Assembly: GCA_021824095.1 (NCBI GenBank)
Contig: JAKALQ010000001.1
Span: 2,131-66,130, forward strand
Origin: Actinomycetes bacterium
GTDB lineage: Bacteria; Actinomycetota; Actinomycetes; S36-B12; UBA5976
Length of the DNA: 64,000 nt
Reading direction: 5' to 3'
Shown here: one piece after another, positions 1 through 64,000 of the stretch
How the letters are laid out: every line of letters starts with the position of its first letter
Position numbering within the stretch: position 1 is the stretch's first letter
The notes under the pieces: generated by a model
What the model was told of the DNA's origin: nothing
Databases searched by the model: none
The model's input: only the letters and a program-made list of their open reading frames with translations
Made by a program: the position numbers and the translations under genes

Positions 1-53
1 AGGCCGTACTCAAAGACGGAGCAGCGGAACCTCATCGTCTCGTGTGCGTCCAT
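1..53 (-). CDS. 5' end of an unidentified CDS that runs off the left edge of the window
   Basis: ATG at 53..51 is preceded by a GGGGAGAGG-type RBS (reverse complement of ~57..65). Only 17 codons (MDAHETMRFRCSVFEYG) are visible, so no family call is possible. Confidence 0.25.
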   Translation of the reverse strand, partial: MDAHETMRFRCSVFEYG

Positions 54-163
54 ACACCTCTCCCCACCACGCGATGCAGGTGACCTTCGCAATGTATGCG
101 CGAGCACGGCGCTGTGTATAGGGTCACACGGACGCACGGTTCCCGTCGCTTCCAACTATCCCG

Positions 164-1000
164 CTACGACGTGATGTCCTTGCGGTCGAATGCCAACACC
201 CCGATCGTGACGAACACGGCGAAGAGCACCACCGCATACGCGCTTCCGCGGGCCATGTTCGACCAGTCGATCGAGGGGCTCAATGCATCCGTCCAGGCCT
301 GCGAATAGTGCCCGGGCAGCCAGTTGCGCAGATCGCCAAGCGCGGTGATGGCATCGAGGATCTGCAGCACGATGACGATGATGACGGCACTGCCGACAGC
401 ACCGAGCGGCACGTCGGTGCGCACACTCACGAAGAACGCCAGCCCGGCAGCGACAAGCAGTGAACAACTGATGTACCCGGCAACCACAAGCACGCGGCCA
501 AGCGCAGCTCCGGTGGTGAAGGTGCCACCCACAGGGCTCACGAGCGACGCGCCGCCGAACGCGACCCAGCCGATGGCGAACGAGATGAGGGTGAGCGCCG
601 CGACGGCAGCGAGACTCAGGAGGGCGGCAACCCGCAACTTCACCCAGAGCAGTCGCCGTCGTGGCACAGGAGCAGACAGCAGGTAACGCAGCGTCGACCA
701 GGAGGCCTCCCCCGCCACCGTGTCACCGAAGAAGAGCGCCGTCACGGTGGTGAGCAGGAAGCCCGATCCGAAGAACAGCATGACGAGCACGAAGTTCCAT
801 GCGCCCTTCGTGGAGAGGTCGATGAGGTTCACACTGCCGGTGCTGCTGGAGCTTCCGGAGGCAGGCCCGAATTTGATGGCGAGCACCACGAACAGCGGCA
901 GTGCGAGCATGAGGAGGAACGCGACGAGCGTCCGACGACGTCGCACCTGTCGGATGAGTTCCGTCCGGAAGGGCAGTGGGTGCTGGGTGCGCTGCGTCAT
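164..1000 (-). CDS. ABC-2 type transporter permease
   Basis: 278-aa ORF, strongly hydrophobic with several predicted TM stretches and an N-terminal basic cytoplasmic segment (RQVRRRR). Its ATG overlaps the stop of the upstream ATPase-fusion gene (ATGA at 997..1000). Confidence 0.7.
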   Translation of the reverse strand: MTQRTQHPLPFRTELIRQVRRRRTLVAFLLMLALPLFVVLAIKFGPASGSSSSTGSVNLIDLSTKGAWNFVLVMLFFGSGFLLTTVTALFFGDTVAGEASWSTLRYLLSAPVPRRRLLWVKLRVAALLSLAAVAALTLISFAIGWVAFGGASLVSPVGGTFTTGAALGRVLVVAGYISCSLLVAAGLAFFVSVRTDVPLGAVGSAVIIVIVLQILDAITALGDLRNWLPGHYSQAWTDALSPSIDWSNMARGSAYAVVLFAVFVTIGVLAFDRKDITS

Positions 1001-3579
1001 GTCGTACCGATCGCCAGGTCATCGCCGATGACGTCCATGAAAAAGTCCTCGAGGTGCATGTGGGTGCGGCCGGCAAGCAGGGTGGCGGTGTCGCCCTGCA
1101 CGACCAGGCGGCCGCGGTGCATGACGACGACATGTGAACAGGTCTGCTCGACCTCGCTCAGCAGGTGCGATGACACGATCACGGTGCGACCGGTGGCGGC
1201 ATAGCGCTGCACCACGTCGCGCATCTCACGAATCTGTTGTGGATCCAGGCCGTTCGTGGGCTCATCGAGGACGAGGAGGTCGGGCATGCCAAGCATGGCC
1301 TGCGCGACGCCGAGGCGCTGACGCATGCCCTGGCTGTAGGTGCGCACGGTGCGATCGATCGCCGTGCCGAGGTTGGCGATGGCGAGGATCTCCTCAAGGT
1401 TCGGGTCAGTGTCCGAGCGCCCGCAGGCTTGCCAGTACAGGTCGAGGTTCTGTCGCCCGGTGAGGTGCGGCAGGAATCCGGGACCCTCGACGAGTGCGCC
1501 CACGCGCGCGAGGACCGGGTCGCCCGGTGTGACGCGGGTGCCGAACACGAACACGTCACCCGCCGTGGGGAGGATAAGCCCGAGCACCATGCGCATGGTG
1601 GTGGTCTTCCCGGCGCCGTTGGGCCCGAGCAGGCCGATGACCTCGCCGCGTGGGATGCGATACGAGATGCCGTCCACGGCGCGCAGGCCGTGGGCGAACT
1701 CCTTCACCAGGCCCTCGACGGCCACCGGCACATCGCGCAGGTCTTCGCGAACATCGCCCTGATGGCGACGCGGTCGTCGCACCGCGAGCAGGAGCAGGAG
1801 CAGGAGGACGACGCCGGCCGCACCAGCCGTCCACCACCACGCCGGCGTTGAGGCTGTGAGCGGCTGCAGGCTGGCGGTCGCGACGGACACGCTGGGGTCG
1901 GCAAGCGCAATCGTGTAGAGGGCAGGGCGCTCCGGGGCCCGATAGGCGAAGTCCGTGGTGGCGAATTCGACGCGCAGCACATCGCCGGGCTCGGCCGTGG
2001 AGTAGATCGCCGGCAGGTCAACGGTGACCGTGGTGGGGGTGGGCCCGATGTTGGCGAGGCGGATGGGGGCGACGAGTCCCTCCGGCAAGGTCTCGATGCC
2101 TGCGGGCGTCACAAGCCGAAGGCTGGCGAACAACACGACATCGGAGACGGGTTGCGGGCTGGAGATGGTCACCCGCACACGGCTGCTGCCGACAATGGCG
2201 AGGGGCGCGGTGAGCGGCGCGGAGGGGAAGGCCGCGAACTGGCCGGGCACTGGTCGCGCGAGCAGGCTCGCCGCAGAACCCAGGCCCGGGAGGGCCGAGA
2301 TCGCCGCTGGGATGCCACCTGCCGGCGCCACAACCTGCTGCGCCGGCGCCTGGAGGGCAACGCGCACCGCCTGCTCACCGGCGATGCCGGGGTAGCGGGA
2401 GGCGCGCTCGATGGTGGTCTTGGTACCGCTGCTGCGCCCGAGCAACGGCCCGGTGACAAGGGTGGCTTCGAAGTCGTTGCTCACATGCCCGACGTGGCGC
2501 AGGTACTCGTTGCACCAGTCGGTGACGAGCTGGTTGAGACGTTGCTGCTCGGAGATGCCGCCATCATGGCCACCGCTGTGCCACACCACCTTGAGTGGCG
2601 TGCGGGGATGCGCTGCGGCGATCTCACGCGCGGTCGCGTCCGCCTGAGATAGGGGGAACAGTGAATCGGCCTGACCGGCCATGAGCAGTGTTGGTGCCGT
2701 GATCCGGTTGGTGACGCTCGCGGGCGACGAGGCGCGCAACAGGGCGAGGCCCTGGGCGTCGACGCTGCCGGTGTGCACCGCCTGCTGGTAGAGCGCGCAC
2801 CACTGCGGAGCGAAGCGGCCACAGACACTGGCCTGTCCCGGGATCGTCGTGGAGCCGGCAGTGAAGAGCGACGCCGTCCAGAGCTTCTTGAACACGCCGA
2901 GCTTCGTGGAGCCCTGCACCTGTTGAGGGAACAGCGCCTGTTGCAGGTCGTTGTAGGTGATGTCGGCCGCGACCGCGTCGATGCGGTGGTCGTAGCCGGC
3001 CGCCAGCAACGCGAGCGCTCCGCCGTAGGAGGCGCCGACGACGGCGACGCGTGGATCACCGGGCGCATCCAGTTGCACACCTGAAAGGGTGGCCACCGTG
3101 TCGATGATGCGCCGGACGTCCGCCACCTCGAACTGCGGCGAGTCCATGGAGATGCTGCCGGTGCTGCGGCCGAAGCCGCGCGCGGAGTAGGCGATGGCGA
3201 TGAAGCCGGCGTCGGCCAGCGTGCGCGCCTGGTCCGCAACCGACAGCTTGCTGCCGCCGAAGCCGTGGGCGAGCACCACGACGGGCGCAGGGCCGGACTG
3301 GTGCGGTCGGTAGATGTCGACGTCGAGGCGAACCGGCGTGGGATCGGTGGCGGTGGTGGGGCCACCCGCCACGGTGATCGTCTGCGGGGCGGCCGCATCG
3401 CGCACAACAAACTGCGGAGCGTGTGCAGGCTGCGCATGGGGCATGGCACGCGCGGGAGCCGGTGATGCGGCAACGGCGGACGGCGCTGCAGCCATGAGCA
3501 CGGCCGCGAGCGCCAGCGTCGCACCGGCAACGCCGGACTTGCCGCGTCCCGAACCGCCCTGCCACATGCCGCCCATCAT
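997..3579 (-). CDS. Fusion protein: signal peptide + alpha/beta-hydrolase (CocE/NonD / peptidase S15-like) ectodomain + single TM helix + ABC transporter ATP-binding domain
   Basis: Uninterrupted 860-aa ORF. The N-terminus has a signal-like segment (GVAGATLALAAVLMAAAPSAVAASPAPA). Hydrolase motifs are HGFGGSK, the nucleophile elbow GASYGG, GQADSLF and GGHDGG. The TM helix WWWTAGAAGVVLLLLLLLAV is followed by RRPRRHQ, consistent with the positive-inside rule. The ABC domain has Walker [10 protein letters not shown], signature YSQGMRQR, Walker B LLVLDEPT and H-loop SSHLL. Confidence 0.8.
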   Translation of the reverse strand: MMGGMWQGGSGRGKSGVAGATLALAAVLMAAAPSAVAASPAPARAMPHAQPAHAPQFVVRDAAAPQTITVAGGPTTATDPTPVRLDVDIYRPHQSGPAPVVVLAHGFGGSKLSVADQARTLADAGFIAIAYSARGFGRSTGSISMDSPQFEVADVRRIIDTVATLSGVQLDAPGDPRVAVVGASYGGALALLAAGYDHRIDAVAADITYNDLQQALFPQQVQGSTKLGVFKKLWTASLFTAGSTTIPGQASVCGRFAPQWCALYQQAVHTGSVDAQGLALLRASSPASVTNRITAPTLLMAGQADSLFPLSQADATAREIAAAHPRTPLKVVWHSGGHDGGISEQQRLNQLVTDWCNEYLRHVGHVSNDFEATLVTGPLLGRSSGTKTTIERASRYPGIAGEQAVRVALQAPAQQVVAPAGGIPAAISALPGLGSAASLLARPVPGQFAAFPSAPLTAPLAIVGSSRVRVTISSPQPVSDVVLFASLRLVTPAGIETLPEGLVAPIRLANIGPTPTTVTVDLPAIYSTAEPGDVLRVEFATTDFAYRAPERPALYTIALADPSVSVATASLQPLTASTPAWWWTAGAAGVVLLLLLLLAVRRPRRHQGDVREDLRDVPVAVEGLVKEFAHGLRAVDGISYRIPRGEVIGLLGPNGAGKTTTMRMVLGLILPTAGDVFVFGTRVTPGDPVLARVGALVEGPGFLPHLTGRQNLDLYWQACGRSDTDPNLEEILAIANLGTAIDRTVRTYSQGMRQRLGVAQAMLGMPDLLVLDEPTNGLDPQQIREMRDVVQRYAATGRTVIVSSHLLSEVEQTCSHVVVMHRGRLVVQGDTATLLAGRTHMHLEDFFMDVIGDDLAIGTT

Positions 3580-3699
3580 GCACCCCGACCTGCAGACCGC
3601 CGCGTCCGGGACGTACCCCTGGTCCGAGACGGTGGCTCCCGGATCTGGGATGCGCTCCCCGAGTCAGAGAAGGTCGCCCCGAGTCTGGCGCGCAGCTTC

Positions 3700-3765
3700 T
3701 TCGCTTCGCTCCCTGACGAGCCACGCGACACTGCGTGTCGCGGGCTCGTCAGGGAGTGAAGCGAA
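3700..3765. repeat. Long near-perfect inverted repeat (31-bp stem, 3-nt loop) in a divergent intergenic region
   Basis: 3700..3731 pairs with 3735..3765, checked base by base: one bulged A (3723), one G-T wobble (3708/3757) and loop TGC (3732..3734). The right arm contains the GTG (3735) that opens the PAP2 ORF in the track. Confidence 0.75.
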
Positions 3766-4283
3766 CGGTCAGGCCGTTGCGGGCGCTACGCTCCGATGCC
3801 GTGGACTCCATCATCGTCGCCACCGCGCAGTATGTGCCATTCCTCATCCCGCTCGTCGGGCTGCTCGTGTGGTTGCAGCTGGAGCGCCGCGACAAGGTGG
3901 CGCTGGCCATTCGCGGAGTCGTCGGCCTGATCGTCGCCCTCGCGCTGGTGAAGGTGTTCGGCCACCTCCACACGGATCCGCGCCCCTTCGTCACCGATCC
4001 CACGGTGAAGCCGCTGTTCCCCCACAGCGCCGACAACGGCTTCCCCTCGGATCACACCTCACTCGCCTTCACCGCGTCCCTACTGGTGCTCGCCTACCGT
4101 CGACGCGTCGGCATCGCCCTGCTCGTCGTGAGCCTGCTCGTCGGCCTGGCCCGCGTGGCTGCCCACGTCCATCATCTGCAGGACATCATCGGTGGCATCG
4201 TCATCGGCGTCCTCGCGGCGATGGCGGCGGTGTACGTCGAGCGCCTCATCACAAGCCGTCGCCCGGACCGCGTTCGTCGCTGA
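3735..4283 (+). CDS. PAP2 (type 2 phosphatidic acid/undecaprenyl-diphosphate phosphatase) family membrane protein
   Basis: PAP2 signature blocks are present: K-x9-RP (KVFGHLHTDPRP), PSDH (a PSGH variant) and R-x5-H-x3-D (ARVAAHVHHLQD). The protein is multi-TM. The start is uncertain: GTG 3735 lies inside the hairpin arm, and in-frame GTG 3801 (VDSIIVATAQ..) is an alternative. Confidence 0.75.
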   Translation: MSRARQGVKRTVRPLRALRSDAVDSIIVATAQYVPFLIPLVGLLVWLQLERRDKVALAIRGVVGLIVALALVKVFGHLHTDPRPFVTDPTVKPLFPHSADNGFPSDHTSLAFTASLLVLAYRRRVGIALLVVSLLVGLARVAAHVHHLQDIIGGIVIGVLAAMAAVYVERLITSRRPDRVRR

Positions 4284-4333
4284 CACGGCGCTTGCGCGGG
4301 CTCGTTGATCGAGCGCGCATCCGGCGTCTGGCC

Positions 4334-5392
4334 TCAGCCGGCCATCGCAAGTGCGCGCGACTGTGCCCGCAGGTTGGCCGGAGGCGTAGCGTCCGGCACC
4401 TCACAACCAGCCATCGCGATGAAGCGCTCGCCGCCTTTCAGGCGGCATTCGAGCGTTCCAGCGATGACGTCATCCTCCGTGCCCTGCATGAGGATGGTGA
4501 CCGGATTGATGTTGCCGCAGATCGCGGCAGGTGCGACCGTCGCTGCCGCAACATCGAAGGGCACCATGGAATCAACGTCGATGATGTCAGCGCCGGTCTG
4601 GGCCATCTCGGCCAGTAGGTGCGTGGTGCGGCCACAGATGTGCAACCGGGCCAGCGCACCGCGCGAATGGACGGCGTCGATGATGCGTCGTTGATACGGC
4701 AGGGCGAACTCGCGGTACATCGCGGGCGAGATGAGCGACGTGACCGCATCGCCGATTCCGATGATGTCCGCCCCGGCATCCACTTGTGCCTCAGCAAATG
4801 CGATCTCCTGCAGCGTGCAGAACTCCAGCAGCGCGTGCACCCACGCGGGGTCCTCGGAGACGTCAATCATGATCGGGCTCACGCCGCGCAGATCCGCCGC
4901 CTCGGCCATCGCGCCTTCGACCCAGCCCATGATGGGGATCTCGCCGCCGACCTTCGCTCGGAAGTCATGCAGTGCGGCCAGGCGATCGCTCATGCGCCTG
5001 CCCATACCCGGATCGACGAGCCGCAGATGGTCGATGGATGACCGCTCGACCAGGAGTGGGTCCGCGAGCAGCGGTTGGTCATCATCCGGGAACTCGACAT
5101 CAGAGCCGAGGTCCGCGGCCTCGCGGTAGGGATCGGAGATGGCCTGCACGATGTCAAGGCCGAAATCCTCAACCACGCGGTAGTTCGCATCCGTGAGTGC
5201 ACGATGGTCGAGGTAGTAGTCACGCATCCGGTGCCCCGCGTGGTGCGCAGCGAACGTCATCATGATGTCGAAATTCAGCGGCCGATCCGTCGCCTCACCG
5301 GCGAGGGTCGCACGCAGGCGCTCCATGGAATTCACGAGATGCCCCTCCTCATCCCCCGCCCACTGGTTCACACGCGCCGGGTGAGTGAGCAC
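4334..5392 (-). CDS. Uroporphyrinogen decarboxylase (URO-D) superfamily protein, MtaA/CmuA-like Zn alkyltransferase type
   Basis: 352-aa ORF with a URO-D-like TIM-barrel sequence pattern. A His-x-Cys...Cys zinc motif is present (LHICG and MAGCEVP), as in methylcobamide:CoM methyltransferases. The true start is possibly the internal ATG at 5326 (MERLRATLAGE..). Confidence 0.7.
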   Translation of the reverse strand: MLTHPARVNQWAGDEEGHLVNSMERLRATLAGEATDRPLNFDIMMTFAAHHAGHRMRDYYLDHRALTDANYRVVEDFGLDIVQAISDPYREAADLGSDVEFPDDDQPLLADPLLVERSSIDHLRLVDPGMGRRMSDRLAALHDFRAKVGGEIPIMGWVEGAMAEAADLRGVSPIMIDVSEDPAWVHALLEFCTLQEIAFAEAQVDAGADIIGIGDAVTSLISPAMYREFALPYQRRIIDAVHSRGALARLHICGRTTHLLAEMAQTGADIIDVDSMVPFDVAAATVAPAAICGNINPVTILMQGTEDDVIAGTLECRLKGGERFIAMAGCEVPDATPPANLRAQSRALAMAG

Positions 5393-5463
5393 CCGCGCAT
5401 GCGCCCCATCCTGCGCCCTGCGGTCGATCGGTGGCTAGGGGCGGAGGCGGACAAACGTCTGCG

Positions 5464-6267
5464 TCACCCGAGGAGGGCGTCGATGCGCTCGAGCACGTAG
5501 GTGGGACGCTGGGCGGACGGGGCATCCGCCACCATGTCGCGCGTGCTCTCACCGGTGAGGACGAGTGCAGCATCCATCCCTGCTGCAACCCCCATTGCGA
5601 TGTCGGTGTAAAGGCGGTCACCCACCATGACGCATTCATCCGGTCGCAGCCCCATGCGCCGCATCACGGTCTCCACCATGATCGGGTCAGGCTTGCCGAC
5701 ATTCACCTCGCAACGAACGCCCGTGCAGGCCTCGATCGCGGCCACGATGGCAGCTGCGTCCGGCTCGCCGCGCCCGCCAGGGAACGGGCAGAAGCGATCC
5801 GGGTTCGTCGTCACCAAACGAACCCCCCGATCAGAGCGCAGCGCATCAAACGCGATCTGCAACTTGCGGTACGTGAAGTCCCGGTCATAGCTCGCGATGA
5901 CGATGTCGATGCGCTCCGGATCGGAACTGAGTCGCAACCCGGCCTTCGCCACCGCCTGCACGAGAGGCTCCTCGCCGATGACGAAGACGTTGGCCTCCGG
6001 CGCATGCCCGACAAGCCAGTCCGTCATCGTGACGACGGTGTTCACGATGTCCGTGACGGGAGTTGGGAGGCCGAGGCGCGCAAGCTTGTCGGCGTACATC
6101 GCCGGATCCTTCGTCGGGTTGTTCGACAGGAACACCGTCCGGGCCCCGCGCTCACGCAAGCCGGTGACGAGGTCGAAGGCGCCGGGAAGGAGGCTGTCGC
6201 CGAGGTAGATGGTGCCGTCGAGGTCGAAGATGTACCCGCCGTAGCGCCGCATGACCGCGGTTGTCAT
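5464..6267 (-). CDS. HAD-IIA family sugar-phosphate phosphatase (NagD/AraL-like)
   Basis: DxD nucleophile motif FDLDGT, LSNN motif (FLSNNPT), and C-terminal GKP...MVGDRLYTDI motifs typical of the HAD-IIA subfamily. The ATG overlaps the upstream stop (ATGA at 6264..6267). Confidence 0.85.
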   Translation of the reverse strand: MTTAVMRRYGGYIFDLDGTIYLGDSLLPGAFDLVTGLRERGARTVFLSNNPTKDPAMYADKLARLGLPTPVTDIVNTVVTMTDWLVGHAPEANVFVIGEEPLVQAVAKAGLRLSSDPERIDIVIASYDRDFTYRKLQIAFDALRSDRGVRLVTTNPDRFCPFPGGRGEPDAAAIVAAIEACTGVRCEVNVGKPDPIMVETVMRRMGLRPDECVMVGDRLYTDIAMGVAAGMDAALVLTGESTRDMVADAPSAQRPTYVLERIDALLG

Positions 6268-7793
6268 CGCGTCGTCGCCTGCTCGCCGATGCGCGCAAGG
6301 CCGGGGAAGATGCCTCGCAGTGCCGGGTAGATGCCACGGTAGACGCCGTACAACTCCTCGTAGATGGGCACGCGATCCGGGTCTGGAGTGAAGTGCGCGC
6401 CGATGCCACTCATCTCACAAGCGGCAGTCTCGATGTCCGGATGCAGGCCCGCTGCGACCGCGGCGAGCATGCCCACCCCAAGGCAGGTGCTCTCCGGCTC
6501 ACGGACGATCGCGACATCGCGCTGCAGGACGTCAGCCATGATCTGCGACCACACCCGACTGCGGGACCCACCACCGAGCGCGATGAGTTCACGCACCGGC
6601 GTCCCGGACGCCGCCTCCGCCCCCTCCGTGAGGAAGCGTTGCTCGTAGGCGATGCTCTCGAGGAGCGCCCGGTAGACGTGCGACTTCCCGTGTGCACCCG
6701 TGAGCCCGATCATGGCACCGCGTGCGTGCGGGTCCCAGTAGGGGGTGAGCGCGCCAGTCCAGTACGGGAGCACCATGAGCCCGTCGGCACCCGGCGGCAG
6801 AAGCGCCGCTGCCGTCTCGAGGACCTGCTCCGGCGATAGCTCGAGACCGAGCGCACGTGGGTCGACGCCGGCGAACTTGTTCACGAACCACTGCAGGTTG
6901 AAGGTGCCGCCGCCGATGAAGGTCTCGAAGGTGTAGCCACCGGGCACCGCGGCTGAGAGGACGCGGAAGGCATGGCTGTGTGCGTAGGTGCGGCTGTAGG
7001 TGCCAGCCACGACGCCACTGCCCATGTTGAGGTAGCCGCGTCCGGGCAGGATGGCGCCGGTGCCGAGCTGCGCCGATTGGCCGTCACCGAGTCCGGCAAC
7101 GATCGGGGTTCCGCGGGGGATGTTCAGCTCATCGGCGACGTCGTCGGCAATGGGGGCGACGATGTCACCAGGGGCGACGAGTCGGCAGAACTGGTCACGC
7201 GAGAGGCCGGCCTCGTCGAGCAGTGCGTCGGAGTAGTCGAACGTCGTCATGTCGATGACCCCGAGTGGGTCGGCGCTCCCCCACGACGTCACCCATGCGC
7301 CGGTGAGGCGATGGTTGAGGAAGCCCTGGACGTCGACGATGTGTGAGGCGCGGTGCAGGGTGCTCGGCTCATGGGTGCGCAGCCACAGGAGCTTGTACCA
7401 GGCCGGAGTGAGGTTCGGTGGCTTGCCGGTGATGCCGTGCACTCGCTCGGTGCCGTGCTCCTCGACCTCACGCACGGCACGGCCGTCCATCCACAGCATT
7501 GCGGGACGCAGCGGCTGCCCGAACTCATCGAGGCAGACGAAGGTCTCCCGCTGGTGCGTCACCGCGATCGCTGCGATGCGCGCACTGTCGACGGACTGCA
7601 CGACGCGCGCGAGTGCACGCCGCGTGACCACCCACCAGTCCTCTGCGTTCTGCTCGCCCCACCCGGGGTGCGGATGGCTCGTCTCGTAGGTCGCACGGGC
7701 CTCGGCGATGGCACGGCCCTGCGCATCCCAGACCACCGCCTTCGCAGCCGTCGTCGATGCATCGATGCCGATGACGAGATCACGATCGGTCAT
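6264..7793 (-). CDS. FGGY-family carbohydrate kinase (xylulokinase-like)
   Basis: 509 aa. The N-terminal IGIDASTTAAKAVVWD and HPHPGWGEQNAEDWW motifs match FGGY kinases, and the C-terminal GGGSRS motif is present. ATGA overlap with the upstream gene at 7790..7793. Confidence 0.85.
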   Translation of the reverse strand: MTDRDLVIGIDASTTAAKAVVWDAQGRAIAEARATYETSHPHPGWGEQNAEDWWVVTRRALARVVQSVDSARIAAIAVTHQRETFVCLDEFGQPLRPAMLWMDGRAVREVEEHGTERVHGITGKPPNLTPAWYKLLWLRTHEPSTLHRASHIVDVQGFLNHRLTGAWVTSWGSADPLGVIDMTTFDYSDALLDEAGLSRDQFCRLVAPGDIVAPIADDVADELNIPRGTPIVAGLGDGQSAQLGTGAILPGRGYLNMGSGVVAGTYSRTYAHSHAFRVLSAAVPGGYTFETFIGGGTFNLQWFVNKFAGVDPRALGLELSPEQVLETAAALLPPGADGLMVLPYWTGALTPYWDPHARGAMIGLTGAHGKSHVYRALLESIAYEQRFLTEGAEAASGTPVRELIALGGGSRSRVWSQIMADVLQRDVAIVREPESTCLGVGMLAAVAAGLHPDIETAACEMSGIGAHFTPDPDRVPIYEELYGVYRGIYPALRGIFPGLARIGEQATTR

Positions 7794-9226
7794 ACGAGTT
7801 CCTCCATCGTGCGTGCGAGAGCATCGGCGTCATGGAGGATGCGCGCGACCAACGCGTCGTCCCACCCACCGAGATGGTGCAGCACATCAACCGCGGTGAG
7901 CCGGTTGCGCATCATGTGGCAGTTGCGCAGCGCCCACGCGGCAAGCTCGGGTGCGGTCGTCGGTTCAAGCGCGGTGAATGTGGAAGCAACGCCGGCGGCC
8001 TGCAATGCCCGCGCGATGGTGCGTGCCGGCTTCACCAGCGCCTGGAACTCAGCGCGACGTCCCGGCCACTCGCGCACGAATGCCGCCACCGCGGTGCGCT
8101 GCGCATCCCAGCGGTCAAGCTTCGCGGCGTAGTCAGGCCAGCACTCCTCCGCAAGGGCGTCGGACCCGCCGAGTCCCGCGAAGGCATGAAGCACGGCTGC
8201 CCGCTCCGCTTCACGATCGATCACAGGCGGCACGAATGCCTCACCGTGCAAGGCATCGAGCCTCGCGACGAGCTCGTCCCACACGAGCGACGCGACGACA
8301 CTCGCAACGCCCACCTGCGCACCATGGAGCCCGATGCTGCGATGGGCCGAGGCGTTCGCCATGTCGAGCATGTGGCTCACGAGGTGCTCGACACCGGACA
8401 GCAGTGCCGTCGAACCGGCGACGCCGGTAGCGACGCCGCGGATGTCGAGTGCCCGTACGAGCGCGGACGTCGACTCCGGGTCCGCCTCGGCGAGCCCGGG
8501 TGACCAGTCCTCGATGCCCTCGCCTACGGCGTGCAACAGCGCCACTGGCCCCCATGAGAAGCCGTCATCGAAGCCGAGGTCGCGCGCGAGCAGCCAGTCG
8601 GCTGGTGCGACGAACATGGAGTTGATCTCACCGAAGCCCGCTCGGTTCATCCGCGCCGGCGCCTCGGCGATGAGGACGGTGTCCGCGACGACGATGTCCG
8701 GCCAGCGCGAGGGCACGGTGCGCTTCACGCCGTTGCGGAGGATGACCGAGACGTCATCGGTGAAGCCGTCGACGGATGCCGCGGTCTGAACAGTGATGAC
8801 GGGCACGTTGCCGGCGCCGACGGACGCCATCTTCCCGATGTCGGAGATGGTGCCGCCGCCCATGGCGACGATGACATCGACCCCCCGCGCTGCAGCACTC
8901 GCCTGCGCGATGACGTCCTCCGATGCGTGCAACTCGGGGTACCCGTCATCGAGCACGAGCACCTCGACATCCGACTCCCGGGCGAGTAGCGCGGCAACGT
9001 AGTCCTTCGCCGGCACGCCCCTGCGCATGATCGGGGTGCGATCGACGACGAAGAGGAGTCGTGGGCGACGTCCCCCGATCCCCTGCATGAGGTCGCGCAC
9101 CTTCGCGGGGATATCCGGGAGCACGTTGGCACCCACGAGGATCTCGCGTGTCCCGCAGGGTTCCACGCGTTCCCCGGGGTGTGCAGCGATGACGCAGTTC
9201 ACGGCATCGATGAGGTTCTCGTTCAT
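7790..9226 (-). CDS. Iron-containing alcohol dehydrogenase family protein, glycerol-1-phosphate dehydrogenase (AraM)-like
   Basis: MGGGTISDIGK nucleotide-binding motif and His-rich metal region (VEHLVSHMLD...GLHGAQVG). I place the start at ATG 9226 (MNENLIDAVN), which overlaps the upstream stop (ATGA at 9223..9226). The track ORF's extra 77 N-terminal residues are Arg/Pro-rich and overlap the upstream gene. Confidence 0.78.
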   Translation of the reverse strand: MNENLIDAVNCVIAAHPGERVEPCGTREILVGANVLPDIPAKVRDLMQGIGGRRPRLLFVVDRTPIMRRGVPAKDYVAALLARESDVEVLVLDDGYPELHASEDVIAQASAAARGVDVIVAMGGGTISDIGKMASVGAGNVPVITVQTAASVDGFTDDVSVILRNGVKRTVPSRWPDIVVADTVLIAEAPARMNRAGFGEINSMFVAPADWLLARDLGFDDGFSWGPVALLHAVGEGIEDWSPGLAEADPESTSALVRALDIRGVATGVAGSTALLSGVEHLVSHMLDMANASAHRSIGLHGAQVGVASVVASLVWDELVARLDALHGEAFVPPVIDREAERAAVLHAFAGLGGSDALAEECWPDYAAKLDRWDAQRTAVAAFVREWPGRRAEFQALVKPARTIARALQAAGVASTFTALEPTTAPELAAWALRNCHMMRNRLTAVDVLHHLGGWDDALVARILHDADALARTMEELV

Positions 9227-9969
9227 TGCGATCCTGTCGGGTCGCCCTGGTCGTCCCAGGGATGGGTCTGGAAGTGCGCGTCGAGCACCTCGCGCAGTGC
9301 TGTGATGCAGGCGTCCGCCGTGGCGGCGGGGGAGACGTCGGTCGTCGGGAGCACCGACTGCGGGTCGAAGGGCAGGGCGAGGGCGCCGTACACATCCGTA
9401 AGGACGTCCCGCACTCGTTCGCCGTCGCCGCAGACGATGCCAGCGCCGAACATCCATCCACCGCGCACGATGCGCTGCGCCGTGCCGGCGATCTTGTGCT
9501 GGCCCGCAATGCCGAGGCTGTAGTCCCCCGGGCAGTACTCGTCGACGGCGGCACCCATCTCGGTGGCCACACCGACGTTCTGGAGGGCGTCGCGGATGAG
9601 GCCGGTGAGTGTCGTGAAGCGCTCCTGCGTGCCCGCATGCGGTTCCGCCTCTGACGCCGAGAACTCGATGCAGACAGACGCGGGGGTGTAGGCCACCGCA
9701 TGCCCGCCGGGTGCACGGAGCACCGGGAGGAAACCGTGACGCAACGCGGCGTCGACGGCCCTGTCGTACCCGGGGTTCACGCGGTCCCGCCCGCCGAAGG
9801 CGACGACGGGACGCGGTCGGTAGATGCGCACGAGCGGCAGTCCCCCGATCGCGGTGACCCTGCGGAGGTACGCCGGCCCCATCGCGAGGTCGCTCGTCCC
9901 GGTCTGCATGACGACCGACCAGCGGGCCCGAGGTGCCAAGTGGTCGGTCGTCGTGAGCGCCGGAGTCAC
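9223..9969 (-). CDS. Lipoate-protein ligase A family (BPL/LplA/LipB domain) protein
   Basis: LplA-type catalytic-domain pattern including the conserved lysine motif (HKIAGTAQR) and RAPGGHAV. The start is uncertain: GTG 9969 lies 5 nt after the E2 stop, and ATG 9909 is the alternative. Confidence 0.72.
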   Translation of the reverse strand: MTPALTTTDHLAPRARWSVVMQTGTSDLAMGPAYLRRVTAIGGLPLVRIYRPRPVVAFGGRDRVNPGYDRAVDAALRHGFLPVLRAPGGHAVAYTPASVCIEFSASEAEPHAGTQERFTTLTGLIRDALQNVGVATEMGAAVDEYCPGDYSLGIAGQHKIAGTAQRIVRGGWMFGAGIVCGDGERVRDVLTDVYGALALPFDPQSVLPTTDVSPAATADACITALREVLDAHFQTHPWDDQGDPTGSQ

Positions 9970-9973
9970 GTGG

Positions 9974-10642
9974 TCACCCGGTGATGGTGGCGGCAAGCTC
10001 GCGTCGCAGGGCGGCGAGGAATGCCGCACCGGCCGCACCGTCGACGGCACGGTGGTCGCAGGTGAGCGTGAAGGCCGCCATGGGGCGGATAGCGATGCTG
10101 TCCTCCACGACGGTCACCGTGGGCTTCGAGCTTCCGACGGCGAGGATGGCCACGGCCGGGGGATTCAGGATCGCCGCAAAGCGGTCGATGCCGAGCATGC
10201 CGAGGTTCGAGACCGTGAAGGTGGCCCCCTCATAGTCTGCCGTCGTGAGCGCGTTCGCTCGGGCGCGGACGACGATGTCACGACGACGCCCCGCAATGCC
10301 ATCGAGCGACAGCGCCTCGACACCATGGACGACGGGCACTGTGAGCCCCGCATCGGTCGCCACCGCGAGTGCGATGTTTACCTCCGGGAAGGCGGTGATG
10401 ACCTCGTCAGCGAAGTGCGCATTCAGCTCCGGCACCGCGATGAGCGCACGGGCACAGGCGGCGAGGATGAGGTCGGTCACCGTGACACCCGGGAGGGCCT
10501 TCGCATCCGCGATGGGCCGGGTCATGTCGACGTCGATGCTGAGCGAGAAGGCGGGAGCCGCCCATGCCTGCACCATGCGACGTGATGCGACGCGCCGAAT
10601 ACCCTTCAGGGGCGTGGCGGTTCCCTCGGACAGCACCGCCAT
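9974..10642 (-). CDS. 2-oxoacid/acetoin dehydrogenase E2 acyltransferase, catalytic domain only
   Basis: 222 aa starting at MAVLSEGTATPLKGIRR. Catalytic DHRxxDG motif (CDHRAVDGAAGAAFL) and SNLG motif are present. There is no lipoyl domain and no peripheral-subunit-binding domain. The start shares 1 nt with the upstream stop (TGATG at 10640..10644). Confidence 0.85.
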   Translation of the reverse strand: MAVLSEGTATPLKGIRRVASRRMVQAWAAPAFSLSIDVDMTRPIADAKALPGVTVTDLILAACARALIAVPELNAHFADEVITAFPEVNIALAVATDAGLTVPVVHGVEALSLDGIAGRRRDIVVRARANALTTADYEGATFTVSNLGMLGIDRFAAILNPPAVAILAVGSSKPTVTVVEDSIAIRPMAAFTLTCDHRAVDGAAGAAFLAALRRELAATITG

Positions 10643-11556
10643 CACCAGCCCCGATCCGCTGACACGGCCGCGACACGGACGTCGTCGGCGTGGCCGGCGC
10701 ACCCGTAGAGGCGCATCTTCTCGATGGTGGCCTCGACCATGAGCGCACGGCCCCGGGTCACCGCCACCTCGAACTGCCGATCGCCCTGCGCCCACGTCTC
10801 CTCGATGCCACGACGGAAGGCGAGCCGCAGGTCGGTATCGGCATTCAACTTGTGCACGCCGTGCTTCACTGCATCGGTGAGCTCCACATCCGGAACACCC
10901 GAGGCGCCGTGGAGGACGAGCGGGATGCCGACACGCTCCTTGATGTCACGGACGAGATCGATCGCGAGCGGCTGCGGCTCCATCGTCGGCACGCCGTGCA
11001 CGACACCCGCGGAGATCGCGAGGATGTCGATGCCGGTCTCGGCCGCGAAGCGCTCGGCCTCGTCCGGATCGGTGTAGTACGAACTCCAGTCGACGGCCTG
11101 GTCGGCATCCGGGATGCGGCCGAGCTCGGCCTCGACCATGACGCCGAAGTCGTGCGCGAGCTCGACGACCCGACGTGTCGTGCGGATGTTCTCCTCGAAC
11201 GGCAGGTGCGCGCCGTCGTACATAATCGAGGTGAAGCCGAGCTTGATGGCCTCGAGCACCTCATCGAAGGAACCGTGGTCCAGATGGATGACGTGCACGG
11301 CATCCGACTCCGCAGCGATGCGCTTCGTCATCTCGTACGCCTTGCGCAGACCGATGTGCGGGATGATCGCACGACCCACCTGGAGGAAGACCGGGGCGTT
11401 CGCCCGCTCAGCGGCGATGAGCAGCGCCTGCGTCGTCTCGTCGTTGTGCATGTTGAAGGCGCCGACCGCGTAGCCGCCAGCCTCTGCGGCGCGGACGATC
11501 GAGAGCGGGAGGTTCATGATGTCGTTTCCCCTTCGCAGGAACACTTCTGCGCTCAT
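10642..11556 (-). CDS. Class II (Zn-dependent) ketose/fructose/tagatose-bisphosphate aldolase family protein
   Basis: PF01116-like pattern: GYAVGAFN, HLDHG metal ligands, EAELG and LVLHGASG. The ATG at 11556 overlaps the upstream stop (ATGA at 11553..11556). The track ORF's 78 extra N-terminal residues were rejected. Confidence 0.85.
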   Translation of the reverse strand: MSAEVFLRRGNDIMNLPLSIVRAAEAGGYAVGAFNMHNDETTQALLIAAERANAPVFLQVGRAIIPHIGLRKAYEMTKRIAAESDAVHVIHLDHGSFDEVLEAIKLGFTSIMYDGAHLPFEENIRTTRRVVELAHDFGVMVEAELGRIPDADQAVDWSSYYTDPDEAERFAAETGIDILAISAGVVHGVPTMEPQPLAIDLVRDIKERVGIPLVLHGASGVPDVELTDAVKHGVHKLNADTDLRLAFRRGIEETWAQGDRQFEVAVTRGRALMVEATIEKMRLYGCAGHADDVRVAAVSADRGW

Positions 11557-13028
11557 GGGCGCACTACCTGAGTGAGCGCTCGCTGCCAGCCGGCATAGAG
11601 CGTTGCCCGCTCGTCCGCACCCATGTGGGGTTCGAACGTGCGGTCCACAGACCAGGTGGAGGCTGCGTCTGCGTGGTCCTTCCAGATGCCGGTCGCAATG
11701 CCGGCGATGTACGCGCACCCGAGGGCGGTGCGCTCGAGCTCCCGGGGCCGCACGACCTCGAGGTCGCCGATGTCCGCGAGGAACTGGCACAGCCAGTCAC
11801 TCTGCGCGCCACCGCCGTCGACCTTGAGCGAGGTGACGGAGAGGCTTCCGAGGTCGGGGATACGGAGGATGTCGACAGTCTGGTACACCATCGCTTCCAC
11901 CGCTGCACGGATGACGTGGGCCCGCGACGTCTCGAGGCTCATGCCGGTGAGCGCCGCGCGTGCATTGCGGTTCCAGTGCGGTGCGCACATGCCGCCGAAG
12001 GCCGGCACGATGTAGACCCCGCCCGTGCTCGCCACGCTGCTCGCGATGTCGTCGATGCGTGCACCACCGGCGCTGATGCCGAGTGACTCCTGCATCCAGC
12101 TGAGGGTCTGCCCGCTGTGGAAAACGACGCCCTCGCTCTCGTACGCGGTGGCGCCCTGCACAGTCCAGCCGACGCTCGCAGTGAGGCCGGGGACGAGCAT
12201 CGGTGTGGTGCCGGTGTTGAAGGTGAGGACGGCGGCGGTCCCGAAGGTGTTCTTCGCCGAGCCGGGCTCGAGACAGGCCTGCCCGAACATGCCGGCCTGC
12301 TGGTCCGCGATGACTGCTCGCACCGGGGGCTGATGCTCGATGAGGTCGGCCGCGACGCGACCGAAGTCGCCGTCACTCGGCAGCACAGTCGCGAAGATGG
12401 CCATCGGGATGTCGAGGCGGGCGCAGATCTCCTCGTCCCACGCGAGTGAGTCGAGGTTGAACAGTGCCGTGCGCGATGCACATGAGTGATCGGTCGCATG
12501 CATGGTGCCACCGGTGAGGTTCCACAGCACCCAGCTGTCGACGGTGCCCATGGCGATCTCCCCCGCCTCAGCGCGTGCCCGCAGCCCCGGCACCTCCTCG
12601 AGCAGCCACACGACCTTCGCGGCAGAGAAGAAGGAGTCATTGCGCAGGCCGGTGCGCTGCTCGAACATTGGTGCGAGGCCATCGTCCTCCCAGCGACGGA
12701 CGATGTCGTCGGTCTGCTGGGAGATCCAGACGACCGCGTCGTGCGCCGGAGCACCGGTGCGACGGTCCCACATGATGACGGTCTCGCGGTGACTCGTAAC
12801 ACCGACGGCGACGACATCCGCAGCGTCGACCTTCGCGACGGCCTCGGTGATCGCACTCCGCGTCGCGTCCCACAGCGCGATCGGGTCCATCTCGACCCAG
12901 TTCTGGCGCGGGTACTTCCAGGGGACGGATGCGCGACCGTCCGCGATGATGGTGCCCGCGGTGTCGACGAGCACCGCACGACAGCTGCTCGAGCCGGTGT
13001 CGATGGCGAGGATGAGATCGCGGCTCAT
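11553..13028 (-). CDS. Glycerol kinase family (FGGY) kinase
   Basis: GlpK-like motifs: LAIDTGSSSCRAVL, NWVEMDP, TSHRETV, VWISQQT, ADQQAGMFGQ and DGGGAQS. It diverges from canonical GlpK at several conserved positions. ATG 13028 overlaps the GlpD-like stop (ATGA at 13025..13028). Confidence 0.82.
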   Translation of the reverse strand: MSRDLILAIDTGSSSCRAVLVDTAGTIIADGRASVPWKYPRQNWVEMDPIALWDATRSAITEAVAKVDAADVVAVGVTSHRETVIMWDRRTGAPAHDAVVWISQQTDDIVRRWEDDGLAPMFEQRTGLRNDSFFSAAKVVWLLEEVPGLRARAEAGEIAMGTVDSWVLWNLTGGTMHATDHSCASRTALFNLDSLAWDEEICARLDIPMAIFATVLPSDGDFGRVAADLIEHQPPVRAVIADQQAGMFGQACLEPGSAKNTFGTAAVLTFNTGTTPMLVPGLTASVGWTVQGATAYESEGVVFHSGQTLSWMQESLGISAGGARIDDIASSVASTGGVYIVPAFGGMCAPHWNRNARAALTGMSLETSRAHVIRAAVEAMVYQTVDILRIPDLGSLSVTSLKVDGGGAQSDWLCQFLADIGDLEVVRPRELERTALGCAYIAGIATGIWKDHADAASTWSVDRTFEPHMGADERATLYAGWQRALTQVVRP

Positions 13029-14680
13029 CGCGCCGACCCCGGGGTTCCGGCGCCGAAGCTTGCCGATCGAGGACCACTGGGATCCGGGATGGCGAGGTGG
13101 TCGAGCCACTCGCGGTAGCCCTCGATCTCACGGCTGCGGCGCGCCTCGTCCCATCCGAGGAGGTCGGCCATGATGGCGATGACGTCATCTACGGCGGCGA
13201 GTCCGTGCTGCGGCTCAAAGGCGAGGAGGCTGCGTCGGGCCATAACGTCAGTGAGGGTGAGGGCGAACTCCGAGCGAACCGCGAAGGCGACCTCGGCCGC
13301 GATGGCACCGGCGCCCTCATCAATGACGCGGGCGAGATCCGGGGTCATGGTGACGAGGTTCCAGATGGCGAGCGCACGGCTGCCGTAGAGCGAGGACAGA
13401 CGCTCCGCGGTTCGCGCCCCGGCGCCCCCTGCAAGCAACCGCGTGCGCGTCTCTGCAACCGACGGACCAATGGCACCGGGGTAGGGACGACGACGGGTGA
13501 CGGTGCTGCGCCCTTCGCCACCGCGCATGCGCATCACCAGATCGACCGCATCCTCCGCGAGCTTGCGGAACGTGGTGAGCTTGCCGCCGACGACCGTGAT
13601 GAGACCCGGAAGGCCGTGTGCGGCATGGTCATGCAGGACATGGGTGCGGGGCACTTTCGACTCCGCCTTGTTCGGCACATACGGCAGGGGTCGCACGCCG
13701 CTGTACGTGTAGAGCACGTCGTCCAACGTGAGGTTCGCACCCGGGACGAGTGCGTTCACCTCGCCGAGGAGGTATTCGGCCTCACCGATGTCGCAGCGCG
13801 CATCATCGGGGTCACGCTCGAAGCGGATGTCCGTGGTGCCGAGCATGTAGCGGCCGAACCACGGGATGACGAGAACGAGTCGACCGTCGACGCGGGACTC
13901 GTAGTAGACGACGTCCGTCGGTGCACCCGGGAAGGGATCGACGATGAGGTGGCTGCCCTTCGTGCCGCCGTTGAGACGCGGCTGCGGACGGTCGGGCACC
14001 GTGAAGAGCCGGTCGATCCACGGCCCGGCCGCGTTCATGACGATGGGGGCGAGGACCTCTCCCTCCTCGCCGGTGAGGGTGTTCATGTAGCGCACGCCGA
14101 CGACATGACCGTCGCTAAGAATCGGGGCCGTGACCCGACTGTGGGTGCGCACGTCGGCGCCGTTGTCGATGGCATCGACCGTGAGCTCGACGCAGAGGCG
14201 TTCCGCGTACTCCACCTGACCGTCGTAGAAGACGACGGAGCCCTTGAGCCCTTCACCGGCGACGCCTGGGAATCGCTCGACGGTCCTGCGCCGCCCGAGG
14301 TAGCGGTGCCACGGCGCCGACTTCTTCAGGGAAAGCACGTCGAACAGGATCATGCCGAGCTCGACCATCCAGCCGGGACGCTGGTTGTGTCGAAACATCG
14401 GCATCATCCACGACACCGGCTTCACAAGATGCGGTGCGTCTCGGAACAGGCGCTCGCGTTCCGACAGCGACTCGTACACGAGCCCGAAGTCGAGGTGCTC
14501 CAGGTAGCGCAGGCCACCGTGCACGAGGCGTCCCGACCATGCGGAGACTCCCGCGCACACGTCCTCCTGCTCGAGGAGCACCACGGAGAGCCCACGCAGC
14601 GCGGCATCACGCGCGATGCCGATGCCATTGATGCCGGCGCCGACGACGATGAGGTCGACGTTCGTCTGCGGGGTTCCCAT
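13025..14680 (-). CDS. FAD-dependent glycerol-3-phosphate dehydrogenase family protein (GlpD/EryB-like)
   Basis: N-terminal FAD fold DLIVVGAGINGIGIARDAALRG, the GlpD-family HGGLRYLEH motif, and a C-terminal GlpD-type helical domain. Confidence 0.88.
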   Translation of the reverse strand: MGTPQTNVDLIVVGAGINGIGIARDAALRGLSVVLLEQEDVCAGVSAWSGRLVHGGLRYLEHLDFGLVYESLSERERLFRDAPHLVKPVSWMMPMFRHNQRPGWMVELGMILFDVLSLKKSAPWHRYLGRRRTVERFPGVAGEGLKGSVVFYDGQVEYAERLCVELTVDAIDNGADVRTHSRVTAPILSDGHVVGVRYMNTLTGEEGEVLAPIVMNAAGPWIDRLFTVPDRPQPRLNGGTKGSHLIVDPFPGAPTDVVYYESRVDGRLVLVIPWFGRYMLGTTDIRFERDPDDARCDIGEAEYLLGEVNALVPGANLTLDDVLYTYSGVRPLPYVPNKAESKVPRTHVLHDHAAHGLPGLITVVGGKLTTFRKLAEDAVDLVMRMRGGEGRSTVTRRRPYPGAIGPSVAETRTRLLAGGAGARTAERLSSLYGSRALAIWNLVTMTPDLARVIDEGAGAIAAEVAFAVRSEFALTLTDVMARRSLLAFEPQHGLAAVDDVIAIMADLLGWDEARRSREIEGYREWLDHLAIPDPSGPRSASFGAGTPGSAR

Positions 14681-14712
14681 GGTGCTCCTCCGATGTGTCT
14701 TCGTGTGGATGG

Positions 14713-14955
14713 TCAGTCGGCGGTCTCGATGATGGCGACGACGGTGCGCACCTCGACGGTGTCACCCGGCTGCGCCAAGATCTCAACGAGCGTGCCCGAC
14801 TCCGGAGCAAGCAGCTCCTCATCGACCTTCTCAGCGCTCACATCCGCGATGGGCTCGTCCTCCACAACCGTGTCACCGACGTTTTTCAACCAGGCGTTGA
14901 TGACACCCTCGCTCATGCCCATGCCCCATTGCGGGAGGAGGACTTCGACTCGCAT
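14713..14955 (-). CDS. Stand-alone lipoyl (biotinyl/lipoyl attachment) domain protein
   Basis: 80-aa ORF with the lipoyl-domain pattern (LPQWGMGMSEGVINAWLKNVGDTV...ADVSAEKVDEELLAPESGTL). The candidate lipoyl-lysine is K43. There is no linker, PSBD or catalytic domain. Confidence 0.8.
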   Translation of the reverse strand: MRVEVLLPQWGMGMSEGVINAWLKNVGDTVVEDEPIADVSAEKVDEELLAPESGTLVEILAQPGDTVEVRTVVAIIETAD

Positions 14956-14978
14956 TTCGTTTCCTTTCAGTCCGCCGC

Positions 14979-15995
14979 TTACGCGGCCGCTCCGGCCAGG
15001 CCGAGCATGGTTCGCACGGCGGCGGCGATGCCGTCGCGCTTGGGGTACATCTGCTTCTCCAGCGCTGGGCTGAAGGGGATCTGCATGTCCGGCGCGGTGA
15101 GGCGCACGATGGGCGCCTTGAGCGACGAGAAGGCGTGCTCAGCGACGAGCGCGGACACCTCGGCGGCCGCACCACAGGTGCGATGGGCCGGATCGACGAT
15201 GACGAGACGCCCGGTCTTCTCGACGGCCTTGATGATGCCGTCGACGTCGAGTGGCACCAGGGTGCGGGGGTCGAACACCTCCGCGGTCACACCCTCCGCG
15301 GCCAGTGCATCCGCGGCGGCAGTGGCCTCGATGACGCCGCCGGAGATGGCGACGATCGTGACGTCCGAACCTTCACGCAGAGTGCGTCCGACGCCGAGCG
15401 GGATGAAGTATTCGTCATCCTGCACCTCCTCCTTCATGCCCCACAGTGGGCAGGCCTCGAAGGAGAGCACCGGGTCATCGGAGTCGATGGCGCTGCGGAG
15501 CAGGCCCTTCGCATCCGACGGCGATGCAGGCGCGATGATCTTGAGGCCCGGCACGTTCATGAACATGGGATAGGGACGATCCGAGTGATGCGCACCTGTG
15601 TTGAGGCCGTAGAACATGGCCGAGCGGAACACCACCGGCATCGATGCCTGTCCGCCGAACATGTAGCGGTTCTTCGCCACCTGATTCACGAACTGGTCCA
15701 TGGCCATGTAGAGGAACGACGAGTACGAAAGGTCGACGATCGGCCGGAGGCCCGTCATCGCAGCGCCCGCAGCAGCGCCGACGATTGACTCCTCCGAGAT
15801 CGGGGTGTTTCGGATGCGGTTACGTCCGAAGGTCTGGAGGAAGTCGCCCTCTGCCGCACGGCTCTTGCCCGTGCCGCCGGTGGTGCCGTAGACGTTCGCT
15901 TCAACGTCCTCGCCGATGAGGACGACACGCTCATCCGCAGTGAGGGCCTCTCGCTGTGCAGCGCCGATCGCGCCGAGATAGGTCATGATGCTCAT
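14979..15995 (-). CDS. TPP-dependent dehydrogenase E1 component, beta subunit (AcoB/PdhB-like)
   Basis: 338 aa with transketolase-like pyrimidine-binding and C-terminal domains (GEDV..GGTGK, PISEESIVGAAAGAAMTGLRP). ATGA overlap with the E1 alpha stop at 15992..15995. Confidence 0.9.
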   Translation of the reverse strand: MSIMTYLGAIGAAQREALTADERVVLIGEDVEANVYGTTGGTGKSRAAEGDFLQTFGRNRIRNTPISEESIVGAAAGAAMTGLRPIVDLSYSSFLYMAMDQFVNQVAKNRYMFGGQASMPVVFRSAMFYGLNTGAHHSDRPYPMFMNVPGLKIIAPASPSDAKGLLRSAIDSDDPVLSFEACPLWGMKEEVQDDEYFIPLGVGRTLREGSDVTIVAISGGVIEATAAADALAAEGVTAEVFDPRTLVPLDVDGIIKAVEKTGRLVIVDPAHRTCGAAAEVSALVAEHAFSSLKAPIVRLTAPDMQIPFSPALEKQMYPKRDGIAAAVRTMLGLAGAAA

Positions 15996-16984
15996 CGGCC
16001 TGCTCCTGCCACTTCCGTGTAGAGGTCCTCGAAGGCAACAGAGGCATCCGGGTACGGGCTGCTGTCCGCGAATTGGTAGGCGGCCTCGACCTCGTCGAGC
16101 ACCTCATTGTCCAGCGCATCGAGTTCATCGGCAGTGGCCCATCCCTCGGCGATGAGCCACTCACGCATGATCGCGATCGGGTCACGCTGGAGCCACTGCT
16201 CCTTCTCGTCAGCATCGCGGTAATCGACACCGAGTTTGAGTCCTTCACTGTGCTCTCGGAAGCGGTACGTCATGACCTCAATGAGCGTCGGACCCTCACC
16301 GCGGCGGGCACGATCGACGGCGTCACGCACGGCTTCGTAGACCGCCAGCACGTTCTGGCCGTTCTCGACGCGGACTCCGGGGATCCCGAAGCCGGCGGCC
16401 CGATCGACGATGCGACCGGAGGTCACCGTGTGCGCCGGTGTCGAGAGCGCATAGTGATTGTTCTCGCATAGGAAGACGACGGGAAGCTTCCAGACGCCGG
16501 CCATGTTCATCGACTCATAGAGCGACCCCTGGTTCGCCGCACCGTCGCCGAAGAACGAGAGTACGACGCGATCATTGCCGAGCACCTTGGACGAGAGGCC
16601 TGCACCGAGAGCGATCGGGATGTTGCCCCCCACGATGCCGGACTCGCCGAGGCTGCCGAGTGAGAAGTCGGCGAGGTGCAGCGATCCGCCCTTGCCCTTG
16701 CAGATGCCCGTGGCCTTGCCGACGAGCTCCGCCATGAGTGGGCCGAGGGGGGACCCCTTGCCGATCGGGTGACCGTGGCTACGGTGGTTTCCCGTCATGT
16801 AGTCGGCGTCGCCGAGGGCCATGCAGGCACCGACAACCTGAGCCTCCTGGCCAATGCTCGTGTGCAGGGCACCGGGAATGAGGCCGCGCTTCAGCATCTT
16901 GGACGCGCGCTCGTCGAAGTAGCGGATGCGAAGCATGCGTCGCTGCATCTCGAGGAGCGTCTTCGTCTCGAGTTCGTTGGACAT
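15992..16984 (-). CDS. TPP-dependent dehydrogenase E1 component, alpha subunit (AcoA/PdhA-like)
   Basis: TPP-binding motif GDGAANQGSLYESMNMAGVWKLPVVFLCENN, plus HRSHGHPIGKG and GKATGICKGKGGSLH blocks. The start is taken at ATG 16984 (MSNELETKTL..). Confidence 0.9.
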   Translation of the reverse strand: MSNELETKTLLEMQRRMLRIRYFDERASKMLKRGLIPGALHTSIGQEAQVVGACMALGDADYMTGNHRSHGHPIGKGSPLGPLMAELVGKATGICKGKGGSLHLADFSLGSLGESGIVGGNIPIALGAGLSSKVLGNDRVVLSFFGDGAANQGSLYESMNMAGVWKLPVVFLCENNHYALSTPAHTVTSGRIVDRAAGFGIPGVRVENGQNVLAVYEAVRDAVDRARRGEGPTLIEVMTYRFREHSEGLKLGVDYRDADEKEQWLQRDPIAIMREWLIAEGWATADELDALDNEVLDEVEAAYQFADSSPYPDASVAFEDLYTEVAGAGR

Positions 16985-17009
16985 GAATGGGGTTCCTTTC
17001 GTGCCGGCG

Positions 17010-18065
17010 TCAGCCGTGCGCCTTGCGTGCATTGCGGTCGGTGAGGACTGCGGCAAGGATCACCGCGCCAACCACCACCGGCTGCAGATTGGGGTTGACG
17101 CCGGTGAGGGACAGTCCGTTGTTCAGGACGCCGATGATGAGCAGGCCGATGAAGGTGCTGCCCATCGTGCCGACACCGCCGGAGAGGCTTGCCCCACCGA
17201 TGACGACGACCGCGATGACGTTCAACAGGTAGTTCGCACCGGCGGTGGGCTGCGCTGAGTCGAGCGTCGAAATGTCGACCCAGCCAGCGACTGCCGCCAG
17301 AGCGCCGGCGATCATGTAGACCAGAGTCTTCATCCGAAGGACTGGGATGCCCGAGAGACGCGCGACTTCCTCGTTGCCACCGATGGCGTACAGCGCACGC
17401 CCGCCCGGACGGAAGCGAAGCCAGAATGCGAGGGCGAGGTAGATGAGCATCATGATGACGGCCTGCAGGGGCAGGAAGCCGAAGAGGTCAACCGTCGCGA
17501 AGTTCACGAACCACGTGGGGAAGCCGTTGATGGTGTTGCCATCGGTGATGACGAGAGCAAGGCCGAGGCAGGCCGACATGGTGGCGAGGGTGGCGACGAA
17601 GGGCTGCACCTTTCCGTAGGTGGCGAGTAAGCCGTTGATAGCGCCCACGAAGGCTCCGAGAAGGAGCCCGGCGATGAGCGTCACGACAAAGGGCCAGTGG
17701 TGGTCCGCGTACAGCGACGCGGTGAACATCATGGTGAGGGCCATGTTTGCCGCCACCGACAGGTCAATGCCGGCAATGAGGATCACGAGGGTGGCTCCCG
17801 CGGCCAGAACACCGATGTCCGTGATCTGGCTCAGGATGTTGCCGAGGTTGCGGACGGTGAGAAAGTAGGGCGACTTCAACGTCAGGCCGATGAACATGAC
17901 CACCAGGCCTATGGTGGGGCCGCCGAAGATGCGCATCGCAGAGCGCTTGCGCGCCAGCATTCGCGAGGCCGACGGTGACTCGTCGGCGGAATCGGTGTTC
18001 GTGCTCATAGGTGCGGCTTCCTGTGCTTGGTTCGATGGCATTCGGACTCCCGTGGTCCTCGTCAT
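17010..18065 (-). CDS. Sugar ABC transporter permease (RbsC/AraH-like, type I PBP importer)
   Basis: 351 aa, about 10 hydrophobic segments, RbsC-like sequence pattern. ATGA overlap with the ATPase stop at 18062..18065. Confidence 0.85.
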   Translation of the reverse strand: MTRTTGVRMPSNQAQEAAPMSTNTDSADESPSASRMLARKRSAMRIFGGPTIGLVVMFIGLTLKSPYFLTVRNLGNILSQITDIGVLAAGATLVILIAGIDLSVAANMALTMMFTASLYADHHWPFVVTLIAGLLLGAFVGAINGLLATYGKVQPFVATLATMSACLGLALVITDGNTINGFPTWFVNFATVDLFGFLPLQAVIMMLIYLALAFWLRFRPGGRALYAIGGNEEVARLSGIPVLRMKTLVYMIAGALAAVAGWVDISTLDSAQPTAGANYLLNVIAVVVIGGASLSGGVGTMGSTFIGLLIIGVLNNGLSLTGVNPNLQPVVVGAVILAAVLTDRNARKAHG

Positions 18066-19591
18066 GCAATGGTCTGGGGGACGGCGAGGCTCATGACGGT
18101 CTCGGAGGTGGCCTCGTCGCGCGGGAGCACTGCGATCTGACGCCCGCCGGACATGACAAGCACGCGATGTGCGAGGCCGAGGACCTCCTCCAACTCGGAG
18201 GAGACGAGGATGACGGCGACGCCGCGTGCGGCATAGTCGCGGATGATGGCGTAGATGGACATCTTCGCCCCGACGTCCACGCCGCGCGTCGGCTCATCGA
18301 GGATGAGCACCTTGGGTTGGCGTACCAGCCACTTGGCAAGGAGCACCTTCTGCTGGTTGCCACCGGACAGTCGCACGACGGGACGGTCAAGGCTGCCCCG
18401 GATGTCGAAGGCGGTGCGACTGTCCTCCGCGATGCGGTTGATCCATCCCTTCGTCACGATGCCACGGACGCGCAGGATGCGCTCCCAGGGGGAGACGATG
18501 TTCCGGGACGAGTCGAGTGTGAGATTGAGGCCCTGCTGCTTGCGATCCTCTGGCACCATGACGATGCCGGCCTTGAGCGCGTGGCCCGGGTTGCGAAGGC
18601 GAATCTTGCGCCCTTCCACGGTGACTGCACCACCATCGGCCTTGTCGACCCCAGCGATGGCGCGCACCACCTCGGTGCGCCCGGCGCCCACGAGGCCCGC
18701 AATGCCGAGGATCTCGCCCTTCGCCACCGTAAAGTCGATGCCGTCGAACACACCCTTGCGGCTGAGGTCGTGGACCTCGAGCACGACCTCCGGACTGGCG
18801 GGAGCCGGGGCCTCGTGGCCGAAGACGAAGTCACGTCCGACCATGGCGCGCACGAGCTCCCGCTGCGGGACGTCACCGGACTGCCAGGTCGCCACGACGT
18901 TGCCGTCGCGCATGCACACGATCTCGTCGGAGATGGTGCGCACTTCCTCCAGGCGGTGGGAGATGTAGATGATGCCGGCGCCGTGCTCGCGGAGGACTGA
19001 GATCTGATGCAGGACCCGATCGGTCTCCTGGTTTGTGAGCGATGCGGACGGCTCGTCGAAGATGACATAGCGCGGGTTGCGCGTGATCGCCTTGGCGATC
19101 TCGATGCTCTGCTGCATGGCGATCGAGAGGCCGCGCACCGGGCGTCGGGGGTCGATGTCGATTCCGAGCTTGCGTAGGACCTCGCGGGCCTGCTCCACCA
19201 TGGCGTCCCGGTCGACGCGTAACCCCGCCCGAGGGAGGCGGCCGAGGAAGATGTTCTCGGCAATGGAGAGGTGGGGAACGGTTCGGATCTCCTGATGGAT
19301 GAGTGCGACGCCGGACGCCAGGGCGTCCGCGGGGCTGGCGGGCGCGTATGCGACGCCGTCGATCGTCATCAAACCGGAATCGGGTTGCTGGATGCCGGCG
19401 ATGATGCTGCTCGTCGTCGACTTGCCGGCACCGTTCTCGCCGATGAGCCCGACGACCGAGCCGGCACGGACGCCGAGGTTTACCGAGTGCAGGACCGTCA
19501 CCCCGGCAAAGGACTTCACGAGGTCGGTGACGACCAGAGCACGACCTGCCCCGGTCACTCCATCCGTCGCTACCATGAGATCACCTTCCAT
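18062..19591 (-). CDS. Sugar ABC transporter ATP-binding protein, duplicated NBD (RbsA/MglA-like)
   Basis: 509 aa with two ABC cassettes: GENGAGKST ... IFDEPSASL, and GLVGAGRTE ... LSGGNQQK ... LILDEPTRGVD. Confidence 0.9.
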   Translation of the reverse strand: MEGDLMVATDGVTGAGRALVVTDLVKSFAGVTVLHSVNLGVRAGSVVGLIGENGAGKSTTSSIIAGIQQPDSGLMTIDGVAYAPASPADALASGVALIHQEIRTVPHLSIAENIFLGRLPRAGLRVDRDAMVEQAREVLRKLGIDIDPRRPVRGLSIAMQQSIEIAKAITRNPRYVIFDEPSASLTNQETDRVLHQISVLREHGAGIIYISHRLEEVRTISDEIVCMRDGNVVATWQSGDVPQRELVRAMVGRDFVFGHEAPAPASPEVVLEVHDLSRKGVFDGIDFTVAKGEILGIAGLVGAGRTEVVRAIAGVDKADGGAVTVEGRKIRLRNPGHALKAGIVMVPEDRKQQGLNLTLDSSRNIVSPWERILRVRGIVTKGWINRIAEDSRTAFDIRGSLDRPVVRLSGGNQQKVLLAKWLVRQPKVLILDEPTRGVDVGAKMSIYAIIRDYAARGVAVILVSSELEEVLGLAHRVLVMSGGRQIAVLPRDEATSETVMSLAVPQTIA

Positions 19592-19643
19592 CTGGGGTCT
19601 CGGTCGGCCGCCCGATCTCCACCTCGGGCGGCCGACCGGGTTT

Positions 19644-20612
19644 TCACTTGACGTTCGGCCCGTAGAAGTTGACCGTGTTGACCTTCTTCGCGTTGGCCTT
19701 CGTCACCAGGACGGTGTTCTGCCACTGCCACTTCGGCACCGACGTGCCCTTGCCGTTCACGATGAGCACCGAGTCCTTCACGGCCATCTGACCCATGACG
19801 TAGGGGATCTGGGCCTGTGTGGCCTGGGTGAGGCCCTGACGAATGCCGGCGACCATGGTGGGGAAGCCGTCAATGCCGACCGAGATGATCTTGCGCTTTG
19901 CGTCGCGGGCGGCCTTCGCGGCGCCGAGACCCATCGCGTCCGACTCACCGAAGATGGCTTTCATCTTCGGGTGGCCCTGGAGCATGTTCTGCGCGGCCTT
20001 GTAGGCCTGCGTCTCGTCCCAGTTCGCCGTGGCCTCGGCGACGACCTTGATGCCCGGGGTCTTCTTCAGGGCCTGCTGGCAGCCCTTCGTCCGCTCTGTC
20101 TCGGCCGTGGAGCCAAGGACGCCGTGCAGGATGCCGATCTCGCCCTTGTTGCCCATCTGCTTGAACATCCAGGTGCACAAGTTGCGTGCGGCCTTCACGG
20201 AGTCCGTGGCGATGTAGGTGGCAAGCTGTCCGTTGCCCGACTCGGGCTTCTCATCGACTGCGATGACGGGGATGTTGGCGGCATTGGCAGCCTTCACACC
20301 TGCCGCAGCCGAGGTTGCATCCTGCGCAATGAAGATGAGCGCCTGCACCTGTTGGGTGATGAGGTCGTTCACCTGGTTCACCTGCTGGGTGGAGTTGTTG
20401 TCGGCGGACAGGACGACAAGGTTCACGCCCTCCTTCGCCGCCTCCTTGCGCATGCCATCGACGGCCGCGATGTAGAAGAGCGACTTCTGATCAGCGACCG
20501 AAACACCGATCGTGATCTTGTTCGCCGCGTTCGCCGGAACCGGCCCAGCGACGAGCGCGAGGCTGGTCGCGGCGACACCGGCGAGTGCCAGCGCCTTGCG
20601 GGAAACTGCCAT
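19644..20612 (-). CDS. Sugar/polyol ABC transporter substrate-binding protein (RbsB-like, periplasmic-binding-protein type I)
   Basis: Start at ATG 20612 (MAVSRKALALAGVAATSLALVAGPVPANA, a signal peptide) preceded by an AAGGAG RBS. PBP type I pattern (ITIGVSVADQKSLFY.., IPVIAVD, GIDGFP). Confidence 0.85.
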   Translation of the reverse strand: MAVSRKALALAGVAATSLALVAGPVPANAANKITIGVSVADQKSLFYIAAVDGMRKEAAKEGVNLVVLSADNNSTQQVNQVNDLITQQVQALIFIAQDATSAAAGVKAANAANIPVIAVDEKPESGNGQLATYIATDSVKAARNLCTWMFKQMGNKGEIGILHGVLGSTAETERTKGCQQALKKTPGIKVVAEATANWDETQAYKAAQNMLQGHPKMKAIFGESDAMGLGAAKAARDAKRKIISVGIDGFPTMVAGIRQGLTQATQAQIPYVMGQMAVKDSVLIVNGKGTSVPKWQWQNTVLVTKANAKKVNTVNFYGPNVK

Positions 20613-20670
20613 GGGTTCTCCTTCTCTGGGGTGATCACGGCGGGGACCGCAATCCGGCAAGTCTGCATTT

Positions 20671-20765
20671 TTATGCTTGACTTATATGCCTATGCGTACT
20701 GTAATTTCCAGCGAAGCGGTGCTGTCAATGGCTATACCGAATCGTTATGCTCACACGGTATATGC
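20671..20765. promoter_or_regulatory. AT-rich divergent control region with overlapping candidate promoters and a twice-repeated bipartite motif
   Basis: Plus strand: TTGACT (20677..20682), 17-nt spacer, TGTAAT (20700..20705). Minus strand: TTGACA (rc of 20723..20728), 19-nt spacer, TACAGT (rc of 20698..20703). The bipartite motif TTATGCT-N5-TATATGC (20671..20689) recurs as TTATGCT-N7-TATATGC (20745..20765). TATGC occurs 5 times in about 100 bp. Confidence 0.35.
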
Positions 20766-20807
20766 ATCGAGAGGCCGTCGCGATCAACGGGGAATCGAGG
20801 AGCAGCC

Positions 20808-21785
20808 GTGACGACAACGGTCGACGCTGAGTACCAGCGCCTGGTGACGAAGGTGGCGCTGCTCTACCACCAGCACGGGATGAAGCAGACGGAGATCGCC
20901 CGCAGGTTCGGCATCTCACAGCCCCAGGTCTCGCGCCTGCTGGAAGCCGCCACGGCCATGCACATCGTCCGGACGACGGTGCTGGTCCCGGATGGATTGC
21001 ATGCGGAGCTCGAGGGGGCGCTGGAGCAGGCCTACGGGCTGCAGGATGCCCGCGTCACCGAGGTGAGCGACCCGAACGACGAAGAGGCACTCATCCGCGA
21101 CCTCGGCATCGCATTGGCCCAGCAGATGCCTGGGCTCCTGGCAGGGGCCGAGCGACTCGGGCTCACTTCATGGAGCCGATCCCTGCGCGCCGCCATCAGC
21201 GCCCTCGACCCGGTGGCAGGGTCGACCGTCGAGACCGTCGTCGAGATGCTCGGGGACGTCGGGCAACCGGCGCTGCAACACGAGTCCGCGCAGGCCACGG
21301 CCACGCTGGCCAGACTCCTCGGCGCCACGCCGCGATTCCTCCGCGTCCCCGGAGTGACGACGAGCGTTGCCATGCGCGATGGCCTGCTCATGCATGACTC
21401 ACACGCACAGGACGCGCTCGCCATGTTCAACACCCTGGACGTAGCACTCTCGGGCATCGCCGGGTGCGAGGCGACCGGCGCGCTGGGCCCGGGCGACAAC
21501 TTCTTCACGGAGGAGCAGTTCGCATTCGCCCGGTCACTCGGCGCGGTGGGACAGGTGAACCTGCGCTTCATCGCCGAGGACGGCAGCCCCGTGCACTCCG
21601 AGTTGGACGCCCTCGTCATCGGCGTCACCCTTGAGCAGCTGCAGCACACACCAAAGCGCATCGGTGTGGGCGGCGGCCCAAGCAAGTGCGTGCCCATTCG
21701 GGCCGCGCTGCGCGGCAAGTGGCTCAACACGCTCGTCACTGATGTCGATACGGCCAAATGGCTGGTGGCGAACGCCAACACCTGA
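20808..21785 (+). CDS. SorC/DeoR-family sugar-binding transcriptional regulator
   Basis: GTG 20808 is preceded by AGGAG. N-terminal HTH (LVTKVALLYHQHGMKQTEIARRFGISQPQVSRLL) plus a SorC sugar-phosphate-binding domain. Only the last 325 codons of track ORF 19299..21785 are credible. Confidence 0.85.
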   Translation: MTTTVDAEYQRLVTKVALLYHQHGMKQTEIARRFGISQPQVSRLLEAATAMHIVRTTVLVPDGLHAELEGALEQAYGLQDARVTEVSDPNDEEALIRDLGIALAQQMPGLLAGAERLGLTSWSRSLRAAISALDPVAGSTVETVVEMLGDVGQPALQHESAQATATLARLLGATPRFLRVPGVTTSVAMRDGLLMHDSHAQDALAMFNTLDVALSGIAGCEATGALGPGDNFFTEEQFAFARSLGAVGQVNLRFIAEDGSPVHSELDALVIGVTLEQLQHTPKRIGVGGGPSKCVPIRAALRGKWLNTLVTDVDTAKWLVANANT

Positions 21786-21889
21786 GACCTGTCCGGTGGC
21801 TGAGGCCCGTCCGTCCGCCACCGAGAAGCGCAGACACGCGATACGACGAATCACGCGCAACCGTGCGCCTGCATGGCTACCGCGCGCGC

Positions 21890-23617
21890 CTACCGCACGG
21901 CATCGACAGGTGGGTGCGGCCTGTCCGCCTCGCGCAGGTGACGCTCGGCACTCGCATCGTCGGGCATGGTTGTGGCCTCCCACACGGCATCGTGCAGGCG
22001 TTCATACGCAGCCGCCTCCGCCGCACGTCGTTCCGCATCCCAGCCGAGGGTGTCGCCCACAATCGCAAGGATTTCCGGCAGAGCCGCACGGCCGCCGTCC
22101 CGAATCTCGTACACCAGTCGTGTGCGATGGAGCATGACGTCGGTGAGGTGCAGCACGCCCTCATGCGAGGCCGCATAGGCGATCTCGACGCGCAGGTAGT
22201 CCGGAGCATGCTCGAGCGGCCGAGCGAGATCCGGCTGCTCCTCAACGCGGGCTACGAGTTCCTCCACCATCGAGCCATAGCGATGGAACAGGTGCTCCAT
22301 CATCGGCTGCGACCACCCGTAGGCGCGGCGGTAGTGCCGGGCGCGGTTGCGAATGGCCCCGAGGCCGACGGCGCCGAGCAGCGGGATGGTGTCGGTGACG
22401 GACGGCGGCGGCTCAGGCACGTCGCGCAACGCGAAGTCGACGGCATCCGCAGCCATGACGCGGTACGTCGTGAGCTTGCCACCGGCGATCACGGTGAGGC
22501 CCGGCACAGGCGAGGCGACGGTGTGCTCACGGCTCACCTTCGTCGACGTGGTGCCGCCCTTCGTGCCCGGCTGCAGAAGCGGCCGCAGGCCCGCGAACAC
22601 ACCGATGATGTCTTCGCGGGTGAGCGGCGTGCGCAGCACGGTGTTGGCCTGCGCCAGCACGTAGTCGATATCGGCCGATGTCGCGGCGGGGTGCCGCAGG
22701 CCCTCCGTCCACGGGGTGTCTGTCGTGCCGATGATCCAGTAGCGCGACCACGGGATGATGAAGAGCACGGAGCGATCGGTCTGCAGGATGAGTCCCGCAT
22801 CACCGTGCAGGCGCTCGCGCGGGACAACGATGTGCACGCCCTTGGATGCGAGCACGCGCAAGCCACCATCCGTGCCCGCGAGGCCCTCAACCTCCTCGGT
22901 CCAGACGCCCGCCGCGGAGATCACGCTTCGGGCGCGGATGGTGCGGCGCTCGCCGGTCTCTCGATCCTCCACGATCGCACCCGTGACCCGTCCACCGTCA
23001 CGCGTGAGTTCCAGCACCTGCACGCGCGCAGCGGCGTGAGCACCGTAGGAGACCGCCGTGCGCAGCACGGTGAGTACCAAGCGGGCGTCATCAACGGCAG
23101 CGTCCCAGTAGCGGATGGCACCGATGGCGCGATCCGTACGCACGTCGGGGAACAGTCGGGAGATGCCGTTGCGCAGCACATGTCGGTGCAGCGGCATCGC
23201 CCGCTTGCGCGCCGACAGCGAGGCCAGCACGTCGTACAGCGCCACACCGGCACCGACGTACGCGCGCTGCCACACGCGGTGTTCGAGCGGGAAGAGGAAG
23301 GACACCGGCTTCACGAGGTGGGGCGCGAGATCGCGGAGCAGGAGGTCGCGCTCGGTGAGTGCCTCATGCACCAGGGCGAAGTCCAGCATCTGCAGGTAGC
23401 GCAGGCCCCCGTGCACCAGCTTCGACGACCACTGCGAGGTGCCACTGGCCCAGTCCTCGGCCTCGACGATGCCGACGCGCAGCCCGCGCGTCGCCGCATC
23501 CAGCGCCGCTCCCACACCGGTGATGCCCCCGCCGATCACCAGGATGTCGAGCCCCTCGTCATCGCACATGGCATCCAGTGCCTGGGTACGCGATTCCTGC
23601 GTCATCGCCTCGGTCAT
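21890..23617 (-). CDS. glpD: FAD-dependent glycerol-3-phosphate dehydrogenase
   Basis: 575 aa. FAD fold DILVIGGGITGVGAALDAATRG, HGGLRYL motif, full-length GlpD-like pattern. A GAAAGGA RBS lies upstream of ATG 23617. Confidence 0.88.
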   Translation of the reverse strand: MTEAMTQESRTQALDAMCDDEGLDILVIGGGITGVGAALDAATRGLRVGIVEAEDWASGTSQWSSKLVHGGLRYLQMLDFALVHEALTERDLLLRDLAPHLVKPVSFLFPLEHRVWQRAYVGAGVALYDVLASLSARKRAMPLHRHVLRNGISRLFPDVRTDRAIGAIRYWDAAVDDARLVLTVLRTAVSYGAHAAARVQVLELTRDGGRVTGAIVEDRETGERRTIRARSVISAAGVWTEEVEGLAGTDGGLRVLASKGVHIVVPRERLHGDAGLILQTDRSVLFIIPWSRYWIIGTTDTPWTEGLRHPAATSADIDYVLAQANTVLRTPLTREDIIGVFAGLRPLLQPGTKGGTTSTKVSREHTVASPVPGLTVIAGGKLTTYRVMAADAVDFALRDVPEPPPSVTDTIPLLGAVGLGAIRNRARHYRRAYGWSQPMMEHLFHRYGSMVEELVARVEEQPDLARPLEHAPDYLRVEIAYAASHEGVLHLTDVMLHRTRLVYEIRDGGRAALPEILAIVGDTLGWDAERRAAEAAAYERLHDAVWEATTMPDDASAERHLREADRPHPPVDAVR

Positions 23618-23656
23618 GGCGGGTCCTTTCGTTCTTCGCTATGAGCCTCCCCGCTC

Positions 23657-23726
23657 TTGCACACATGCGCAAGCGGATTGCACACTTGTGCATCTCTTCA
23701 TCACCCAGCCGCTGATTGGTGCACAC
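23657..23726. promoter_or_regulatory. Three phased (T/G)TGCACAC repeats between glpD and the second SorC gene (candidate operator)
   Basis: TTGCACAC at 23657..23664 and 23678..23685 (21 bp apart), and GTGCACAC at 23719..23726 (41 bp further on). The second copy is part of the palindrome TGCACA-CT-TGTGCA (23679..23692). Confidence 0.4.
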
Positions 23727-23756
23727 GTGCCGGCCACTCCCAGCAAGCGCGACACC

Positions 23757-24734
23757 ATGCGTCGTGCCGCCATGCTCTACTACCTGCAGCAGGAGACCAT
23801 GGAGACGATCGCGCGAGACCTCGGGGTCTCGCGATCCACCGTCTCCCGCCTCCTGCGCGATGCCCGGGACACCGGCATGGTGCGCATCACCATGGCCGAC
23901 GAGGCCACGGCGTCCTCGCGTGCCACCGACGCGCTAGCCAAGCGCTTTCGCATCGCCGTACACGTGGCACCGATCGCAGGGCACGCCACCACGGTGGTGC
24001 GTCTGGAGGCCGCATCCCGGCTCGCCGCGCACCTGCTTGAGGATCTCGTCGTCGACGGCTGCACCCTCGGTGTCGCCTGGGGCACGACCATGAGCGCCGT
24101 CGCCCAGCACCTCCGCCCACGCCCACGCCGTGGTGTCACCGTGCTGCAGCTGAACGGTGCGGCCAATCCGACGAGCACCGGCGTCACGCACGCGGGAAGC
24201 CTCATCGGGGCCTTCGCCCAGGCCTTCGACGCGGACGTGCTGCACTTCCCGGTGCCGGCCTTCTTCGACTTCCCCGAGACGCGAGCGGCCATGTGGCGCG
24301 AGCGCTCAGTCCGCCGCATCCTCGAGGCGCAACAGACGGTGGATGTGGCCATCTTCGGCGTCGGGTCTCCCTCGGGCGAGCTGCCGTCGGAGGTGTATGC
24401 CGGTGACTACCTCGATGCGGCGGACATGCGCCTGCTCGCGGACGAGGGTGTCGTCGGCGACGTCTGCACGGTGATGCTGCGCGCCGACGGCACCTACGCC
24501 GACATCGCAATGAACCGTCGCGCCACCGGGCCCACCCCGCGCATGCTCACCCGCATCCCCCGTCGCATCTGCGTCGCCGCAGGTGACGCGAAGGTGCTGC
24601 CCCTCCTCGCGGCACTCCGCGCGCACGTGGTGACCGACCTCGTCGTGGATCAGGCCACCGCCGAGGGGCTGCTGACGGTGGCGCAGGAGACACCGGTGGG
24701 ACGTCCGGGCGCCGCCTCGCGCCACCGTCGTTGA
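23757..24734 (+). CDS. SorC/DeoR-family sugar-binding transcriptional regulator (second copy)
   Basis: HTH AAMLYYLQQETMETIARDLGVSRSTVSRLL plus a SorC effector domain. The start is ATG 23757 or in-frame GTG 23727. The upstream part of the track ORF is antisense to glpD. Confidence 0.83.
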   Translation: MRRAAMLYYLQQETMETIARDLGVSRSTVSRLLRDARDTGMVRITMADEATASSRATDALAKRFRIAVHVAPIAGHATTVVRLEAASRLAAHLLEDLVVDGCTLGVAWGTTMSAVAQHLRPRPRRGVTVLQLNGAANPTSTGVTHAGSLIGAFAQAFDADVLHFPVPAFFDFPETRAAMWRERSVRRILEAQQTVDVAIFGVGSPSGELPSEVYAGDYLDAADMRLLADEGVVGDVCTVMLRADGTYADIAMNRRATGPTPRMLTRIPRRICVAAGDAKVLPLLAALRAHVVTDLVVDQATAEGLLTVAQETPVGRPGAASRHRR

Positions 24735-24823
24735 CGAGGTCCCACCCCGACCGACCCGCCGACGCCCTGCGGACCCGCACCGAACCGTTCACCCGGTGTT
24801 GGCGCAACCCGAACACGGGATGG

Positions 24824-24852
24824 TTGGACGGGCCAAAGGACCCTGTTATAGT
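24824..24852 (+). promoter_or_regulatory. Candidate sigma-70-type promoter for the YceI gene
   Basis: TTGGAC (24824..24829), 17-nt spacer, TATAGT (24847..24852), about 46 nt upstream of ATG 24899. Sequence match only. Confidence 0.3.
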
Positions 24853-24898
24853 TGTCGCATCAACCATGTACGGTTCAACTGATTTGGGAGCACACACC

Positions 24899-25438
24899 AT
24901 GGCAATCGCCAACGGCCTCACCGCAGGCACCTGGGCCATCGACCCCTCGCACTCGGAGGTCGGCTTCACCGTCCGCCACCTTATGGTGTCGAAGGTTCGC
25001 GGCTCGCTCAGCGGCGTCGCGGGCACCATCACCGTGACCGAGGACAACGCATCGGTGCAGGCGACGATCGACGCCGCCACGATCAACACCCGTGACGAGA
25101 ACCGCGACGGTCACATCAAGTCCGGCGACTTCTTCGACGTCGAGAACCACCCCACGTGGACCTTCAACTCCACCTCCTTCTCGGCCAAGGGCAACGACTT
25201 CACGCTCGTCGGCGACCTCACGATGCGCGGCGTCACCAAGTCGGTCACGCTCGATGTCGAGTTCATCGGCGTGAACACCGACCCGTGGGGTAACACGAAG
25301 GCCGGCTTCGAGGCCAAGGGCGAGATCAACCGCAAGGACTTCGGCATGGAGTGGAACGCGGCCCTCGAGACCGGCGGCGTCCTCGTTGGCGAGAAGGTCA
25401 CCATCGAGCTCAACATCCAGGCTGCACTGCAGAAGTGA
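24899..25438 (+). CDS. YceI-family (polyisoprenoid-binding) protein
   Basis: 179 aa. WAIDPSHSEVGFTVRHLMVSKVRG and GDLTMRGVTKSV match the YceI family pattern. A GGGAG RBS lies 9 nt upstream of ATG 24899. Confidence 0.85.
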   Translation: MAIANGLTAGTWAIDPSHSEVGFTVRHLMVSKVRGSLSGVAGTITVTEDNASVQATIDAATINTRDENRDGHIKSGDFFDVENHPTWTFNSTSFSAKGNDFTLVGDLTMRGVTKSVTLDVEFIGVNTDPWGNTKAGFEAKGEINRKDFGMEWNAALETGGVLVGEKVTIELNIQAALQK

Positions 25439-25476
25439 CGCCACTCCCGGCGCCCTGCGCGCCGGATCGCGACCGG

Positions 25477-25502
25477 AGGGGTCGGGCGGATGCCCGGCCC
25501 CT
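25477..25502 (+). terminator. Stem-loop downstream of the YceI gene (candidate intrinsic terminator, short T-run only)
   Basis: AGGGGTCGGGC-GGAT-GCCCGGCCCCT: an 11-bp stem including one G-U pair, a 4-nt loop, followed by CTT. It starts 39 nt after the stop codon. Confidence 0.45.
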
Positions 25503-25621
25503 CTTGCGTTGCGCGAGTGTCAGCCGTGGACCCGTCCCACCCCGATCCCGCACGCCGTGACCGTCACACGGTCACCCAGCGGGCAACCGCCGAAGCAGGG
25601 CGCTCCGGGCTGCAACCCGCA

Positions 25622-26533
25622 TCAGCGATGGTGGCGCAGCAACCACGCGAGCACGTCTGACCCGAAGCTGGTGTTGAAGTTGGGCGAATGGGGCGCACCG
25701 GCCATGCGCCAGAAGTCGACGTTCACCCCGGCCGGGCACGGGCGCGACGAGAACGTCGTGGTCTCCCGCTTCGTACCGGTGGCGAGCAGGTGCAGCGTCC
25801 CCGTGCGCCGCAGCGTCACGTTGGGGCCGCACCCGTCGTAGGACGCCCAGTAGCGCAGGGAGGTGGCGGTCGATGGGTAGGGGTCGAACTCCGGCCCACC
25901 GGCGATGTTCACGATGTAGTCGGCCGTGCCGTTGATCGAGAGCACGCTCACCGGCTTCGAGGGTGCGCAGCGCGCCTTGTCGGCGAAGGTCGCACCCGCC
26001 AGCACGGCCACCGCGGCGAAGGTGTCGGCGTGGTCGCAGGCCAGCCGGTAGGCCATGAACCCACCGTTCGAATGGCCGAAGGCGTACACGCGCGCACGAT
26101 CGATCGGCGTCTGCTGCGCAATGGCATCGACGAGCGAGGCCAGATAGGCGGAGTCATCGACGCCGCTGTTGTAGAAGTCGCAGCAGTTGTTCGTGGCGTT
26201 CCAGAAGCGGTTGCCATTGCCGTTCTCAAGGGTGCCGTCGGGGAAGGCGAGCACAACACCTCGCGCAGCCGCCGCTGCCCGCAGGCGCAGGTAGCGGTCG
26301 ATCGCGGCGCCGCTGCTGCCGTAGCCGTGCAGCACGAGCACGAGTGGCCGGGCCTTCGCAGGGCCCGCCGGCACCACCACCTGCGCCGGACGCACCGTGC
26401 CGACGCTCAGCACGCGCGGCGCCGAGCCGCCGGTGGCGGCGGACGCGAACGGATGGACGGGGCCGAACCCGAGCACCACGCCGACGGCCACGACGGACGC
26501 GGCGACGGCGAGCAGCAGGCGGGAACGGCGCAT
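25622..26533 (-). CDS. Secreted alpha/beta hydrolase, PHB depolymerase/LpqC-like esterase family
   Basis: Start at ATG 26533 (MRRSRLLLAVAASVVAVGVVLG, a signal/anchor segment). HGYGSS, FWNATNNCCDF and the nucleophile elbow GHSNGG are present. The track ORF's 166 extra N-terminal residues were rejected. Confidence 0.78.
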   Translation of the reverse strand: MRRSRLLLAVAASVVAVGVVLGFGPVHPFASAATGGSAPRVLSVGTVRPAQVVVPAGPAKARPLVLVLHGYGSSGAAIDRYLRLRAAAAARGVVLAFPDGTLENGNGNRFWNATNNCCDFYNSGVDDSAYLASLVDAIAQQTPIDRARVYAFGHSNGGFMAYRLACDHADTFAAVAVLAGATFADKARCAPSKPVSVLSINGTADYIVNIAGGPEFDPYPSTATSLRYWASYDGCGPNVTLRRTGTLHLLATGTKRETTTFSSRPCPAGVNVDFWRMAGAPHSPNFNTSFGSDVLAWLLRHHR

Positions 26534-26696
26534 ACCGGCCAACCTACGAGCCTCCCCCGACAACGCCAAGCCCCGCCCCGTGACGGCGGTGCGCTGTCGT
26601 CCGCGGTCGGCTCGATCCCCGCCCATGCCCCACGTGTCGCAGGCCTGGCATACGATCGCGTGCACCTCCACGGTCACACAGAATGGACCCGTGCCC

Positions 26697-27611
26697 ATGC
26701 CCGGCAGCGCTCCCATCGTCCTCACCTGGTCCGACGGCACCCACGCGTCGGAGGCGGTGGTGCGCTCCCTCGGCGCCAGCCTCAACGGGCTCACCATCGA
26801 CGGTCGCGCCATCATCCCCGCCGACACGGAGGCCGCACGCGAGCGCTGGTTCGGTGGCTTCACCCTGGCGCCCTGGCCGAACCGCCTGCGCGGCGCGCAC
26901 TGGTCGCTCGATGGCATCGAGTACCGCGCGCAGGCCAACGACGACCATGGCCATGCCCTGCACGGGCTCGTGCACCATCGCGACTTCGACGTGGCCGGCT
27001 TCACCACATCCTCGATCCTCATGGCCCACACGCTCGGTGCCGATGCGGCCTACCCCTGGCCGCTGCGCATCGAGGTCTCGTACGCACTCGGACCCAATGG
27101 GCTCACCTGCACGATCGGCGCCACCAACCTCGCTGACCGCCGCCTGCCGGTTGCCGTCGGGGTGCACCCGTACCTCGCGTACGACGACGCGTGCACCATC
27201 ACCGTCCCGGCCAAGGCCGTCTGCGACAACGACGCCACCCTCATCCCGACGGGTGCGCTGCTGTCACCGGACACCGTCGACGTCGTCCCCTCCGCACCGG
27301 TGCGCATGGCAGACCTGTCGCTGGACCACTGCTTCACCCAGCTCACCCGCGAGGGCGACGGCCTGGCCCGCACCCGCATCACCTACGGTGACGGCAGCGG
27401 CGCCGAGGTGTGGCAGGACGCCGCGATGCCGTACCTGCAGCTGTTCACCAAGCGCGACTTCCCATGGGCGGCGCCGGGTCTGCACGGCATCGGCATCGAG
27501 CCGCAGACCGCACCCGCGAATGCCCTGCAGACGGGCACCGACCTGCACTGGCTGGAGCCGTCCGAGTCATGGACCGTCCGCTGGGGCATCCGGCGCACGG
27601 CCGCCAACTGA
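26697..27611 (+). CDS. Aldose 1-epimerase (galactose mutarotase-like) family protein
   Basis: Pattern LAPWPNRL...Y...N...HALHG..H is typical of the aldose-epimerase superfamily. The start is ATG 26697 or GTG 26691. Confidence 0.75.
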   Translation: MPGSAPIVLTWSDGTHASEAVVRSLGASLNGLTIDGRAIIPADTEAARERWFGGFTLAPWPNRLRGAHWSLDGIEYRAQANDDHGHALHGLVHHRDFDVAGFTTSSILMAHTLGADAAYPWPLRIEVSYALGPNGLTCTIGATNLADRRLPVAVGVHPYLAYDDACTITVPAKAVCDNDATLIPTGALLSPDTVDVVPSAPVRMADLSLDHCFTQLTREGDGLARTRITYGDGSGAEVWQDAAMPYLQLFTKRDFPWAAPGLHGIGIEPQTAPANALQTGTDLHWLEPSESWTVRWGIRRTAAN

Positions 27612-27623
27612 ACGGGGGAGCAC

Positions 27624-28073
27624 ATGGGCAGGTCATGGTTCGGCACCCAGTCGGCGCCAAAGCCCTACACGGGTCCCCGTGTGGTGGAGTCGGGCGTGTT
27701 CGACCTCGCGATCGCGGGGCCCCAGGCGATCGCACTGCTCACCACCGCGGCGGGCCTCGAGCGCTGGCTGGCAACCCCCACGCGCTTCTCTGGCGGGCGC
27801 GGCGCCACCATCGAGTTCGTGGACGGCGAGCAGGCCTTCGGCGGCAGCTTCGCCCTCCTCGACATCCCCGACCACATCGTGATCGTCACCGAGCTGCACG
27901 GTGAGATCGACGTGCAACTCGCCTTCCGTCACACGCCCGTGCGCGCCACCGTCTCCATGACCTGCGTCGCGAAGGACGATCGCGAGGCCGCGACCATCGG
28001 CGAGCGACTGCGCGCCACCATGACTCGGCTCGGCGCGGCCTTGCGCGACGAGCCGGCGACCAGCGTGGGCTGA
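27624..28073 (+). CDS. Hypothetical protein, possibly SRPBCC/AHSA1-like
   Basis: 149-aa ORF with a GGGGGAG RBS upstream and GC3-rich codon usage. The family assignment is only a weak resemblance. Confidence 0.45.
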   Translation: MGRSWFGTQSAPKPYTGPRVVESGVFDLAIAGPQAIALLTTAAGLERWLATPTRFSGGRGATIEFVDGEQAFGGSFALLDIPDHIVIVTELHGEIDVQLAFRHTPVRATVSMTCVAKDDREAATIGERLRATMTRLGAALRDEPATSVG

Positions 28074-28107
28074 CTCCCCTGTCGCCTCCTGCCGATAGCC
28101 TGCAACC

Positions 28108-28677
28108 ATGCAGCTGCACGGCACCATCGGCCCCGACCGGCCGCTGCTCGTCGTCGCCCTGGAGCAGGAGGCCGTGGCCCTGCGCGATCTCGGACTGCCC
28201 CTGCTCGTCACGGGCGCTGGCAAGGTGAATGCGGCCGTCGCCGTCGCCACGGCCATCAACACCACGCGCCCACGCGAGCTCATCAACCTCGGCACCGCCG
28301 GTGGCTTGAAGGACCACGTCGAGGGCACCCACCTCGTGCGCACGGTGCTCGAGCACGATGTCGACGATGACGCCATCTTCGCCGTTGCCGAGGTGCATTG
28401 CAGCCTGCCGATCAACCTGGCCCGCGAGGGCCTCATCCTCGCGACCGGTGACCGCTTCATCGCCGATGCCGGTGAGCGTGCGCTGCTCGCCGTGGTGGCC
28501 GACATCGTCGACATGGAGGGCTACGCCATCGCGAAGGCGGCCGCGCACGCGGGCATCAGCCTCACCATGGTGAAGCACGTGAGCGACCGTGCCGACGACA
28601 CCGCGTCGCAGTCCTGGGTCGACTCCGTCCTGCAGTGCTCGCACCATCTGGCCGCCTGGGTGCGCGCCAACGTCTGA
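28108..28677 (+). CDS. Nucleoside phosphorylase superfamily protein (MTA/SAH nucleosidase-like)
   Basis: Family blocks VTGAGKVNAA, NLGTAGGL and VDMEGYAIAKAA (PNP_UDP_1 pattern). At 189 aa it is short for the family. Confidence 0.7.
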   Translation: MQLHGTIGPDRPLLVVALEQEAVALRDLGLPLLVTGAGKVNAAVAVATAINTTRPRELINLGTAGGLKDHVEGTHLVRTVLEHDVDDDAIFAVAEVHCSLPINLAREGLILATGDRFIADAGERALLAVVADIVDMEGYAIAKAAAHAGISLTMVKHVSDRADDTASQSWVDSVLQCSHHLAAWVRANV

Positions 28678-28752
28678 CGGCGTCCAGCGCCCACGCGACG
28701 AGGCGCCGCCGATCCGCGGCAGGGAGTCGAGCACGCGCGTACAGTCGCCGAC

Positions 28753-29637
28753 ATGGCACCGGTCATCGAGGTCCACGGACTCGTGAAGGCATTCGGCAGC
28801 ACCACGGCACTCGATGGCCTCGAGCTCACGGTGGACGCGGGCGAGGTGCACGGCTTCCTCGGCCCCAACGGTGCCGGCAAGACCACCACGCTGCGCTGCC
28901 TGCTCGGCCTGCTCACCCCCGATGCGGGCACGGTGCGCGTGCTGGGGCTGGATGCACGGCGTGATGCCGTTGCCGTGCACCGGCGCATGGCATCCGTCCC
29001 TGGTGACGTCGCCCTGTGGCCGACGCTCACGGGAGGGGAGGTGATCGACCTGCTCGGCCGCCTCCGCGGCGGGATCGCATCGAAGCGGCGCGACGCCCTC
29101 ATCGCCCGCTTCGAACTCGACCCGACGAAGCGCACCCGCACCTACTCGAAGGGCAACCGCCAGAAGGTGGCCCTCATCGCCGCCCTCGCGTCCGATGCCG
29201 AACTCCTGCTCCTCGACGAGCCGACGAGCGGGCTGGACCCGCTCATGGAGCGCACCTTCCGTGACGTGGTGCGGGAATGGCAGCAGGACGGGCGTTCCGT
29301 GCTGCTGTCGAGCCACATCCTCTCCGAGGCAGAGGCACTGTGCGATCGCCTCAGCATCATCCGCGCCGGCCGCATCGTCGAGACGGGCACGCTCGCCTCC
29401 ATGCGCCACCTCACCCGCACCAGCGTCCGCGCCCAGCTGCGTCGCCCCGCCTCCGGGCTCGAGGCCATCGCCGGCGTGCACGACTGCGTGAGCGACGACA
29501 CCACGGTCACCTGCAGCGTCGAGCAGCATGCGCTGGACAGCTTCCTCGCAGCCCTGCATCCCTTCGGCATCCTGGGGCTGGAAACGCAGCCGCCCACCCT
29601 CGAGGAACTGTTCCTCTCCCACTACCAAGGGGCATGA
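28753..29637 (+). CDS. ABC transporter ATP-binding protein (ABC-2/DrrA-like exporter type)
   Basis: Walker [10 protein letters not shown], signature YSKGNRQK, Walker [13 protein letters not shown] and H-loop SSHIL. Confidence 0.9.
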
Positions 29638-31236
29638 GTGGACGGCTTCCGCGGAACCGGCACCCTGCTGCGGCTCGCCCTGCGCCGCGATCGCGTGGTG
29701 CTGCCCTCGTGGGTCGTCGCGTACCTGCTCTATGCCGTGGGCGGCACGGCGGCGGCGGTCGCGCTCTACCCGGACTTTCGCTCCCGTCTCGACGCCGCGG
29801 CAGCCGTGAACGCACTGCCCGCCATGCTCCTCATGTACGGACGCGTCTGGGACCCGCATGCCCTCGGATCGGTCGCCATGATCAAGCCCATCGGCTTCGG
29901 CGGCATCTTCGCAGCCATCCTCGCCATCCTCATCGTCACGCGACACACGCGCACGGAAGAGGAGTCCGGCCGGCTCGAGCTCGTCCGCGCACTGGCCGTC
30001 GGACGCTGGGCACCGGTGACGGCGGCCCTCACCCTCACCGGCGGCGCCATGCTGCTGTTGGCCGTGGTGGACGCCCTCGGCGTCACCGCTGCCGGGCTCC
30101 CTGCCAGCAGCGCGTGGGCGTGGGCCCTGTCATGCGCGCTCACGGGCCTCACCTTCGCCGCGCTGGCGGGTGTGACAGCGCAGCTCACCCAGTCGGCGCG
30201 CGCCGCGAATGTGCTGGCACTGCTCGCACTCGCGGCATCCTTCGCTTTGCGTGGCACGTCGGACGTGGCCGGCACACCACAGGCGAGCGCCTGGTGGGCC
30301 TGGGCGTCCCCGGTGGGGTGGCAGGACCAAGTGCGTGCCTTCGCGGGGGACCGCTGGTGGGTGCTCGCCCTGTTCCCGCTCGCGATCGTGGCGCTGGCCC
30401 TCACGGCGCTGCGACTCGCGGCGCAACGCGACCTGGACGCCGGTCTCCTGCCACAGCGGGCGGGGCGTCCCACCGCCTCACCGCTGCTCCGCTCCCCACT
30501 GGCACTGACGGTGCGGCTGCAGCGAGGCCTGCTCATCGGCCTGTTCGCCAGCTATGTCGCCCTGAGCCTGCTGCTCGGTGCCGTCGCATCGAGTGCGACA
30601 TCGCTGCTCGACAGCGCCGGGATGCGCTCCTGGCTCACGAGCGTCGCCGGCACCAGCAATGCGACCACGGCGTTCCTCATCTTCGAGCTCGGCTTCGTCG
30701 CGCTCATCACGGCGCTGTGCGGCATCCTCGTCGCCCTCCGCCTGCGTACGGAGGAGGCGGCGGGGCGGCTCGAACCCCTCCTCGCCACCGCGGTCTCGCG
30801 CACCCGCGCCTATGGCGCCCAGGTTGCGACGGCACTCCTCACCACCACGGCACTGCAGGCCACGCTCGCCATCGGGTTCCGGCTCGCCGACACCACACCG
30901 CAGGGTGGCAGCCTCGCGCAGGATCTCGGCATGGCCGCGGTGTCACTCCCCGCGATCTGGGTGATCACCGCCGTCGCGTTCCTGCTCATCGGCGTGGCGC
31001 CGCGGGCCACAGCGCTCGCCTGGGCCGCGCTCGCGGGCAGCATGCTCATCGGTGAGGTCGGGCCCCTGCTCCACTGGCCGTCGCTCGCCCTGGACCTGTC
31101 GCCCTTCACGCATGTGCCGCGCATCCCCGCGACGCCGATGGCCTGGGCACCGGAGGTCGTGCTCCTGGCCATCACGGCCGCACTGCTGGGCGCAGGATGG
31201 TGGCGCTTCCACCGACGCGACCTCGCGCCGGCCTGA
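29638..31236 (+). CDS. ABC-2 exporter permease, 12-TM type
   Basis: 532 aa with many hydrophobic helices. The GTG start follows directly after the ATPase stop codon. Confidence 0.75.
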   Translation: MDGFRGTGTLLRLALRRDRVVLPSWVVAYLLYAVGGTAAAVALYPDFRSRLDAAAAVNALPAMLLMYGRVWDPHALGSVAMIKPIGFGGIFAAILAILIVTRHTRTEEESGRLELVRALAVGRWAPVTAALTLTGGAMLLLAVVDALGVTAAGLPASSAWAWALSCALTGLTFAALAGVTAQLTQSARAANVLALLALAASFALRGTSDVAGTPQASAWWAWASPVGWQDQVRAFAGDRWWVLALFPLAIVALALTALRLAAQRDLDAGLLPQRAGRPTASPLLRSPLALTVRLQRGLLIGLFASYVALSLLLGAVASSATSLLDSAGMRSWLTSVAGTSNATTAFLIFELGFVALITALCGILVALRLRTEEAAGRLEPLLATAVSRTRAYGAQVATALLTTTALQATLAIGFRLADTTPQGGSLAQDLGMAAVSLPAIWVITAVAFLLIGVAPRATALAWAALAGSMLIGEVGPLLHWPSLALDLSPFTHVPRIPATPMAWAPEVVLLAITAALLGAGWWRFHRRDLAPA

Positions 31237-31260
31237 TCCCGCGTCTGCTTGGATTGCCTC

Positions 31261-31737
31261 GTGCACATCTCGGCACGGACGGACTACGGCATGCGGGCCC
31301 TCCTCGAACTCGCGGCCGCTGCCAACGCAGACCCTGCCGCCCTCGTGAAGGGCGAGCACCTCGCGACGGCCCAGCAGGTGCCCGCGAAGTTCCTCGAGGC
31401 CATCCTGCGCGACCTGCGCGAGCACGCGCTCATCGAGAGTCGCCGCGGGATGGACGGTGGCTACCGCCTCGCGCGCCCCGCCGCCTCCATCACGGTGGCC
31501 GAGGTCGTGCGCGTGCTCGATGGCCCGCTGGCCGCGGTGCGCGGGGAGCGTCCGGAGCACCACACCTACGCCGGGCCGGCGCACCACCTGCAGGACGTGT
31601 GGATCGCAGCACGCGTCGCCATCCGTGACGTGCTCGAGCAGGTGACGCTCGACGACATCGTGCGCGGCACGCTGCCCGAAGCGGTGCGGGTGCGCCTGGA
31701 GGCGCCGGGCGCCTGGGAGCGGCGCCCCGAACCGTGA
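31261..31737 (+). CDS. Rrf2-family transcriptional regulator
   Basis: N-terminal winged HTH pattern (VHISARTDYGMRALLELA...IPAKFLEAILRDLREHALIESRRGMDGGYRLARP). GTG 31261 is preferred over the track's TTG 31249. Confidence 0.83.
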   Translation: MHISARTDYGMRALLELAAAANADPAALVKGEHLATAQQVPAKFLEAILRDLREHALIESRRGMDGGYRLARPAASITVAEVVRVLDGPLAAVRGERPEHHTYAGPAHHLQDVWIAARVAIRDVLEQVTLDDIVRGTLPEAVRVRLEAPGAWERRPEP

Positions 31738-31768
31738 CGTCGCAACGCTGGCGACGACGAGTGCCCAC

Positions 31769-33658
31769 CTAGCGGTAGAGCACCATCGTGGACTGCTCCG
31801 CCACCTCGACGGACGCCACGGGCTCACGCATGGGCACGATGAACCCAGCGCGCCAATCGTCGACGGCGACGCCCCACGGCGAGCGTGTCGGCAGTGCCAC
31901 CTGCTGCGCGTGCCGTGCCGCGTTGTGCACGACCACGATCTCGGTCCAGATGTCGCGGCAGGCGACCCCATCCAGCGTGTAGGCGATCACCTCGGGCGCG
32001 GTGTCGAGGAAGCGCAGGTTGCGGCGCACAGCATCGGCATCGCGCATGCGGAAGGCCGGGTGCGCACGTCGCAGTGCGATGAGACCACGGACGTACTCGG
32101 CCAGCTCGAACCAGGTGATGCGACGCTCCCACCGCAGGGCGTTCACGTCATCACCGGAGCGGTAGCTGTTGTCATCGCCGTGCTTGGTGCGCAGGAACTC
32201 CTGCCCCGCGTGCAGGAACGGGACGCCCTGCGACAGCAGCACGATCGACGTCGCCAGCCGCGACAGGCGCGCCAGTTCGGCGTCACCGGCATCGGGCAGG
32301 CTCGCATGCAGCTTGTCGTACAGGGTGAGGTTGTCGTGGGCCTCGACGTAGTTCACGGCCTGCCCTGGTTCGATCTCGCCCCAGTTGCCACCGATCGCCT
32401 CACCGAAGCGCACGACGCCGACGATGCCGTCGAGCACCGCGGGACGGGCGGCCGTCTCACCCTGGATCCAGCCGCGGGCACCGTGGTCCCACACCGAACC
32501 CTTGACGCCGTCGCGCATGAGATCGTTGAACTGCCCGATGCGCGGCAGCAGGGCGGCGTTCGGCTGGTCGGCGCGCTGCGCCTCCGGCAGCACGTCGGCC
32601 ATCTGCCAGCCCTCGCCGATCATCACGATGCTGGGATCGATGGCGTCGAGGGCGGCCCGCACTGCTCGCATGGTCTCGATGTCGAGGATGCCCATGAGGT
32701 CGAAGCGGAAGCCGTCGATGTGGTACTCGCGCGCCCAGTACGTGACCGAGTCGACGATGTACCGGCGCACCATGGCCCGTTCGGACGCCACCTCGTTGCC
32801 GCACGCGGTCGCATTGGCGAGGGTGCCGTCGGGGTTGCGTCGGAACCAGTAGCCGGGCACCAGCTGCTCGAAGGCATGGGTTCCGGCATCGAACACGTGG
32901 TTGTAGACGACGTCCATGACGACGCGCAGGCCATCGTCGTGCAGCGACTGCACCGCCTGCTTGAACTCGCGGATGCGGCACAGCGGGTCGGACGGGTCGG
33001 TGGCGTAACTGCCCTCGGGCACGTTGTACTGCACCGGGTCGTAGCCCCAGTTGTAGGCGAGCGCGTCCTGCTCGTCGACGGAGCCGAAGTCGTAGACGGG
33101 CATGAGCTGCACGTGTGTCACACCGAGCTCGCGGATGGGGTCGATGCCCGAGCGGTTGCCGGACGTCGTGAGCGTGCCGTGGTCGGTGAGGGCAAGGAAG
33201 CGGCCACGATGCGCCTCCCCGATGCCCGACGCCGGGTCGATCGAGAGGTCACGCACGTGCAGCTCGTAGAACACGGCGTCGACGAGCTCGCCGCTGAAGT
33301 CAGGGCGGGCGGGTGTCCAGCGCTCAGGGTCGGTGCGGCGCAGGTCGACGACAACACTGTGCCCGGCATTCACGGTGCTCGCCCGCGCGTAGGGATCGAG
33401 GGCCTCGCGCCAGACGCCCTCGACCTCGGCGCGCACGCGATAGCGGGTGCCGTGGAGATCGCCTTCGATCCGCAGGAGCCAGGTGCCGCCCCGGTCCGCG
33501 AGCATGGGGATGGTCTGCACGCCATCGCGCCAGAGCACCAGGTCGACGGCATCCGCGGACGGCGCCCACACCCGGAACTGCGTGGCCTCCGGGGTGTAGC
33601 TGGCGCCGAGGTCGTCGCCGTCGTAGGTGAGGCGACCGTCGATGTCTGCGGGTGTCAC
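31769..33658 (-). CDS. pulA: Type I pullulanase (GH13), apparently cytoplasmic
   Basis: YNWGYDP pullulanase signature, and GH13 regions VVMDVVYNH, GFRFDLMG and EGW..YVEAHDN. No N-terminal signal peptide is visible. Confidence 0.88.
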   Translation of the reverse strand: MTPADIDGRLTYDGDDLGASYTPEATQFRVWAPSADAVDLVLWRDGVQTIPMLADRGGTWLLRIEGDLHGTRYRVRAEVEGVWREALDPYARASTVNAGHSVVVDLRRTDPERWTPARPDFSGELVDAVFYELHVRDLSIDPASGIGEAHRGRFLALTDHGTLTTSGNRSGIDPIRELGVTHVQLMPVYDFGSVDEQDALAYNWGYDPVQYNVPEGSYATDPSDPLCRIREFKQAVQSLHDDGLRVVMDVVYNHVFDAGTHAFEQLVPGYWFRRNPDGTLANATACGNEVASERAMVRRYIVDSVTYWAREYHIDGFRFDLMGILDIETMRAVRAALDAIDPSIVMIGEGWQMADVLPEAQRADQPNAALLPRIGQFNDLMRDGVKGSVWDHGARGWIQGETAARPAVLDGIVGVVRFGEAIGGNWGEIEPGQAVNYVEAHDNLTLYDKLHASLPDAGDAELARLSRLATSIVLLSQGVPFLHAGQEFLRTKHGDDNSYRSGDDVNALRWERRITWFELAEYVRGLIALRRAHPAFRMRDADAVRRNLRFLDTAPEVIAYTLDGVACRDIWTEIVVVHNAARHAQQVALPTRSPWGVAVDDWRAGFIVPMREPVASVEVAEQSTMVLYR

Positions 33659-33688
33659 TGGGTACCCCTTCCGGGCTCAGCGGACACG

Positions 33689-34438
33689 CTACCGGCGGCG
33701 GCGACCCGCCACGCGCTCCGTCGTCGACACAAGGTCCGGCGTCGCGTACGCCTCCGCCGTCAGCGGCGCCGCGTCGGTGAAGCGCATGAGGCGCATGAAG
33801 CCCTCGTACGACGACAGCAGGTGGCTGCGCATGGCTGTCTCCGCGGCGAGGGGGTCAACGTCCGCGATCGCGTCCGCGATGGCGCGATGCTGCTCCAGGG
33901 TGGTGCGCCAATCCCAGGAGTCGCGGAACATACGGAACAGGTGCAGGTGGCAGTGCGTCTGCGTGAAGGCCTGCAGCACGACGCCGTTGCCGCTCGCCAC
34001 CATGATCGCCCGATGGAAGCGGCTGTCGTGGGCGATCATGTGCTGCTGCGGGGAGGCGGACCCGGCGGTGAACGACGCCAACTCGCGGGCCAGTTCGCGC
34101 GCGGGGTTGCGCAGCCCGTTCGTTGCCGCGGAGCGCGCGGCCCACGGCTCCACGAGCAGCCGGAACTCGAAGAGGTCGCGGACGCCGGCGGCATCGAGCA
34201 CCGGCGTCGTCGAGTAGCCCTTGTTCGACGTCGAGACGAGCAGGTTGTCACCCTGCAGGAGGCGCAGGGCCTCGCGCACCGGAGTCGCCGACACCCCGAG
34301 CTCCGCGGCCAGCCGGTGGATGTTGACCCGGGTCGACGGTGGGATGGTGTGGTCGAGGATCATCCCGCGCAGACGCTCGTACACGTCCTCGGTGCTGAGG
34401 CGACCGGATTCCGCTGCCGCGTCCTCGGGACGTGCCAT
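33689..34438 (-). CDS. GntR-family transcriptional regulator, FadR/FCD subfamily
   Basis: wHTH ([49 protein letters not shown]) plus a C-terminal all-helical FCD-like domain. The start is taken at ATG 34438. Confidence 0.83.
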
Positions 34439-34503
34439 GGTGCAATCCCCCATTCGCCGGGTGCGTGGTGCGCGGAACCGCCTGGCGCTGCGACGTCACG
34501 GTG

Positions 34504-34583
34504 CACAAAACGTTATCAAACAGGGGCTGGCGGAATTCGGACGCTTCCCTATCATCGTGTCACATTTCACAAAAACGTATACA
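34504..34583. promoter_or_regulatory. AT-rich direct repeat pair in the GntR / hydroxy-acid dehydrogenase intergenic region (candidate operator)
   Basis: CACAAAACGTTATCA (34504..34518) and CACAAAAACGTATACA (34568..34583), 64 bp apart, sit in the only AT-rich patch of this intergenic region. The second copy abuts the RBS. Confidence 0.35.
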
Positions 34584-34596
34584 CATGGAGGTAGTC

Positions 34597-35853
34597 GTGA
34601 CCCGGCGTCAGGTCCCCCGACCGCGACAGCTCGCACCGCTCCTGCGCTTCAAGCGCTGGGAGCCGAGCGGCAAGCGTCGGCGCCTCGCTGCGGCACTCAC
34701 CATCAGCGACCTCCGCGCCATCGCGAAGCGCCGCACGCCCACGGCACCCTTCGACTACACCGACGGCGCGGCCGAGGGTGAACTGTCACTGGCGCGGGCA
34801 CGACGCGCATTCACGAACATCGAGTTCCACCCCAACATCCTGCGCGACGTGTCGACGGTCACCACCGCGCGTACCGTGCTCGGCGGGCCCAGCGCCTTCC
34901 CCTTCGCCATCGCGCCCACGGGGTTCACGCGGATGATGCACCACGAGGGTGAGGTGGCCGGGGCTCGGGCCGCCGCCGAGTTCGGCATCCCCTTCAGCCT
35001 CTCGACCATGGGCACCGCCTCCATCGAGGAGGTGGCCGCCGTCCAGCCCGCGGGCCGGCGCTGGTTCCAGCTCTACCTGTGGACCGCACGCGAGCAGTCG
35101 CTCGAGCTCATCCGCCGGGCGCGGGCCGCGAACTTCGACGTGCTGCTCGTCACCGTCGACGTTCCCGTCGCGGGTGCCCGCCTGCGCGACAAGCGCAACG
35201 GCATGTCGATCCCACCGGCGCTCACGCCGCGCACCGTCCTCAACGCCATCCCCCGTCCCGCGTGGTGGCTCAACTTCCTCACCACACCGCCCCTCGAGTT
35301 CGCCTCCCTCAGCAACTGGGAGGGGACGGTGGCGGACCTCATCGACCGCATGTTCGACCCCACGGTCACCTTCGACGACCTGCGCTGGATCCGCCAGGAG
35401 TGGCCCGGCAAACTCGTCATCAAGGGCGTGCAATCACTCGAGGACGCGAAGCGGCTCACCGACCTCGGCGTCGACGGCATCGTGCTGTCGAACCATGGCG
35501 GTCGGCAGCTCGACCGCGCACCCATCCCCTTCCACCTGCTGCCGATCGTCAACCGCGAGGTGGGCCGCGACGTCGAGCTGCTCATCGACACCGGCATCAT
35601 GTCGGGCGCTGACATCGTGGCCGCGATCGCGATGGGAGCACGCTCCACGCTCGTCGGTCGCGCCTACCTCTACGGCCTCATGGCCGGCGGTTACGACGGC
35701 GTCGTGCGCTCGCTCGAGATCCTCACCGACGAGATCACCCGCACCATGCGCCTGCTCGGCGTGGCCCATGTCGATGAGCTCTCCGAGCGGCACGTCACCC
35801 AACTCATGGACCTCGCACCACGCAGTGGATTCGACCTAGGGAGCGCACGATGA
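34597..35853 (+). CDS. FMN-dependent alpha-hydroxy-acid dehydrogenase/oxidase family protein (LldD / lactate 2-monooxygenase-like)
   Basis: Family blocks [27 protein letters not shown] and [12 protein letters not shown] 34597 has a GGAGG RBS 5 nt upstream. In-frame ATG 34585 is the alternative start. Confidence 0.85.
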
Positions 35854-36851
35854 GGGAGATCAGCTTCAAGCCGGAGCGGTCGCAGTACGCCTACACGTTC
35901 GGCGGCGTGCGACCGGTCATGACCGTGCAGCCGGGCACACTGCTGCGCCTCTGGTCGGAGGACGCCTTCAACTTCGCGCTGCGCAGCGTCGATGACCTGC
36001 CCAGCCAGAAGGTCGACATCCGCTACGTGAACCCGCAGACCGGCCCCTTCTACGTCGATGGTGCCGAGCCCGGTGACACGCTCGTGCTGCACATCGTCGA
36101 CCTCAAGCCGGCGCGCGACTTCGGCGCGTCGTCCACGATCCCCTTCTTTGGCGGGCTCTCGGCAACGGATCGCACGGCCATGCTGCATGACGCGCTCCCC
36201 GAGGCGACCTGGATCTACCACGTGGACTCGCTGCGCAACGAGGTCGGCTTCCAGTCCCGCTTCGGCGACCTCGAGTTCGCGCTGCCGATCGAGACCATGC
36301 TCGGCACCGTGGGCGTTGCGCCGCCGGCAGGCGAGGTGCGCACGAGCCTCGTCCCCGAGCGCTTCGGCGGCAACATGGACACCCCCGAGATGCGCGCTGG
36401 CACCACGATCTACCTCGGCGTGAACGTCGAGGGCGCGCTCTTCTCCATCGGCGACGGTCACTACCGGCAGGGCGAGGGCGAGTCCTGCGGCACAGCCGTC
36501 GAGGGCGCCATGGACTCCGTCATCCTCGTCGACCTCATCAAGGGCGGTGCGCCCCTGTGGCCCCGACTCGAGAACGACGACCACTGGATGGTCGTCGGCT
36601 CATCGCGGCCGATGGAGGACGCGTGGCGCATCAGCCAGGTCGAGATGGTGCGCTGGCTCAGCGAGCTCCTCGGCATCCACCACATGGATGCCTACCAGTT
36701 GGTGACGCAACTGTCGTTGGTGCCGGTCGCCAACGGTGTCGACACCAACTACTCCGTGGTGACGAAGATCCCGAAGCGGCTTCTCCCACGCACGCATGCC
36801 CATGGGGGCATGCACGACAGGCTTCGCGAGATCGCACGTTCGGTGCGATAG
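35850..36851 (+). CDS. Acetamidase/formamidase (FmdA/AmdA) family amidohydrolase
   Basis: 333 aa with FmdA_AmdA-like N-terminal and central blocks ([34 protein letters not shown]). ATGA overlap with the upstream stop at 35850..35853. Confidence 0.83.
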
Positions 36852-36901
36852 CGGAGGAAGACAACCAACACGATCACACGGGGCAAGGGAGGTAGGGAAC
36901 T

Positions 36902-37465
36902 ATGGAGAAGACAGCCAATCCTGCGGTCCTCGGACTGCTCGGCTACGGCATGTCGACGGTACTGCTCAGCCTTGCGAACAGTGGGGTGATCCCGGTCGAC
37001 GGGATGATCATCGCCATGGCGTTCTTCTTCGGGGGCGCCGCGCAGACCATCGTCGCACTCATGAACTTCAGGCTCGGTGACACCTTCGGGGTGGTGGCGT
37101 TCGGCGGCTACTCATTCCTCTGGTGGTCATTCGGCCTCATCAACTTCGGGGCGATGCGCAAGTGGTGGGGGGTCGACTCGGGCGCCATCGGCTGGTACCT
37201 GATCGTCTGGACGGTGTTCACCGTCTTCCTCCTCATCGCATCCTTCGTCGCACCACGCATCCTCACGATCATCCTGTTCTTCACCATGGTGCTCCTCGGG
37301 TCGCTCGGCCTCGGGGCGCTCTCCGGGAGCGCAGGGCTGAGCAAGTTCGGCGGCTACGAGGGGATCATCACCGGGGCACTCGCCATGTACATGGCCTTCG
37401 CTGCCCTCCTCAACGAGATGTGGGGCACAACGGTGCTGCCACTCGGCACACCGATCCGCAAGTGA
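36902..37465 (+). CDS. GPR1/FUN34/YaaH (SatP) family acetate/succinate-type transporter
   Basis: 187 aa, 6 TM, family signature NPAVLGLLGYGMST near the N-terminus. A GGGAGG RBS lies upstream. Confidence 0.85.
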   Translation: MEKTANPAVLGLLGYGMSTVLLSLANSGVIPVDGMIIAMAFFFGGAAQTIVALMNFRLGDTFGVVAFGGYSFLWWSFGLINFGAMRKWWGVDSGAIGWYLIVWTVFTVFLLIASFVAPRILTIILFFTMVLLGSLGLGALSGSAGLSKFGGYEGIITGALAMYMAFAALLNEMWGTTVLPLGTPIRK

Positions 37466-37480
37466 GCATTGGGAGAACAC

Positions 37481-38242
37481 ATGGATCTGGGAATCAAGGG
37501 CAAGGTGGCCATCGTCACGGGTGGCACGAAGGGCATCGGTCGCGCCATCGTCGAGACCTTCGCCAATGAGGGAGCCAACGTGGCCTTCTGCGCGCGCAAT
37601 GCGCAGGAGGTCGCCGAGACCGAGCAAGCACTGCGCGCCAAGGGCGTGCAGGCGAAGGGCACGGTGCTCGACGTCGCGGACGCCGCAGCGTTGCGCGCCT
37701 GGGTGGCAGACACGGCGAGCACCTTCGGTGGCATCGACATGGCCGTCGCGAACGTGAGCGCGCTCGCCATCCCCGATGAGGACGCCAACTGGGAGACCTC
37801 CTTCCACGTCGACCTCATGGGCACGGTGAACCTGTGCAAGGCGGTGATCCCGCATCTCGAGCACAGTGATGTGAAGTCGCTCGTGGCCATCTCGAGCGTG
37901 TCCGGTCGCGAGGCGGACTTCGCGTCCGGCCCGTACGGCACCTTCAAGACGGCGATCATCGGCTACATGGCCGGCCTGGCCCTGCAGTTGGCGGACAAGG
38001 GGATCCGCGCCAACACCGTGTCGCCCGGCAACACCTACTTCCCGGGTGGGGTGTGGGAGAACATCGAGCAGGGCAACCCTGACCTGTTCGGCTTCGCCAT
38101 GGGGCTCAACCCGACGGGACGCATGGGGACGCCGCAGGAGATCGCATCGGGCGTCGTCTTCATCTCGAGCCCGCTGTCATCGCGGACGAGTGGGGCGAAC
38201 CTCCTGATCGATGGTGCGCTCACGCGCGGCATCCAGTTCTAG
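37481..38242 (+). CDS. Short-chain dehydrogenase/reductase (SDR)
   Basis: TGGTKGIGRA cofactor motif, a catalytic S...YxxxK (YGTFKTA) and a PG motif. ATG 37481 has a GGGAGAA RBS. Confidence 0.85.
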   Translation: MDLGIKGKVAIVTGGTKGIGRAIVETFANEGANVAFCARNAQEVAETEQALRAKGVQAKGTVLDVADAAALRAWVADTASTFGGIDMAVANVSALAIPDEDANWETSFHVDLMGTVNLCKAVIPHLEHSDVKSLVAISSVSGREADFASGPYGTFKTAIIGYMAGLALQLADKGIRANTVSPGNTYFPGGVWENIEQGNPDLFGFAMGLNPTGRMGTPQEIASGVVFISSPLSSRTSGANLLIDGALTRGIQF

Positions 38243-38246
38243 GACC

Positions 38247-38290
38247 CAGCAGCGGCAGTGACGCTGCCCCGTGCGTCACTGCCGCTGCTG
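38247..38290 (+). terminator. Perfect 18-bp stem / 8-nt loop hairpin after the SDR gene (candidate terminator without a U-tract)
   Basis: CAGCAGCGGCAGTGACGC-TGCCCCGT-GCGTCACTGCCGCTGCTG begins 5 nt after the stop codon. The two arms are exact reverse complements. Confidence 0.6.
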
Positions 38291-38332
38291 CCTGCCCGAC
38301 CCACGCCAGCCTCCACGTCGTAGGGTGCAGGC

Positions 38333-39520
38333 ATGCGACGCTGGCTCACGCGCAATGTGGCGCTGCTGTCCGGCGTCTCGCTCGCCCAGGATGCCGCGAG
38401 CGAGTTGCTGTACCCACTCATGCCGATCCTGCTCACGAGCGTCCTCGGCGCACCCGCGGCCATCGTGGGTGCCATCGAGGGCGTGGCGGAGGGCGCGGCA
38501 GCGCTGCTGAAGTACCTGTCCGGCCGGCTCTCGGATCGCGTCGGACGCAAGCCCGCGATCGTGCTCGGCTATGGGCTCGCGAGCGTCGGCAAGGTGCTTG
38601 TCGCAGCTGCCGGCGTCTGGCCCGTGGTGCTCGTCGGGCGCGTGGTCGACCGCATCGGCAAGGGCATGCGCGGCACACCGCGCGACGCACTGCTCGTGCA
38701 GGGCGTGGCACCGGGCGACCTCGGCAAGGTGTTCGGGATCCATCGGGTTGCCGACAACCTCGGTGCCGTCATCGGTCCCGCACTCGGCCTGCTCGTGCTC
38801 GTCGCCGCCCGCGAGAACCTGCGTGTCGCCCTGTGGGTGGCCGTGATCCCGGCGCTCCTGAGCGTCGCCCTCACCACCCTGGTCCGCGAGCAGCGCGCGG
38901 GCACCGCCACCACCACGCGCCAGGCTCCCGCACCGTCGCGTGCCCGTGACCTGCCACCCCGCGTGCGCTCACTGGCCCTCCTGCTCGCGGGCATCGCGCT
39001 CGTGAACTTCCCCGATGCCCTGCTGTTGCTGCACCTCGATGAGCTCGGGTACTCGGCCACCGCGGTGCTCCTCGTGTACATGCTCTACAACGTCGCCATG
39101 ACGCTCATCGCCTTCCCCGCGGGCCTCCTCGCCGACCGACTGCCGAAGTCACGCGTGTACGCCATCGGACTGGCCTGCTTCGCCGCGGGCTACCTCGGCC
39201 TCGGCATGCTGCCGGCCGGCCCCATGCTCATCGTCGCCTTCTTCGTGTACGGCGGCTTCGTGGGCATCACCGACGGCGTCGGCAAGGCGTGGATATCGGC
39301 GCTCGCGCCCGAGGGGGTGCGCGGCCACGCGCAGGGGCTGCTCCAGGGCCTCAGTGGCGGCGCCGTGCTCGTCGCTGGGGTGTGGGCGGGCCTGGCCTGG
39401 GACCTCGGCGCCGGGCATGGACGGGTGCCGTTGCTCGTGAGCGGTGCCGTCTCCGCCGTCGGTGCGGTCGTCCTCGTGGCCTTGGGCGCACGTTGGGACG
39501 ACCGGCCGGGACGGCCCTAG
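38333..39520 (+). CDS. MFS transporter
   Basis: 395 aa, about 12 hydrophobic helices, MFS loop motif (GRLSDRVGRKP). Confidence 0.8.
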   Translation: MRRWLTRNVALLSGVSLAQDAASELLYPLMPILLTSVLGAPAAIVGAIEGVAEGAAALLKYLSGRLSDRVGRKPAIVLGYGLASVGKVLVAAAGVWPVVLVGRVVDRIGKGMRGTPRDALLVQGVAPGDLGKVFGIHRVADNLGAVIGPALGLLVLVAARENLRVALWVAVIPALLSVALTTLVREQRAGTATTTRQAPAPSRARDLPPRVRSLALLLAGIALVNFPDALLLLHLDELGYSATAVLLVYMLYNVAMTLIAFPAGLLADRLPKSRVYAIGLACFAAGYLGLGMLPAGPMLIVAFFVYGGFVGITDGVGKAWISALAPEGVRGHAQGLLQGLSGGAVLVAGVWAGLAWDLGAGHGRVPLLVSGAVSAVGAVVLVALGARWDDRPGRP

Positions 39521-39529
39521 GCTCCCCAC

Positions 39530-40006
39530 ATGTTGCGCAAGACCCTCGTTGCCGCCGCCCTTGCCGTCACCCTGCTTGCCGGGTGCGGTACCTCCGAAGT
39601 GACCCTGGGCCAGTGGGTGCAGCAGTCCGGGCTCACGAAGACGCTGCAGTCGCTGTCGACCACCGTCGGGGCCATGGGCTCCGAGCTCAAGACCGTGAAC
39701 CAGCAGGATCCCAAGGCCATCGCCTGGGTGCTCGTGCGGCACGGCAAGGAGATCACGGCACAGGCCCGGGCCATCGCAGCGGAGCCCGCGAGCAGCGACA
39801 CCAACTTCGAGAAGGTGCGCACCGACCTGTCGAACGCCATGTTCGCCTACGCGAAGGCCCTCACCGACCTGTCGAATGCCAAGCAGCAGGGCCTGGTCGC
39901 GGCCATCGGTGCCGCCACCACCTCGCTCACGGCCCTCAACGCCACCATCACCACGCTCACGGACTACCTCACGGCGCACCAGGCGGCGCCCGTCCACGCC
40001 GCCTGA
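39530..40006 (+). CDS. Lipoprotein of unknown function
   Basis: Signal peptide with a lipobox (AVTLLAGC). The mature part is Ala/Thr/Leu-rich and probably helical. No family was recognised. Confidence 0.6.
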   Translation: MLRKTLVAAALAVTLLAGCGTSEVTLGQWVQQSGLTKTLQSLSTTVGAMGSELKTVNQQDPKAIAWVLVRHGKEITAQARAIAAEPASSDTNFEKVRTDLSNAMFAYAKALTDLSNAKQQGLVAAIGAATTSLTALNATITTLTDYLTAHQAAPVHAA

Positions 40007-40153
40007 TCGGCAGCGCCTGCGGGGGTAACCCCGCGTGCGATGCCAGTCCGGAACCATTGGCCCTTGCAAAGCTTCGGCAAATGGCGGTTCCACCTGTGGA
40101 ATGGCGGGACCTTCGGCTTGCCCCGACGGCCCCGCACCTGCTTCCCTGCGAAC

Positions 40154-41089
40154 ATGCGTATCGCGAATGACGTCACCGAACTCGTCGGCAACACCCCACT
40201 CGTGCGGATCAACCGCATCACCGACGGGGCGAAGGCCACCGTCCTCGCCAAGCTCGAGTACTTCAATCCCGCACACAGCGTGAAGGACCGCATCGGCGTC
40301 GCCATGATCGATGCCGCGCAGGAGGCGGGCCTCATCGGCCCCGACACGGTCATCGTCGAGCCCACGTCGGGCAACACCGGCATCGCCCTCGCCATGGTCT
40401 GCGCTGCGCGCGGCATCAAGATCACGCTCGTCATGCCCGAGACCATGAGCAAGGAGCGCCGTGCCCTGCTGCGTGGCTATGGCGCCGAGCTCATCCTCAC
40501 GCCCGGCCCCGAGGGCATGGGTGGTGCGATCCGCACGGCCGAGGAGCTCGTGGCCTCGGATCCGAAGAAGTACCTCATGCCCCAGCAGTTCAACAACCCG
40601 GCCAACCCGGCCATCCACCGGGCCACGACCGGCGAGGAGATCTGGCGCGACACCGACGGCACCGTCGACATCTTCATCGCGGGCGTCGGCACGGGTGGCA
40701 CCATCACCGGCGCCGGGCAGACGCTCAAGGCGCACAAGCCCGGGGTGCAGGTGATCGCCGTCGAGCCGGCCGCGTCCGCGGTGCTCTCCGGCCAGCCCAA
40801 GGGTCCGCACCCGCTGCAGGGCCTCGGCGCCGGCTTCATCCCGCAGAACCTCGACACCCACATCTACGACGAGGTCATCCGCGTCGAGGGCGACGACGCC
40901 TTCGCGACGGCCCGTCGTGCAGCGACGCAGGAGGGCCTGCTCGTCGGCATCTCGTCCGGTGCCGCACTGTGGGCAGCGGCCCAGGTGGCGAAGCGGCCGG
41001 AGAACGCGGGTAAGACGATCGTCGTCATCGTGCCATCGTTCGGTGAGCGCTACCTCTCGACGGCCCTGTTCGCAGGACTCACCGACTAG
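40154..41089 (+). CDS. cysK: Cysteine synthase A (O-acetylserine sulfhydrylase)
   Basis: PLP-lysine block [12 protein letters not shown], and the [20 protein letters not shown] and ISSGAA motifs. The start is taken at ATG 40154 ([17 protein letters not shown]). Confidence 0.92.
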
Positions 41090-41098
41090 GGTCGCTGC

Positions 41099-41812
41099 AT
41101 GCCCGAGACCCTGCTGCAGCACATCCGCCACGATGTGCGCTGCGTGCTCGAGCGGGATCCCGCTGCACGCAGCGCCATCTCGGTGGCGCTGCTGTACCCG
41201 GGACTCCATGCGCTCTGGGCCCATCGCGTCGCGAACCGTCTGTGGCACAACGGCCACTTCTTCGCGGGTCGCGCCTTCTCGCAGTTCTCACGCTTCTGGA
41301 CGCAGATCGAGATCCACCCCGGCGCCACCGTCGGCAGCGGGGTGTTCATCGACCACGGTTCCGGCGTCGTCATCGGTGAGACGGCGATCGTCGGCGACGA
41401 CGTCACCATCTACCAGGGCGTGACGCTCGGCGGCACCAGCCTCGAGCACGTGAAGCGCCACCCGACGATCGGCGACCGGGTCATCATCGGCTCGGGCGCC
41501 AAGGTGCTCGGCGACATCACCATCGGCAGCGACAGCCGCATCGGGGCCAACGCCGTGGTGACGAAGTCGGTGCCCGCGCACTCCGTCGTCGTCGGCGTCC
41601 CCGGGCAGGTCATCCGCATCGCCGGTCAGGACATCGCCGCGCGTGGCAGTGGCGGCTCCGTGCCCGACCCCGTGGGCAATGCCGTGCACGAGCTGCTCGC
41701 CCGCGTCTCGCGCATTGAGGGTCACGTGCTCGGCCTGCAGGCAGGGCTGCACACCCACGCTGAGAGCGACGGCACCGACTGGATGATGGACGACGTCGAC
41801 TTCGTCATCTGA
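41099..41812 (+). CDS. cysE: Serine O-acetyltransferase
   Basis: N-terminal SATase helical domain (DPAARS..LLYPGLHA...HRVA..L) followed by hexapeptide repeats (IHPGATVGSGVFIDHGSGVVIGETA..). Confidence 0.9.
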   Translation: MPETLLQHIRHDVRCVLERDPAARSAISVALLYPGLHALWAHRVANRLWHNGHFFAGRAFSQFSRFWTQIEIHPGATVGSGVFIDHGSGVVIGETAIVGDDVTIYQGVTLGGTSLEHVKRHPTIGDRVIIGSGAKVLGDITIGSDSRIGANAVVTKSVPAHSVVVGVPGQVIRIAGQDIAARGSGGSVPDPVGNAVHELLARVSRIEGHVLGLQAGLHTHAESDGTDWMMDDVDFVI

Positions 41813-41831
41813 TCCATCGTCCCGGTGACCG

Positions 41832-43001
41832 TCAATCGACCTGCCGGGTGACGCCAGCACCGAGCAGGATCCCGATGCCGAGCACCGACACGAGCAGCAT
41901 CGCCCAGCGCAGGGTGAACGCGTCGGCGAGGAAGCCCACGAGTGGCGGCCCGATGAGGAACGCCGAGTACACGACACCGGACACCACTGCCACCGCCTGC
42001 GCGGGCGCGACGACGTCCGAGTAGCGCTTGAGGGCGAGCGCACCCGCGGCACTGAACACCATGGGCACGACGACCGACACCCCGAGGCCGATGCTGAGCC
42101 ATCCGAGGAGCACCCCGCCGACGCCTCCGATGAGCAGGCCGACGGTGAGGCCGACAGCGGTGACGGCGCCGCAGACGCGCAGCACGTGCGAGCGACCGAA
42201 GCGCTCCGAGAGGGCGTCGGAGGAGAAGCGACCGGTCACCATGGCGCTCTGGAAGGCGATGTAGGGCAGCGAGGCCACGAACGGCGACGCCCCCCACGTG
42301 TCACGCAGCAACACCGCGCCCCAGTCGCCGGCGGCGCCCTCCCCGAGCGCACCACAGAGGCCGACGAGCCCGAGGATCCAGAAGGCGAGCGGGTAGCGGT
42401 GCCGGGTGCCGTGCTCGCGCGGCTCGGGTTCGTGCTGGTCCACCGCGGCCGGCAGGTACAGGGGCCGGGCGATGAGGATGACGCCGATGACGAGCATCGC
42501 CATCACCACACCCTGGGTGAGCAGCGGCAGGCCGAGTGCGGCGAAGCCGCCACCCGTGAAGCCGCCGACGATGCCGCCGATGCTCCACACGCCGTGCAGC
42601 CGTCCCATGATCTTGCGACCCGCCGCATGCTCGATGGCCACGGCATGCGCGTTCTGCGCCATGTCCATCGTGGCGGAGGCGAACATGAAGGCGAACACGG
42701 CGAGCACGAACACCCACACGTTCGGCACCCAGGTGACGAGCGGCAGGAACAGCGATCCGATGAGCGCCGCACGCACGAGCACCGGGGCACTGCCCTGTCG
42801 TGCACACCAGATGCCAGCGGGCCGCAGGGCCGCCCACGCGCCGAACACGGACACGAGCAGCAGCAGTCCGAGACGGCCGTTCGAGACCCCCAGCGTGGCC
42901 TTGATCTCCGGCAGGCGAACGACGATCGACGCCCAGGCGACCGCATTGAGGAAGAAGGAGATGGCCGTGCCGAGCCAGGCGCGACGCAGTTCGCGGGTCA
43001 T
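41832..43001 (-). CDS. MFS transporter
   Basis: 389 aa, 12 hydrophobic segments, no soluble domain. Confidence 0.78.
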   Translation of the reverse strand: MTRELRRAWLGTAISFFLNAVAWASIVVRLPEIKATLGVSNGRLGLLLLVSVFGAWAALRPAGIWCARQGSAPVLVRAALIGSLFLPLVTWVPNVWVFVLAVFAFMFASATMDMAQNAHAVAIEHAAGRKIMGRLHGVWSIGGIVGGFTGGGFAALGLPLLTQGVVMAMLVIGVILIARPLYLPAAVDQHEPEPREHGTRHRYPLAFWILGLVGLCGALGEGAAGDWGAVLLRDTWGASPFVASLPYIAFQSAMVTGRFSSDALSERFGRSHVLRVCGAVTAVGLTVGLLIGGVGGVLLGWLSIGLGVSVVVPMVFSAAGALALKRYSDVVAPAQAVAVVSGVVYSAFLIGPPLVGFLADAFTLRWAMLLVSVLGIGILLGAGVTRQVD

Positions 43002-43065
43002 GCCCCGAGCCTAGGGCTTGCACGTTTCAGTCATCGGCGCCGATGGCCATGGTGGTGGCCGTGCG

Positions 43066-44436
43066 TCAGCACTCGACGACGTTGAGGGCGAGCCCGCCGC
43101 GGGCCGTCTCCTTGTACTTGATCTTCATGTCCTCGCCGGTCTCACGCATGGTCTTGATGGCACTGTCGAGCGACACATGGTGGCGACCGTCGCCGCGAAC
43201 CGCCATGCGGGCCGCGGTGATCGCCTTGATGGCAGCGATGGCGTTGCGCTCGATACAGGGGATCTGCACGAGCCCCCCGACGGGGTCGCAGGTGAGCCCG
43301 AGGTTGTGCTCGATGCCGATCTCGGCCGCGTTCTCCACCTGCTCCGGCGTGCCACCGAGCACCTCGGCGAGGCCCGCGGCAGCCATCGAGCAGGCCGAGC
43401 CCACCTCGCCCTGGCAGCCCACCTCGGCGCCGGAGATCGAGGCGTTCTTCTTGAACAGCCAGCCGATGGCGGTGGCCGCGAGGAAGAAGCGCACGATGCC
43501 GTCGTCATCCGCCCCGCGCACGAACCTGCCGTAGTAGTGCAGCACCGCCGGGATGATGCCCGCTGCCCCATTCGTAGGGGCCGTGACGACGCGCCCACCC
43601 GCGGCGTTCTCCTCGTTCACGGCGAGGGCCCACATCGTCACCCACTCCATCGCGTGGAGCGCGTCGTTGTGCTCGAAGTCGTCACGCAGCTGCTGGAACT
43701 GCTGCTTCGCGCGCCGTCGCACCTGCAGCCCGCCCGGCAGCGTGCCCTCGGTGCTGAGACCGCGCTGCACGCAGGCGCGCATGACATCCCAGACGTGCAG
43801 GATCTCGCTGCGCACCTCGAGTTCGCTGCGACGGCTCAACTCGTTGGCGAGCATGACGTCGCTGATGCGCAACCCCGTCGAACGGCAGATGGCGAGCAAC
43901 TCGGCGGCAGTGGAGAAGGGGTACGGCACCGGGTGCGGGTCCTCGACGAGGTGCGGTGTGCCGGCCTCGTCGCGCTCCACCACGAAGCCGCCGCCGATGG
44001 AGTAGAAGGTGCGCTCCGCCACCAACGCACCATCCTCGCCGAGGGCACGACAGGTGAGGGCGTTGGAATGGAAGGGCAGCGACTTGCGTCGGTGCAGCAC
44101 GATGTCGTTCGCGGGGTCGAGCGCGATGGGTCGCACACCCGCGAGCCACAGTTCGTGGCGCTGCGACACCTCTGCCTCCAGGGCCACGACGGCATCCGGG
44201 TCGACGACCTCCGGCAGGTTGCCGGCCAACCCGGCGATGACGGCCCGCACGGTGCCGTGCCCATGCCCGGTGGCGCCGAGGGAGCCGAACAGCTCCACAT
44301 CGACATGCTGCACGCGGGTGAGCAGGTCGTCCTGACGCAGTCCGGCAGCGAAGTCGTGGGCCGCACGCATGGGTCCGACGGTGTGGGAACTCGACGGTCC
44401 GATGCCGATCTTGAACAGGTCCAGCACACTGATCAT
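43066..44436 (-). CDS. sdaA: L-serine ammonia-lyase (Fe-S type, fused alpha/beta)
   Basis: N-terminus [23 protein letters not shown] and the C-terminal Cys-containing alpha domain ([18 protein letters not shown]). The start is at ATG 44436 with a GGAGTGGAGG RBS. Confidence 0.9.
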
Positions 44437-44535
44437 CAGCCCCACCTCCACTCCTAGGGTAAATGGACCTACCGCATGCGTCACCGGGGCGGCGTCACGG
44501 GGCGACCAGCGGGCCACCCGTTCCACATCGTGGTG

Positions 44536-45129
44536 TCAGTGCGGCACGTGCTGCAAGGCCCAGGCATACATGGCGATCGCCCCCGCGGCGGCCGCGTTGA
44601 GCGAGCGCGTGGACCCGTACTGCGTGATGTGCAGGATGCGTTCGCAGGCGCGCACCGCCTCCGGTGACAGTCCCGGCCCCTCCTGCCCGAGGAGCATGAC
44701 GCAGCCTGCGGGGAGCGGGGCCCCCTCGAGCGGCACACTGCCGGGGATGTTGTCGATACCGAGGATCGGCAGGTCGGCACCGTCCGCCCAAGCGACGAGC
44801 CCGTCCACGTCGGCATGGTGGTGCATCGGCAGGTAGCGGTCGGTCACCATGGCCCCCCGCTGGTTCCACTGCCGACGGCCGACGATGTGCACCCCGGCCA
44901 CGTTGTAGGCATTGGCGGTGCGCACGATGGCCCCGATGTTGCGATCGTGCTGCCAGTTCTCGATGGCGATGTGCAGCGGGTGACGGCGTGCGTCGAGGTC
45001 GGCCTTGATCGCATCGACGGACCAGTACCGGTAGGCATCGACGACGTTGCGCTGGTCGCCGTCGCGCAGCAGCTCGGGGTCGAGCCGTGGATCATCGGGC
45101 CAGGGCAGCGGATGCGGCCCCACTCCCAC
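44536..45129 (-). CDS. SpoU/TrmH-family RNA 2'-O-methyltransferase
   Basis: SPOUT motifs NIGAIVRTA, LLGQEGPGL and SLNAAAAGAIAMY. GTG 45129 lies 1 nt after the upstream stop. The track ORF's first 133 residues were rejected. Confidence 0.78.
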   Translation of the reverse strand: MGVGPHPLPWPDDPRLDPELLRDGDQRNVVDAYRYWSVDAIKADLDARRHPLHIAIENWQHDRNIGAIVRTANAYNVAGVHIVGRRQWNQRGAMVTDRYLPMHHHADVDGLVAWADGADLPILGIDNIPGSVPLEGAPLPAGCVMLLGQEGPGLSPEAVRACERILHITQYGSTRSLNAAAAGAIAMYAWALQHVPH

Positions 45130-45130
45130 C

Positions 45131-46678
45131 TCAGGCGGCGGCAGCACCGCACACCGTTCCGGCCGCCGGCAGCACCGGGTGGCGCACATCGGTGGACAGG
45201 AGGAAGGCGTCGACCGAGCGGTCGATGCAGGTGTCGCCGTTGGCGTAGGACGTGTGCCCGTCACCGGAGCGGATGAGCAGCCGCGCACCCGGGAGCTCCG
45301 ACGCGAGGCCTCGCGCCCACGGCAGCGGCGTGGCCGGGTCGTAGGTGGCGCCGACGACGAGGATCGGTGGCACGTTGTGCACCCGCAGCTTCGCGATGTC
45401 GATGGCAGCGTGCACCGGCCAGGAGGCGCAGGGCAGGTCGGACCAGGCCATGGTGGCACCCATGACGGGGAGGGTGCGGCTCCACGTCGCGGCGAGCTGC
45501 TGTGCCTGCGCGGCACTGCGCACGGCACTGCGCTGGTCGAGGCAGTTCATGGCGTAGATGACGGTGTTCGTGTTGTTGGCGTAGGTGCCGTCCGGGTTCC
45601 GCTCCACGAACCAGTCGAAGATGCTCTGCAGCGCGGCGCCGTTGCCCGTGGTGAGTGCGGGGGTGAGGCCTGCCAGCAGCCACTGCCAGCCACCGCTGGT
45701 GAGGTACAGGGGCCCGATGATGGCGGTGAGGGCCTGTGCCTCCGTGAGTGGACGGGCACGGTCCGCCGTCGGCAGGGGGTGCCCGTCCAGGCCGGCGATG
45801 AAGGCGACGAGGCGCGCCTTCGCGGCGGCGGGCGTGGCTCCGAGCGGGCAGGAGCCCTGCCGCAGGCACCAGGCGATGAAGTGGTCGATGGCCGTCTCGA
45901 AGCCCTGGCCCTGCTGGTAGGTGGCCTTGAGCGGGGGCACCCGCAGGTCGACGGGGCCGTCGAGGACGAAGGAGCCGACCCGCGACGGGAAGAGCGCCGC
46001 GTACACGGTGCCGAGCACGGTGCCCCAGGACTTGCCGAGGTAGCGCAGCCGCGCTTCACCGAGGAGGCCCCGCAGCACATCCATGTCGCGGGCGATGTCG
46101 ACGGCCGAGAGGTGGGGCAGCAGCGCGGCGTTCTCGCGCTGGCAGGCAGCGGCGAGCGACCTGCCCGCCCGCACCACCGCGGCGCGCTCGGCCGCTGTCG
46201 TGGGCGCCGGGGTGACGTTGAGGAAGGCATCGAGCTGCTTGCCCCGCAGGCACCACAGGGGGGTGCTCTCGCCAACGCCGCGCGGGTCGAAGCTGACGAG
46301 GTCGAAGTTGCGTCGGGCGGTGGCAGACACCGCGTACTTGGGGTCGGCGATGTACTCGATACCGCTGCCACCCGGACCGCCCGGGTTCACCACGAGGGCA
46401 CCGCGCGAGGGGCCGGTGGCGAGGGCGCGCGCGGCGGTGATGGTGATGCGGGCACCGGTGGGGTGCGCGTAGTCGAGGGGCACCCGGAAGGTGGCGCACT
46501 GCAGTTGCGTGTGGCAGGGCTTCCAGACGAGGTGCTGGCGATAGAACGGGCGCAGCGAGGCCGGCACGCCGGCCGTGGGATCGAAGGCGGCAGCGGAGGC
46601 CGTGGTGCTCGCGGGGACGACGGCGAGCGTGGCAAGGGCAATGGCCACGAGCGTCGTGATGACGGTGCGGCGCCTCAT
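45131..46678 (-). CDS. Secreted alpha/beta hydrolase, tripeptidyl-aminopeptidase (TAP)-like
   Basis: Signal peptide (MRRRTVITTLVAIALATLAVVPASTTASA), GGPGGSG oxyanion region, nucleophile elbow GKSWGT, and a C-terminal TAP-like region with a conserved His (GDGHTSY). ATGA overlap with the holB stop at 46675..46678. Confidence 0.78.
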   Translation of the reverse strand: MRRRTVITTLVAIALATLAVVPASTTASAAAFDPTAGVPASLRPFYRQHLVWKPCHTQLQCATFRVPLDYAHPTGARITITAARALATGPSRGALVVNPGGPGGSGIEYIADPKYAVSATARRNFDLVSFDPRGVGESTPLWCLRGKQLDAFLNVTPAPTTAAERAAVVRAGRSLAAACQRENAALLPHLSAVDIARDMDVLRGLLGEARLRYLGKSWGTVLGTVYAALFPSRVGSFVLDGPVDLRVPPLKATYQQGQGFETAIDHFIAWCLRQGSCPLGATPAAAKARLVAFIAGLDGHPLPTADRARPLTEAQALTAIIGPLYLTSGGWQWLLAGLTPALTTGNGAALQSIFDWFVERNPDGTYANNTNTVIYAMNCLDQRSAVRSAAQAQQLAATWSRTLPVMGATMAWSDLPCASWPVHAAIDIAKLRVHNVPPILVVGATYDPATPLPWARGLASELPGARLLIRSGDGHTSYANGDTCIDRSVDAFLLSTDVRHPVLPAAGTVCGAAAA

Positions 46679-47835
46679 GCGCGGGCCAATTCGACCGCGA
46701 GGGCCTCGAGGACGAGTTGCGGCTGGGCATTGGAGTCGAACAGGCGACGGGCCCGCTCGATGGCGTCCATGCGCACCCTCGTGCGCGAGGGCGTGGAGGA
46801 GGCCGCCACCTGGGCGATCTGCGGCCGCAGCTCCTCGTTGATGAGGTCGAGGTCGGCGTCGAGTTGGAGCATGAGGACATCACGGTAGAACGAGAGGAGG
46901 TCGACGAGCGCCCGATCGAGCCGATCCCGAACGGCACGCGTACGTCGGCTCTTCTGCCGGGCCTCAAGTTCCTTCACGGCGCCGCGCGCAAGGCGTTCGA
47001 TGCGCGCCTTCGTGACGCCCGTGGCGCCCTCGCCGTAGGCCTGCAGCAGGTCGGCACGCTCGCGCTCGTCGAGGGTGGCCGTGGCCCGGCCCGCCTCCTC
47101 CGTTGCCGCCTCGGTGATGTCGGCGGCGACGGCGAAGCATGCCGGCAGGTCGGCAAGTTGCATGGGGATGCGCAGGATTTCGTGACGGTGCCGCCGCGCC
47201 TCCTCGTCAGTGGCGAGGGCACGGGCGCGACCCACATGTCCCTGCGCGGCACGCGCCGCGTGGGCGGCCATGCTGCGCTCGACGCCCTCGCGCTCGAGGA
47301 GCGTGGCCACGTCCTGCCAGTGCGGGGTGCGCAGCACCTGCACGCGGCAGCGACTGCGGATCGTGGGCAGGACGTCCTCGACGCTGGGTGCGCTCAGCAG
47401 CCAGATGGTGTGCGGGGTGGGCTCCTCGATGCTCTTGAGCAGCATGTTGCCGCTCACCTCGTTCAGGCGGTCGGCGTCCTCGACGATGATGACCGACCAG
47501 CGGCCGCGCACGGGCTTGCGGGCAGCGAGGTGGATGAGCTGGGCCGCCTCGTCGCGCGTGATCTGCAACTGCTGGGGCTCGAAGCGCACGACGTCGTCAT
47601 GGGCGTCACGCAGCACATCGCGGCAGGCGGCGCAGGTGCCACAGCCACCCTCGCCGCACTGCAGGCCGGCTGCGAGCAGCAGGGCCGCGGTGGAACGCCC
47701 GGCACCGGGCGGGCCGGTGAGCAGCCAGGCGTGCGTCATGCCCGGACCCGGCGGCACCTCGGCGGCATCGGCCACGGCCCGCTGCAGCAGGTGCACCGTG
47801 TCGGGCTGGCCGACGAGCCGGTCCCAGACGCTCAT
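46675..47835 (-). CDS. holB: DNA polymerase III subunit delta'
   Basis: AAA+ clamp-loader N-terminus (HAWLLTGPPGAGRS), a Zn module (CGEGGCGTCAACR) and an SRC motif (IRSRC). ATGA overlap with the tmk stop at 47832..47835. Confidence 0.85.
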   Translation of the reverse strand: MSVWDRLVGQPDTVHLLQRAVADAAEVPPGPGMTHAWLLTGPPGAGRSTAALLLAAGLQCGEGGCGTCAACRDVLRDAHDDVVRFEPQQLQITRDEAAQLIHLAARKPVRGRWSVIIVEDADRLNEVSGNMLLKSIEEPTPHTIWLLSAPSVEDVLPTIRSRCRVQVLRTPHWQDVATLLEREGVERSMAAHAARAAQGHVGRARALATDEEARRHRHEILRIPMQLADLPACFAVAADITEAATEEAGRATATLDERERADLLQAYGEGATGVTKARIERLARGAVKELEARQKSRRTRAVRDRLDRALVDLLSFYRDVLMLQLDADLDLINEELRPQIAQVAASSTPSRTRVRMDAIERARRLFDSNAQPQLVLEALAVELARA

Positions 47836-48452
47836 CGTGCGGCCCCGAGCAGCGGCTGCACATGGGCGAGCACATCGGCGGCGATGGCGTCGATGGACCG
47901 ATGGGCGTCGAGCAGCACGTAGTGGGCCGGGTCGGTGGACGCCATGGACTGGTAGTACCCACGGATGCGCTCGTGCATCTCGCGCGGTGCGAGCTCAAGG
48001 CGGTCGGGGGTGCCGACGCGGTCGAGGCCCAGCTCGACGGGCATGTCGAGCACGATGGTGAGGTCGGGACGCAGGCCCTCGGTGGCCCACAGGTTGAGCT
48101 GGCGCACCGCGTCGGCACCGAGACCGCGCCCGAGCCCCTGGTAGATGACCGAGGAGTCCATGTACCGGTCGGACACCACGATGTCACCGCGGTCGAGCGC
48201 CGGGCGCACCACGTGGTGCACGTGCTCGGCCCGCGATGCGGCGTAGAGCAGGGCCTCGGCGCGGTCGCACATCTCGACATTGGCGGGGTCGAGGATGACG
48301 CGACGGATCTGCTCGGCGATGCCGGTACCGCCCGGCTCCCGCGTGGCGACGACGGTGTGCCCGTCGGCACGCAGCGCATCGACGAGGCGGGCGACCTGCG
48401 TGGACTTGCCGCTGCCGTCGCCGCCCTCGAACACGATGAAGAGCCCGGTCAT
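47832..48452 (-). CDS. tmk: dTMP (thymidylate) kinase
   Basis: P-loop FIVFEGGDGSGKSTQ, a DRY motif (SDRYMDSS) and the LID region. Confidence 0.9.
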   Translation of the reverse strand: MTGLFIVFEGGDGSGKSTQVARLVDALRADGHTVVATREPGGTGIAEQIRRVILDPANVEMCDRAEALLYAASRAEHVHHVVRPALDRGDIVVSDRYMDSSVIYQGLGRGLGADAVRQLNLWATEGLRPDLTIVLDMPVELGLDRVGTPDRLELAPREMHERIRGYYQSMASTDPAHYVLLDAHRSIDAIAADVLAHVQPLLGAAR

Positions 48453-48564
48453 GCCGGAAGCCTACGAGGCCCTCCCCACAGCATCCGCCGTGCAGCGGGA
48501 CGACGCCCGTTCCCGGGTCCCCGGATCCCTGCCCCGGCCATCACCCACTGCCGCAGTCGGCGTT

Positions 48565-48616
48565 CCGCTTTCTGATGCATGGGCGGTCTGCAGTCCGCCC
48601 ATGCATCAGAAAGCGG
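48565..48616 (-). terminator. Perfect 22-bp stem / 8-nt loop hairpin between topA and tmk
   Basis: CCGCTTTCTGATGCATGGGCGG (48565..48586) and CCGCCCATGCATCAGAAAGCGG (48595..48616) are exact reverse complements. The hairpin starts 49 nt downstream of the topA stop. No U-tract follows on the minus strand. Confidence 0.6.
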
Positions 48617-48664
48617 TACGCCGTCGCCGGATCCGGCGCGCTGCAGCGCCCGGCTCAGATCTGC

Positions 48665-51403
48665 CTATGCGCTCGTCGGTCGCGGTGCGGCCGCCTGCTT
48701 GGCAGTGGTCCGCTTCGCCGTGGCCTTCTTGGCCGCGGTCTTCTTGGCGGCCGTCTTCTTCGCCGCCGCCTTCCTGGGCGCAGCCGTCTTCTTCGCCGCC
48801 GCCTTCCGGGGTGCGGCCGTCTTCTTCGCCGCCGCGGGGGCCGCGGCGCGACGGTCAGCGAGGAGCTCGAAGGCGCGCTCGGCCGTGATGTGCTGGGGGT
48901 CGTCACCGCGGCGCAGCGAGGCATTCGTCTCGCCGTCGGTCACGTAGAGGCCGAAACGACCCTCCCGCATGACAACCGGCTTGCCGCTCGCGGGGTCGGC
49001 GCCGAACTCGGCCAGCGGGGCCGCGGCCGCGGCCCGACCGCGCCGCTGCTTGGGCTGGGCGAAGAGCGCGCGGGCCTCGTCGAGCGTGCAGGTGAAGATG
49101 GACTCCTCGTTCGGCAGCGACCGGGTGTCCGAGCCGCGCGTGAGGTAGGGGCCGTAGCGACCGTTCTGGGCCAGCACCGGCACGCCGTCGTCCTCGCCGA
49201 CGACCCGCGGCAGTGCGAGGAGGCGGAGGGCGGAGTCGAGGTCGAGCGCCTCGAAGTCCATGGACGCGAAGATGGAGGCGATGCGCGGCTTCACCGCACC
49301 GCGCCCCGTGGTCTTCGTGCCCTCCGGCAGCACCTCGGTGACGTAGGGGCCGAAGCGGCCGACGCGCGCGATGATCGTGCGCCCCGTCTCCGGGTCCTCG
49401 CCGAGCGTGCGTTCGCCCGCCGGCTGCGCGAACAGTTCCTCGGCCTTCGCGGCAGTGAGCTCGTCGGGCGCGAGATCGGAGGGCACGTTGGCCCGCTGCT
49501 CGCCCCGCTCAATGAAGGGGCCGTAGCGGCCGACGCGCACCACGGCGTCGGAGTCGCGGATGGGGAACTCGGAGATGCCGCGAGCGTCGATCTCGCCCCA
49601 GTTCTCGAGCAGGTGCACGAGGCCGGTGAACTCCTTGCCACCACGGTAGAAGTCGTCGAGGGCCTGCACCCGCGTGTAGTCGCCGCTCGCGATGGCGTCG
49701 AGCTCGGCCTCCATGCGGGCCGTGAACCCGTAGTCGACGAGCTGGCCGAAGTGCTCCTCGAGCAGGCGCACCACCGCCATCGCCAGCCAGGACGGCACGA
49801 GGGCCTGGCCCTTCTTCCACACGTAGTCACGGTTCTGGATGGTGCCGATGATGCTCGCGTACGTCGACGGTCGGCCGATGCCGAGCTCCTCGAGCGCGGC
49901 GACGAGCGTCGGCTCGGTGTAGCGCGCCGGGGCCTTCGTCGCGTGGGCGAGGGCCTCGAGCGCGGACGCCGTCAGGGCATCGCCGGCAGCCAGCTGGGGC
50001 AGGCGGGCCTCGCCTTCGCGGTCATCGTCGGCGTCGCGTCCCACTTCGTAGGCGGCCATGAAGCCCGCGAACAGCACGACCGTGCCGCTCGCCCGGAAGC
50101 TCGCGGTGCGCCCATCGGTGGCACGGGCGTCGATCGTCACCGTGGTGGTGGCGACGCGGGCGTCGGCCATCTGGCTGGCAACGGTGCGCTTCCAGATGAG
50201 GTCGTACAGCCGCTGCTCGTCATGGTTGAGCTCGCCCGCCACCTGCTGCGGGGTGCGGAAGTCGTCGCCGGCGGGACGGATGGCCTCGTGTGCCTCCTGC
50301 GCGTTCTTCTGCTTGCTCGTGAAGGTGCGGGGACGCTCGGACACGAAGCGCTCACCGAACATGGCGGTGGCCTGTCGACGTGCGGCGCGCGTCGCCTGCT
50401 CGGACAGCGTGGGCGAGTCGGTGCGCATGTAGGTGATGTAGCCGCGCTCGTACAGGCTCTGCGCCACCTGCATGGTGCGCTTGGAGTTGAAGCCCAGCTT
50501 GCGGCCCGCCTCCTGCTGGAGGCTCGAGGTCATGAAGGGCACGGGTGGGCGTCGGGTGCTCTGCTTCTCCTCGACACCTGCGACGCGGTAGGGCGCGCCC
50601 GCGAGGGCGGCGGCCAGCGCCTCCGCGGCGGCCAGGTCGAGGTGCACGACGGCATCGCTCGTGAGTCGGCCATCACTGTCGAAGTCACGACCGCCTGCCA
50701 CGCGCACGCCGTCGACCGCGGCGAGGGTGGCCGTGAAGGTGCCCGGCTCGAGGGTGACGACGATGTCGGCGTAGGTGGCGCTGCGGAAGGCCATGCGCTC
50801 GCGCTCGCGGTCGACGACGAGGCGCACGGCAACCGACTGCACGCGGCCGGCCGAGGTGCCCTGCGCCACCTTGCGCCACAGCACCTCCGACACCTGGTAG
50901 CCGAAGAGGCGGTCGACGATGCGACGCGTCTCCTGCGCCTCGACGAGGTCCATGTCGAGGTCGCGCGGGTGCTCGATGGCGGCGCGGATGGCGTCCTTCG
51001 TGATCTCGTGGAAGACCATGCGCTTCACGGGGACCTTGGGCTTGAGCACCTCGAGCAGGTGCCACGAGATGGCCTCGCCCTCGCGGTCCTCATCAGTTGC
51101 GAGCAGCAGCTCGTCGGCGTCCTTGAGCTCCCGCTTGATGTCGGCAATGCGGGAGCGCTTGTCCGGGTCGACGACGTAGATGGCCTCGTAGCCGTCGTCC
51201 GTGTTCACCCCGAGGCGCGCCCACGGCAGCCCCTTGTACTCGGCGGGCAGGTCGCTCGCGCGGACGGGCAGGTCGCGGATGTGGCCCACCGATGCGGTGA
51301 CCGTGTACCCGGGGCCGAGGTAGCCCTGGATGGTCTTCGCCTTCGCGGGCGACTCCACGATCACGAGGTGCTTGCCAGCCAAGACCGATCCCTTCGCCAT
51401 CAC
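48665..51403 (-). CDS. topA: DNA topoisomerase I with Lys/Ala-rich C-terminal tail
   Basis: 912 aa. TOPRIM N-terminus (LVIVESPAKAKTI), active-site region (ITYMRTDS) and a C-terminal basic tail (AAKKTAAPRK repeats) as seen in actinobacterial TopA. Confidence 0.95.
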   Translation of the reverse strand: MMAKGSVLAGKHLVIVESPAKAKTIQGYLGPGYTVTASVGHIRDLPVRASDLPAEYKGLPWARLGVNTDDGYEAIYVVDPDKRSRIADIKRELKDADELLLATDEDREGEAISWHLLEVLKPKVPVKRMVFHEITKDAIRAAIEHPRDLDMDLVEAQETRRIVDRLFGYQVSEVLWRKVAQGTSAGRVQSVAVRLVVDRERERMAFRSATYADIVVTLEPGTFTATLAAVDGVRVAGGRDFDSDGRLTSDAVVHLDLAAAEALAAALAGAPYRVAGVEEKQSTRRPPVPFMTSSLQQEAGRKLGFNSKRTMQVAQSLYERGYITYMRTDSPTLSEQATRAARRQATAMFGERFVSERPRTFTSKQKNAQEAHEAIRPAGDDFRTPQQVAGELNHDEQRLYDLIWKRTVASQMADARVATTTVTIDARATDGRTASFRASGTVVLFAGFMAAYEVGRDADDDREGEARLPQLAAGDALTASALEALAHATKAPARYTEPTLVAALEELGIGRPSTYASIIGTIQNRDYVWKKGQALVPSWLAMAVVRLLEEHFGQLVDYGFTARMEAELDAIASGDYTRVQALDDFYRGGKEFTGLVHLLENWGEIDARGISEFPIRDSDAVVRVGRYGPFIERGEQRANVPSDLAPDELTAAKAEELFAQPAGERTLGEDPETGRTIIARVGRFGPYVTEVLPEGTKTTGRGAVKPRIASIFASMDFEALDLDSALRLLALPRVVGEDDGVPVLAQNGRYGPYLTRGSDTRSLPNEESIFTCTLDEARALFAQPKQRRGRAAAAAPLAEFGADPASGKPVVMREGRFGLYVTDGETNASLRRGDDPQHITAERAFELLADRRAAAPAAAKKTAAPRKAAAKKTAAPRKAAAKKTAAKKTAAKKATAKRTTAKQAAAPRPTSA

Positions 51404-51564
51404 AAAGCGACCCCACCCTTCGCAGGACGCGCTGGGTGAGGCTCTGGGCGAAGTGTTGCCCCTCGCGGTGGGTCCCTGTCAAATGCGGCCGTCGGGCCAC
51501 CCCCGTCCGGCAATGCCCACGGCAGCCGTTCAACGACGTCGAGCAGGCGCGGGTACGGCACCCG

Positions 51565-52689
51565 TCAGGCGGGCACGAGGTAGCCGCGCAGGGCGGCGTC
51601 GCGTGCCCATGCGAGCGCGAGGGCGAGCAGGTCGTCGGCATCGACGGGCAGCCGGGTCGCGACTGCGGCCACCGCGGCCTCGATGGTCGCGCCGGTCCGC
51701 ACCTCGTCGAGCAGGGCCGCCTCGACCGGACCCAGCGCGAGCGGGCCGCGCCAGTGGGTGTCGGCGAAGGTCCACGATCGACCGAGGAGCGTGAGCGCGT
51801 CGGGTGGGCTGGCGAAGGCGGCCAGCTGCGCGAGCACCTCGTCACCGTCCGGCACGCGGGACGCCGTCGACACATCCTCGATGACCGACCAGTGCGCACG
51901 CGCACGGTGCAGGACGATCCAGCCGAAGCCGATGCCGCTGGCGCCGAGCGCCTCGAGGCGCGCACGCCAGAGCAGCCGCTCCGCAGGTGGCACAGCCGCA
52001 TCGGCGGACCACACGTCGATGTAGGCGTCGATGTCGAGCACGTCGCGCTGCGCCACCCAGGTCGACACCTCGTCCGGCAGCCAGTCCGCGAGCCGCTCCT
52101 CCCAATCGCCATCCGCCGGGTGCATCCAGGACGCGAGCAGCACCGCCACCGCCCCCTCGTTCATGTGGGACGGCAATTGCGCGAGCAGGTCGCGCACCAG
52201 CCCGTCACCCGGCAACGGCGAGTCGCGGTGCACATGCCCGACGCCCTCGATGACGAAGGGCGGGTTGGCGACGATGAGGTCGAAGCGCTGGCCCTCGACG
52301 GGTTCGAGCAGCGAGCCCTGTCGGAACTCGATGAGGGTGTCACCGTTGCGCCAGACATCCGGCTCGAGCCGACGGAAGCCACTGAGATGGCAGGAGGCAT
52401 TGGCCGCAGCGAGGGCACGCTCGTCGATGTCGGTGGCGATGATGCGATCGGCGTCGAGGAAGAGCGTCTGCGCACCACTGCCGCACCCGATGTCGAGGGC
52501 GCGGCCGACATGGCGCCGGGGCGTGAGCTCCAACAGGGTCTCGGTGGCACCGCCGATGCCCATGACGAAGTCCGCGGGCAGCGGTTGCGGCGTCCCCTCC
52601 GCATCAACCGGGAGGGGGTCATGCGCGATGACGCGGAGCGTCCGCCCGCGCATGAGCTTCGTCTCCGCCCAGCTGGTGGCGGTCATCAC
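51565..52689 (-). CDS. Class I SAM-dependent methyltransferase with NPPF motif (HemK / N6-amino-MTase-like) plus C-terminal extension
   Basis: SAM motif I LDIGCGSGAQ and motif IV DLIVANPPFV. The C-terminal ~150 aa has no pattern I recognise. The ATG overlaps the hppA stop (ATGA at 52686..52689). Confidence 0.7.
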   Translation of the reverse strand: MMTATSWAETKLMRGRTLRVIAHDPLPVDAEGTPQPLPADFVMGIGGATETLLELTPRRHVGRALDIGCGSGAQTLFLDADRIIATDIDERALAAANASCHLSGFRRLEPDVWRNGDTLIEFRQGSLLEPVEGQRFDLIVANPPFVIEGVGHVHRDSPLPGDGLVRDLLAQLPSHMNEGAVAVLLASWMHPADGDWEERLADWLPDEVSTWVAQRDVLDIDAYIDVWSADAAVPPAERLLWRARLEALGASGIGFGWIVLHRARAHWSVIEDVSTASRVPDGDEVLAQLAAFASPPDALTLLGRSWTFADTHWRGPLALGPVEAALLDEVRTGATIEAAVAAVATRLPVDADDLLALALAWARDAALRGYLVPA

Positions 52690-55115
52690 TCGTCGTGCGG
52701 GTGACCGGACATGAGCCCGAGTCGGCGCGCCGCCTCCGTGGTGGCGTTGCGGTATTCACGACGCTCGCGCAGGGAGCTGCGCGGACGGGCCAGCCAGTCC
52801 CATGCGGCACGCGAGCGGATGGGATGCACGACCTCCTCCGCAGAGTCGGTGGTGGGGCGGCCCTTCGAGAAGAGCACGGCGATGACGATGATGAGCACGG
52901 CGACGGCCGCGATGGCGATGCTCGACCCGGTGTTGCCGTCCATGCGCAGCGTCACGACCGCGGGCGCGATGAGCAGGGCCACGAGGTTCATCACCTTGAT
53001 GAGCGGGTTGATGGCCGGGCCAGCGGTGTCCTTGAAGGGATCACCGACGGTGTCACCGATGACAGTGGCCGCGTGCGCCTCGCTGTTCTTGCCGCCGTAG
53101 TGGCCGTCCTCGACGAACTTCTTGGCGTTGTCCCAGGCGCCACCGGAGTTCGACAGCAGCACGGCCATGAGCGTGCCCGTGGCGATGGTGCCGGCCAGGA
53201 AGGCGCCGAGCGCGCCGACACCGAGGCCGAAGCCGACGGCGATCGGGGTGGTGACCGCGAGCAGGCCGGGCGTCGCGAGCTCGCGCAGCGAGTCCTTCGT
53301 CACGATGTCGACGACCTTGCCGTACTCCGGCAGCTCGGTGCCGTCCATGATGCCGGGGTGGTCGCGGAACTGCCGACGCACCTCGTGGATGACGGCGCCT
53401 GCGGCACGCGACACCGCGCTGATGGCGAGGCCGGAGAAGAGGAACACGACCGATGCGCCGATGAGCAGGCCGAGCAGGTTGGTGGGGTTGGCCACGTCGA
53501 GGATCGCGTAGTACTGCAGACCCTCGAGCACGGGCAGCTTGGCGATCGCATCGGCGAAACCGGACGACGCCGTGGACACGGCATCGCGGAAGGAACCGAA
53601 GAGCGCCGTGGCCGCGAGCACGGCCGTGGCGATCGCGATGCCCTTCGTGATGGCCTTCGTCGTGTTGCCGACGGCATCGAGGCTCGTGAGCACGGCAGCG
53701 CCCTCACCGTGCACGTCCTTCGACATCTCGGCGATGCCCTGCGCGTTGTCGGACACCGGGCCGAAGGTGTCCATCGACACGATGACGCCGACCGTGGTGA
53801 GCAGGCCCGTACCGGCCAGCGCGATGGCGAACAGCGAGAGGATCGTGGACGCACCACCGAGGAGGAACGCGCCGTACACGGCCGCCCCGATGAGCAGCGC
53901 CGAGTACACAGCCGACTCAAGCCCCAGGGAGAAGCCCGACAGGATGACGGTGGCGGCACCCGTGAGCGACGACTTCGACACCTCGTCGACCGGGCGGCGG
54001 TTGGTCTCCGTGAAGTAGCCGGTGAGCAGCTGGATGGCGGCCGCGAGGGCGATGCCGATGAGCACCGCGACGATCGCGACGGTGCGCGGGTTGGCCTGCA
54101 CGGCATCGGTGCCGGTGCCGACGATGACCGAGTCGGGCAGGTAGAGCATGGCGGCGATCGTCACGAGCACCGCGGAGACGGCAGCGGAGAGGAAGAAGCC
54201 GCGGTTGATGGCATGCATGCCGTTGCGGTCGCTGTCGCGTGGCGTCACCGCGAGGATGCCGATGACGGCGGTGACGACGCCGATGGCGGGCACGATGAGC
54301 GGGAAGACGAGGCCCTGGGCACCGAGTGCCGCCTTGCCGAGGATGAGGGCCGCGACGAGCGTGACCGCGTAGGACTCGAACAGGTCGGCCGCCATGCCGG
54401 CGCAGTCGCCCACGTTGTCGCCCACGTTGTCGGCGATGGTGGCCGCGTTGCGCGGATCGTCCTCGGGGATGTTCTGCTCGACCTTGCCCACAAGGTCGGC
54501 ACCGACGTCGGCCGCCTTGGTGAAGATGCCGCCGCCGACGCGCATGAACATCGCGAGCATGGCCGCACCGAAGCCGAAGCCCTCCAGCACCTTGGGCGCG
54601 TCACCTCGGTACAGCAGGACGACGAGCGCCGCACCGAAGAGGCCGAGGCCCACGGTGAACATGCCGGCGACACCGCCGGTGCGGAAGGCGATGCGCATGG
54701 CCACCTTGGCGCCACCGTCGCGTGCCGCCGCCGCAACGCGCACGTTGCCGCGCACGGCCAACGACATGCCGACGTACCCCGTGGTGGCGGAGAACACGGC
54801 TCCGACGAGGAAGAAGAGCGAGCGTCCGATGCGCTGTGACGCGGTGTCGGCAGGCAGGGCGAACAGCAGGAAGAACACGAGCACCGCGAAGATCGCGAGT
54901 GTGCGGAACTGCCGGTTCAGGTAGGCCGCGGCGCCCTCCTGGACGGCCTTGGCGATAGCGCGCATGTTGTCGGTGCCCTGGCTGGCCGCGAGCACCTCGC
55001 GGACCAGGATGCCGGCAACGCCGAGCGCTGCGAGCGCGATGAGCCCCACGACCAGGACGGCCGTGACATTCCCCCCATCGAGCGTGATGCCGACCGCGGC
55101 GTCGAGGTTCGACAT
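52686..55115 (-). CDS. hppA: Membrane-bound proton-translocating pyrophosphatase, K+-insensitive type
   Basis: H+-PPase blocks GGIFTKAADVGADLVGKVE, DNVGDNVGD and GDTVGDPFKDT. GNTTKA (Lys rather than Ala) marks the K+-independent clade. The start is taken at ATG 55115 (MSNLDAAVG..). Confidence 0.9.
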   Translation of the reverse strand: MSNLDAAVGITLDGGNVTAVLVVGLIALAALGVAGILVREVLAASQGTDNMRAIAKAVQEGAAAYLNRQFRTLAIFAVLVFFLLFALPADTASQRIGRSLFFLVGAVFSATTGYVGMSLAVRGNVRVAAAARDGGAKVAMRIAFRTGGVAGMFTVGLGLFGAALVVLLYRGDAPKVLEGFGFGAAMLAMFMRVGGGIFTKAADVGADLVGKVEQNIPEDDPRNAATIADNVGDNVGDCAGMAADLFESYAVTLVAALILGKAALGAQGLVFPLIVPAIGVVTAVIGILAVTPRDSDRNGMHAINRGFFLSAAVSAVLVTIAAMLYLPDSVIVGTGTDAVQANPRTVAIVAVLIGIALAAAIQLLTGYFTETNRRPVDEVSKSSLTGAATVILSGFSLGLESAVYSALLIGAAVYGAFLLGGASTILSLFAIALAGTGLLTTVGVIVSMDTFGPVSDNAQGIAEMSKDVHGEGAAVLTSLDAVGNTTKAITKGIAIATAVLAATALFGSFRDAVSTASSGFADAIAKLPVLEGLQYYAILDVANPTNLLGLLIGASVVFLFSGLAISAVSRAAGAVIHEVRRQFRDHPGIMDGTELPEYGKVVDIVTKDSLRELATPGLLAVTTPIAVGFGLGVGALGAFLAGTIATGTLMAVLLSNSGGAWDNAKKFVEDGHYGGKNSEAHAATVIGDTVGDPFKDTAGPAINPLIKVMNLVALLIAPAVVTLRMDGNTGSSIAIAAVAVLIIVIAVLFSKGRPTTDSAEEVVHPIRSRAAWDWLARPRSSLRERREYRNATTEAARRLGLMSGHPHDE

Positions 55116-55319
55116 GTGGCTCCTCCCATTCAGGCCATCGCATGCTGGGATCACCGCACGCGTTCGGCTCTCGCGGGGAGTCTAGGCAGCGCCGTCGGCG
55201 CGCCACCCCGCTCGTTCCACGAACGGGCTGCGACCCTGCAAACAGGGCGGTGATCGGTGCGCACCGCGCGACGGTCGGCGGCGACGCCTACGCTTCGGAC
55301 GTCACGACGAGGAGGACGC

Positions 55320-56117
55320 ATGGGCACCACGACGTTCATCGGCGGGGGCATGATGGGCGAGGCCATCCTGTCCGGCATGATCGCCGCCGGCACGGCACCA
55401 CAGGACATCATCGTGGTGGAACGGCTGCCCGAACGCGCTGCCGCAGTGCGCGATCGCCACGGCGTGCACATCGCCGACATCGCCGAGGGCACGGCCCGTG
55501 CGGACGTGCTCATCATTGCCGTGAAGCCGCAGGGCTTCGACGAGACCCTGCGGGCCGTCCAGCCGCACCTTGCTCCGCACACGCTCGTGGTCTCGATCGC
55601 GGCGGGCAAGACGCTCGCGACGATGGAGGCACTGCTGCCGGGTGCCCGCTGCATCCGCGTCATGCCGAACACCCCGGCCCTCGTCGGCGCCGGCATGGCT
55701 GCCTTCAGCCGCGGCACGCTGGCGACGGACGACGACCTGCGCCTCGCGATGGGCATGCTCGACACGGTGGGGCGCACCGTCGAGGTGCCCGAGACGCTGC
55801 AGGATGCGATGACGTCAATGCACGGCAGCGGCCCGGCCTTCTACTACTACGTGCTCGAGTCGTTCATCGAGGGCGGCGTGCGCCTCGGCCTCGATCGTGA
55901 GCTCGCCACCCTGTTGGCGCGCCAGACCTTCATCGGCGCGGCAGCGCTGCTGCACCGCACGGGTGAGACGGCCGAGCAGCTGCGTCGCAATGTCACGTCG
56001 CCCGGTGGCACCACGGCTGCCGCCATCGCCCGCTTCGAGGAGCTCGGCCTGCGCGACACGCTCATCGCGGGCCAGATCGCCTGCCGCGATCGCGGCGCCG
56101 AGCTCTCGGCGATGTGA
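55320..56117 (+). CDS. proC: Pyrroline-5-carboxylate reductase
   Basis: Rossmann N-terminus FIGGGMMGEAI, plus MPNTPALVG and the C-terminal VTSPGGTT motif. A GAGGAGG RBS precedes ATG 55320. Confidence 0.9.
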   Translation: MGTTTFIGGGMMGEAILSGMIAAGTAPQDIIVVERLPERAAAVRDRHGVHIADIAEGTARADVLIIAVKPQGFDETLRAVQPHLAPHTLVVSIAAGKTLATMEALLPGARCIRVMPNTPALVGAGMAAFSRGTLATDDDLRLAMGMLDTVGRTVEVPETLQDAMTSMHGSGPAFYYYVLESFIEGGVRLGLDRELATLLARQTFIGAAALLHRTGETAEQLRRNVTSPGGTTAAAIARFEELGLRDTLIAGQIACRDRGAELSAM

Positions 56118-56127
56118 GGGCGCCACG

Positions 56128-56358
56128 ATGATGGTGACGCTCATCGGCAAGCCCGGCTGCCACCTGTGCGACGAGGCCCGTGCGGTCGTCGTCGCCGTGT
56201 GCGCGGAGCGCGGTGTGCCCTGGCAGGAGCGCTCGATCCTCGACGAGCCAACGTTGGCGGAGGCGCACTGGGAGCGCATCCCCGTGATCCTCGTGGACGA
56301 TCGTGAGATCGCGTTCTGGCACGTGGGTGCCGACCAGTTGCGGGCCGCCCTCGCCTGA
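56128..56358 (+). CDS. Glutaredoxin-like (thioredoxin-fold) small protein
   Basis: 76 aa. CHLC redox motif after a beta-strand (VTLIGKPGCHLCDEA) and a later IPVILVDD block, a thioredoxin-fold pattern. Confidence 0.68.
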   Translation: MMVTLIGKPGCHLCDEARAVVVAVCAERGVPWQERSILDEPTLAEAHWERIPVILVDDREIAFWHVGADQLRAALA

Positions 56359-56366
56359 GGGGGCCC

Positions 56367-57734
56367 TCACGCAGCCGGCGCGTCCTCCATCGCCCGCAAC
56401 GATCGGTCGGTGCGCACCAGCAGCACAAAGCCCACGGCCACCCCCACGACCAGCCAGGCCAGCTCGTGCAACCCAGCGGTCGTGGCGCCGGTGCGGAAGG
56501 CGGTGGCGTTGGCGGCGGAGGCGACGATGGCACCGAGGTACATGAACGTGCGCAGCAACCCGGCCGAGGCACCGATGCGAGCCGGATCCGCCTGGTAGTA
56601 CAGGGCCGTCTGATTGGCAAGGCTGTTGAGTCCCTGCGGGATGCCCACCACCACACCAACGACGACGAGCAGCCAGATCGGGCTCGTGGCGTCGAGCCGC
56701 AGCAGAAGCAGGGCGGCAACCAGTTGTGCTGCGCTGCCGATGGAGAGCTTGCGGCGCACGGCCTTGCGCCGACCCGTCGCCGCGGTGACGAGCAGCGAGG
56801 TGATGAACATCGGCATGAGCAGGGTGCCGGCCTGCGAGGCACTCACGCCGCGTCCCTCCTCCAGCCACTGCGTGTAGGCATAGATGAACGAGTAGGAGAC
56901 GATGTTGTTGAGCCACTGCCGCAGGTAGGTGGCGACCAGCGGGCCATTGCCCGAGAGCACGCGCACGTCGATGAAGGGACGGGCGGTCGCGCTTTCCCGG
57001 CGCACGAAGAGCGCAGCGAGCAGCAGGCCGGGCAGCACGAGCAGCGCACGCCCGGAGCCCGGATCCATCACCGGCACGAGCAGGCACAGGAGCGCGCCAC
57101 TGAAGAGGCTGATTCCCGGCAGGTCGAGGGACACACCTCCGTCTGGGACAGACCCTCCTCTCGGGAAGCGCAGGGCGCCCAGCGTGAAGGCAGCCACCGC
57201 GAGCGGCAGGTTCACCGTGAGGGTCGCGCGCCAGCCGCCGATCCCGATGAGCAGGCCTCCGAGTGCCGGCCCGATGACCGCGATGGTCTGGCTGGAGAAG
57301 GTGAGCAGGGTGAGCACGATGGTGGGGTTGTCGACACCGGTGCGGCGCGCCTCGCTGCGGATGAGGAACATGGCCGCCGGGTAGCCAGCGCAGGTGCCGA
57401 GCCCGAGCAGCACCCGGGAGACAACGAGCACCACAAGCGATTGCGCCACCATGCCGAGGCCCCCACCGACGCCGACGAGCACCGTGGCAGCCAGGAACAC
57501 CCGACGTGGCCCGAGTGCGTCGACGAGGCGCCCGGCGACGGGCTGGCCCACCGCCGTCGCCAGGTACAGCGCCGAGACCAGCCACGCGGTGCGTGACGGT
57601 GGCTCACCGAGGGATTGGCCGATGGGGATGAGCGCCACCGCGATCATCGAGCTGTTGATGGGGTTGAGGATCGCGCCGAGGACCATCGGCGGGATGAGTC
57701 GACGATCGAAGCCCTCGCGCCCCGCGTCACGCAT
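56367..57734 (-). CDS. MFS transporter, DHA2 (EmrB/QacA-like) type
   Basis: About 455 aa and about 14 hydrophobic helices. N-terminal LNPINSSMIAVALIPI and GRLVDALGPRR motifs. The start is ATG 57734 or 57785. Confidence 0.78.
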   Translation of the reverse strand: MRDAGREGFDRRLIPPMVLGAILNPINSSMIAVALIPIGQSLGEPPSRTAWLVSALYLATAVGQPVAGRLVDALGPRRVFLAATVLVGVGGGLGMVAQSLVVLVVSRVLLGLGTCAGYPAAMFLIRSEARRTGVDNPTIVLTLLTFSSQTIAVIGPALGGLLIGIGGWRATLTVNLPLAVAAFTLGALRFPRGGSVPDGGVSLDLPGISLFSGALLCLLVPVMDPGSGRALLVLPGLLLAALFVRRESATARPFIDVRVLSGNGPLVATYLRQWLNNIVSYSFIYAYTQWLEEGRGVSASQAGTLLMPMFITSLLVTAATGRRKAVRRKLSIGSAAQLVAALLLLRLDATSPIWLLVVVGVVVGIPQGLNSLANQTALYYQADPARIGASAGLLRTFMYLGAIVASAANATAFRTGATTAGLHELAWLVVGVAVGFVLLVRTDRSLRAMEDAPAA

Positions 57735-57814
57735 GCCGACCTCCCGACCCCGCCACGCTAGGGCACCCGGGACCAGACCATGCACGCGTCGGCAGATGCT
57801 GACGCAATCGCAAC

Positions 57815-58750
57815 TCAGGCGCCTGCCGCCATGTGATCGAGGCGCCGCAGGATGACACCCTCACGCAGGGCCCACGGGCAGATCTCCACCTCCGCGACAC
57901 CGAGCAGGTCCATGGCCGCCTCGGCCACCACCGCGCCTGCGAGCACCTGCCGGGCCCGACCGGCCGACACCCCTGGCAGCGACGCCCGCTGTCGCACGGT
58001 CATCGACGCAAGGCGCGGCACCCACGCCTGCAGTTCCTCGAGCTGCAGCCGTCGCGCCACGAAGGGTCCCTCGCCGGCAGCGGCGGCACCCGTGATGCGG
58101 GCAAGTGAACGGAAGGTCTTGCTCGTCGCCACGCGATGGTCCGCCGGACCGAACTTCGTGATGGCCGGCACCACCTCGGCGATCGTGCGCCGCGCGAGGC
58201 GGCGCAGGTCCTTGAGGTCGCTGCGGTCCACCGGGTCACTGTGGAAGTGGGCATTCGCCAGGCGCCCTGCCCCGAGCGGCACGGACACCGCAACGTCCGG
58301 GCTCTCGTCGATGCCGCTCGCGATCTCCAGCGAACCGCCGCCGATGTCGAGCACGAGCAGTCGTCGCGACGACCAGCCGAACCATCGCCGCACCGCGAGG
58401 AAGGTGAGCCTGGCCTCGTCGTCGCCGCCGAGCACGTGCAACTCCACCCCGGTCTCCTCGCGCACCCGCTGCAGCACCTGCTCGCCGCCGGTGGCCTCGC
58501 GGATGGCGGAGGTGGCGAAGGCGAGGATCTCGGTGCAGCCGAGGTCGTCGGCACCTGCCGTGGCCTCGCGGATGTGGCGGATGAGCTCGCGCACGGCATC
58601 GTCGTCGATGCTGCCGTCAGCGCGCAGGTGCTCGGCGAGGCGCAGCTCATGCTTGAACGACTGCGCCGGCACGGGGGCCGCACCGACGTGGGCGTCGACG
58701 ACGAGCAGGTGCACCGTGTTGGAACCGACGTCGAGGACTCCCATGCGCAT
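57815..58750 (-). CDS. ppx: Ppx/GppA-family exopolyphosphatase
   Basis: ASKHA-fold motifs [13 protein letters not shown] and [11 protein letters not shown], at the 311-aa size of actinobacterial PPX1-type proteins. Confidence 0.85.
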
Positions 58751-58864
58751 GGGGCCAGCCTAGGAACCTGGCGGGCCGCGTGGCATCGCGGCCACGAACG
58801 GACGCTGGCACGGTGGCCCTCGACGCTCCCGAGCGGGCGCAGGGCCGGGGCGTACGCTTCCCCG

Positions 58865-59680
58865 GTGACCGAGCTCAAGCAGGACTTCGCGCGCCAGTTC
58901 GTCGAGTTCGACGATCCCAGCAACCCCAACCAGGTGTTCCGCTGCGACCTCACCTGGCTCACGTCGAACTGGAACTGCATCTGGGGCAGGGGCTGCCAGG
59001 GCATCCAGCAGGGCTACCCGCAGTACGGCTGCTGCGCCAATGGCGCGCACTTCAGCGAGAAGGCGGACGAGAAGCGCGTGGCCACCTGGGTGGCGAAGCT
59101 GACGCCCGAGACATGGGAGCACCATGCGGCCGGTCACAAGCGCTGGGTCGAGAAGGACGAGGACGGCCAGCGCAAGACCCGCGTCTACAACGAGGGCTGC
59201 ATCTTCCTCAACTCGGACGGCTTCCCCGGCGGCAGCGGCTGCGCCCTGCACCATGAGGCGGCACGCCATGGCGTCGGCTACCAGCAGACGAAGCCCGATG
59301 TGTGCTGGCAGATCCCGATCCGCCGCGACTACGAGTGGATCGAACGACCCGACGGCGAGCAGAAGCTGCTCATCACCATCGAGGAGTACCAGCGCAGCGG
59401 GTGGGGGCCGGGCGGGCACGAACTCCATTGGTACTGCTCGTCCAACACCGACGCCCACAACGGCGCCGAACCCGTGTACGTGAGCGAGCGCGACACCCTC
59501 ATCGAGCTCATGGGAGCGAAGGGGTACGCGCGGCTCAAGGAGTTCTGCGACGCCCGCATGGAGGTGCTCGACGCCGCCCGGTCCGTCGCCCGACGCACCG
59601 GTGACGCGAAGCAGGTGCGCAAGGTCATGCTCACGCTCATGTCGCACCCGGCAACCGAGGCCAACCGCGCCGCACGTTGA
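58865..59680 (+). CDS. Conserved cysteine-rich protein of unknown function
   Basis: GTG 58865 is the only plausible in-frame start that does not overlap ppx. The 271-aa product has many Cys/His ([47 protein letters not shown]). From memory, a conserved hypothetical gene sits divergent to ppx in mycobacteria. Confidence 0.6.
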
Positions 59681-59713
59681 CGCGCCACGGGAACCGCGTG
59701 GCCGCGCCGACGG

Positions 59714-60535
59714 TCAGTGCCCGAGGGTGAGTACGCCGACGAGCACGAGCACCACCGACGTCACGCCGAACACGGTGGCGCGCACGAGCCAGTAGCGCGG
59801 GTCACGGTCGAGCCGGGGCTCGCGAGGCGGGCGACCATCGCGGCGCATCGCACCGGCACGCGTCACGATGCGCCGGTACTCGTCATCGGGCACGCGCACC
59901 AAGTCGGCGACGACGAGCGTGATGGCGGACGCGTCGGGCAGTGGCAGGGCCGTGTAGCCGGTGATCGCATTGCCGTCCGCGCGACGCAGCCAATCGATGC
60001 AGATGCGGCACTCGGCCGCGTGCATGGTGAGGGCGTCGACGTCGCGGCGCGACAGCATGCCGGCGCCGCGGGCGGCGATGGCATCGCGCACCGGGCATGG
60101 CGTGAGATCGACGGCGAGCGCGAGCGCGGTGACGGCCCGCACGAAGGCCACATGCGCCCGACGACGCAGATGCCGAGCCGCGCGCGGGCGCAGGTCCATG
60201 ACCGCACCCACCTCGGACGCATCCAGCCCCAGGCGCGCGAACAGGTAGAGCGCGGTGCGCTCGGACGGCGTGAGTGCGGCAAGCGGCTCACCGTCGACGC
60301 GCACCTCCGGCGCCGTGTCGGCGTGCACCCCACGTGCCCGCAGCTGCCGCCATACCTCGGCGCGCGCGTGCGACAACACGGTGCGGCGCGAGGCCTGCGG
60401 GGCGTCGAGGGACGAGAGCACGACGAGCGTGTCACGGATGGCGACGGCGGCGATGGCGGGATCGAGGGCGGTGAGCACGACGAGGTCGATGACGGAGGAC
60501 ACGTCGTCCCGGGCGAGGGCCCGGCGCGACAACAC
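59714..60535 (-). CDS. Membrane-anchored protein with sigma-70 region-4-like HTH, ZAS-type HxxxCxxC motif and C-terminal TM helix
   Basis: GTG 60535 has a GAGGAGG RBS 5 nt upstream. Region-4-like HTH: LTPSERTALYLFARLGLDASEVGAVMDLRPRAARHLRRRA. ZAS motif: HAAECRIC. TM helix: VFGVTSVVLVLVGVLTL at the C-terminus. Confidence 0.5.
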   Translation of the reverse strand: MLSRRALARDDVSSVIDLVVLTALDPAIAAVAIRDTLVVLSSLDAPQASRRTVLSHARAEVWRQLRARGVHADTAPEVRVDGEPLAALTPSERTALYLFARLGLDASEVGAVMDLRPRAARHLRRRAHVAFVRAVTALALAVDLTPCPVRDAIAARGAGMLSRRDVDALTMHAAECRICIDWLRRADGNAITGYTALPLPDASAITLVVADLVRVPDDEYRRIVTRAGAMRRDGRPPREPRLDRDPRYWLVRATVFGVTSVVLVLVGVLTLGH

Positions 60536-60750
60536 GGACGCCTCCTCGCCGGCACCGCCACTCGTGGGCACGGCCGTCGTCACGGGAGCAACGCTACCGG
60601 CAGGGATGCACCGAACCCGGGTGGAACGGCCGACTCCCAGCGGATTCACACGCCCCTGACGCCGTGTTGGCCGAACCCCTCCCGTTGCATCGACCCATCG
60701 AGCCTGCGACGATGCAGGCACGACGGGGGATGTCGCAGGGGAGGGCGCGC

Positions 60751-63300
60751 GTGCCGGGGTCGTATGAGCGCGCGCTTCGGGCCGGGGTCGAGGACACCGA
60801 CTGGCAGGAGCTCTTCGCCGACAATGCGTCCGACGTCCTCTTCCAGATCGATCGGGCCGGGCACGTCATCTGGATCGCCCGCAATGTGGAGGGCGTGCTC
60901 GGGGTGAGCGCGGGCGACCTCGTCGGCGCCGACCTGCTCGAGTTCGTCCACCCTGACGACCGCGACCTGATCCGCGACAAGCGCGCCATCCTCATGGCCG
61001 GCAGCCCCATCGATGTCACCGCCATGCGCGTGCGCCGGGCCAGTGGCGCGTACCAGACCTTCGCGGTGCATGCGCGACCGCTCTTCGAGGCCACCGGCGA
61101 GGTGAACGGCGCCTTCATCGTGTGGCGCGACGTGGCAGAGCAGGTGGCCATGATGCGGGCGTTCACCACGCTCGTCGAGGGCAACCGGGCGATGATGCGC
61201 ACGACGTCGGAGCAGGACCTCATCACCCGCATGTGCGACGTCGTCATCCATGTCGGCCACTACGCCTTCGCCTGGTACGGCACGCCGCAGGATGATGCCG
61301 AGCAGACGGTCACCATCGCCGCGCGTGCGGGTGAGCACCACGGCTACCTCGACACTCTCCATGTCTCCTGGGGCGATAACGACCTCGGGCGTGGCCCCAC
61401 CGGCCTCGCCCTCCGCACCGGCGAGACCCAGGTGCGCAACGACATGGCAGCCGACCCACACTTCGCCCCCTGGCGGGCCCAGGCCGAGCACGTGGGCATC
61501 CACTGCTCCATCAGCCTGCCGGTGCACGTCGAGGGGCGCATCCATGGGGCCCTCATGGTGTACGCGGCAGAGGTCGGGAGCTTCGACGACCGTGCCCAGG
61601 AGCTGCTCGAGAGCCTCGCCGCCGACCTCGGGCAGGCCCTTGAGCGCCTGCGTGCGGCGGAGGCGCTCGCCCTGTCGGAGGCCCGCTTCCGCATGCTCGC
61701 CGAGAACGCCATGGACCTCGTGGCCGAGTTGCACACGGACGACACCATCGCCTGGGTGTCGCCCTCGGTGTCGACGGTGCTCGGCTTCACCAGCGAGGAC
61801 CTCATCGGACGCTCGGTGCGCGACCTCTTCGTGCCGGGCACGCTGCAGGGCCCCAGTTCCCGTGAGAGTCGACTCGAGGAGGACCGCACCGTGCGGGCCC
61901 GTGTCCGCACGCGTGATGGCGCCGGACGCTGGATGGAGGTGACGCTGCGGCGCCTCGCGGATGCCGGGGGCCACTTCATCGGCCGCGTCGCCTCGGCCCG
62001 TGACATTGAGCAGCAGGTGGCGGCGGAGGCCGCGCTCGAGCACGAGCTCGACTTCGACTCGCTCACCGGCCTGGCCAAGCAGCACCTCACCCTCGCACGC
62101 ATCCAGGAGATCCTCGAAAGCCGCCGCGTGGGCGACTGGGCGCTGCTGTGCGTCGGCGTCGACGGCATGACCGCCATCAACCAGGCCTACACGTACGCTG
62201 CCGGCGACGAGGTGCTGCGCGAGGTGGCCACCCGGCTCGTGCAGGCGGCAGGGGCGCATGATCGCGTCGGGCGCATCGCGGGCGACGAGTTCGTCGTGCT
62301 GCTGCGCGACGTCGTCACACCCGCGGATGCCGCTGAGGCAGCCGAGCGCATCCTCGGTGCCGCCCGCGGCCCCGTGCAGTGGGATGACGCCCGCCTCGAG
62401 GTCACGGTGTCCGTCGGCATCGCCATGCGCGACGGCTCCGACGCATCCGCCCTGCTGCGCGACGCCACTGCCGCCATGCGCAATGCCTCGCGCCAGGGCA
62501 GGGATCGTTGGGGCTTCCTCGACGAGAACGTGGCCGCCAGCAGCCGTCGCGTGCTCGAGGTGCAGTCTGCGCTGCGCGACGCCCTGCGCCGTGGTGCCGT
62601 GCAGCCCTGGTTCATGCCCGTCCACGACCTCGCCACCGGGCAGCTCGTCGGCTACGAGGCCCTGGCGCGCTGGATCGCCCCCGACGGCACGGTGACCACA
62701 CCCGATGAGTTCCTGCGCATCGCGGAGCGCAGCAGCCTCGTCGTCGAACTCGACCGCAAGGTGCTGCAGCAGTCGCTCGCAGTGCTGCGCCGCATCGACC
62801 CGTCGCTCCACATCGCCGTGAACCTGTCGGCCGCCACGATGCGCGTTGTCGAGGTCGACGCCTTCGTGCGCTCGGAGTTGACGGCCGCGGGCGTCGATCC
62901 GCACCGCCTGCACCTCGAGGTCACCGAGACCGAGCTGTTCGACGCCAACGACCGCACGCTGCACCAGATGCGCTCGCTTGCGCGCAGCGGCATCGCCTGG
63001 TGGGTCGACGACTTCGGCACCGGATACTCGTCCATCAGCCACCTGCGCGACCTGCCGATCGCCGGCGTGAAGCTCGACCGCTCGTTCACGGCGCTCGTCA
63101 CCGATCCGTCCGGCCGTCAGGCCTCGCTCACGCAGGGACTGGCGGGCCTGGCGACGGGCCTCGGTCTCGACACCATCGCCGAGGGGGTCGAAACGGAGGA
63201 GCAGGCGAGCATCCTGCAGGCACAGGGCTGGCGGCTGGGCCAGGGTTGGCACTTCGGGCGCCCGGCTCCGATCGACGGCACTGTCGGGGGCCCGCGCTAG
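60751..63300 (+). CDS. PAS-GAF-PAS-GGDEF-EAL c-di-GMP signalling protein
   Basis: GTG 60751 has a GGGAGG RBS 6 nt upstream; in-frame GTG 60664 is the alternative. The diguanylate cyclase motif is AGDEF (62278..62292) rather than GGDEF. The EAL domain has YEALARW, DDFGTGYSS and EGVET blocks. Confidence 0.85.
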   Translation: MPGSYERALRAGVEDTDWQELFADNASDVLFQIDRAGHVIWIARNVEGVLGVSAGDLVGADLLEFVHPDDRDLIRDKRAILMAGSPIDVTAMRVRRASGAYQTFAVHARPLFEATGEVNGAFIVWRDVAEQVAMMRAFTTLVEGNRAMMRTTSEQDLITRMCDVVIHVGHYAFAWYGTPQDDAEQTVTIAARAGEHHGYLDTLHVSWGDNDLGRGPTGLALRTGETQVRNDMAADPHFAPWRAQAEHVGIHCSISLPVHVEGRIHGALMVYAAEVGSFDDRAQELLESLAADLGQALERLRAAEALALSEARFRMLAENAMDLVAELHTDDTIAWVSPSVSTVLGFTSEDLIGRSVRDLFVPGTLQGPSSRESRLEEDRTVRARVRTRDGAGRWMEVTLRRLADAGGHFIGRVASARDIEQQVAAEAALEHELDFDSLTGLAKQHLTLARIQEILESRRVGDWALLCVGVDGMTAINQAYTYAAGDEVLREVATRLVQAAGAHDRVGRIAGDEFVVLLRDVVTPADAAEAAERILGAARGPVQWDDARLEVTVSVGIAMRDGSDASALLRDATAAMRNASRQGRDRWGFLDENVAASSRRVLEVQSALRDALRRGAVQPWFMPVHDLATGQLVGYEALARWIAPDGTVTTPDEFLRIAERSSLVVELDRKVLQQSLAVLRRIDPSLHIAVNLSAATMRVVEVDAFVRSELTAAGVDPHRLHLEVTETELFDANDRTLHQMRSLARSGIAWWVDDFGTGYSSISHLRDLPIAGVKLDRSFTALVTDPSGRQASLTQGLAGLATGLGLDTIAEGVETEEQASILQAQGWRLGQGWHFGRPAPIDGTVGGPR

Positions 63301-63309
63301 CGTGCCGCC

Positions 63310-64000
63310 ATGGCACGAACGACGAGCACCTTCCGCTGCGCCGAGTGCGGCTGGCAGACCACCAAGTGGGTGGGCCGTTGTGGCGAGTGCCAGGCGTGGG
63401 GCACCGTCGAGGAGGTCGGGGCGGTCAAGCCCCGCACCGTGGCGGTGGCACCCATCGGCACCCCGGCCGTCCCCATCGGCGCCATCGACGTCGACACCGC
63501 GCGTGCCCGCAGCACCGGCATCGGCGAGCTCGACCGCGTCCTCGGCGGCGGCATCGTGCCCGGCGCCGTCGTGCTGCTCGCGGGCGAGCCGGGCATCGGC
63601 AAGTCCACACTGCTCGTCGAGGTGGCCGCGAAGGCGGCGGCCACGCACGGCCGCGCGCTGTACGTCACGGCGGAGGAGTCTGCGGCGCAGGTGCACCTGC
63701 GGGCGCGACGCGTCGGCGCCATCGTCGACGAGCTGCTGCTCGTGGCCGAGACCGACCTCGGCACCATCCTCGGGCACATCGAGCAGACACAGCCGGGGGT
63801 GCTCATCCTCGACTCCGTGCAGACGGTGGCCTCCGGGGAGCTCGATGCGCAACCTGGGTCCGTCACGCAGATCCGCGAGGTGGCGGCGTCCATCATCCGC
63901 GTTGCCAAGGCCCGCGGCATGGCCACCGTGCTCGTGGGCCATGTGACGAAGGACGGCTCCATCGCCGGGCCCCGCGTGCTCGAGCACCTCGTCGACGTGG
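63310..64000 (+). CDS. radA: DNA repair protein RadA/Sms (5' part, continues beyond the window)
   Basis: My own translation from ATG 63310 gives MARTTSTFRCAECGWQTTKWVGRCGECQAWGTV.. (CxxC-x10-CxxC zinc finger), then Walker A GEPGIGKST and a RecA-like core (LILDSVQT, VGHVTKDG). It is absent from the ORF track because no stop codon lies in the window. Confidence 0.9.
   Translation, partial: MARTTSTFRCAECGWQTTKWVGRCGECQAWGTVEEVGAVKPRTVAVAPIGTPAVPIGAIDVDTARARSTGIGELDRVLGGGIVPGAVVLLAGEPGIGKSTLLVEVAAKAAATHGRALYVTAEESAAQVHLRARRVGAIVDELLLVAETDLGTILGHIEQTQPGVLILDSVQTVASGELDAQPGSVTQIREVAASIIRVAKARGMATVLVGHVTKDGSIAGPRVLEHLVDV

Follow-up and report, generated by a model that had tools for sequence, protein, structure and literature searches.

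Organization of the locus

We analyzed a window of 64,000 nucleotides from an Actinomycetes bacterium (GCA_021824095.1, JAKALQ010000001.1:2131-66130). At one end of it lie two overlapping genes, one for a hydrolase fused to an ABC ATPase and the other for an ABC-2 permease. Their features, with the evidence for each, are as follows.

997..3579, minus strand: fusion gene, 860 aa, with signal peptide, S15 hydrolase, transmembrane (TM) helix and ABC ATPase (ORF, Pfam, full-length homologues)
3469..3579, minus strand: putative Sec-type signal peptide, residues 1-37, with basic n-region (R12/K14), hydrophobic core and probable cleavage at AVA|AS (hydropathy)
2494..3384, minus strand: alpha/beta-hydrolase catalytic domain with cap, residues ~66-362 (Pfam Peptidase_S15/Abhydrolase_1, AF2, Foldseek)
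3019..3036, minus strand: nucleophile elbow GASYGG, residues 182-187, with Ser184 (conservation)
2797..2823, minus strand: Cys253-x7-Cys261 (CGRFAPQWC) in the cap, probable disulfide (conservation)
2656..2676, minus strand: catalytic Asp305 motif GQADSLF, residues 302-308 (D305-S-L-F-P invariant)
2557..2574, minus strand: catalytic His338 motif GGHDGG, residues 336-341 (H338 and D339 invariant)
1864..2478, minus strand: C-terminal beta-sandwich, PepX_C-like and non-catalytic, residues ~368-572 (Pfam, AF2, Foldseek)
1780..1842, minus strand: single TM helix, residues 580-600, AWWWTAGAAGVVLLLLLLLAV (Kyte-Doolittle peak 2.27)
1726..1779, minus strand: cytoplasmic stop-transfer and linker RRPRRHQGDVREDLRDVP, residues 601-618 (conservation, charge)
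1000..1725, minus strand: ABC nucleotide-binding domain (NBD), residues 619-860 (Pfam ABC_tran, NCBIfam, PDB sequence relatives, invariant motifs)
1603..1626, minus strand: Walker A GPNGAGKT, residues 652-659 (invariant)
within 1474..1497, minus strand: Glu698 at the Q-loop position (invariant)
1321..1338, minus strand: signature YSQGM, residues 748-752 (invariant)
1261..1278, minus strand: Walker B LLVLDE, residues 768-773, with catalytic Glu773 (invariant)
1162..1173, minus strand: H-loop, His805 (invariant)
997..1000, minus strand: ATGA stop/start overlap of the fusion and permease genes, translational coupling (exact in the sequence)
164..1000, minus strand: ABC-2 (type V) permease, 278 aa, with N-terminal amphipathic helix and six TM helices (Pfam, conservation, AF2)

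The reading frame at 997..3579 is free of internal stop codons over its 860 residues. Pfam matches and motif mapping along it bear out the order given in a preliminary description of this DNA (signal, hydrolase, TM helix, NBD), and every motif named there (GASYGG, GQADSLF, GGHDGG and RRPRRHQ) falls at its place, the last one beginning at residue 601, directly after the TM helix. The hydrolase region had also been correctly recognized, but not its size of about 570 residues: after the signal peptide, the ectodomain comprises about 520 residues (60-578).

The fusion is genuine and widespread

The gene pair is real and widespread in actinobacteria. The same 860-residue protein, identical, is called on three independently assembled metagenome contigs. 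Over 120 homologues align along its full length (54-81% identity), each of them retaining both Pfam domains. The best 120 are all fused, as are about 50 of the best 150 clusters at 50% identity. Since the homologues score E = 0 across the full length, the fusion is far beyond chance. The fused form is known from Streptomyces, Lentzea, Amycolatopsis, Nonomuraea, Tsukamurella and Nanopelagicales, the family being abundant in freshwater members of the latter, and the fusion has been retained across several orders of Actinomycetota with ectodomain identity down to about 40%.

One would nevertheless wonder whether the long reading frame could reflect an error of sequencing or assembly, or whether the NBD could also be made from an internal start. 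The gene of the window does contain in-frame GTG codons, at residues 617, 619 and 625, and on one short contig the gene is broken in two. However, the break in this contig is at residues 390/405, inside the hydrolase and away from the domain border. The two apparent splits correspond to a frameshift within the hydrolase in one case and to a frameshift in an AG repeat in the other, and no natural split form of the gene was found among its relatives. As the identical protein is present on three independent contigs and hundreds of homologues are fused, sequencing error can be dismissed as the source of the fusion, and an artefactual origin, named in the preliminary description as a ground for refutation, is essentially refuted. 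The separate NBD also envisaged there is not supported either: ten loci show no conserved start codon ahead of the domain, two of them having none at all, and Shine-Dalgarno-like motifs before it amount to a 5-mer at a single locus (L087) and a weak 4-mer, GAGG, at GTG 625 of the window, the other loci having none. We thus consider an artefact or a second product extremely improbable.

The architecture is rare in kind, not in numbers, and defines a large conserved actinobacterial family. The preliminary description had left room for a common, already characterized family. The family is common, but our literature search found no publication that characterizes it, and its annotation names in databases are generic only.

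The ectodomain is a CocE/NonD-type serine hydrolase

In Pfam, Peptidase_S15 (PF02129) matches residues 83-338 (5.9e-20, 72.5 bits vs a cutoff of 23) and PepX_C (PF08530) residues 447-549 (6.5e-5, 23.4 bits vs a cutoff of 22.5). The ectodomain displays the GxSYxG elbow that is the hallmark of S15, as well as the Ser-Asp-His order and the PepX_C beta-sandwich expected of MEROPS S15 and CocE/NonD enzymes. Ser184 is invariant in alignments of 35 and of 53 sequences, and the catalytic triad motifs are present in 119 of the 120 fused homologues. In the AF2 model (pLDDT 90.5) the C-terminal domain is all-beta, and Foldseek aligns both domains with PaL, CocE, AEH and SACOL2612 (TM 0.64-0.71), the best matches being the PaL "lipase" and cocaine esterase. 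The term "lipase" for PaL is a name chosen by its depositors.

Judging from these motifs, the hydrolase looks active and of the CocE/NonD type, its nearest solved relatives being esterases and a lipase; its fully conserved triad argues that it would not be a mere regulatory pseudo-enzyme. The CocE/NonD proteins (PaL 8yzn/8yzo, cocaine esterase, alpha-amino-acid ester hydrolase, SACOL2612, PepX) have in common with it the two-domain fold and the catalytic features cited above. Unlike the fusion protein, they are soluble enzymes that carry neither a TM helix nor an ABC ATPase, and their identity with the ectodomain is only 12-22%.

Membrane topology and anchoring

The preliminary description placed the hydrolase outside the cell and the NBD inside. 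Five independent sequence arguments support this prediction: the Sec or lipoprotein signals, the invariant Cys-x7-Cys, the charge bias around the TM helix, the sortase-anchored stand-alone relatives and the cytoplasmic nature of the NBD. The N-terminus is hydrophobic in 115 of the 120 homologues and carries a lipoprotein lipobox in about nine. The Cys-x7-Cys motif is found in all 120 fused homologues and is kept in most secreted and sortase-anchored relatives. The mean net charge in homologues is +2.55 after the TM helix and -0.39 before it. By sequence heuristics only, the protein thus combines the attributes of an exported surface protein, namely a signal peptide or lipobox, a probable extracytoplasmic disulfide and a positive-inside anchor.

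The TM helix is present in all aligned homologues. Its hydrophobic core is not conserved in sequence, conservation being limited to the flanks: a Trp belt is conserved on the outer side, R602, P603 and R604 are nearly invariant and P618 is invariant. Between TTD and Walker A, 112 of 119 homologues have a spacing of 109-112 residues.

Stand-alone homologues of the ectodomain also exist in Actinomycetota (34-47% identity over the whole ectodomain), with the same Cys-x7-Cys and a surface location. At the C-terminus they carry either an LPATG/LAETG sorting signal or a TM helix with an Arg tail, or else lack any anchor, and, unlike the fusion, they have no ABC genes adjoining. One could propose that the fusion serves for anchoring or co-expression only. 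The gene of a C-terminally anchored hydrolase would have lain upstream of an ABC operon, and the two parts would act on unrelated targets, the fusion being retained as harmless and as a source of a membrane anchor. Supporting this idea, the stand-alone relatives manage their anchoring without ABC genes, and unfused paralogous NBD-permease pairs work without a hydrolase. However, the linker lengths are fixed, the fusion has been kept across several orders despite divergent ectodomains, no natural split form was found among relatives, and the fused NBD and permease form a conserved clade of their own (see below). An anchoring role alone appears improbable to us.

The ABC ATPase

ABC_tran (PF00005) matches residues 636-776 (3.9e-26, 92.7 bits vs a cutoff of 25 in Pfam). 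Walker A, the signature, Walker B Glu773 and His805 are invariant in 35 sequences, and on these grounds the ATPase looks active. The canonical Q-loop glutamine is absent, an invariant Glu698 being found at Lys658+40 instead. Variants of this type are known, and the domain is not lost. The same Glu occurs in unfused paralogues and in related ABC-2 ATPases; since it is common to the whole wider clade, it is uninformative on the fusion specifically.

The NBD belongs to the ABCA/DrrA/NosF-like class: its PDB sequence relatives are ABCA3/ABCA4 (6e-58, the closest), ABCA1, NosF (4e-41) and Rv1218c (3e-35), and NCBIfam matches include DrrA, NodI and GldA. The best NCBIfam match is TIGR03740, the lantibiotic protection ATPase (1.1e-53), with 182 bits vs a cutoff of 309.75.

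The permease and its coupling to the fusion gene

The permease matches ABC2_membrane_2 (PF12679) with 35.7 bits vs a Pfam gathering cutoff of 27.2. It has six hydrophobic segments, a longest loop of about 30 residues and a conserved TM2-TM3 loop, GDTVAGEASWSTLRYLLSAPVPRRRLL. Its AF2 model (pLDDT 81) finds NosY as the best Foldseek match (TM ~0.6, 19% identity), with weak E-values (4e-3), and all 50 matches listed are type-V TMDs, including PmtCD, ABCH, ABCG and ABCA. The amphipathic helix, six TM helices, short loops and fold are those of a type-V permease. With a permease model closest to NosY and an NBD similar to NosF and the ABCA ATPases, the system is, according to sequence and model, a type-V ABC.

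The coupling of the fusion gene to an ABC-2 permease, put forward in the preliminary description, is confirmed by the exact ATGA overlap, by the PF12679 match and by the permanent association of the two genes, the permease being the only conserved neighbour of the fusion gene in every neighbourhood examined. A 4-nt overlap or a gap of at most 15 nt is also observed at loci L001, L002, L083, L086-L088 and L093. The fused NBD and its own permease form a clade apart from unfused paralogues: identity within the fused clade is 64-67% for the NBD and 44-60% for the permease, vs at most 52% and 37%, respectively, with the paralogues.

No gene hinting at a substrate, nor any substrate-binding-protein gene, is conserved beside the pair in the neighbourhoods examined. 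This bears on the hypothesis of a scavenging system, in which the surface hydrolase would cleave an extracellular ester or peptide to free a nutrient that the ABC module would then import. The S15 relatives do include aminopeptidases and X-Pro dipeptidyl peptidases, and freshwater Nanopelagicales, where the family is abundant, are scavengers by lifestyle. However, a conserved adjoining binding-protein gene is lacking and the permease has a type-V ABC-2 fold; the members of this type characterized so far act as exporters, extractors or mechanotransducers. We regard import as highly improbable.

Proposed organization and mechanism

The locus very probably encodes a two-gene type-V ABC system in which an exported hydrolase is anchored by a stop-transfer helix to a cytoplasmic NBD seated on the permease. 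The N-terminal signal would export the CocE/NonD-type serine hydrolase, the single helix would act as stop-transfer anchor, and the NBD would stay inside the cell, on the permease. Solved ABC-2 transporters suggest, by analogy, that the complex would assemble as (hydrolase-TM-NBD)2(permease)2. Both linkers being short and of fixed length, only a few residues would separate each hydrolase from the outer face of the permease. In such an assembly, ATP use inside the cell is probably linked to hydrolysis of a membrane-associated compound outside.

As a tentative reading, we propose that the permease could extract or export an amphipathic or lipid-like substrate, which the tethered hydrolase would cleave at the outer face. 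Driven by ATP, the permease would draw the substrate, an ester or amide of amphipathic or lipid-like nature, out of the membrane, or export it, and hand it at the outer face to the hydrolase for cleavage, the fusion ensuring 1:1 stoichiometry and proximity. The substrate could be a lipid or precursor of the cell's own envelope, or else an antimicrobial that inserts into membranes, for instance a lipodepsipeptide or a lantibiotic-like compound. This proposal is based on the conservation of the fusion, the invariance of Ser184/Asp305/His338 and of the ATPase motifs, the outer location of the hydrolase, the coupled permease, the separate clade of the fused NBD and permease and the fixed geometry, and also on the match of the ectodomain with PaL and cocaine esterase, the ABCA-like NBD and the type-V fold of the permease. 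Many type-V TMDs handle lipids or amphipathic peptides (PmtCD, ABCH, ABCG, ABCA). A precedent exists in the ZmaM-like peptidase-ABC fusions described below, where a fused ecto-hydrolase carries out processing coupled to export. On the other hand, the proposal is weakened by the absence of any substrate hint in the neighbouring genes, by the unconserved core of the TM helix, which makes specific packing on the permease hypothetical, by the origin of the "lipase" label of PaL with its depositors, and by the score of the lantibiotic-protection ATPase, far under its cutoff (182 vs 310 bits).

The main alternative, which we find somewhat less likely, is mechanotransmission. No substrate would cross the membrane; the ATP cycle of the NBD would move the permease and the fused helices and rearrange the two ectodomains, switching the hydrolase on or off or driving ligand hand-over, in what would be a type-V analogue of NosDFY or FtsEX with a covalent link. 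Among the fold matches of the permease NosY ranks first, and NosF is among the closest bacterial relatives of the NBD. In NosDFY, the closest solved system, the ABC-2 module is coupled to a partner in the periplasm, which it is thought to drive rather than translocating a classical substrate; this favours the hypothesis. The nearly invariant spacing across the helix, the two short linkers and the conserved helix flanks (Trp belt, R-P-R) speak in the same direction, and so do the two ectodomains that the fusion brings to each NBD dimer; related S15 enzymes act as dimers, as in CocE (PDB 3puh, "biologically active dimer"). Conversely, a lone helix with an unconserved core would be a weak force transmitter unless packed on the permease. 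Conservation being restricted to its flanks, such specific packing is only hypothetical. In addition, the MacB, FtsEX and LolCDE permeases have a different fold with large periplasmic domains, absent here, and the catalytic triad is intact, unlike in the regulatory pseudo-enzymes found among some FtsEX partners.

Comparison with known systems

A parallel had been drawn in the preliminary description with FtsEX and MacB. FtsEX (EnvC/PcsB/RipC), MacB and LolCDE indeed embody the idea of cytoplasmic ATP hydrolysis controlling extracytoplasmic hydrolysis or extraction, and this part of the comparison stands. The fold does not: those permeases are of type VII, in which four TM helices go with a large periplasmic domain, and their hydrolase partner is non-covalent, whereas the present permease is of type V (NosY-like), lacks the four-TM layout with a large TM1-TM2 periplasmic domain, and retrieves no type-VII structure among the fold matches listed.

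LanFEG immunity transporters resemble the system by the TIGR03740 match of the NBD, by a weak MutE/EpiE match of the permease (TIGR03732, 17.6 vs a cutoff of 145.2 bits in NCBIfam) and by the Glu at the Q-loop position, this E-loop being typical of LanF proteins. We rejected this assignment: both scores are far below their cutoffs, there is a single permease gene rather than LanE plus LanG, and no lantibiotic genes lie near the fusion pair.

NosDFY (PDB 7o0y, 7qba, 7znq), involved in nitrous oxide reductase maturation, is likewise a type-V module serving an extracytoplasmic protein domain. Its NosD is a separate, non-hydrolytic periplasmic protein without covalent link to NosF, and neither a NosD beta-helix partner nor nosZ, nosL or nosR was found at the locus of the window or in six other neighbourhoods.

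The covalent attachment of an extracytoplasmic hydrolase to an ABC system has precedents in kind, the ZmaM-like peptidase-ABC proteins (PMC9889268) and TCDB family 3.A.1.145 (PMC3924187), both of them wired differently. The latter family, exemplified by Myxococcus Q1D520, is also an ABC-2 system with a covalently attached peptidase, consisting of a permease of 1200 aa and 13 TM helices with a C-terminal M1 aminopeptidase (PMC3924187). There, a zinc M1 peptidase is fused to the permease; here, a serine hydrolase is fused to the ATPase, next to a plain 278-aa permease. The ZmaM/EdeA/PamJ-like fusions have an S12 beta-lactamase fold joined through a three-helix TMD to a TMD-NBD half-transporter, and are encoded in NRPS gene clusters, mostly in Bacillota (PMC9889268). 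The fusion protein has no PF00144 match, and no NRPS genes or biosynthetic cluster lie in any neighbourhood examined. Both nevertheless have in common an extracytoplasmic serine hydrolase fused via a TM segment to ABC parts, with cleavage at the outer face coupled to export in the ZmaM-like proteins; the present fusion differs by its S15 alpha/beta hydrolase, connected by one helix directly to the NBD, and by its separate ABC-2 permease.

The fusion gene and its two enzymatic halves

The features of the fusion gene and of the permease gene directly downstream of it are as follows, with residue numbers referring to the fusion protein.

997..3579, minus strand: fusion gene, 860 aa, without interruption (ORF call)
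164..1000, minus strand: ABC-2 permease gene, 278 aa, after the fusion gene (ORF call)
997..1000, minus strand: ATGA shared by the fusion stop and the permease start (sequence)
Residues 83-338: Peptidase_S15 (Pfam, 5.9e-20)
Residues 447-549: PepX_C (Pfam, 6.5e-5)
Residues 636-776: ABC_tran (Pfam, 3.9e-26)

The preliminary description had read here one ORF encoding, in order, a signal-like N-terminus, a hydrolase, a transmembrane helix and an ABC ATPase domain (NBD). Our analysis confirms this: the 860-aa frame is uninterrupted, the Pfam domains come in that order, the motifs that had been quoted lie at the positions given for them, and the sequence coordinates bear out the ATGA overlap with the permease. 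The hydrolase ectodomain is likewise present, with a length of about 520 residues after the signal peptide instead of the roughly 570 first estimated. Hydropathy reveals two hydrophobic segments in the protein, an N-terminal signal-like stretch at residues 15-41 (AVA-AS) and a strong helix at about 580-600, which has no charge in the preceding 15 residues and RRPRRH directly after it. The permease matches ABC2_membrane_2 with a score above the gathering threshold. Altogether, the two proteins are members of the ABC ATPase, ABC-2/type-V and S15/CocE-NonD superfamilies. Their database names are generic and conceal the architecture, the fusion being called "alpha/beta fold hydrolase" by PGAP and "ABC-2 type transport system ATP-binding protein" by JGI.

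Two alignments, of 35 and of 53 sequences, show the hydrolase residues Ser184 (GxSYGG), Asp305 (DSLFP) and His338 (GHDGG) to be invariant, together with the Walker A, the signature motif, the Walker B Glu773 and the H-loop His805 of the ATPase. The triad motifs are kept in 119 of 120 fused homologues and a CGRFxxxxC cysteine pair in all 120. Because the triad, the cysteine pair and the ATPase motifs are conserved, both enzymatic halves look active. An AlphaFold2 model of residues 60-578 (pLDDT 90.5, pTM 0.92) displays a complete two-domain CocE/NonD fold, whose top PDB match is the PaL "lipase" (8yzo/8yzn; E 3e-30, TM 0.71, 22% identity), followed by cocaine esterase, alpha-amino-acid ester hydrolase, SACOL2612 (CocE/NonD) and X-prolyl dipeptidyl peptidase. 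PaL is also the top PDB match of the ectodomain by sequence alone (5e-13); literature searches on PDB 8YZN/PaL returned nothing relevant.

We also considered whether a free NBD could be translated from an in-frame GTG, as had been suggested. Among ten loci compared, no in-frame ATG, GTG or TTG ahead of the NBD is conserved, and two loci are without any. A 5-mer Shine-Dalgarno-like motif occurs solely in L087, a locus from an Actinomycetales MAG, and the window GTG at residue 625 follows a weaker 4-mer, GAGG. Separate translation of the NBD is thus not a conserved feature of these loci, and we rejected it.

Reality and spread of the fusion

The 860-aa protein is identical on three independently assembled metagenome contigs, where its neighbours are likewise the same. 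A search of 5.8 billion proteins retrieved at least 120 full-length homologues (790-886 aa, 54-81% identical), every one of which matches both S15 and ABC_tran in Pfam. A sequencing error, which the preliminary description had named as one way the fusion could prove unreal, is therefore ruled out, as is an assembly error, and the fusion is genuine. The order hydrolase-NBD-permease is found in three Streptomyces genomes, in Lentzea, in Amycolatopsis and in one uncultured actinomycete, and fused genes in the same order are present in Tsukamurella tyrosinosolvens, Nonomuraea gerenzanensis and MAGs named Nanopelagicales and Actinomycetales. A genome scan with generic NBD patterns yielded at least six fused loci, a figure from which no species count can be derived. 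Judged from these sequences, the fusion is retained across Actinomycetota, in Streptomyces and Tsukamurella as well as in the abundant freshwater Nanopelagicales. With only the ectodomain as query, an exhaustive HMMER search gave 319 clusters (50% identity) at E <= 1e-30, and fused proteins of 808-1221 aa make up about 50 of the best 150 of these.

We found no natural split at the border between hydrolase and NBD, and the two apparent splits are both explained otherwise. The first is a pair of 390 and 456 aa on one 5.9-kb ENA contig, in the same 90% cluster (P0273, residues 1-390; P0272, residues 405-860). The break lies inside the hydrolase, and this near-identical copy of the window gene, broken at 390/405, represents either a misassembly or a pseudogene at strain level. 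The second, P0140 (589 aa) with separate NBD and permease genes, could pass for a natural unfused operon. However, the NBD frame continues upstream without a stop across the helix region, where it reads the post-helix R-P-K motif of the family, and the frames switch in a AGAGAGAGA run; the gene is therefore really fused, with a frameshift in that run. We regard both an artefact and a two-product gene as all but excluded.

At locus L089 (3880..4070), on a 43% GC contig that is probably from a freshwater actinobacterium, a frameshift in a AGAGAGAGA run breaks the fused gene. Gene callers report there a stand-alone hydrolase and a truncated 193-aa NBD, and such calls could distort counts of architectures.

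Topology and geometry

The preliminary description had placed the hydrolase outside the cell and the NBD inside, and five independent arguments, all drawn from sequence, support this prediction. First, a hydrophobic N-terminal signal is present in 115 of 120 homologues, with clear lipoprotein lipoboxes (e.g. LAAC-S) in about nine. Second, the Cys-x7-Cys pair is invariant, and is retained in stand-alone relatives of the ectodomain too. Conserved cysteines in even number suggest a disulfide in exported actinobacterial proteins, and the pair may well form one. Third, the mean net charge in the homologues is +2.55 in the 12 residues past the helix, versus -0.39 ahead of it. Fourth, stand-alone homologues of the ectodomain are secreted, or carry a C-terminal transmembrane helix with an Arg tail, or bear sortase signals (LPATG, LAETG); they do not adjoin ABC genes. 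Finally, an ABC ATPase is necessarily cytoplasmic. The fusion probably arose when the gene of a surface hydrolase with a C-terminal anchor was linked, at the anchor, to the ATPase gene of an ABC-2 operon lying downstream.

The distance between the two halves varies little. From TTD, the last invariant motif of the ectodomain, to the Walker A there are 109-112 residues in 112 of 119 homologues. Among 42 more divergent fused representatives, 32 have 59-66 residues between the helix centre and the Walker A. The linkers are short, with about 10 residues between the last beta-strand and the helix and 18 between the helix and the first NBD strand. In the helix it is the flanks that are conserved (a Trp belt outside, R-P-R inside), and the core is just hydrophobic. 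This near-constant spacing, together with the short linkers and the conserved flanks, argues for an ectodomain with a defined place straight above the transporter rather than on a floppy tether. A 1:1 stoichiometry of hydrolase to ATPase, at fixed spacing, is strongly supported.

Gene neighbourhood

In the window and the other neighbourhoods compared, the permease gene is the sole consistent neighbour of the fusion gene, either overlapping it or at most 15 nt apart. The functional unit thus consists of two genes. The other neighbours vary: the window has PAP2, URO-D-like and HAD genes, one Nanopelagicales-like MAG has DUF4349, and Tsukamurella has sulfur-acquisition and Fic genes.

The window features beyond these two genes are listed here.

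3735..4283, plus strand: PAP2-family (lipid phosphate phosphatase-like) gene, divergent, 155 nt upstream of the fusion gene
4334..9457, minus strand: same-strand run, continuing upstream (1..7246 of L081, the contig matching the window), resembling a sugar/polyol catabolic cluster
7790..9457, minus strand: ORF of 555 aa, called as a 478-aa Fe-ADH-family protein on the matching contig

The PAP2 gene beside the fusion gene recalls BcrC, the neighbour gene of the ABC-2 transporter BcrAB. We rejected it as a BcrC-like partner, as it is missing from every other neighbourhood examined, even at 70% identity, and it is probably not a partner of the fusion system. The same-strand run comprises genes for an FGGY kinase, a class II aldolase, a short 2-oxoacid_dh-like protein, an LplA-like protein, an Fe-ADH, a second FGGY kinase, a HAD phosphatase and a URO-D-like protein, and appears unrelated to the fusion. 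The first 77 residues (Arg/Pro-rich) of the 555-aa ORF are probably untranslated. Past window position 1, a 943-aa PAS-PAS-GGDEF-EAL signalling protein (L081 11527..14358) is encoded next after the permease on the same strand, an adjacency that is not kept beside other family members. L087 has a second alpha/beta hydrolase (10155..11702, 515 aa, DLH/PETase-like/Abhydrolase_1), two genes downstream from its fused system. No tRNA gene, tmRNA gene or Rfam family at gathering score was detected within the 64-kb window.

The transporter module and its unfused paralogues

The nearest PDB relatives of the NBD are ABCA lipid exporters (6e-58), NosF (4e-41) and Rv1218c, and its nearest NCBIfam families are lantibiotic-protection, DrrA, GldA and NodI ATPases, all with scores far under the cutoffs. 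For the permease, comparison with PDB sequences, profile search included, detected no relative. Its model (pLDDT 81) matches solely type-V transmembrane domains, the best being NosY of NosDFY (TM about 0.6, 19% identity), followed by PmtCD, ABCH, TarG, ABCG2, KpsM, Wzm, Rv1217c and ABCA; the Foldseek E-values are weak (4e-3) and the list is homogeneous. There is strong support for a type-V ABC system in which a type-I membrane protein bears an active-looking S15 ecto-hydrolase and has the ATPase as its cytoplasmic tail.

Many actinobacteria (Tessaracoccus, Kribbella, Nonomuraea, Arthrobacter, Pseudarthrobacter, Sinomonas and others) have a paralogous NBD-permease pair that is not fused and has no hydrolase gene within 6 kb.

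Loci L007-L012, L016, L021, L023-L025, L029, L034, L037, L043, L044: unfused pair, NBD at about 6001-6700, permease at about 6900-7900

Identity to the window proteins
Fused systems: NBD 64-67%, permease 44-60%
Unfused paralogues: NBD about 50% (at most 52%), permease 30-35% (at most 37%)

These identities place the fused NBD and its permease in a clade apart from the unfused paralogues. The permeases paired with fused genes are well conserved, above all in the TM2-TM3 loop. At the Q-loop position, comparison of loci L001-L080 revealed an invariant Glu (VEGPGF; window 1474..1497, minus strand) in place of the canonical Gln. The fused family has this Glu in common with both its paralogues and related ABC-2 ATPases of Bacillota, Bacteroidota and others, so that it marks a wider clade and not the fusion. 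An "E-loop" is typical of LanF (lantibiotic-immunity) ATPases; as a lead only, the Glu of the fused family may be its equivalent.

Proposed mechanism

We tentatively propose that the permease could extract or export an amphipathic ester, amide or lipid-like molecule and present it to the tethered hydrolase, which would cleave it at the outer face. Three points suggest this: the nearest structural relatives of the ectodomain are esterases and a lipase, type-V transporters are biased to lipids and amphiphiles, and the ZmaM-like fusions of a peptidase to an ABC half-transporter are a verified precedent in which processing is coupled to export (PMC9889268).

The main rival, which we hold to be rather unlikely, is a mechanotransmission of the NosDFY/FtsEX kind, where ATP turnover would gate or drive the ecto-enzyme and nothing would be transported. 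The similarity of permease and NBD to NosY and NosF points that way, as does the rigid spacing across the helix. A more specific form, less probable still, would be a covalent type-V mechanotransmission: the ATP cycle of the NBD dimer would act through the single fused helix, packed on the NosY-like permease, to gate a surface esterase/lipase remodelling an envelope lipid or lipid-linked precursor, a housekeeping role that even freshwater Nanopelagicales, with their streamlined genomes, would have retained. Compared with either extraction and cleavage or mechanotransmission, a mere anchor or co-expression role is improbable, and scavenging with import more improbable again.

Should the substrate be a lipid of the envelope or an antibiotic that targets membranes, the family would also be relevant to actinobacterial envelope biology or intrinsic resistance.

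Comparison with known systems

The family belongs with the ABC systems that have attached extracytoplasmic enzymes, and is frequent in sequence databases yet functionally uncharacterised. Literature searches on the hydrolase-ABC architecture (Peptidase_S15 plus ABC_tran) found no paper describing or testing it, and the window system lacks the defining features of type-VII mechanotransmitters, ZmaM-like fusions, TCDB 3.A.1.145, NosDFY and LanFEG. To our knowledge, nearly all ABC ATPases are free proteins or are linked to a membrane domain of their own; for an NBD it is unusual to form, as predicted here, the cytoplasmic tail of a type-I protein of the membrane with what looks like an active serine hydrolase as ectodomain. 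We considered TCDB 3.A.1.145 ("peptidase-fused ABC2") as the same architecture and rejected it: there the enzyme, an M1 peptidase, is joined to the permease, whereas in the window system the hydrolase is joined to the ATPase.

The family is already in databases and its function is still inferred; its fixed geometry makes it a good test case for type-V coupling. Indeed, as the fusion fixes both stoichiometry and geometry, it offers a compact natural system in which to study how type-V ABC transporters pass work or substrate to outer enzymes, the same coupling question that is posed by NosDFY and by the lipid-handling ABCA/ABCG transporters.

Follow-up and report, generated by a model that had tools for sequence, protein, structure and literature searches.

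The E1 component of pyruvate dehydrogenase (PDH) is encoded by aceE, and in two-component transketolases of the NapB/NapD type, transfer reportedly runs through a lipoyl group, a finding credited to Peng and colleagues. A passage of PMC7570522, citing Peng et al. 2012, describes how these transketolases pass the hydroxyethyl unit from xylulose-5-phosphate to a carrier protein, and a passage of PMC3424233 reports that aceE mutations rescue E. coli strains without the first step of the MEP pathway. The operon considered here combines a polyol importer, kinases, and dehydrogenases with an acetoin-dehydrogenase-like lipoyl C–C cleavage module and an aldolase. No published pathway with this gene composition was found in the literature searched, in agreement with the initial annotation; the gene content suggests a catabolic route for a small polyol or ketose, of which no description was found. 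Its features within the window (the whole 64-kb stretch of DNA analysed) are the following:

4334-5335, minus strand: URO-D/MtaA-family protein (PF01208, 212.8 bits), co-directional, not a member of the conserved cluster
5464-6267, minus strand: HAD-IIA sugar-phosphate phosphatase (passes TIGR01460 HAD-SF-IIA, 121 vs 100)
6264-7793, minus strand: xylulokinase-like FGGY kinase, FGGY2 (FGGY_N + FGGY_C)
7790-9226, minus strand: G1PDH-like iron/zinc-type alcohol (polyol or polyol-phosphate) dehydrogenase, 478 aa (Fe-ADH_2 / Fe-ADH)
9223-9969, minus strand: LplA/LipL-like lipoyl or octanoyl ligase/transferase (PF21948, LplA-B_cat, 46 bits)
9974-10645, minus strand: core-only E2 acyltransferase, 222-223 aa (only PF00198, 2-oxoacid_dh)
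10642-11556, minus strand: class II (Zn) DHAP aldolase with SqiA-like distal pocket (PF01116, F_bP_aldolase, 278.6 bits)
11553-13028, minus strand: GlpK-like FGGY kinase with altered glycerol pocket, accessory module (FGGY)
13025-14680, minus strand: GlpD-like FAD-dependent polyol-phosphate dehydrogenase, accessory module (DAO + DAO_C)
14713-14955, minus strand: free-standing 80-aa lipoyl carrier protein (PF00364, Biotin_lipoyl, 59 bits)
14979-15995, minus strand: E1 beta (PF02779 + PF02780, Transket_pyr + Transketolase_C)
15992-16984, minus strand: TPP-dependent E1 alpha, AcoA / PDH-E1alpha-y-like (PF00676, E1_dh, 261 bits)
17010-18065, minus strand: RbsC-like ABC permease (PF02653, BPD_transp_2)
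18062-19591, minus strand: ABC ATPase with two nucleotide-binding domains (two ABC_tran stretches)
19599-19640, no strand: GC-rich hairpin of 17 bp, within the 52 nt that separate the binding-protein and ATPase genes
19644-20612, minus strand: CUT2-type (RbsB-like) secreted sugar/polyol-binding protein (PF13407, Peripla_BP_4, 182.9 bits)
20613-20807, no strand: divergent control region of 195 bp, relatively AT-rich as read from the sequence
20808-21785, plus strand: SorC-family transcriptional regulator, HTH plus sugar-binding domain (PF04198, 138.5 bits)

Our own ORF check confirmed 15 co-directional minus-strand ORFs at 4334-20612, and the same genes appear in an independent public call of the same MAG contig (DAIERO010000005.1). 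Pfam and NCBIfam profile searches upheld every family assignment of the initial annotation, and the translational coupling that it described was verified in the sequence, with seven ATGA overlaps (18062, 15992, 13025, 11553, 9223, 7790, and 6264) and one TGATG/GTGATG overlap (10642). The remaining junctions are gaps of 52, 25, 23, 32, and 4-64 nt, and several gene starts are preceded by purine-rich, ribosome-binding-site-like sequence. Two starts are ambiguous. The poorly conserved N-terminus of the permease begins either at 18065, giving the overlap at 18062, or at ATG 18008, as in the public call, giving a 53-nt gap and no overlap; the lipoyl transferase begins at GTG 9969 or at ATG 9909. 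The conserved unit is taken to comprise 14 genes plus the SorC regulator, because the URO-D/MtaA gene is set off by a gap of 128 nt and none of the related loci compared contains it.

The E1 alpha carries the GDG...NN TPP motif, scores 328 against TIGR03182 (cut-off 394), and has actinobacterial orthologues at 69-79% identity; E1 beta is among the most conserved genes of the set (70-85% identity, 102 loci). The lipoyl-lysine of the carrier lies in an AEKV motif. This lysine is invariant in actinobacterial orthologues, which keep an (A/S)EKV context, whereas distant relatives show the canonical TDKA or TDKV. In the E2, the PF00198 match covers residues 9-217 (profile positions 5-224 of 232) and includes the catalytic motif DHRAVDG, while neither a lipoyl domain, nor a subunit-binding domain, nor a C-terminal hydrophobic knob was found in this protein. 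All cluster orthologues share its hydrophilic C-terminus, in contrast to distant relatives and full-length rhizobial E2 proteins, which end in motifs like ...PALLLL. Among NCBIfam models, the ligase/transferase matches best the LipL-type octanoyl-[GcvH]:protein transferase, at 47 bits and well short of the cut-off; it is probably dedicated to the lipoyl carrier. The lipoyl system predicted from these features is unusual; its components probably stay unassembled and are served by a lipoyl carrier that shuttles between them, in the manner of the glycine cleavage system, instead of forming a giant PDH-like particle. The 64-kb window encodes no second E1/E2 and no E3 (dihydrolipoamide dehydrogenase).

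The comparison set comprised about 140 fetched loci, with 102 loci encoding an E1 beta of at least 70% identity; over 100 related loci, actinobacterial and metagenomic, contain the operon. As judged from gene content, the conserved core consists of E1 alpha-E1 beta, the 80-aa lipoyl protein, the class II aldolase, the core-only E2, the G1PDH-like Fe-ADH, and the xylulokinase-like kinase, the last two each occurring in 37 of the 39 loci with a length of 18 kb or more. The HAD-IIA phosphatase usually joins this core (30/39). It is missing from nine of these long loci, and one locus, from Glaciibacter, shows no aldolase; both absences were counted against the best explanation. The GlpD-like and GlpK-like enzymes, lipoyl transferase, E3, and transporters appear as interchangeable accessories. 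The GlpD-like gene occurs in 23 of the 39 long loci (a second GlpD-like subtype in six more), and the lipoyl transferase in 43/56 loci. In at least 10 relatives, E3 comes after the E2 gene; it is also present in one Cryobacterium paralogue. LipA lies inside the Shinella plasmid copy of the cluster.

Gene order is similarly retained. In related loci with enough downstream sequence, E1 beta is followed by the lipoyl gene in 56/56 and by the aldolase in 55/56. Both the lipoyl and the E2 gene were seen in 49 loci; in 48 of these the aldolase gene separates them, alone or accompanied by GlpD/GlpK. The order lipoyl-aldolase-E2 and the order lipoyl-GlpD-GlpK-aldolase-E2 account for 22 loci each; lipoyl-GlpD-aldolase-E2 (3), lipoyl-GlpK-aldolase-E2 (1), and lipoyl-E2 (1) are rarer. 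The TPP/lipoyl module is thus co-inherited with the polyol/ketose genes among which the initial annotation had placed it. Conservation of the full 15-gene arrangement was not borne out: URO-D lies outside, and GlpD/GlpK, the lipoyl ligase, and the transporter come and go. The initial annotation had also considered that E1/E2 might form the sole housekeeping complex, with an adjacency not conserved in relatives. A housekeeping PDH was rejected because Shinella and Rubrobacter carry copies of the cluster on plasmids, and the adjacency is conserved.

The front-end dehydrogenases are interchangeable among four families: SDR, Zn-dependent, Fe-ADH, and GlpD-like. The second-best NCBIfam match of the SDR is the GolD/DthD family (208, cut-off 286). 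Among the loci with detailed annotation, the Fe-ADH/FGGY2/HAD triad is missing wherever an SDR or Zn-dependent dehydrogenase is encoded; two metagenome loci carry both. The Fe-ADH resembles G1PDH, an enzyme that acts on a phosphorylated substrate, more closely than it resembles glycerol dehydrogenase: its best NCBIfam match is the G1PDH model (125.8, cut-off 413; GldA, 49.7), its closest solved structures are G1PDHs, and it contains a GGGTISD motif. The best match of FGGY2 is XylB (279, cut-off 380), E. coli XylB is its nearest solved structure, and its orthologues are automatically named xylulokinase. The phosphatase carries a DLDGT motif, and its best specific matches, phosphoglycolate-phosphatase-type families, are below cut-off.

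The GlpK/GlpD-like pair may simply process glycerol, and the kinase does pass the NCBI GlpK subfamily model (512 vs 498). It fails the equivalog model (508 vs 590), and the GlpD-like enzyme scores 343 against the glycerol-3-phosphate dehydrogenase model (cut-off 360). Phe270 and Tyr135, which we take to form part of the glycerol pocket of E. coli GlpK, are replaced by Val in all orthologues (F270V) and by Phe in most, respectively. The predicted pocket is enlarged, which was counted in favour of the best explanation given below.

The aldolase pocket resembles that of the sulfofructose-phosphate aldolase SqiA and not that of fructose-1,6-bisphosphate (FBP) aldolase. Its nearest solved structures are SqiA sulfofructose-1-phosphate aldolases (8Q57/8Q58), and Gly and Ala stand in place of the FBP C6-phosphate ligands Ser49 and Arg280, as they do in SqiA (PMC10665668). 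The distal-anion loop holds Arg in 73/75 and His in 75/75 sequences. By bond counting, we infer a distance of five bonds from C2 both for the sulfur of sulfofructose-1-phosphate and for the phosphorus of a pentulose-1,5-bisphosphate; in FBP the phosphorus is one bond farther away. The aldolase may run synthetically, and the aldolase cleavage proposed initially is possibly in the wrong direction.

By sequence and comparison, the parts are a CUT2 ABC importer, the pairs FGGY2 plus Fe-ADH and GlpK-like plus GlpD-like, a HAD-IIA phosphatase, a class II DHAP aldolase, and a dissociated E1 alpha-beta/lipoyl carrier system with its own transferase and a minimal E2. The best explanation, to which we give about an even chance, is that SorC controls an operon for the catabolism of a small polyol or ketose taken up from outside (C4-C5 most likely), and that E1/lipoyl/E2 would split the resulting ketose(-phosphate) oxidatively into an acyl-CoA and an aldehyde. 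A dehydrogenase and a kinase would convert the polyol to a ketose(-phosphate), whose carbonyl would be attacked by the AcoAB-like E1 with breakage of the C2-C3 bond. The C2 unit would be reductively loaded onto the lipoyl-lysine of the carrier and handed to CoA by the core-only E2, and the carrier would be reoxidised by dihydrolipoamide dehydrogenase, a housekeeping enzyme here and cluster-encoded in relatives. The aldolase would join the aldehyde fragment to DHAP, and the HAD phosphatase would trim the resulting 1-phosphate. Oxidative ketose(-phosphate) cleavage, already proposed by the initial annotation, keeps its conditional standing, but comparative data make it more plausible because E3 lies in the cluster in at least 10 relatives, four dehydrogenase families interchange, and TPP-to-lipoyl transfer from ketose phosphates has a published precedent. 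The transketolase and aceE reports cited at the outset were both counted as chemical precedents. Counting against it, E1 enzymes of the same Pfam type act, to our knowledge, only on 2-oxoacids and acetoin.

The leading specific model, in itself rather unlikely, is a C2+C2 split of a tetritol. The tetritol would be oxidised to erythrulose and phosphorylated to erythrulose-4-phosphate, which would be split into glycolyl-CoA and glycolaldehyde-phosphate; the latter would condense with DHAP to xylulose-1,5-bisphosphate and be dephosphorylated to xylulose-5-phosphate. The GlpK-like/GlpD-like pair would provide an EryA/EryB-like second entry, and cleavage would take the place of the isomerase route to erythrose-4-phosphate. 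Against this model, the cluster encodes no enzyme for glycolyl-CoA. A kinase-first order of steps fits better than the leading model, given the resemblance of the Fe-ADH to G1PDH.

For uptake, the binding protein scores 150.7 against the RbsB model (cut-off 337). At 10 positions that we take to be the ribose contacts of the E. coli protein, five residues are kept, two are changed conservatively, and three are changed (N13S, R90E, N190S). The ATPase is AraG/XylG/RbsA-like, with scores below the NCBIfam cut-offs, and the hairpin upstream of its gene may lend stability to the binding-protein transcript or act on it as a partial terminator. The SorC regulator (325 aa in the public call) is divergent from the operon, and its best NCBIfam matches, Bacillus DeoR and LsrR, are both far below cut-off. 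No consensus sigma-70 promoter was found in the divergent control region, where GCATA/TATGC repeats, candidate operator half-sites, were counted five times. Repeated GCATGAATA motifs stand at the equivalent place in related loci.

Fifteen open reading frames, all on the minus strand, lie between 4334 and 20612, in a window whose GC content is high throughout (about 0.64-0.73). The features that the initial annotation had reported here, namely seven ATGA overlaps, one TGATG overlap and a divergent SorC regulator at 20808-21785, were all found in the sequence, and each gene family that it had assigned was confirmed by Pfam and NCBIfam. In the order of transcription, with the regulator last, the genes are:

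19644-20612, minus: RbsB-like binding protein of a CUT2 importer (Pfam/NCBIfam)
minus: ATPase with two nucleotide-binding domains (Pfam/NCBIfam)
start 18065 or 18008, minus: permease (Pfam/NCBIfam)
minus: E1alpha (E1_dh, 261 bits)
minus: E1beta (Pfam/NCBIfam)
14713-14955, minus: free 80-aa lipoyl carrier (Biotin_lipoyl; Pfam/NCBIfam)
13025-14680, minus: GlpD-like dehydrogenase (DAO/DAO_C)
11553-13028, minus: GlpK-like kinase (FGGY)
10642-11556, minus: class II aldolase
9974-10645, minus: E2 core, a 223-aa protein consisting of the 2-oxoacid_dh catalytic domain alone
minus: LplA-like lipoyl transferase (LplA-B_cat)
7790-9226, minus: 478-aa Fe-ADH, best family sn-glycerol-1-phosphate dehydrogenase (G1PDH)
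6264-7793, minus: second FGGY kinase, closest to XylB
5464-6267, minus: HAD-IIA phosphatase
4334-5335, minus: URO-D/MtaA protein
20808-21785, plus: SorC regulator

Catalytic motifs are intact in the E1 (TPP motif GDG...NN), the E2 core (DHRAVDG), the HAD phosphatase (DLDGT), the aldolase (HLDH and LHGASG) and the Fe-ADH (GGGTISD). The GlpD, GlpK and aldolase genes are translationally coupled, the remaining intergenic gaps are short except for 128 nt ahead of the URO-D gene, and several starts are preceded by a purine-rich, ribosome-binding-site-like sequence. An identical sequence is public as the MAG contig DAIERO010000005.1 (GCA_027346785.1), on which independent gene calls match those used here, three start codons excepted. 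The E2 core starts at GTG in the ORF used here and at ATG 10642 in the public call; the permease starts at 18065, overlapping its neighbour, or at 18008 in the public call; the start codon of the lipoyl transferase is ambiguous.

With the E2 core as seed, a genome scan gave 46 related loci, and with E1beta as seed one metagenome scan gave a further 80; named strains were added through exact-protein look-ups and a plasmid search. All 16 window proteins were placed on these loci by tblastn, and a GC3-filtered gene caller was also used. An E1beta at least 70% identical to that of the window is present in 102 loci from the genome scan and the metagenome scan. Where at least 4.5 kb of downstream sequence is available (56 loci), the lipoyl carrier follows next in every case, accompanied by the aldolase in 55 loci and by the E2 core in 49. 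Among the 49 loci with both carrier and E2 core, the stretch between them reads lipoyl carrier-aldolase-E2 core in 22 and lipoyl carrier-GlpD-GlpK-aldolase-E2 core in another 22; rarer orders contain GlpD and aldolase (3), GlpK and aldolase (1) or nothing between the two (1). Loci of at least 18 kb (n=39) carry the Fe-ADH and the xylulokinase-like kinase in 37 cases each and the HAD phosphatase in 30, as well as an orthologue of GlpD in 23, a second GlpD-like subtype in 6 more and a GlpK-like kinase in 19. Jatrophihabitans, Geodermatophilus, Nakamurella and several MAGs have the full colinear order from the binding protein through the HAD phosphatase, and rearranged versions occur in Microbacterium, Pseudarthrobacter, Kocuria, Nocardioides and Georgenia; named carriers include strains of the Arthrobacter group, Kocuria, Microbacterium, Nocardioides and Nakamurella. 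Among the cultured carriers are the Pseudarthrobacter of CP139438.1, Kocuria rosea, Microbacterium proteolyticum CECT 8356, Nakamurella endophytica CGMCC 4.7308, Geodermatophilus sp. DSM 45219 and Shinella sp. WSC3-e.

The association of the E1/E2 genes with sugar genes that had been proposed for this operon thus holds in that they are co-conserved across loci, but it does not extend to all fifteen genes. The conserved core comprises E1alpha, E1beta, the lipoyl carrier, the aldolase, the E2 core, the Fe-ADH, the xylulokinase-like kinase and usually the HAD phosphatase. Given these locus counts, the functional association is real. The URO-D gene has no counterpart adjoining the cluster in any of the related loci examined and is ruled out as a pathway member; its product scores 161 against the TIGR01463 cut-off of 235.

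Several loci depart from the common arrangement. In L001, from an uncultured-bacterium MAG and the closest relative, only the first ~160 residues of the xylulokinase-like kinase are encoded (6812-7288, 83% identical), followed by unrelated sequence, which is probably an assembly break or a rearrangement. The cluster of Georgenia soli (L056) has two copies of the 80-aa lipoyl protein, at 5573-5815 and 14479-14721, and the metagenome locus L074 has two aldolase copies, one directly behind GlpD-GlpK, the other flanked by the genes for the lipoyl carrier and the E2 core. One cluster type (L055, L052, L016/17/33/36, L079, L087, L103, L107, L112-115 and others) regularly carries three extras. The first is an epoxide-hydrolase-like protein (EHN plus alpha/beta hydrolase), for which most carriers share 80-86% identity; a PepD-type Xaa-His dipeptidase, scoring 441 with TIGR01893 (cut-off 344), and a second CUT2 transporter with two permeases complete the set. 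None of these extras is present in the window.

An E1alpha 74-77% identical to that of the window is encoded on a 389-kb plasmid of Shinella, an alphaproteobacterium, and on a 52-kb plasmid of Rubrobacter. The Shinella copy includes the full enzyme set and a lipoyl synthase, LipA. About 1.6 kb downstream of that cluster (L057, from 28924 onward), past a transposase gene, lies a gene for a glutathione-independent formaldehyde dehydrogenase, which may be a coincidence or a hint of formaldehyde release. For pyruvate, the usual E1 of Actinobacteria is a homodimeric AceE-type enzyme, and the 64-kb window encodes neither a second E1/E2 nor a dihydrolipoamide dehydrogenase (E3). The idea that the E1/E2 genes are simply the only housekeeping complex of this organism, raised earlier against a catabolic role, does not hold: the plasmid copies, the SorC control and the conserved adjacency to, and co-inheritance with, sugar genes rule out a housekeeping pyruvate dehydrogenase (PDH).

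A related possibility is that one transcript serves two unrelated functions, an acetoin/2,3-butanediol (or pyruvate) dehydrogenase on the one hand and a glycerol/sugar set made of GlpK, GlpD, the aldolase and the xylulokinase on the other. Automatic annotation agrees with it, homologues of the E1 being labelled acetoin:DCPIP oxidoreductase or pyruvate dehydrogenase E1; the GlpK-like kinase passes the subfamily model NF000756 (512 against 498), and the GlpD-like protein falls just under the glycerol-3-phosphate (G3P) dehydrogenase cut-off. Yet in 48 of 49 loci the E1/lipoyl/E2 block encloses the aldolase, despite rearrangements and transfer to Alphaproteobacteria, the regulator and importer are of the sugar type, and neither a butanediol dehydrogenase nor AcoR accompanies the genes. 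The E2 and the lipoyl protein, with their private lipoyl transferase, are also atypical, and every orthologue of the kinase has an altered glycerol pocket. The glycerol contacts of GlpK are presumably Arg83, Glu84, Trp103, Tyr135, Asp245 and Phe270 (E. coli numbering). The Arg, Glu, Trp and Asp contacts are kept here, Phe270 is Val in all orthologues and Tyr135 is Phe in most. With four of six contacts kept and the Phe270Val change invariant, the protein is probably not a plain glycerol kinase, and it fails the equivalog model TIGR01311 (508 against 590). Two independent functions are therefore very unlikely.

The acetoin dehydrogenase system (AcoABCL) is, we think, the working model for the module. 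Both have a TPP-dependent E1alpha/beta of the heterotetramer type and of the PDH-E1alpha-y lineage, here matching PF00676 and PF02779/PF02780 with a GDG-x27-NN TPP motif; the acetoin system passes its acyl group to CoA through a lipoyl group and an E2, and cleaves an alpha-hydroxyketone rather than decarboxylating an oxoacid. Several differences can be noted. First, AcoC bears its own N-terminal lipoyl domain, whereas here the lipoyl group would sit on a separate 80-aa protein with an AEKV motif and the E2 is a bare catalytic core. Second, the operon has no E3 (AcoL). Third, the regulator is of the SorC family instead of AcoR/sigma-54. Finally, the module is interleaved with an aldolase, sugar kinases and dehydrogenases. 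Acetoin itself is unlikely to be the substrate of this E1.

The lipoyl machinery appears to be dissociated. The carrier is a stand-alone E2-type lipoyl domain (PF00364) with its lysine in (A/S)EKV in actinobacterial orthologues, distant relatives having the canonical TDKA or TDKV. The E2 core matches PF00198 (205.8 bits) over residues 9-217 of 223 and has the active-site motif TCDHRAVDG; neither a lipoyl domain nor a peripheral-subunit-binding domain was detected in the chain by Pfam. In E2 proteins, trimers are assembled into 24- or 60-mers through a knob formed by a hydrophobic C-terminal motif. Hydrophobic ends (...PALLLL or ...MSMMV) are present in distant core-only relatives and in full-length rhizobial E2, but the knob is absent from the E2 core of the window, which ends in ...LAATITG, and from all cluster orthologues, each of which has a short hydrophilic tail. 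From these chains we infer that the E2 may assemble as trimers only and that the system is organised around a shuttling carrier, like the glycine cleavage system. The likeness to the latter is conceptual: a small free lipoyl carrier would serve separate catalytic proteins, with no swinging arms on the core. The carrier here is an E2-type lipoyl domain rather than a member of the GcvH family, and the partner enzymes are unrelated.

A LipL/LplA-like transferase is encoded alongside in 43 of 56 loci, and in at least 10 related loci the gene directly downstream of the E2 core encodes E3; a paralogous Cryobacterium cluster has an E3 gene as well. Because E3 stands beside the E2 core in these relatives, the lipoyl group should cycle oxidatively, as in classical complexes. 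For the same reason a redox-neutral route, considered as an explanation for the missing E3, in which, as in phosphoketolase, a 1-phospho-ketose would lose phosphate and leave acetyl-TPP, is less likely. The combination of a free carrier, a knob-less E2 core and a dedicated transferase is a natural minimal version of the 2-oxoacid dehydrogenase complex, and could reveal which parts of these giant complexes are truly needed.

The aldolase gives indications about the fragments involved. It passes the ketose-bisphosphate aldolase subfamily model TIGR00167 (228.7 against 215.6), has the Zn-site motifs HLDH and LHGxSG, and falls below the cut-off of every FBA equivalog model; the nearest solved structures are class II sulfofructose-1-phosphate (SFP) aldolases (SqiA, of the sulfo-EMP2 pathway; 218 bits). 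In aldolases acting on fructose-1,6-bisphosphate (FBP), the C6-phosphate ligands are Ser49, Arg259 and Arg280 (H. pylori numbering) (PMC10665668). Among 75 orthologues Ser49 is replaced by Gly in all and Arg280 by Ala in 69, the equivalent of Arg259 alone being kept. SqiA shares both losses and likewise retains the Zn site and the arginine of the DLR motif. It differs in the distal loop that contacts the sulfonate: the position of SqiA Gln51 is occupied here by a conserved Arg (73 of 75), and a His in the loop is invariant. The sulfur of sulfofructose-1-phosphate would lie one bond nearer to C2 than the distal phosphorus of FBP, which is the position of the 5-phosphate in a pentulose-1,5-bisphosphate. 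Together with the Arg and His of the loop, this hints at a short and anionic aldehyde partner. The substrate is presumably a ketose-1-phosphate, either phosphorylated or neutral.

These affinities bring up a sulfoglycolysis variant, or C3-sulfonate catabolism, in which the aldolase would cleave sulfofructose-1-phosphate. Apart from the SqiA-like pocket, the annotated loci contain no sulfoquinovosidase, sulfoquinovose isomerase, sulfolactaldehyde dehydrogenase/reductase pair or sulfonate exporter, and there is thus no sulfoglycolysis context. Moreover, the SFP aldolases found in the SqiA study are class II in Firmicutes and Proteobacteria and class I in Actinobacteria (PMC10665668), and a 2026 review of sulfoquinovose pathways mentions no lipoyl-dependent step. 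With no other sulfoquinovose gene beside the aldolase, this explanation was set aside as highly improbable.

The front end of the pathway is more variable than its core. In most loci it consists of the triad of Fe-ADH, xylulokinase-like kinase and HAD phosphatase. On the Rubrobacter plasmid the triad is lacking and a Zn-dependent dehydrogenase accompanies GlpD/GlpK, and Glaciibacter has the order SorC-SDR-E1alpha-E1beta-lipoyl carrier-E2 core. For the SDR, GolD/DthD (galactitol/D-threitol dehydrogenase) is the second-best NCBIfam match, below cut-off. From the four unrelated families of polyol(-phosphate) dehydrogenases that accompany a single, very conserved E1, it would seem that different stereoisomers or related polyols all lead to one ketose. 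The Fe-ADH is itself divergent: G1PDH (AraM/EgsA) is still its best family and supplies the closest solved structures, but its score of 125.8 is far below the equivalog cut-off of 413. The binding protein keeps half of the ribose contacts that we take to be those of the E. coli protein, and three are changed (N13S, R90E and N190S); its predicted ligand is accordingly a related small sugar or polyol rather than ribose.

Two known systems resemble parts of this front end. In B. subtilis the HAD-IIA phosphatase AraL presumably adjoins the G1P dehydrogenase AraM inside the arabinose operon, so that the same two families are adjacent in a sugar operon. AraM, however, scores as a true G1PDH, whereas the Fe-ADH here is far under the cut-off and ~100 aa longer, and no E1/E2 system is involved in B. 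subtilis. The erythritol (Ery) system of Brucella and rhizobia shares, at the family level only, the logic of a CUT2 importer, a SorC regulator, an FGGY kinase and a GlpD-family dehydrogenase. None of the Ery isomerases (EryC, TpiA2 and RpiB) is among the 15 operon products; where these enzymes lead tetrulose phosphate to erythrose-4-phosphate, the present operon has the E1/lipoyl/E2 module, the aldolase and the phosphatase. An Lsr/AI-2 variant was also rejected: no member of the LsrF or LsrG families is encoded in the operon, the LsrK, LsrR, LsrA, LsrC and LsrD models score far below cut-off, and LsrB is not among the reported model matches.

Taken together, the core enzymes are compatible with a general scheme that we regard as having about an even chance of being right. 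After import, oxidation and phosphorylation would turn a polyol into a ketose(-phosphate), whose C2-C3 bond would be cut by the E1 as in acetoin; the C2 unit would pass to the lipoyl carrier, to the E2 core and on to CoA. The aldehyde fragment would be joined by the aldolase to dihydroxyacetone phosphate (DHAP), and the HAD phosphatase would strip the 1-phosphate from the product.

The only scheme that uses each core enzyme exactly once is a C2+C2 split of a tetritol. Erythritol, D-threitol or L-threitol would be oxidised by the Fe-ADH to erythrulose, which the xylulokinase-like kinase would convert into erythrulose-4-phosphate. The E1, lipoyl carrier and E2 would then yield glycolyl-CoA and the achiral glycolaldehyde-phosphate, the SqiA-like class II aldolase would condense the latter with DHAP to xylulose-1,5-bisphosphate, and the HAD phosphatase would release xylulose-5-phosphate. 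The GlpK-like and GlpD-like proteins would provide a second entry of the EryA/EryB type. The only stereocentre disappears on cleavage, which would make the route stereo-convergent; this would explain the absence of the isomerases used in Brucella and Mycobacterium, whose routes to erythrose-4-phosphate it would replace. The weak points of the scheme are the G1PDH-like character of the Fe-ADH and the lack of an encoded consumer of glycolyl-CoA. This specific version is tentative and, taken by itself, unlikely. Slightly more doubtful still is the full proposition, namely that a dissociated TPP/lipoyl system splits a tetrulose phosphate oxidatively, in the manner of a transketolase, and that the pathway is widespread among Actinobacteria but undescribed.

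The textbook substrates of PDH/Aco-type E1 enzymes are 2-oxoacids and acetoin, and aceE encodes the E1 of PDH. The closest precedent for the proposed chemistry comes from the NapB/NapD and QncN/QncL proteins of tetrahydroisoquinoline antibiotics. For Nap, in the account of Peng and colleagues, transfer reportedly proceeds through a lipoyl group and an E2-like acyltransferase. A passage of PMC7570522 (citing Peng et al. 2012) describes NapB/NapD-type two-component transketolases as handing a C2 (hydroxyethyl) unit, taken on TPP from the ketose phosphate xylulose-5-phosphate, to a carrier protein. These systems are transketolase-derived, fused to an E2-like part, biosynthetic, and deliver to an acyl carrier protein, whereas the module here has a PDH/Aco-type E1, separate parts, a catabolic context and CoA as presumed acceptor. 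Mutations in aceE rescue E. coli strains without the first step of the MEP pathway, according to a passage of PMC3424233. The Nap precedent and this rescue make the chemistry feasible. If the E1 does cleave a ketose(-phosphate), this would be the first sugar-phosphate substrate for a PDH/Aco-type E1 and a new mode of breaking carbohydrates beside aldolases, transketolase and phosphoketolase, with the C2 unit going straight into the CoA pool. All parts belong to known families, acetoin dehydrogenase is the closest working analogue, and the earlier statement that no pathway of this composition is described agrees with a literature search that found no paper on this gene combination, a search outside which most subscription-journal papers fall and which is not proof of absence. 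As the cluster is common (102 loci and plasmids), its substrate is probably an environmentally relevant polyol; several carriers are culturable, which makes the question directly testable and the cluster a good target for pathway discovery.

An alternative use of the same enzymes places the aldolase before the E1. A kinase would make a polyol-1-phosphate, the G1PDH-like or the GlpD-like dehydrogenase (assumed to have opposite stereospecificities) would oxidise it to a ketose-1-phosphate, the aldolase would release DHAP and a hydroxy-aldehyde (for example glycolaldehyde or glyceraldehyde), and the E1/lipoyl/E2 module would turn either this aldehyde or the ketose-1-phosphate into an acyl-CoA. 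Both G1PDH and GlpD act on the carbinol beside the phosphorylated carbon, and its oxidation yields a DHAP-like head group, the type of substrate that class II aldolases cleave. The two kinase/dehydrogenase pairs substitute for each other across loci, and the coupling of GlpD, GlpK and aldolase in the window, like the L074 aldolase copy placed after GlpD-GlpK, fits as well. Against this, the HAD phosphatase is left without a role, a ketose-1-phosphate is not a transketolase-type donor, TPP/lipoyl oxidation of a plain aldehyde would be unprecedented and wasteful compared with a CoA-acylating aldehyde dehydrogenase, and the Arg and His of the distal loop suggest an anionic rather than a neutral aldehyde partner. 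Such a route is possible but doubtful.

More distant relatives of the E1 raise a different substrate. A sister clade, 47-49% identical, is found in rhizobial and agrobacterial plasmid operons with the order transporter, PfkB kinase, DRL/DXR-II-like oxidoreductase, E1alpha, E1beta, E2, LpdA and LipA; its E2 is full-length and a GlpD-like gene lies nearby. In S. meliloti pRM41A (L060, 5994-14803) and A. tumefaciens pAtCFBP7129b (L062, 1715-15916) the DRL/DXR-II-like gene (PF21135) is directly upstream of E1alpha-E1beta-E2-LpdA-LipA, with a sugar ABC transporter, a PfkB kinase and a SorC regulator alongside. DRL-like genes also accompany E1, lipoyl carrier and E2 core together with a glucitol-type PTS in the Chloroflexi loci L026 and L031. 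These neighbourhoods suggest an undescribed catabolic use of DXP/MEP-type chemistry, and it appears that Aco-type E1 systems have been recruited repeatedly into polyol catabolism.

On this basis the E1 of the window could be thought to act on a methyl ketone, in the manner of acetoin: for instance, 1-deoxy-D-xylulose(-5-phosphate) or 3,4-dihydroxy-2-butanone(-4-phosphate) would give acetyl-CoA and (phospho)glyceraldehyde or glycolaldehyde, and the imported compound would be a polyol of the deoxy or methyl-branched kind, 2-C-methyl-erythritol being one example. 1-Deoxyxylulose is a substrate of E. coli XylB, which phosphorylates it, acetyl-CoA requires no extra dedicated enzyme, which matches the gene content, and the sister and Chloroflexi operons contain the DRL/DXR-II-like gene. 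The sole demonstrated activity of that family is the interconversion of DXP and MEP, and functional DXR-II occurs in strains without the MEP pathway (PMC3847144). But no DRL/DXR gene is present in the window or in any orthologous actinobacterial locus, substrate specificity is not transferable at 47-49% identity, and the aldolase, HAD phosphatase, Fe-ADH and GlpD would have no obvious role, so that this substrate is quite unlikely here. A link to the breakdown of methylerythritol or isoprene epoxydiols, for which the epoxide-hydrolase-like and DRL-like genes might speak, was set aside as speculative, neither gene being in the window.

A paralogous cluster occurs in Salinibacterium, Agreia and Cryobacterium, where a fused E1alpha-beta of 688-689 aa is accompanied by an aldolase, GlpD-like and GlpK-like proteins, an SDR and another FGGY kinase. 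The fused gene lies at 5159-7225 in L009, 4051-6117 in L010 and 3471-5540 in L040, and no lipoyl-protein gene is detectable in the fetched stretches of these three loci. In the Anaerolineae MAGs L022 (12849-13831) and L021, distant E1-E2 core relatives adjoin genes for BMC shell proteins (BMC domain, EutN/CcmL), with an OMPdecase/HUMPS-family protein and a ketopantoate-hydroxymethyltransferase-like protein also among the neighbours.

The region between the SorC gene and the operon (20613-20807) contains five GCATA/TATGC repeats. The same place in low-GC relatives (L069, L076, L083 and L090) has repeated GCATGAATA-type motifs and a TTGACA box. The repeats in these regions are candidate SorC operators. 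A scan for a sigma-70 consensus promoter gave no match, nor did an Rfam scan of the whole window. A 17-bp hairpin with 14 GC pairs (19599-19640) fills the gap between the binding-protein and ATPase genes and has no U-tract on the operon strand; it may stabilise the message of the binding protein or act as a partial terminator. Outside the operon, the longest ORF at 997-3579 (minus strand, 860 aa) joins an alpha/beta-hydrolase/X-Pro dipeptidyl-peptidase S15 region to a C-terminal ABC ATPase domain. Either this is an unusual fusion or the longest-ORF rule has run two genes together. Directly upstream of the regulator of the operon lies a second divergent pair, which could be a further polyol-phosphate module: a 575-aa GlpD-like protein (21890-23617, minus strand; 35% identical to the operonic one and scoring 326 against the G3P dehydrogenase cut-off of 360) and a second SorC regulator of 348 aa (23688-24734, plus strand).

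Follow-up and report, generated by a model that had tools for sequence, protein, structure and literature searches.

The window that we analysed, a stretch of 64,000 nucleotides from an Actinomycetes bacterium, carries a single minus-strand operon (5464-20660) in which a transporter, E1 alpha and E1 beta genes, a lipoyl ORF, a set of sugar genes and an E2 catalytic core are translationally coupled, with ATGA or TGATG overlaps joining most neighbours (Table 1). The binding protein of the transporter is nearest to ribose-binding proteins (2ioy, 153 bits), followed by the M. smegmatis CUT2 proteins 4rs3, 4rsm and 5hko (111.9-113.3 bits), which we take to be polyol-binding proteins.

Table 1. Genes of the operon and of its upstream flank in the window
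Feature	Position	Strand	Domain evidence
HAD-IIA phosphatase (phosphoglycolate / sugar-phosphate phosphatase-like), 267 aa	5464..6267	-	PF13344 + PF13242
Xylulokinase-like FGGY kinase, 509 aa	6264..7793	-	FGGY_N + FGGY_C
Fe-ADH_2 / glycerol-1-phosphate-dehydrogenase-like oxidoreductase, 478 aa	7790..9226	-	PF13685 + PF00465
Probable LipM/LipL-like octanoyl/lipoyl transferase, 228-248 aa by start codon	9223..9969	-	PF21948 E=1e-11
Free E2 acyltransferase catalytic core, 222 aa	9974..10642	-	PF00198 E=2e-60
Class II (metal-dependent) ketose-phosphate aldolase, 304 aa	10642..11556	-	PF01116 E=2e-82
GlpK-like FGGY kinase	11553..13028	-	FGGY_N + FGGY_C
GlpD-like FAD dehydrogenase, 551 aa	13025..14680	-	PF01266 + PF16901
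Free lipoyl carrier protein, 80 aa, lipoyl-Lys K43	14713..14955	-	PF00364 E=4e-16
E1 beta subunit, 338 aa	14979..15995	-	PF02779 + PF02780
E1 alpha subunit (ThDP-binding), 330 aa	15992..16984	-	PF00676 E=2e-77
CUT2 sugar ABC transporter, whole	17010..20660	-	Pfam + NCBIfam
CUT2 permease	17010-18065	-	
CUT2 ATPase	18062-19591	-	
CUT2 ribose-type binding protein	19644-20660	-	
SorC/DeoR(Bs)-family sugar-phosphate-responsive regulator	20811..21785	+	PF04198 E=3e-40
Second GlpD paralogue, 575 aa	21890..23617	-	PF01266 + PF16901
Second SorC regulator, after second GlpD paralogue	about 23700-24734	+	

Distribution and parts of the split E2

The division of E2 into a free carrier and a bare core is common to at least 49 non-redundant bacterial loci, from Actinomycetota, Rhodobacterales and a Shinella plasmid, whose gene neighbourhoods we surveyed within +/-10 kb. 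Core and carrier occur together in 46 of the 49, and among the 37 loci for which 18 kb or more is available, 35 have E1a/b, 36 the lipoyl ORF and 34 the aldolase. An assembly or frameshift artefact, which the sequence-only reading of this locus had thought unlikely, is ruled out, since an identical architecture in 49 non-redundant loci is not a matter of chance or misassembly and the lipoyl ORF has a Shine-Dalgarno sequence of its own (GAAAGGAAACGAAATG). The split cores form one clade, with moderate neighbour-joining support (bootstrap 76/100), and their sister group consists of canonical E1a-E1b-E2-E3 operons with lipoyl domain, PF02817 (the PSBD) and core in the E2, the Gaiellales-type operons being the nearest canonical sequence relatives. 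Our literature search found no publication that describes the split-E2 arrangement or the cluster.

The E1 alpha gene has its own Shine-Dalgarno sequence and a stop that overlaps the E1 beta start. Against the pyruvate dehydrogenase (PDH) E1 alpha model TIGR03182 it scores 327.7, below the cut-off of 393.85, and E1 beta scores 282 against NF006667, below 321; Pfam finds no additional domain in E1 beta beyond those tabulated. Plasmid copies from Shinella and Rubrobacter are 74-77% identical to the E1 alpha of the window, and the next-nearest E1 lineages also belong to sugar clusters that include SorC regulators; each has an E2 and an E3 of its own, and the Rhizobium cluster contains a class II aldolase as well. 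A Sphingobium plasmid carries E1 alpha, E1 beta and a free 80-residue lipoyl protein beside a PQQ dehydrogenase, and no E2 core is annotated in the vicinity.

That carrier and core are independent ORFs, one with a candidate lipoyl-lysine and the other with a DHRAVDG motif, had been read from the letters, and the lipoyl and 2-oxoacid_dh profiles confirm the boundaries. The carrier ends right at the end of its domain, its top NCBIfam models are E2 lipoyl domains (E2o and acetoin-E2, 72.8 and 66.6 bits), and a biotin carrier model reaches just 28.8 bits. K43 sits in AEKVD and is invariant among the stand-alone lipoyl ORFs of about 80 residues extracted from 46 of the 49 loci (pattern E/D-K-V/A). 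Homology to the H protein was ruled out (PF01597, 17.8 against a cut-off of 22.2). Of the earlier idea of an H-protein-like shuttle, then, the shuttle logic fits and the homology does not: its profile matches make the carrier a lipoyl domain of the E2 type, H-like in function only.

The alignment of the core to PF00198 spans profile positions 5-224 of 232, and its DHRAVDG and TVSNLG motifs are invariant across the split-core family. An AF2 model (pLDDT 90.5) has E2 cores as its top PDB matches (TM about 0.8), and the closest solved structure is the human/pig PDC E2 core (140 bits, TM 0.8). The best 120 database homologues are all 219-244 residues long with PF00198 as sole domain, and the bit score falls from 250 to 193 at the next 50%-identity cluster; in sequence space, at least, the split cores are a tight clade. 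From 33 canonical relatives we took the linker between lipoyl domain and core to build a hidden Markov model, which had no match in the split loci or in the window read in all frames (best E=0.5 there). The window also holds no Ala/Pro linker, so that the reported absence of both PSBD and linker from the two ORFs stands. The core ends in AATITG where fused relatives conserve PGLAL, and every split core has lost the hydrophobic C-terminal knob, which is either gone or replaced by polar residues. The 3-10 helix at this C-terminus acts in the 'knobs and socket' contacts between trimers (PMC10415282). Because PSBD, linker and knob are all missing, the split core is likely to be a free, CAT-like trimer.

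Companion genes

The gene that follows the core had been called an LplA-family ligase. It belongs to the superfamily (Table 1), but it resembles LipM/LipL rather than a ligase, with weak NCBIfam matches to LipL-type GcvH:protein amidotransferases. Its PDB matches 2p0l and 2p5i align a YCPG cysteine (C150) and a K-x-A-G lysine, both invariant in the 29 loci that have the gene (241-289 residues), and the C-terminal accessory domain of LplA is absent from all 29. A true lipA (TIGR00510, 331 against a cut-off of 310) lies within the sampled +/-10 kb in 12 of the 49 loci, usually adjoining the attachment gene. The missing accessory domain, the Cys/Lys dyad and the frequent lipA neighbour make an octanoyl/lipoyl transferase of the LipM/LipL kind more likely than a ligase. 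The suggestion that a dedicated lipoylation enzyme travels with the split E2 is borne out in those 29 loci and fails in the other 20, where none was found within +/-10 kb.

No dihydrolipoamide dehydrogenase had been recognised in the window, and tblastn with E. coli Lpd agrees (best E of 2); the only E3-like disulfide-motif hit, at 60319-60348, was rejected because its frame is non-coding. Within +/-10 kb an E3 gene is missing from 45 of the 49 loci, and the remaining four (L041, L057, L027 and L088) embed a genuine lpdA in the cluster, in two of them directly adjoining the E2 core. As cluster genes, both attachment enzyme and E3 are therefore dispensable. These four loci imply that the lipoyl group does cycle through E3, which supports the earlier proposal of an E3 borrowed from elsewhere.

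Three genes between carrier and core had been taken as unrelated. They are there as described, but they are far from unrelated: the GlpD-like dehydrogenase (NF008899, 343, below the cut-off of 360) recurs in 36 of the 49 loci, the GlpK-like kinase, whose start overlaps the GlpD-like stop by ATGA, in 33, and the aldolase lies immediately upstream of the core in 45, with a TGATG overlap in the window. On this evidence of co-conservation they are parts of the split-E2 system. The kinase passes the GlpK subfamily model NF000756 (512, cut-off 498) and falls below TIGR01311 (508, cut-off 590). The nearest structures to the aldolase are the class II sulfofructose-1-P aldolases 8q57 and 8q58 (218 bits), and it has Ala at the position of the distal-phosphate Arg280 of FBP aldolases (compared with PMC10665668). 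The Fe-ADH_2 oxidoreductase, present in 36 loci, matches glycerol-1-phosphate (G1P) dehydrogenases in the PDB and scores far below the cut-off of NF002022 (125 against 413). Scores also fall below cut-off for the xylulokinase-like kinase (TIGR01312, 279 against 380; 37 loci), the HAD-IIA phosphatase (TIGR01452, 174 against 202; 34 loci) and the second GlpD paralogue (NF008899, 326 against 360; equivalents in 13 loci), and in most loci the cluster comes with a SorC regulator.

Candidate reaction and substrate

We think it rather probable that these genes encode a dispersed, non-assembled system of the acetoin/pyruvate-dehydrogenase class, built into a sugar/polyol catabolic operon and preferring a sugar-derived substrate. 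The conserved split, the absence of PSBD, linker and knob, and the invariant catalytic residues and lipoyl lysine are all in keeping with the non-canonical 2-oxoacid/acetoin-type system first suggested. A heterotetramer-type E1alpha-beta with ThDP would cleave a 2-keto intermediate supplied by the kinases and dehydrogenases of the operon and would reductively acylate lipoyl-K43 of the free carrier; the acyl-carrier would diffuse to the bare core, whose His/Asp (DHRxxDG) site would hand the acyl group to CoA, and the dihydrolipoyl form would be re-oxidised by the housekeeping Lpd here and by a cluster-encoded LpdA in some lineages. The carrier itself would be modified by the Cys/Lys acyl-transferase of the cluster, with sulfur then inserted by a cluster-encoded LipA in many relatives.

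Gene content, domain limits, conserved residues, monophyly and co-occurrence are observed directly, whereas each catalytic step, the trimer and most of all the substrate are what we infer; the main clue to the substrate is the conserved operon context. A keto-sugar or acyloin intermediate (ketose, ketose phosphate or 1-deoxy-ketose) is favoured over pyruvate; cleaved in the style of acetoin dehydrogenase, it would yield an acyl-CoA and an aldehyde, and the aldolase with GlpK/GlpD would channel leftover carbon to DHAP. That both E1 subunits score under the NCBI PDH equivalog cut-offs speaks for a sugar-derived substrate. No single substrate gave a coherent role to every enzyme of the operon, and were the acyl product glycolyl-CoA, the enzyme for its onward metabolism is not encoded.

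Pyruvate is still a serious candidate, because E1 alpha (human PDH E1 alpha, 214 bits) and the core find their best structural matches among components of mitochondrial pyruvate dehydrogenase. On that reading the aldolase and GlpK/GlpD would yield triose phosphates that pass through glycolysis to pyruvate, and a second pyruvate dehydrogenase, split in the same way and co-expressed with the sugar/polyol pathway, would convert the pyruvate to acetyl-CoA, with no new chemistry required. The top NCBIfam models of E1 alpha, E1 beta and core are PDH models, but every PDH equivalog score stays below its cut-off, and at 45 of the 49 loci the core gene is interleaved with the aldolase and coupled to it in translation. 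In rhizobia and Brevibacillus, organisms that presumably also carry a housekeeping PDH, related E1 lineages that have an E2 and E3 to themselves belong to sugar clusters. Acetoin dehydrogenases are missing among the solved matches, so the preference for PDH structures may reflect only what has been solved, and we regard a second PDH as unlikely, if well worth keeping in mind.

Much less probable is a redox-neutral, phosphoketolase-like reaction, in which E1 cleaves a ketose-1-phosphate, loss of phosphate turns the fragment on ThDP into acetyl-ThDP, and a dihydrolipoyl carrier that is reduced from the start takes up the acetyl group and delivers it to CoA. As no E3 turnover is needed, this would explain why E3 (in the window and in 45 of 49 loci) and PSBD are missing, and the GlpD-like and G1P-dehydrogenase-like enzymes would, from their domain matches, both yield ketose-1-phosphates. 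Comparable eliminations are made by phosphoketolase and sulfoacetaldehyde acetyltransferase; none is known for the E1 family, however, and the four embedded lpdA genes argue against it. We give still less credence to core and lipoyl ORF as relics or proteins of unrelated role (an inactive scaffold, say, and a carrier with a redox or regulatory task like those of the GcvH-L or LbpA systems): the Sphingobium plasmid suggests that free carriers are possible where there is no core, but DHRxxDG, SNLG and the lipoyl lysine are invariant through 49 loci in several phyla, core and carrier nearly always keep company, and the genes are intact and coupled. Least credible of all is a biosynthetic module supplying a glycolyl or other acyl unit for a natural product, which would share its three chemistries and ketose-phosphate donor with QncN/QncL/QncM (PMC6335953) but sits in a catabolic context (uptake transporter, kinases, aldolase, SorC regulator), has no ACP, NRPS or PKS genes nearby, and is widespread in non-producer taxa and on catabolic plasmids.

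Relation to known lipoyl systems

The dispersed, sugar-linked system that we prefer has the four chemistries of the canonical 2-oxoacid and acetoin dehydrogenase complexes. Its E1alpha, E1beta, lipoyl domain and core are homologous to theirs, it keeps the lipoyl lysine as well as the His/Asp and Ser motifs of catalysis, and at four loci an E3 is clustered with it. It differs in that E2 is two genes, separated by others and interleaved with sugar-catabolic ones, that PSBD, Ala/Pro linker and knob are gone, and that E3 mostly lies outside the cluster. Actinobacterial OdhA/KGD, in a hybrid PDH/ODH with AceF, offers a precedent for a lipoyl-less E2 core served in trans, and AceF itself for a core reduced to trimers by a change in its C-terminal helix (PMC10415282). 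The OdhA core, however, is fused to E1o, whereas the split core is a free polypeptide; AceF keeps its PSBD and tethered lipoyl domains, whereas ours is a free protein, and in AceF an insertion of 3 residues that include Phe redirects the knob, which in the split core is lost or made polar.

As in the glycine cleavage system, a small free lipoyl carrier would visit separate enzymes (there P, T and L), and E3 (the L-protein) works without a PSBD; here, by contrast, the carrier is E2-type rather than GCV_H and its partners are E1alpha-beta and a CAT-fold acyltransferase. S. aureus GcvH-L/LplA2 pairs a free lipoyl carrier with a dedicated lipoylation enzyme, and the sHdr-LbpA sulfur-oxidation clusters likewise encode free lipoate-binding proteins with dedicated lipoylation genes (PMC6067878). 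Both resemble the split system in that a private LplA-superfamily enzyme is encoded alongside the carrier, in many loci together with a private radical-SAM enzyme for sulfur insertion. Their carriers, though, are GcvH-like and take no part in acyl transfer to CoA, and their ligases are LplA-type, whereas in the split system the enzyme is LipM/LipL-like and lipA encodes an ordinary lipoyl synthase.

For a sugar substrate, the best precedent is QncN/QncL/QncM, in which a ThDP E1-like enzyme, a lipoyl domain and an E2-type acyltransferase take a C2 unit from a ketose phosphate and not from a 2-oxoacid; it differs in being biosynthetic (glycolicacyl-unit synthesis), with an ACP as acceptor, lipoyl and acyltransferase domains fused and no catabolic operon (PMC6335953). 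A naturally split E2, free carrier and bare core, working inside a sugar/polyol operon would be an arrangement that has apparently gone undescribed.

A free lipoyl carrier and a free catalytic core

The E2 of this window is divided between an independent 80-aa lipoyl protein and a separate 222-aa catalytic core, just as the sequence-only reading had proposed. The lipoyl ORF matches PF00364 across its entire length (E=4e-16, 59 bits), with K43 as the hairpin lysine, and it fits E2-type lipoyl domain models far better than biotin carrier or H-protein models. Indeed, the GCV_H model (PF01597) reaches only 17.8 bits over 43 residues, below its cut-off of 22.2, and a biotin carrier can be dismissed, the motif being EKV/DKA rather than MKM and the E2 lipoyl models scoring 60-73 bits against 29 for BCCP. 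The core, in turn, is a CAT-fold domain that possesses both the His/Asp of DHRxxDG and the Ser of SNLG (DHRAVDG and TVSNLG in the window), motifs that are invariant among the 30 family members compared. Its AF2 model (pLDDT 90.5, pTM 0.88) finds E2 cores as best structural matches (Foldseek E=7e-26 to PDC E2 cores) and retains the N-terminal strand for trimer strand exchange.

Several parts are missing from the core. The ORF begins about 8 residues ahead of the catalytic domain, with no lipoyl domain on the same polypeptide; that domain is a separate ORF 4 kb upstream, an arrangement found in 49 loci. The absence of a peripheral-subunit-binding domain (PSBD) and linker also stands, since the core has no Pfam match to PF02817 or an Ala/Pro linker, and an HMM of the lipoyl-to-core region of 33 canonical relatives, which recovered all of its positive controls at 85-133 bits, detected no such region in the window (64 kb, all frames; best E=0.5) or in the split loci. 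The C-terminus LE(E/D)PGLAL is conserved in every fused relative; the split cores end in short, variable and mostly polar or truncated tails, for example LESA or LESGDW, and AATITG in the window. When the human E2 core is aligned with it, the last 3 residues of the human chain, the hydrophobic MLL, stay unaligned. Trimers of E2 are joined into 24- or 60-mers by a knobs-and-socket contact in which the C-terminal 3-10 helix serves as the 'knob', and disruption of this helix reduces the actinobacterial AceF to trimers (PMC10415282). Given this role and the loss of the knob, the sequence comparison suggests that the split core is probably free and trimeric, of the CAT type. With neither scaffold, linker nor PSBD there is no evident route to complex assembly, and the 80-aa carrier would shuttle by diffusion.

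Both pieces sit in a single long minus-strand operon (see table), as read from the ORF listing and Pfam/NCBIfam scans of the window, which is transcribed from a binding protein through to a HAD-IIA phosphatase. Seven of its gene junctions, aldolase/core among them, are ATGA or TGATG overlaps, and Shine-Dalgarno sequences of their own precede the lipoyl ORF, the GlpD-like gene and E1alpha. Directly downstream lies a URO-D-fold protein, nearest to MtaA/CmuA-type methylcobamide methyltransferases (TIGR01463 160, below the cut-off of 235), that was not found in related loci. Further on come an unusual fusion of 888 aa, with an N-terminal alpha/beta-hydrolase or S15 peptidase-like part and a C-terminal ABC ATPase, and then an ABC-2 permease.

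Features of the operon and its surroundings, with their occurrence among the split loci sampled (+/-10 kb windows, phmmer assignments)
Feature	Position	Strand	Remark	Split loci
Two SorC-family regulators and second GlpD paralogue	20811-24734		just upstream of operon	
Ribose-type CUT2 binding protein	19644-20660	-	first in transcription order	
ABC ATPase	18062-19591	-		
Permease	17010-18065	-		
E1alpha	15992-16984	-		43/49 (E1alpha and E1beta)
E1beta	14979-15995	-		43/49 (E1alpha and E1beta)
80-aa lipoyl protein	14713-14955	-	PF00364	46/49
GlpD-like FAD dehydrogenase	13025-14680	-		36/49
GlpK-like FGGY kinase	11553-13028	-		33/49
Class II aldolase	10642-11556	-		45/49
222-aa E2 catalytic core	9974-10642	-	PF00198 E=2e-60	
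LplA/LipB-superfamily protein	9223-9969	-	PF21948	29/49
Glycerol-1-phosphate-dehydrogenase-like Fe-ADH	7790-9226	-		36/49
Xylulokinase-like FGGY kinase	6264-7793	-		37/49
HAD-IIA phosphatase	5464-6267	-		34/49
URO-D-fold protein	4334-5392	-		
Hydrolase-ABC ATPase fusion	997-3663	-	888 aa	
ABC-2 permease	164-1018	-		
lipA				12/49
lpdA				4/49

Distribution and descent of the split

The split is a family trait. Each of the 120 best database matches to the core has 219-244 aa and carries PF00198 only. Clustering of a library at 50% identity leaves a single family representative, which scores 250 bits; the matches that follow (at most 193 bits) mix full-length E2s with fragments. Scanning one genome per species gave 80 loci, the best 80 of at least 598 that matched, which were annotated by phmmer with the window proteins, E. 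coli Lpd and a LipA as queries; together with two plasmid loci these furnished 49 non-redundant split loci. They come from Nakamurella (with N. flavida matching the gene order of the window exactly), Geodermatophilus, Kocuria, Arthrobacter, Sinomonas, Nocardioides, Cryobacterium, Streptosporangium, Acidimicrobiales and others and, outside Actinomycetota, from Rhodobacterales and a Shinella plasmid. The recurrence of the same split with its intervening genes in 49 loci rules out a frameshift or assembly artefact, and the three genes between carrier and core, which the first reading had called unrelated, turn out to be conserved along with the split. The few apparent splits among the canonical relatives (loci L051, L071 and L080) still have the PGLAL tail and the PSBD, and can be put down to contig ends or frameshifts.

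The loci at 45-49% identity, from Gaiellales and relatives, are canonical E1a-E1b-E2-E3 operons in which E2 comprises a lipoyl domain, PF02817 and core. In a simple neighbour-joining tree of catalytic domains all 49 split cores form one clade, with moderate support (bootstrap 76/100) and as sister to these Gaiellales-type E2s. The alphaproteobacterial split cores group together within that clade (100/100), which fits horizontal transfer. The operon region (window 4000-22000) has a G+C content of 64-68% and GC3 of 0.80-0.87, as against 69-73% and 0.87-0.92 for most of the window; taken with the plasmid-borne copies in Shinella, Rubrobacter and Arthrobacter, this fits the horizontal spread of the whole module.

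Several variants deserve mention. In a sub-branch with Paeniglutamicibacter, Arthrobacter agilis and Salinibacterium (L026, L027, L038) the split core accompanies a fused E1alpha-beta (about 725 aa) that belongs to another E1 lineage (~235 bits versus ~550 elsewhere) and a much more divergent lipoyl protein with an ETDKA motif, so that E1 and carrier have been exchanged and the split core retained. The Sphingobium sp. RAC03 plasmid pBSY17_1 (L091, 9974-14241) encodes E1alpha (55% identical to that of the window), E1beta, a stand-alone 80-aa lipoyl protein and then a PQQ-dependent dehydrogenase, and the annotation shows no E2 core in the vicinity; free carriers with E1alpha-beta thus occur outside the split-E2 clade, possibly with another downstream partner. 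On a Rubrobacter indicoceani plasmid (L090, 1427-13858) the Fe-ADH/kinase/HAD triad is replaced by a divergent Zn-dependent dehydrogenase, and the aldolase is followed by an 840-bp unannotated gap at the place expected for the E2 core. Finally, in an uncultured actinomycetotal contig (L007/L012, contig_4136, ~1-5300) the ABC ATPase, permease, Fe-ADH, xylulokinase-like and HAD genes are each broken into several short ORFs, with the E1-carrier-aldolase-core cluster intact downstream; this looks like a decaying module, or else sequencing frameshifts in a long-read MAG.

Lipoyl attachment and E3 supply

The sequence-only reading had assigned the system a private lipoate ligase. An LplA/LipB-superfamily gene does follow the core, and its product (228-248 aa depending on the start; 241-289 aa for members in the split loci) matches PF21948 only and lacks the C-terminal accessory domain which, unless a separate LplB supplies it, an ATP-dependent LplA ligase needs to form lipoyl-AMP; E. 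coli LplA has about 338 aa. It carries instead the Cys/Lys dyad of the LipM/LipL/LipB transferases, its YCPG Cys, the acyl-thioester residue of that group, aligning with C150 of the LipL/LipM-like structures 2p5i and 2p0l and its K-I-A-G Lys aligning too. This Cys and the Lys of K-x-(A/V)-G are invariant in the 29 loci that have the gene, whose co-occurrence with the split is frequent but not universal. NCBIfam LipL-type models score weakly (46.7 and 31.8 bits, far below cut-off), indicating a distant member of this transferase group. A bona fide lipA (TIGR00510 331, cut-off 310) usually sits beside the attachment-enzyme gene where it occurs. On its motifs the putative enzyme is more aptly called a private octanoyl/lipoyl transferase, and in many cases a private LipA goes with it.

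The claim that E3 is borrowed fares well. No homologue of E. coli Lpd was found by tblastn in the 64-kb window (best E=2), and a disulfide-motif match at 60319-60348 is no hidden E3, lying in an out-of-frame, non-coding ORF. Where lpdA does belong to the cluster, it is the terminal gene in Rhodobacterales (in L041, TIGR01350 519, above the cut-off of 408.8 for dihydrolipoyl dehydrogenase) or lies immediately upstream of the core, as in Arthrobacter agilis and on an Arthrobacter plasmid. On the strength of these cluster-encoded copies the carrier dithiolane is evidently cycled by E3, and for clusters that lack lpdA, the window included, the housekeeping enzyme would be the obvious supplier.

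Substrate and significance

What does the system act on? Our preference, held with moderate confidence, is for a keto-sugar or an acyloin. E1alpha and E1beta fall below the NCBI cut-offs for pyruvate dehydrogenase (TIGR03182 327.7 against 393.85; TIGR03181 251.8 against 411.35; NF006667 282.1 against 321), which favours a sugar-derived keto substrate over pyruvate. We count on the same side the unusual conservation of E1alpha across phyla (74-77% identity, with ~45-50% for the core and ~52% for GlpD), the translational coupling of core to aldolase almost everywhere, and the fact that sugar loci also house the next-nearest E1 lineages, each with an E2 and E3 of its own. We count too the cleavage of an acyloin by acetoin dehydrogenase, which is similar in manner to the reaction of QncN/L/M, and the precedent of QncN/L/M itself. 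The latter is a biosynthetic ThDP/lipoyl/acyltransferase system that takes a C2 unit from ketose phosphates (PMC6335953). Against a sugar-derived substrate we count that the best solved-structure matches are PDH components and that no single pathway using every operon gene could be written. Pyruvate itself we regard as a less likely candidate, and other compounds take what is left of our estimate. The second-best NCBIfam match of the lipoyl protein is the acetoin E2 lipoyl domain NF011457 (66.6 bits); no curated AcoA/AcoB model and no acetoin-dehydrogenase solved structure appeared among the matches for E1, and Pfam/NCBIfam scans detected no butanediol or acetoin genes near the operon.

The aldolase offers a further clue. 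Among solved structures it is nearest to class II sulfofructose-1-phosphate aldolases, and like them it has Ala at the position of Arg280, the distal-phosphate residue of FBP aldolases (PMC10665668). Its substrate may accordingly be a ketose-1-phosphate and not a bisphosphate; the GlpD-like and glycerol-1-phosphate-dehydrogenase-like enzymes would yield ketose-1-phosphates from polyol phosphates. The GlpK-like kinase scores above the glycerol-kinase subfamily cut-off, and the absence of the GlpK/GlpD pair from Sinomonas/Arthrobacter versions of the cluster suggests a by-product, glycerol or G3P, with which housekeeping enzymes can cope as well. Schemes based on erythritol (EryA/EryB-like), AI-2 (Lsr-like), apiose, 1-deoxyxylulose, a glycolaldehyde cycle or formaldehyde each account for some of the genes and none for all, and a sulfoquinovose pathway is rejected, there being no sulfo-specific genes and class II SFP aldolases being reported absent from Actinobacteria (PMC10665668).

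Sugar loci of related kinds are found elsewhere. A canonical, unsplit relative on the Rhizobium sp. N324 plasmid pRspN324e (L092, 1512-15900) groups SorC, a 442-aa oxidoreductase, E1alpha, E1beta and a full-length E2 with lpdA and a class II FBP aldolase, with a CUT1 sugar ABC transporter and a PfkB kinase divergently transcribed; similar matches occur on many Rhizobium, Sinorhizobium and Agrobacterium plasmids, so the split family is not alone in linking a PDH-like complex to an aldolase within a sugar locus. On a Brevibacillus laterosporus plasmid (L094, 1521-12910), a sugar PTS (IIA, IIB, IIC and a PRD-type regulator) is followed by E1alpha, E1beta, E2 and lpdA and then SorC, the E1 belonging to the same broad lineage (47% identity). 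On the Shinella sp. WSC3-e plasmid (L089) a glutathione-independent formaldehyde dehydrogenase, fdhA (23946-25136), lies 1.6 kb downstream of the cluster, past a transposase fragment; it could be a coincidence, or a hint of formaldehyde release, for example by aldol cleavage of erythrulose-1-phosphate.

In its presumed working the split system resembles a 2-oxoacid or acetoin dehydrogenase, but it is without three structural hallmarks of canonical E2: the fused lipoyl domain, the PSBD with its linkers, and the assembly knob. Its closest conceptual relatives are the actinobacterial OdhA/KGD, whose lipoyl-less E2 domain uses a lipoyl in trans, along with the trimeric AceF (PMC10415282), the H-protein shuttle of glycine cleavage, and the free lipoate-binding proteins with dedicated lipoylation genes (PMC6067878), yet none of these pairs a free E2-type lipoyl protein with a free core. 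Full-text literature searches found no published description of the cluster. We infer catalysis, oligomeric state and substrate alike, and it is as a tentative proposal that we cast E1alpha-beta, free carrier and free core as a lipoyl-dependent 'oxidative ketolase' of primary catabolism, which might cut a C2 acyl unit straight out of a ketose, ketose phosphate or 1-deoxy-ketose derived from a polyol and hand it to CoA, with the remaining carbon recovered as DHAP by way of the aldolase and GlpK/GlpD.

The 2-oxoacid dehydrogenase complexes are the textbook case of tethered swinging arms and giant E2 scaffolds. If the lipoyl domain is free, the core bare (probably trimeric) and E1 and E3 without a docking site, tethering would be dispensable in vivo, and we would have a minimal soluble four-part system for measuring what tethering gains in rate and channelling. 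The LipM/LipL-like enzyme with LipA would make up a self-contained lipoylation module, relevant to moving lipoyl-dependent pathways between hosts. The tight embedding in a sugar/polyol operon, seen also for related canonical complexes in rhizobia and Firmicutes, may mean that sugars reach an acyl-CoA by a route not yet described. Should the ketolase reading be true, this would be an undescribed entry of sugars into acetyl- or glycolyl-CoA, and the first known 2-oxoacid-dehydrogenase-type system wholly without a structural core, swinging arms and docking domains.
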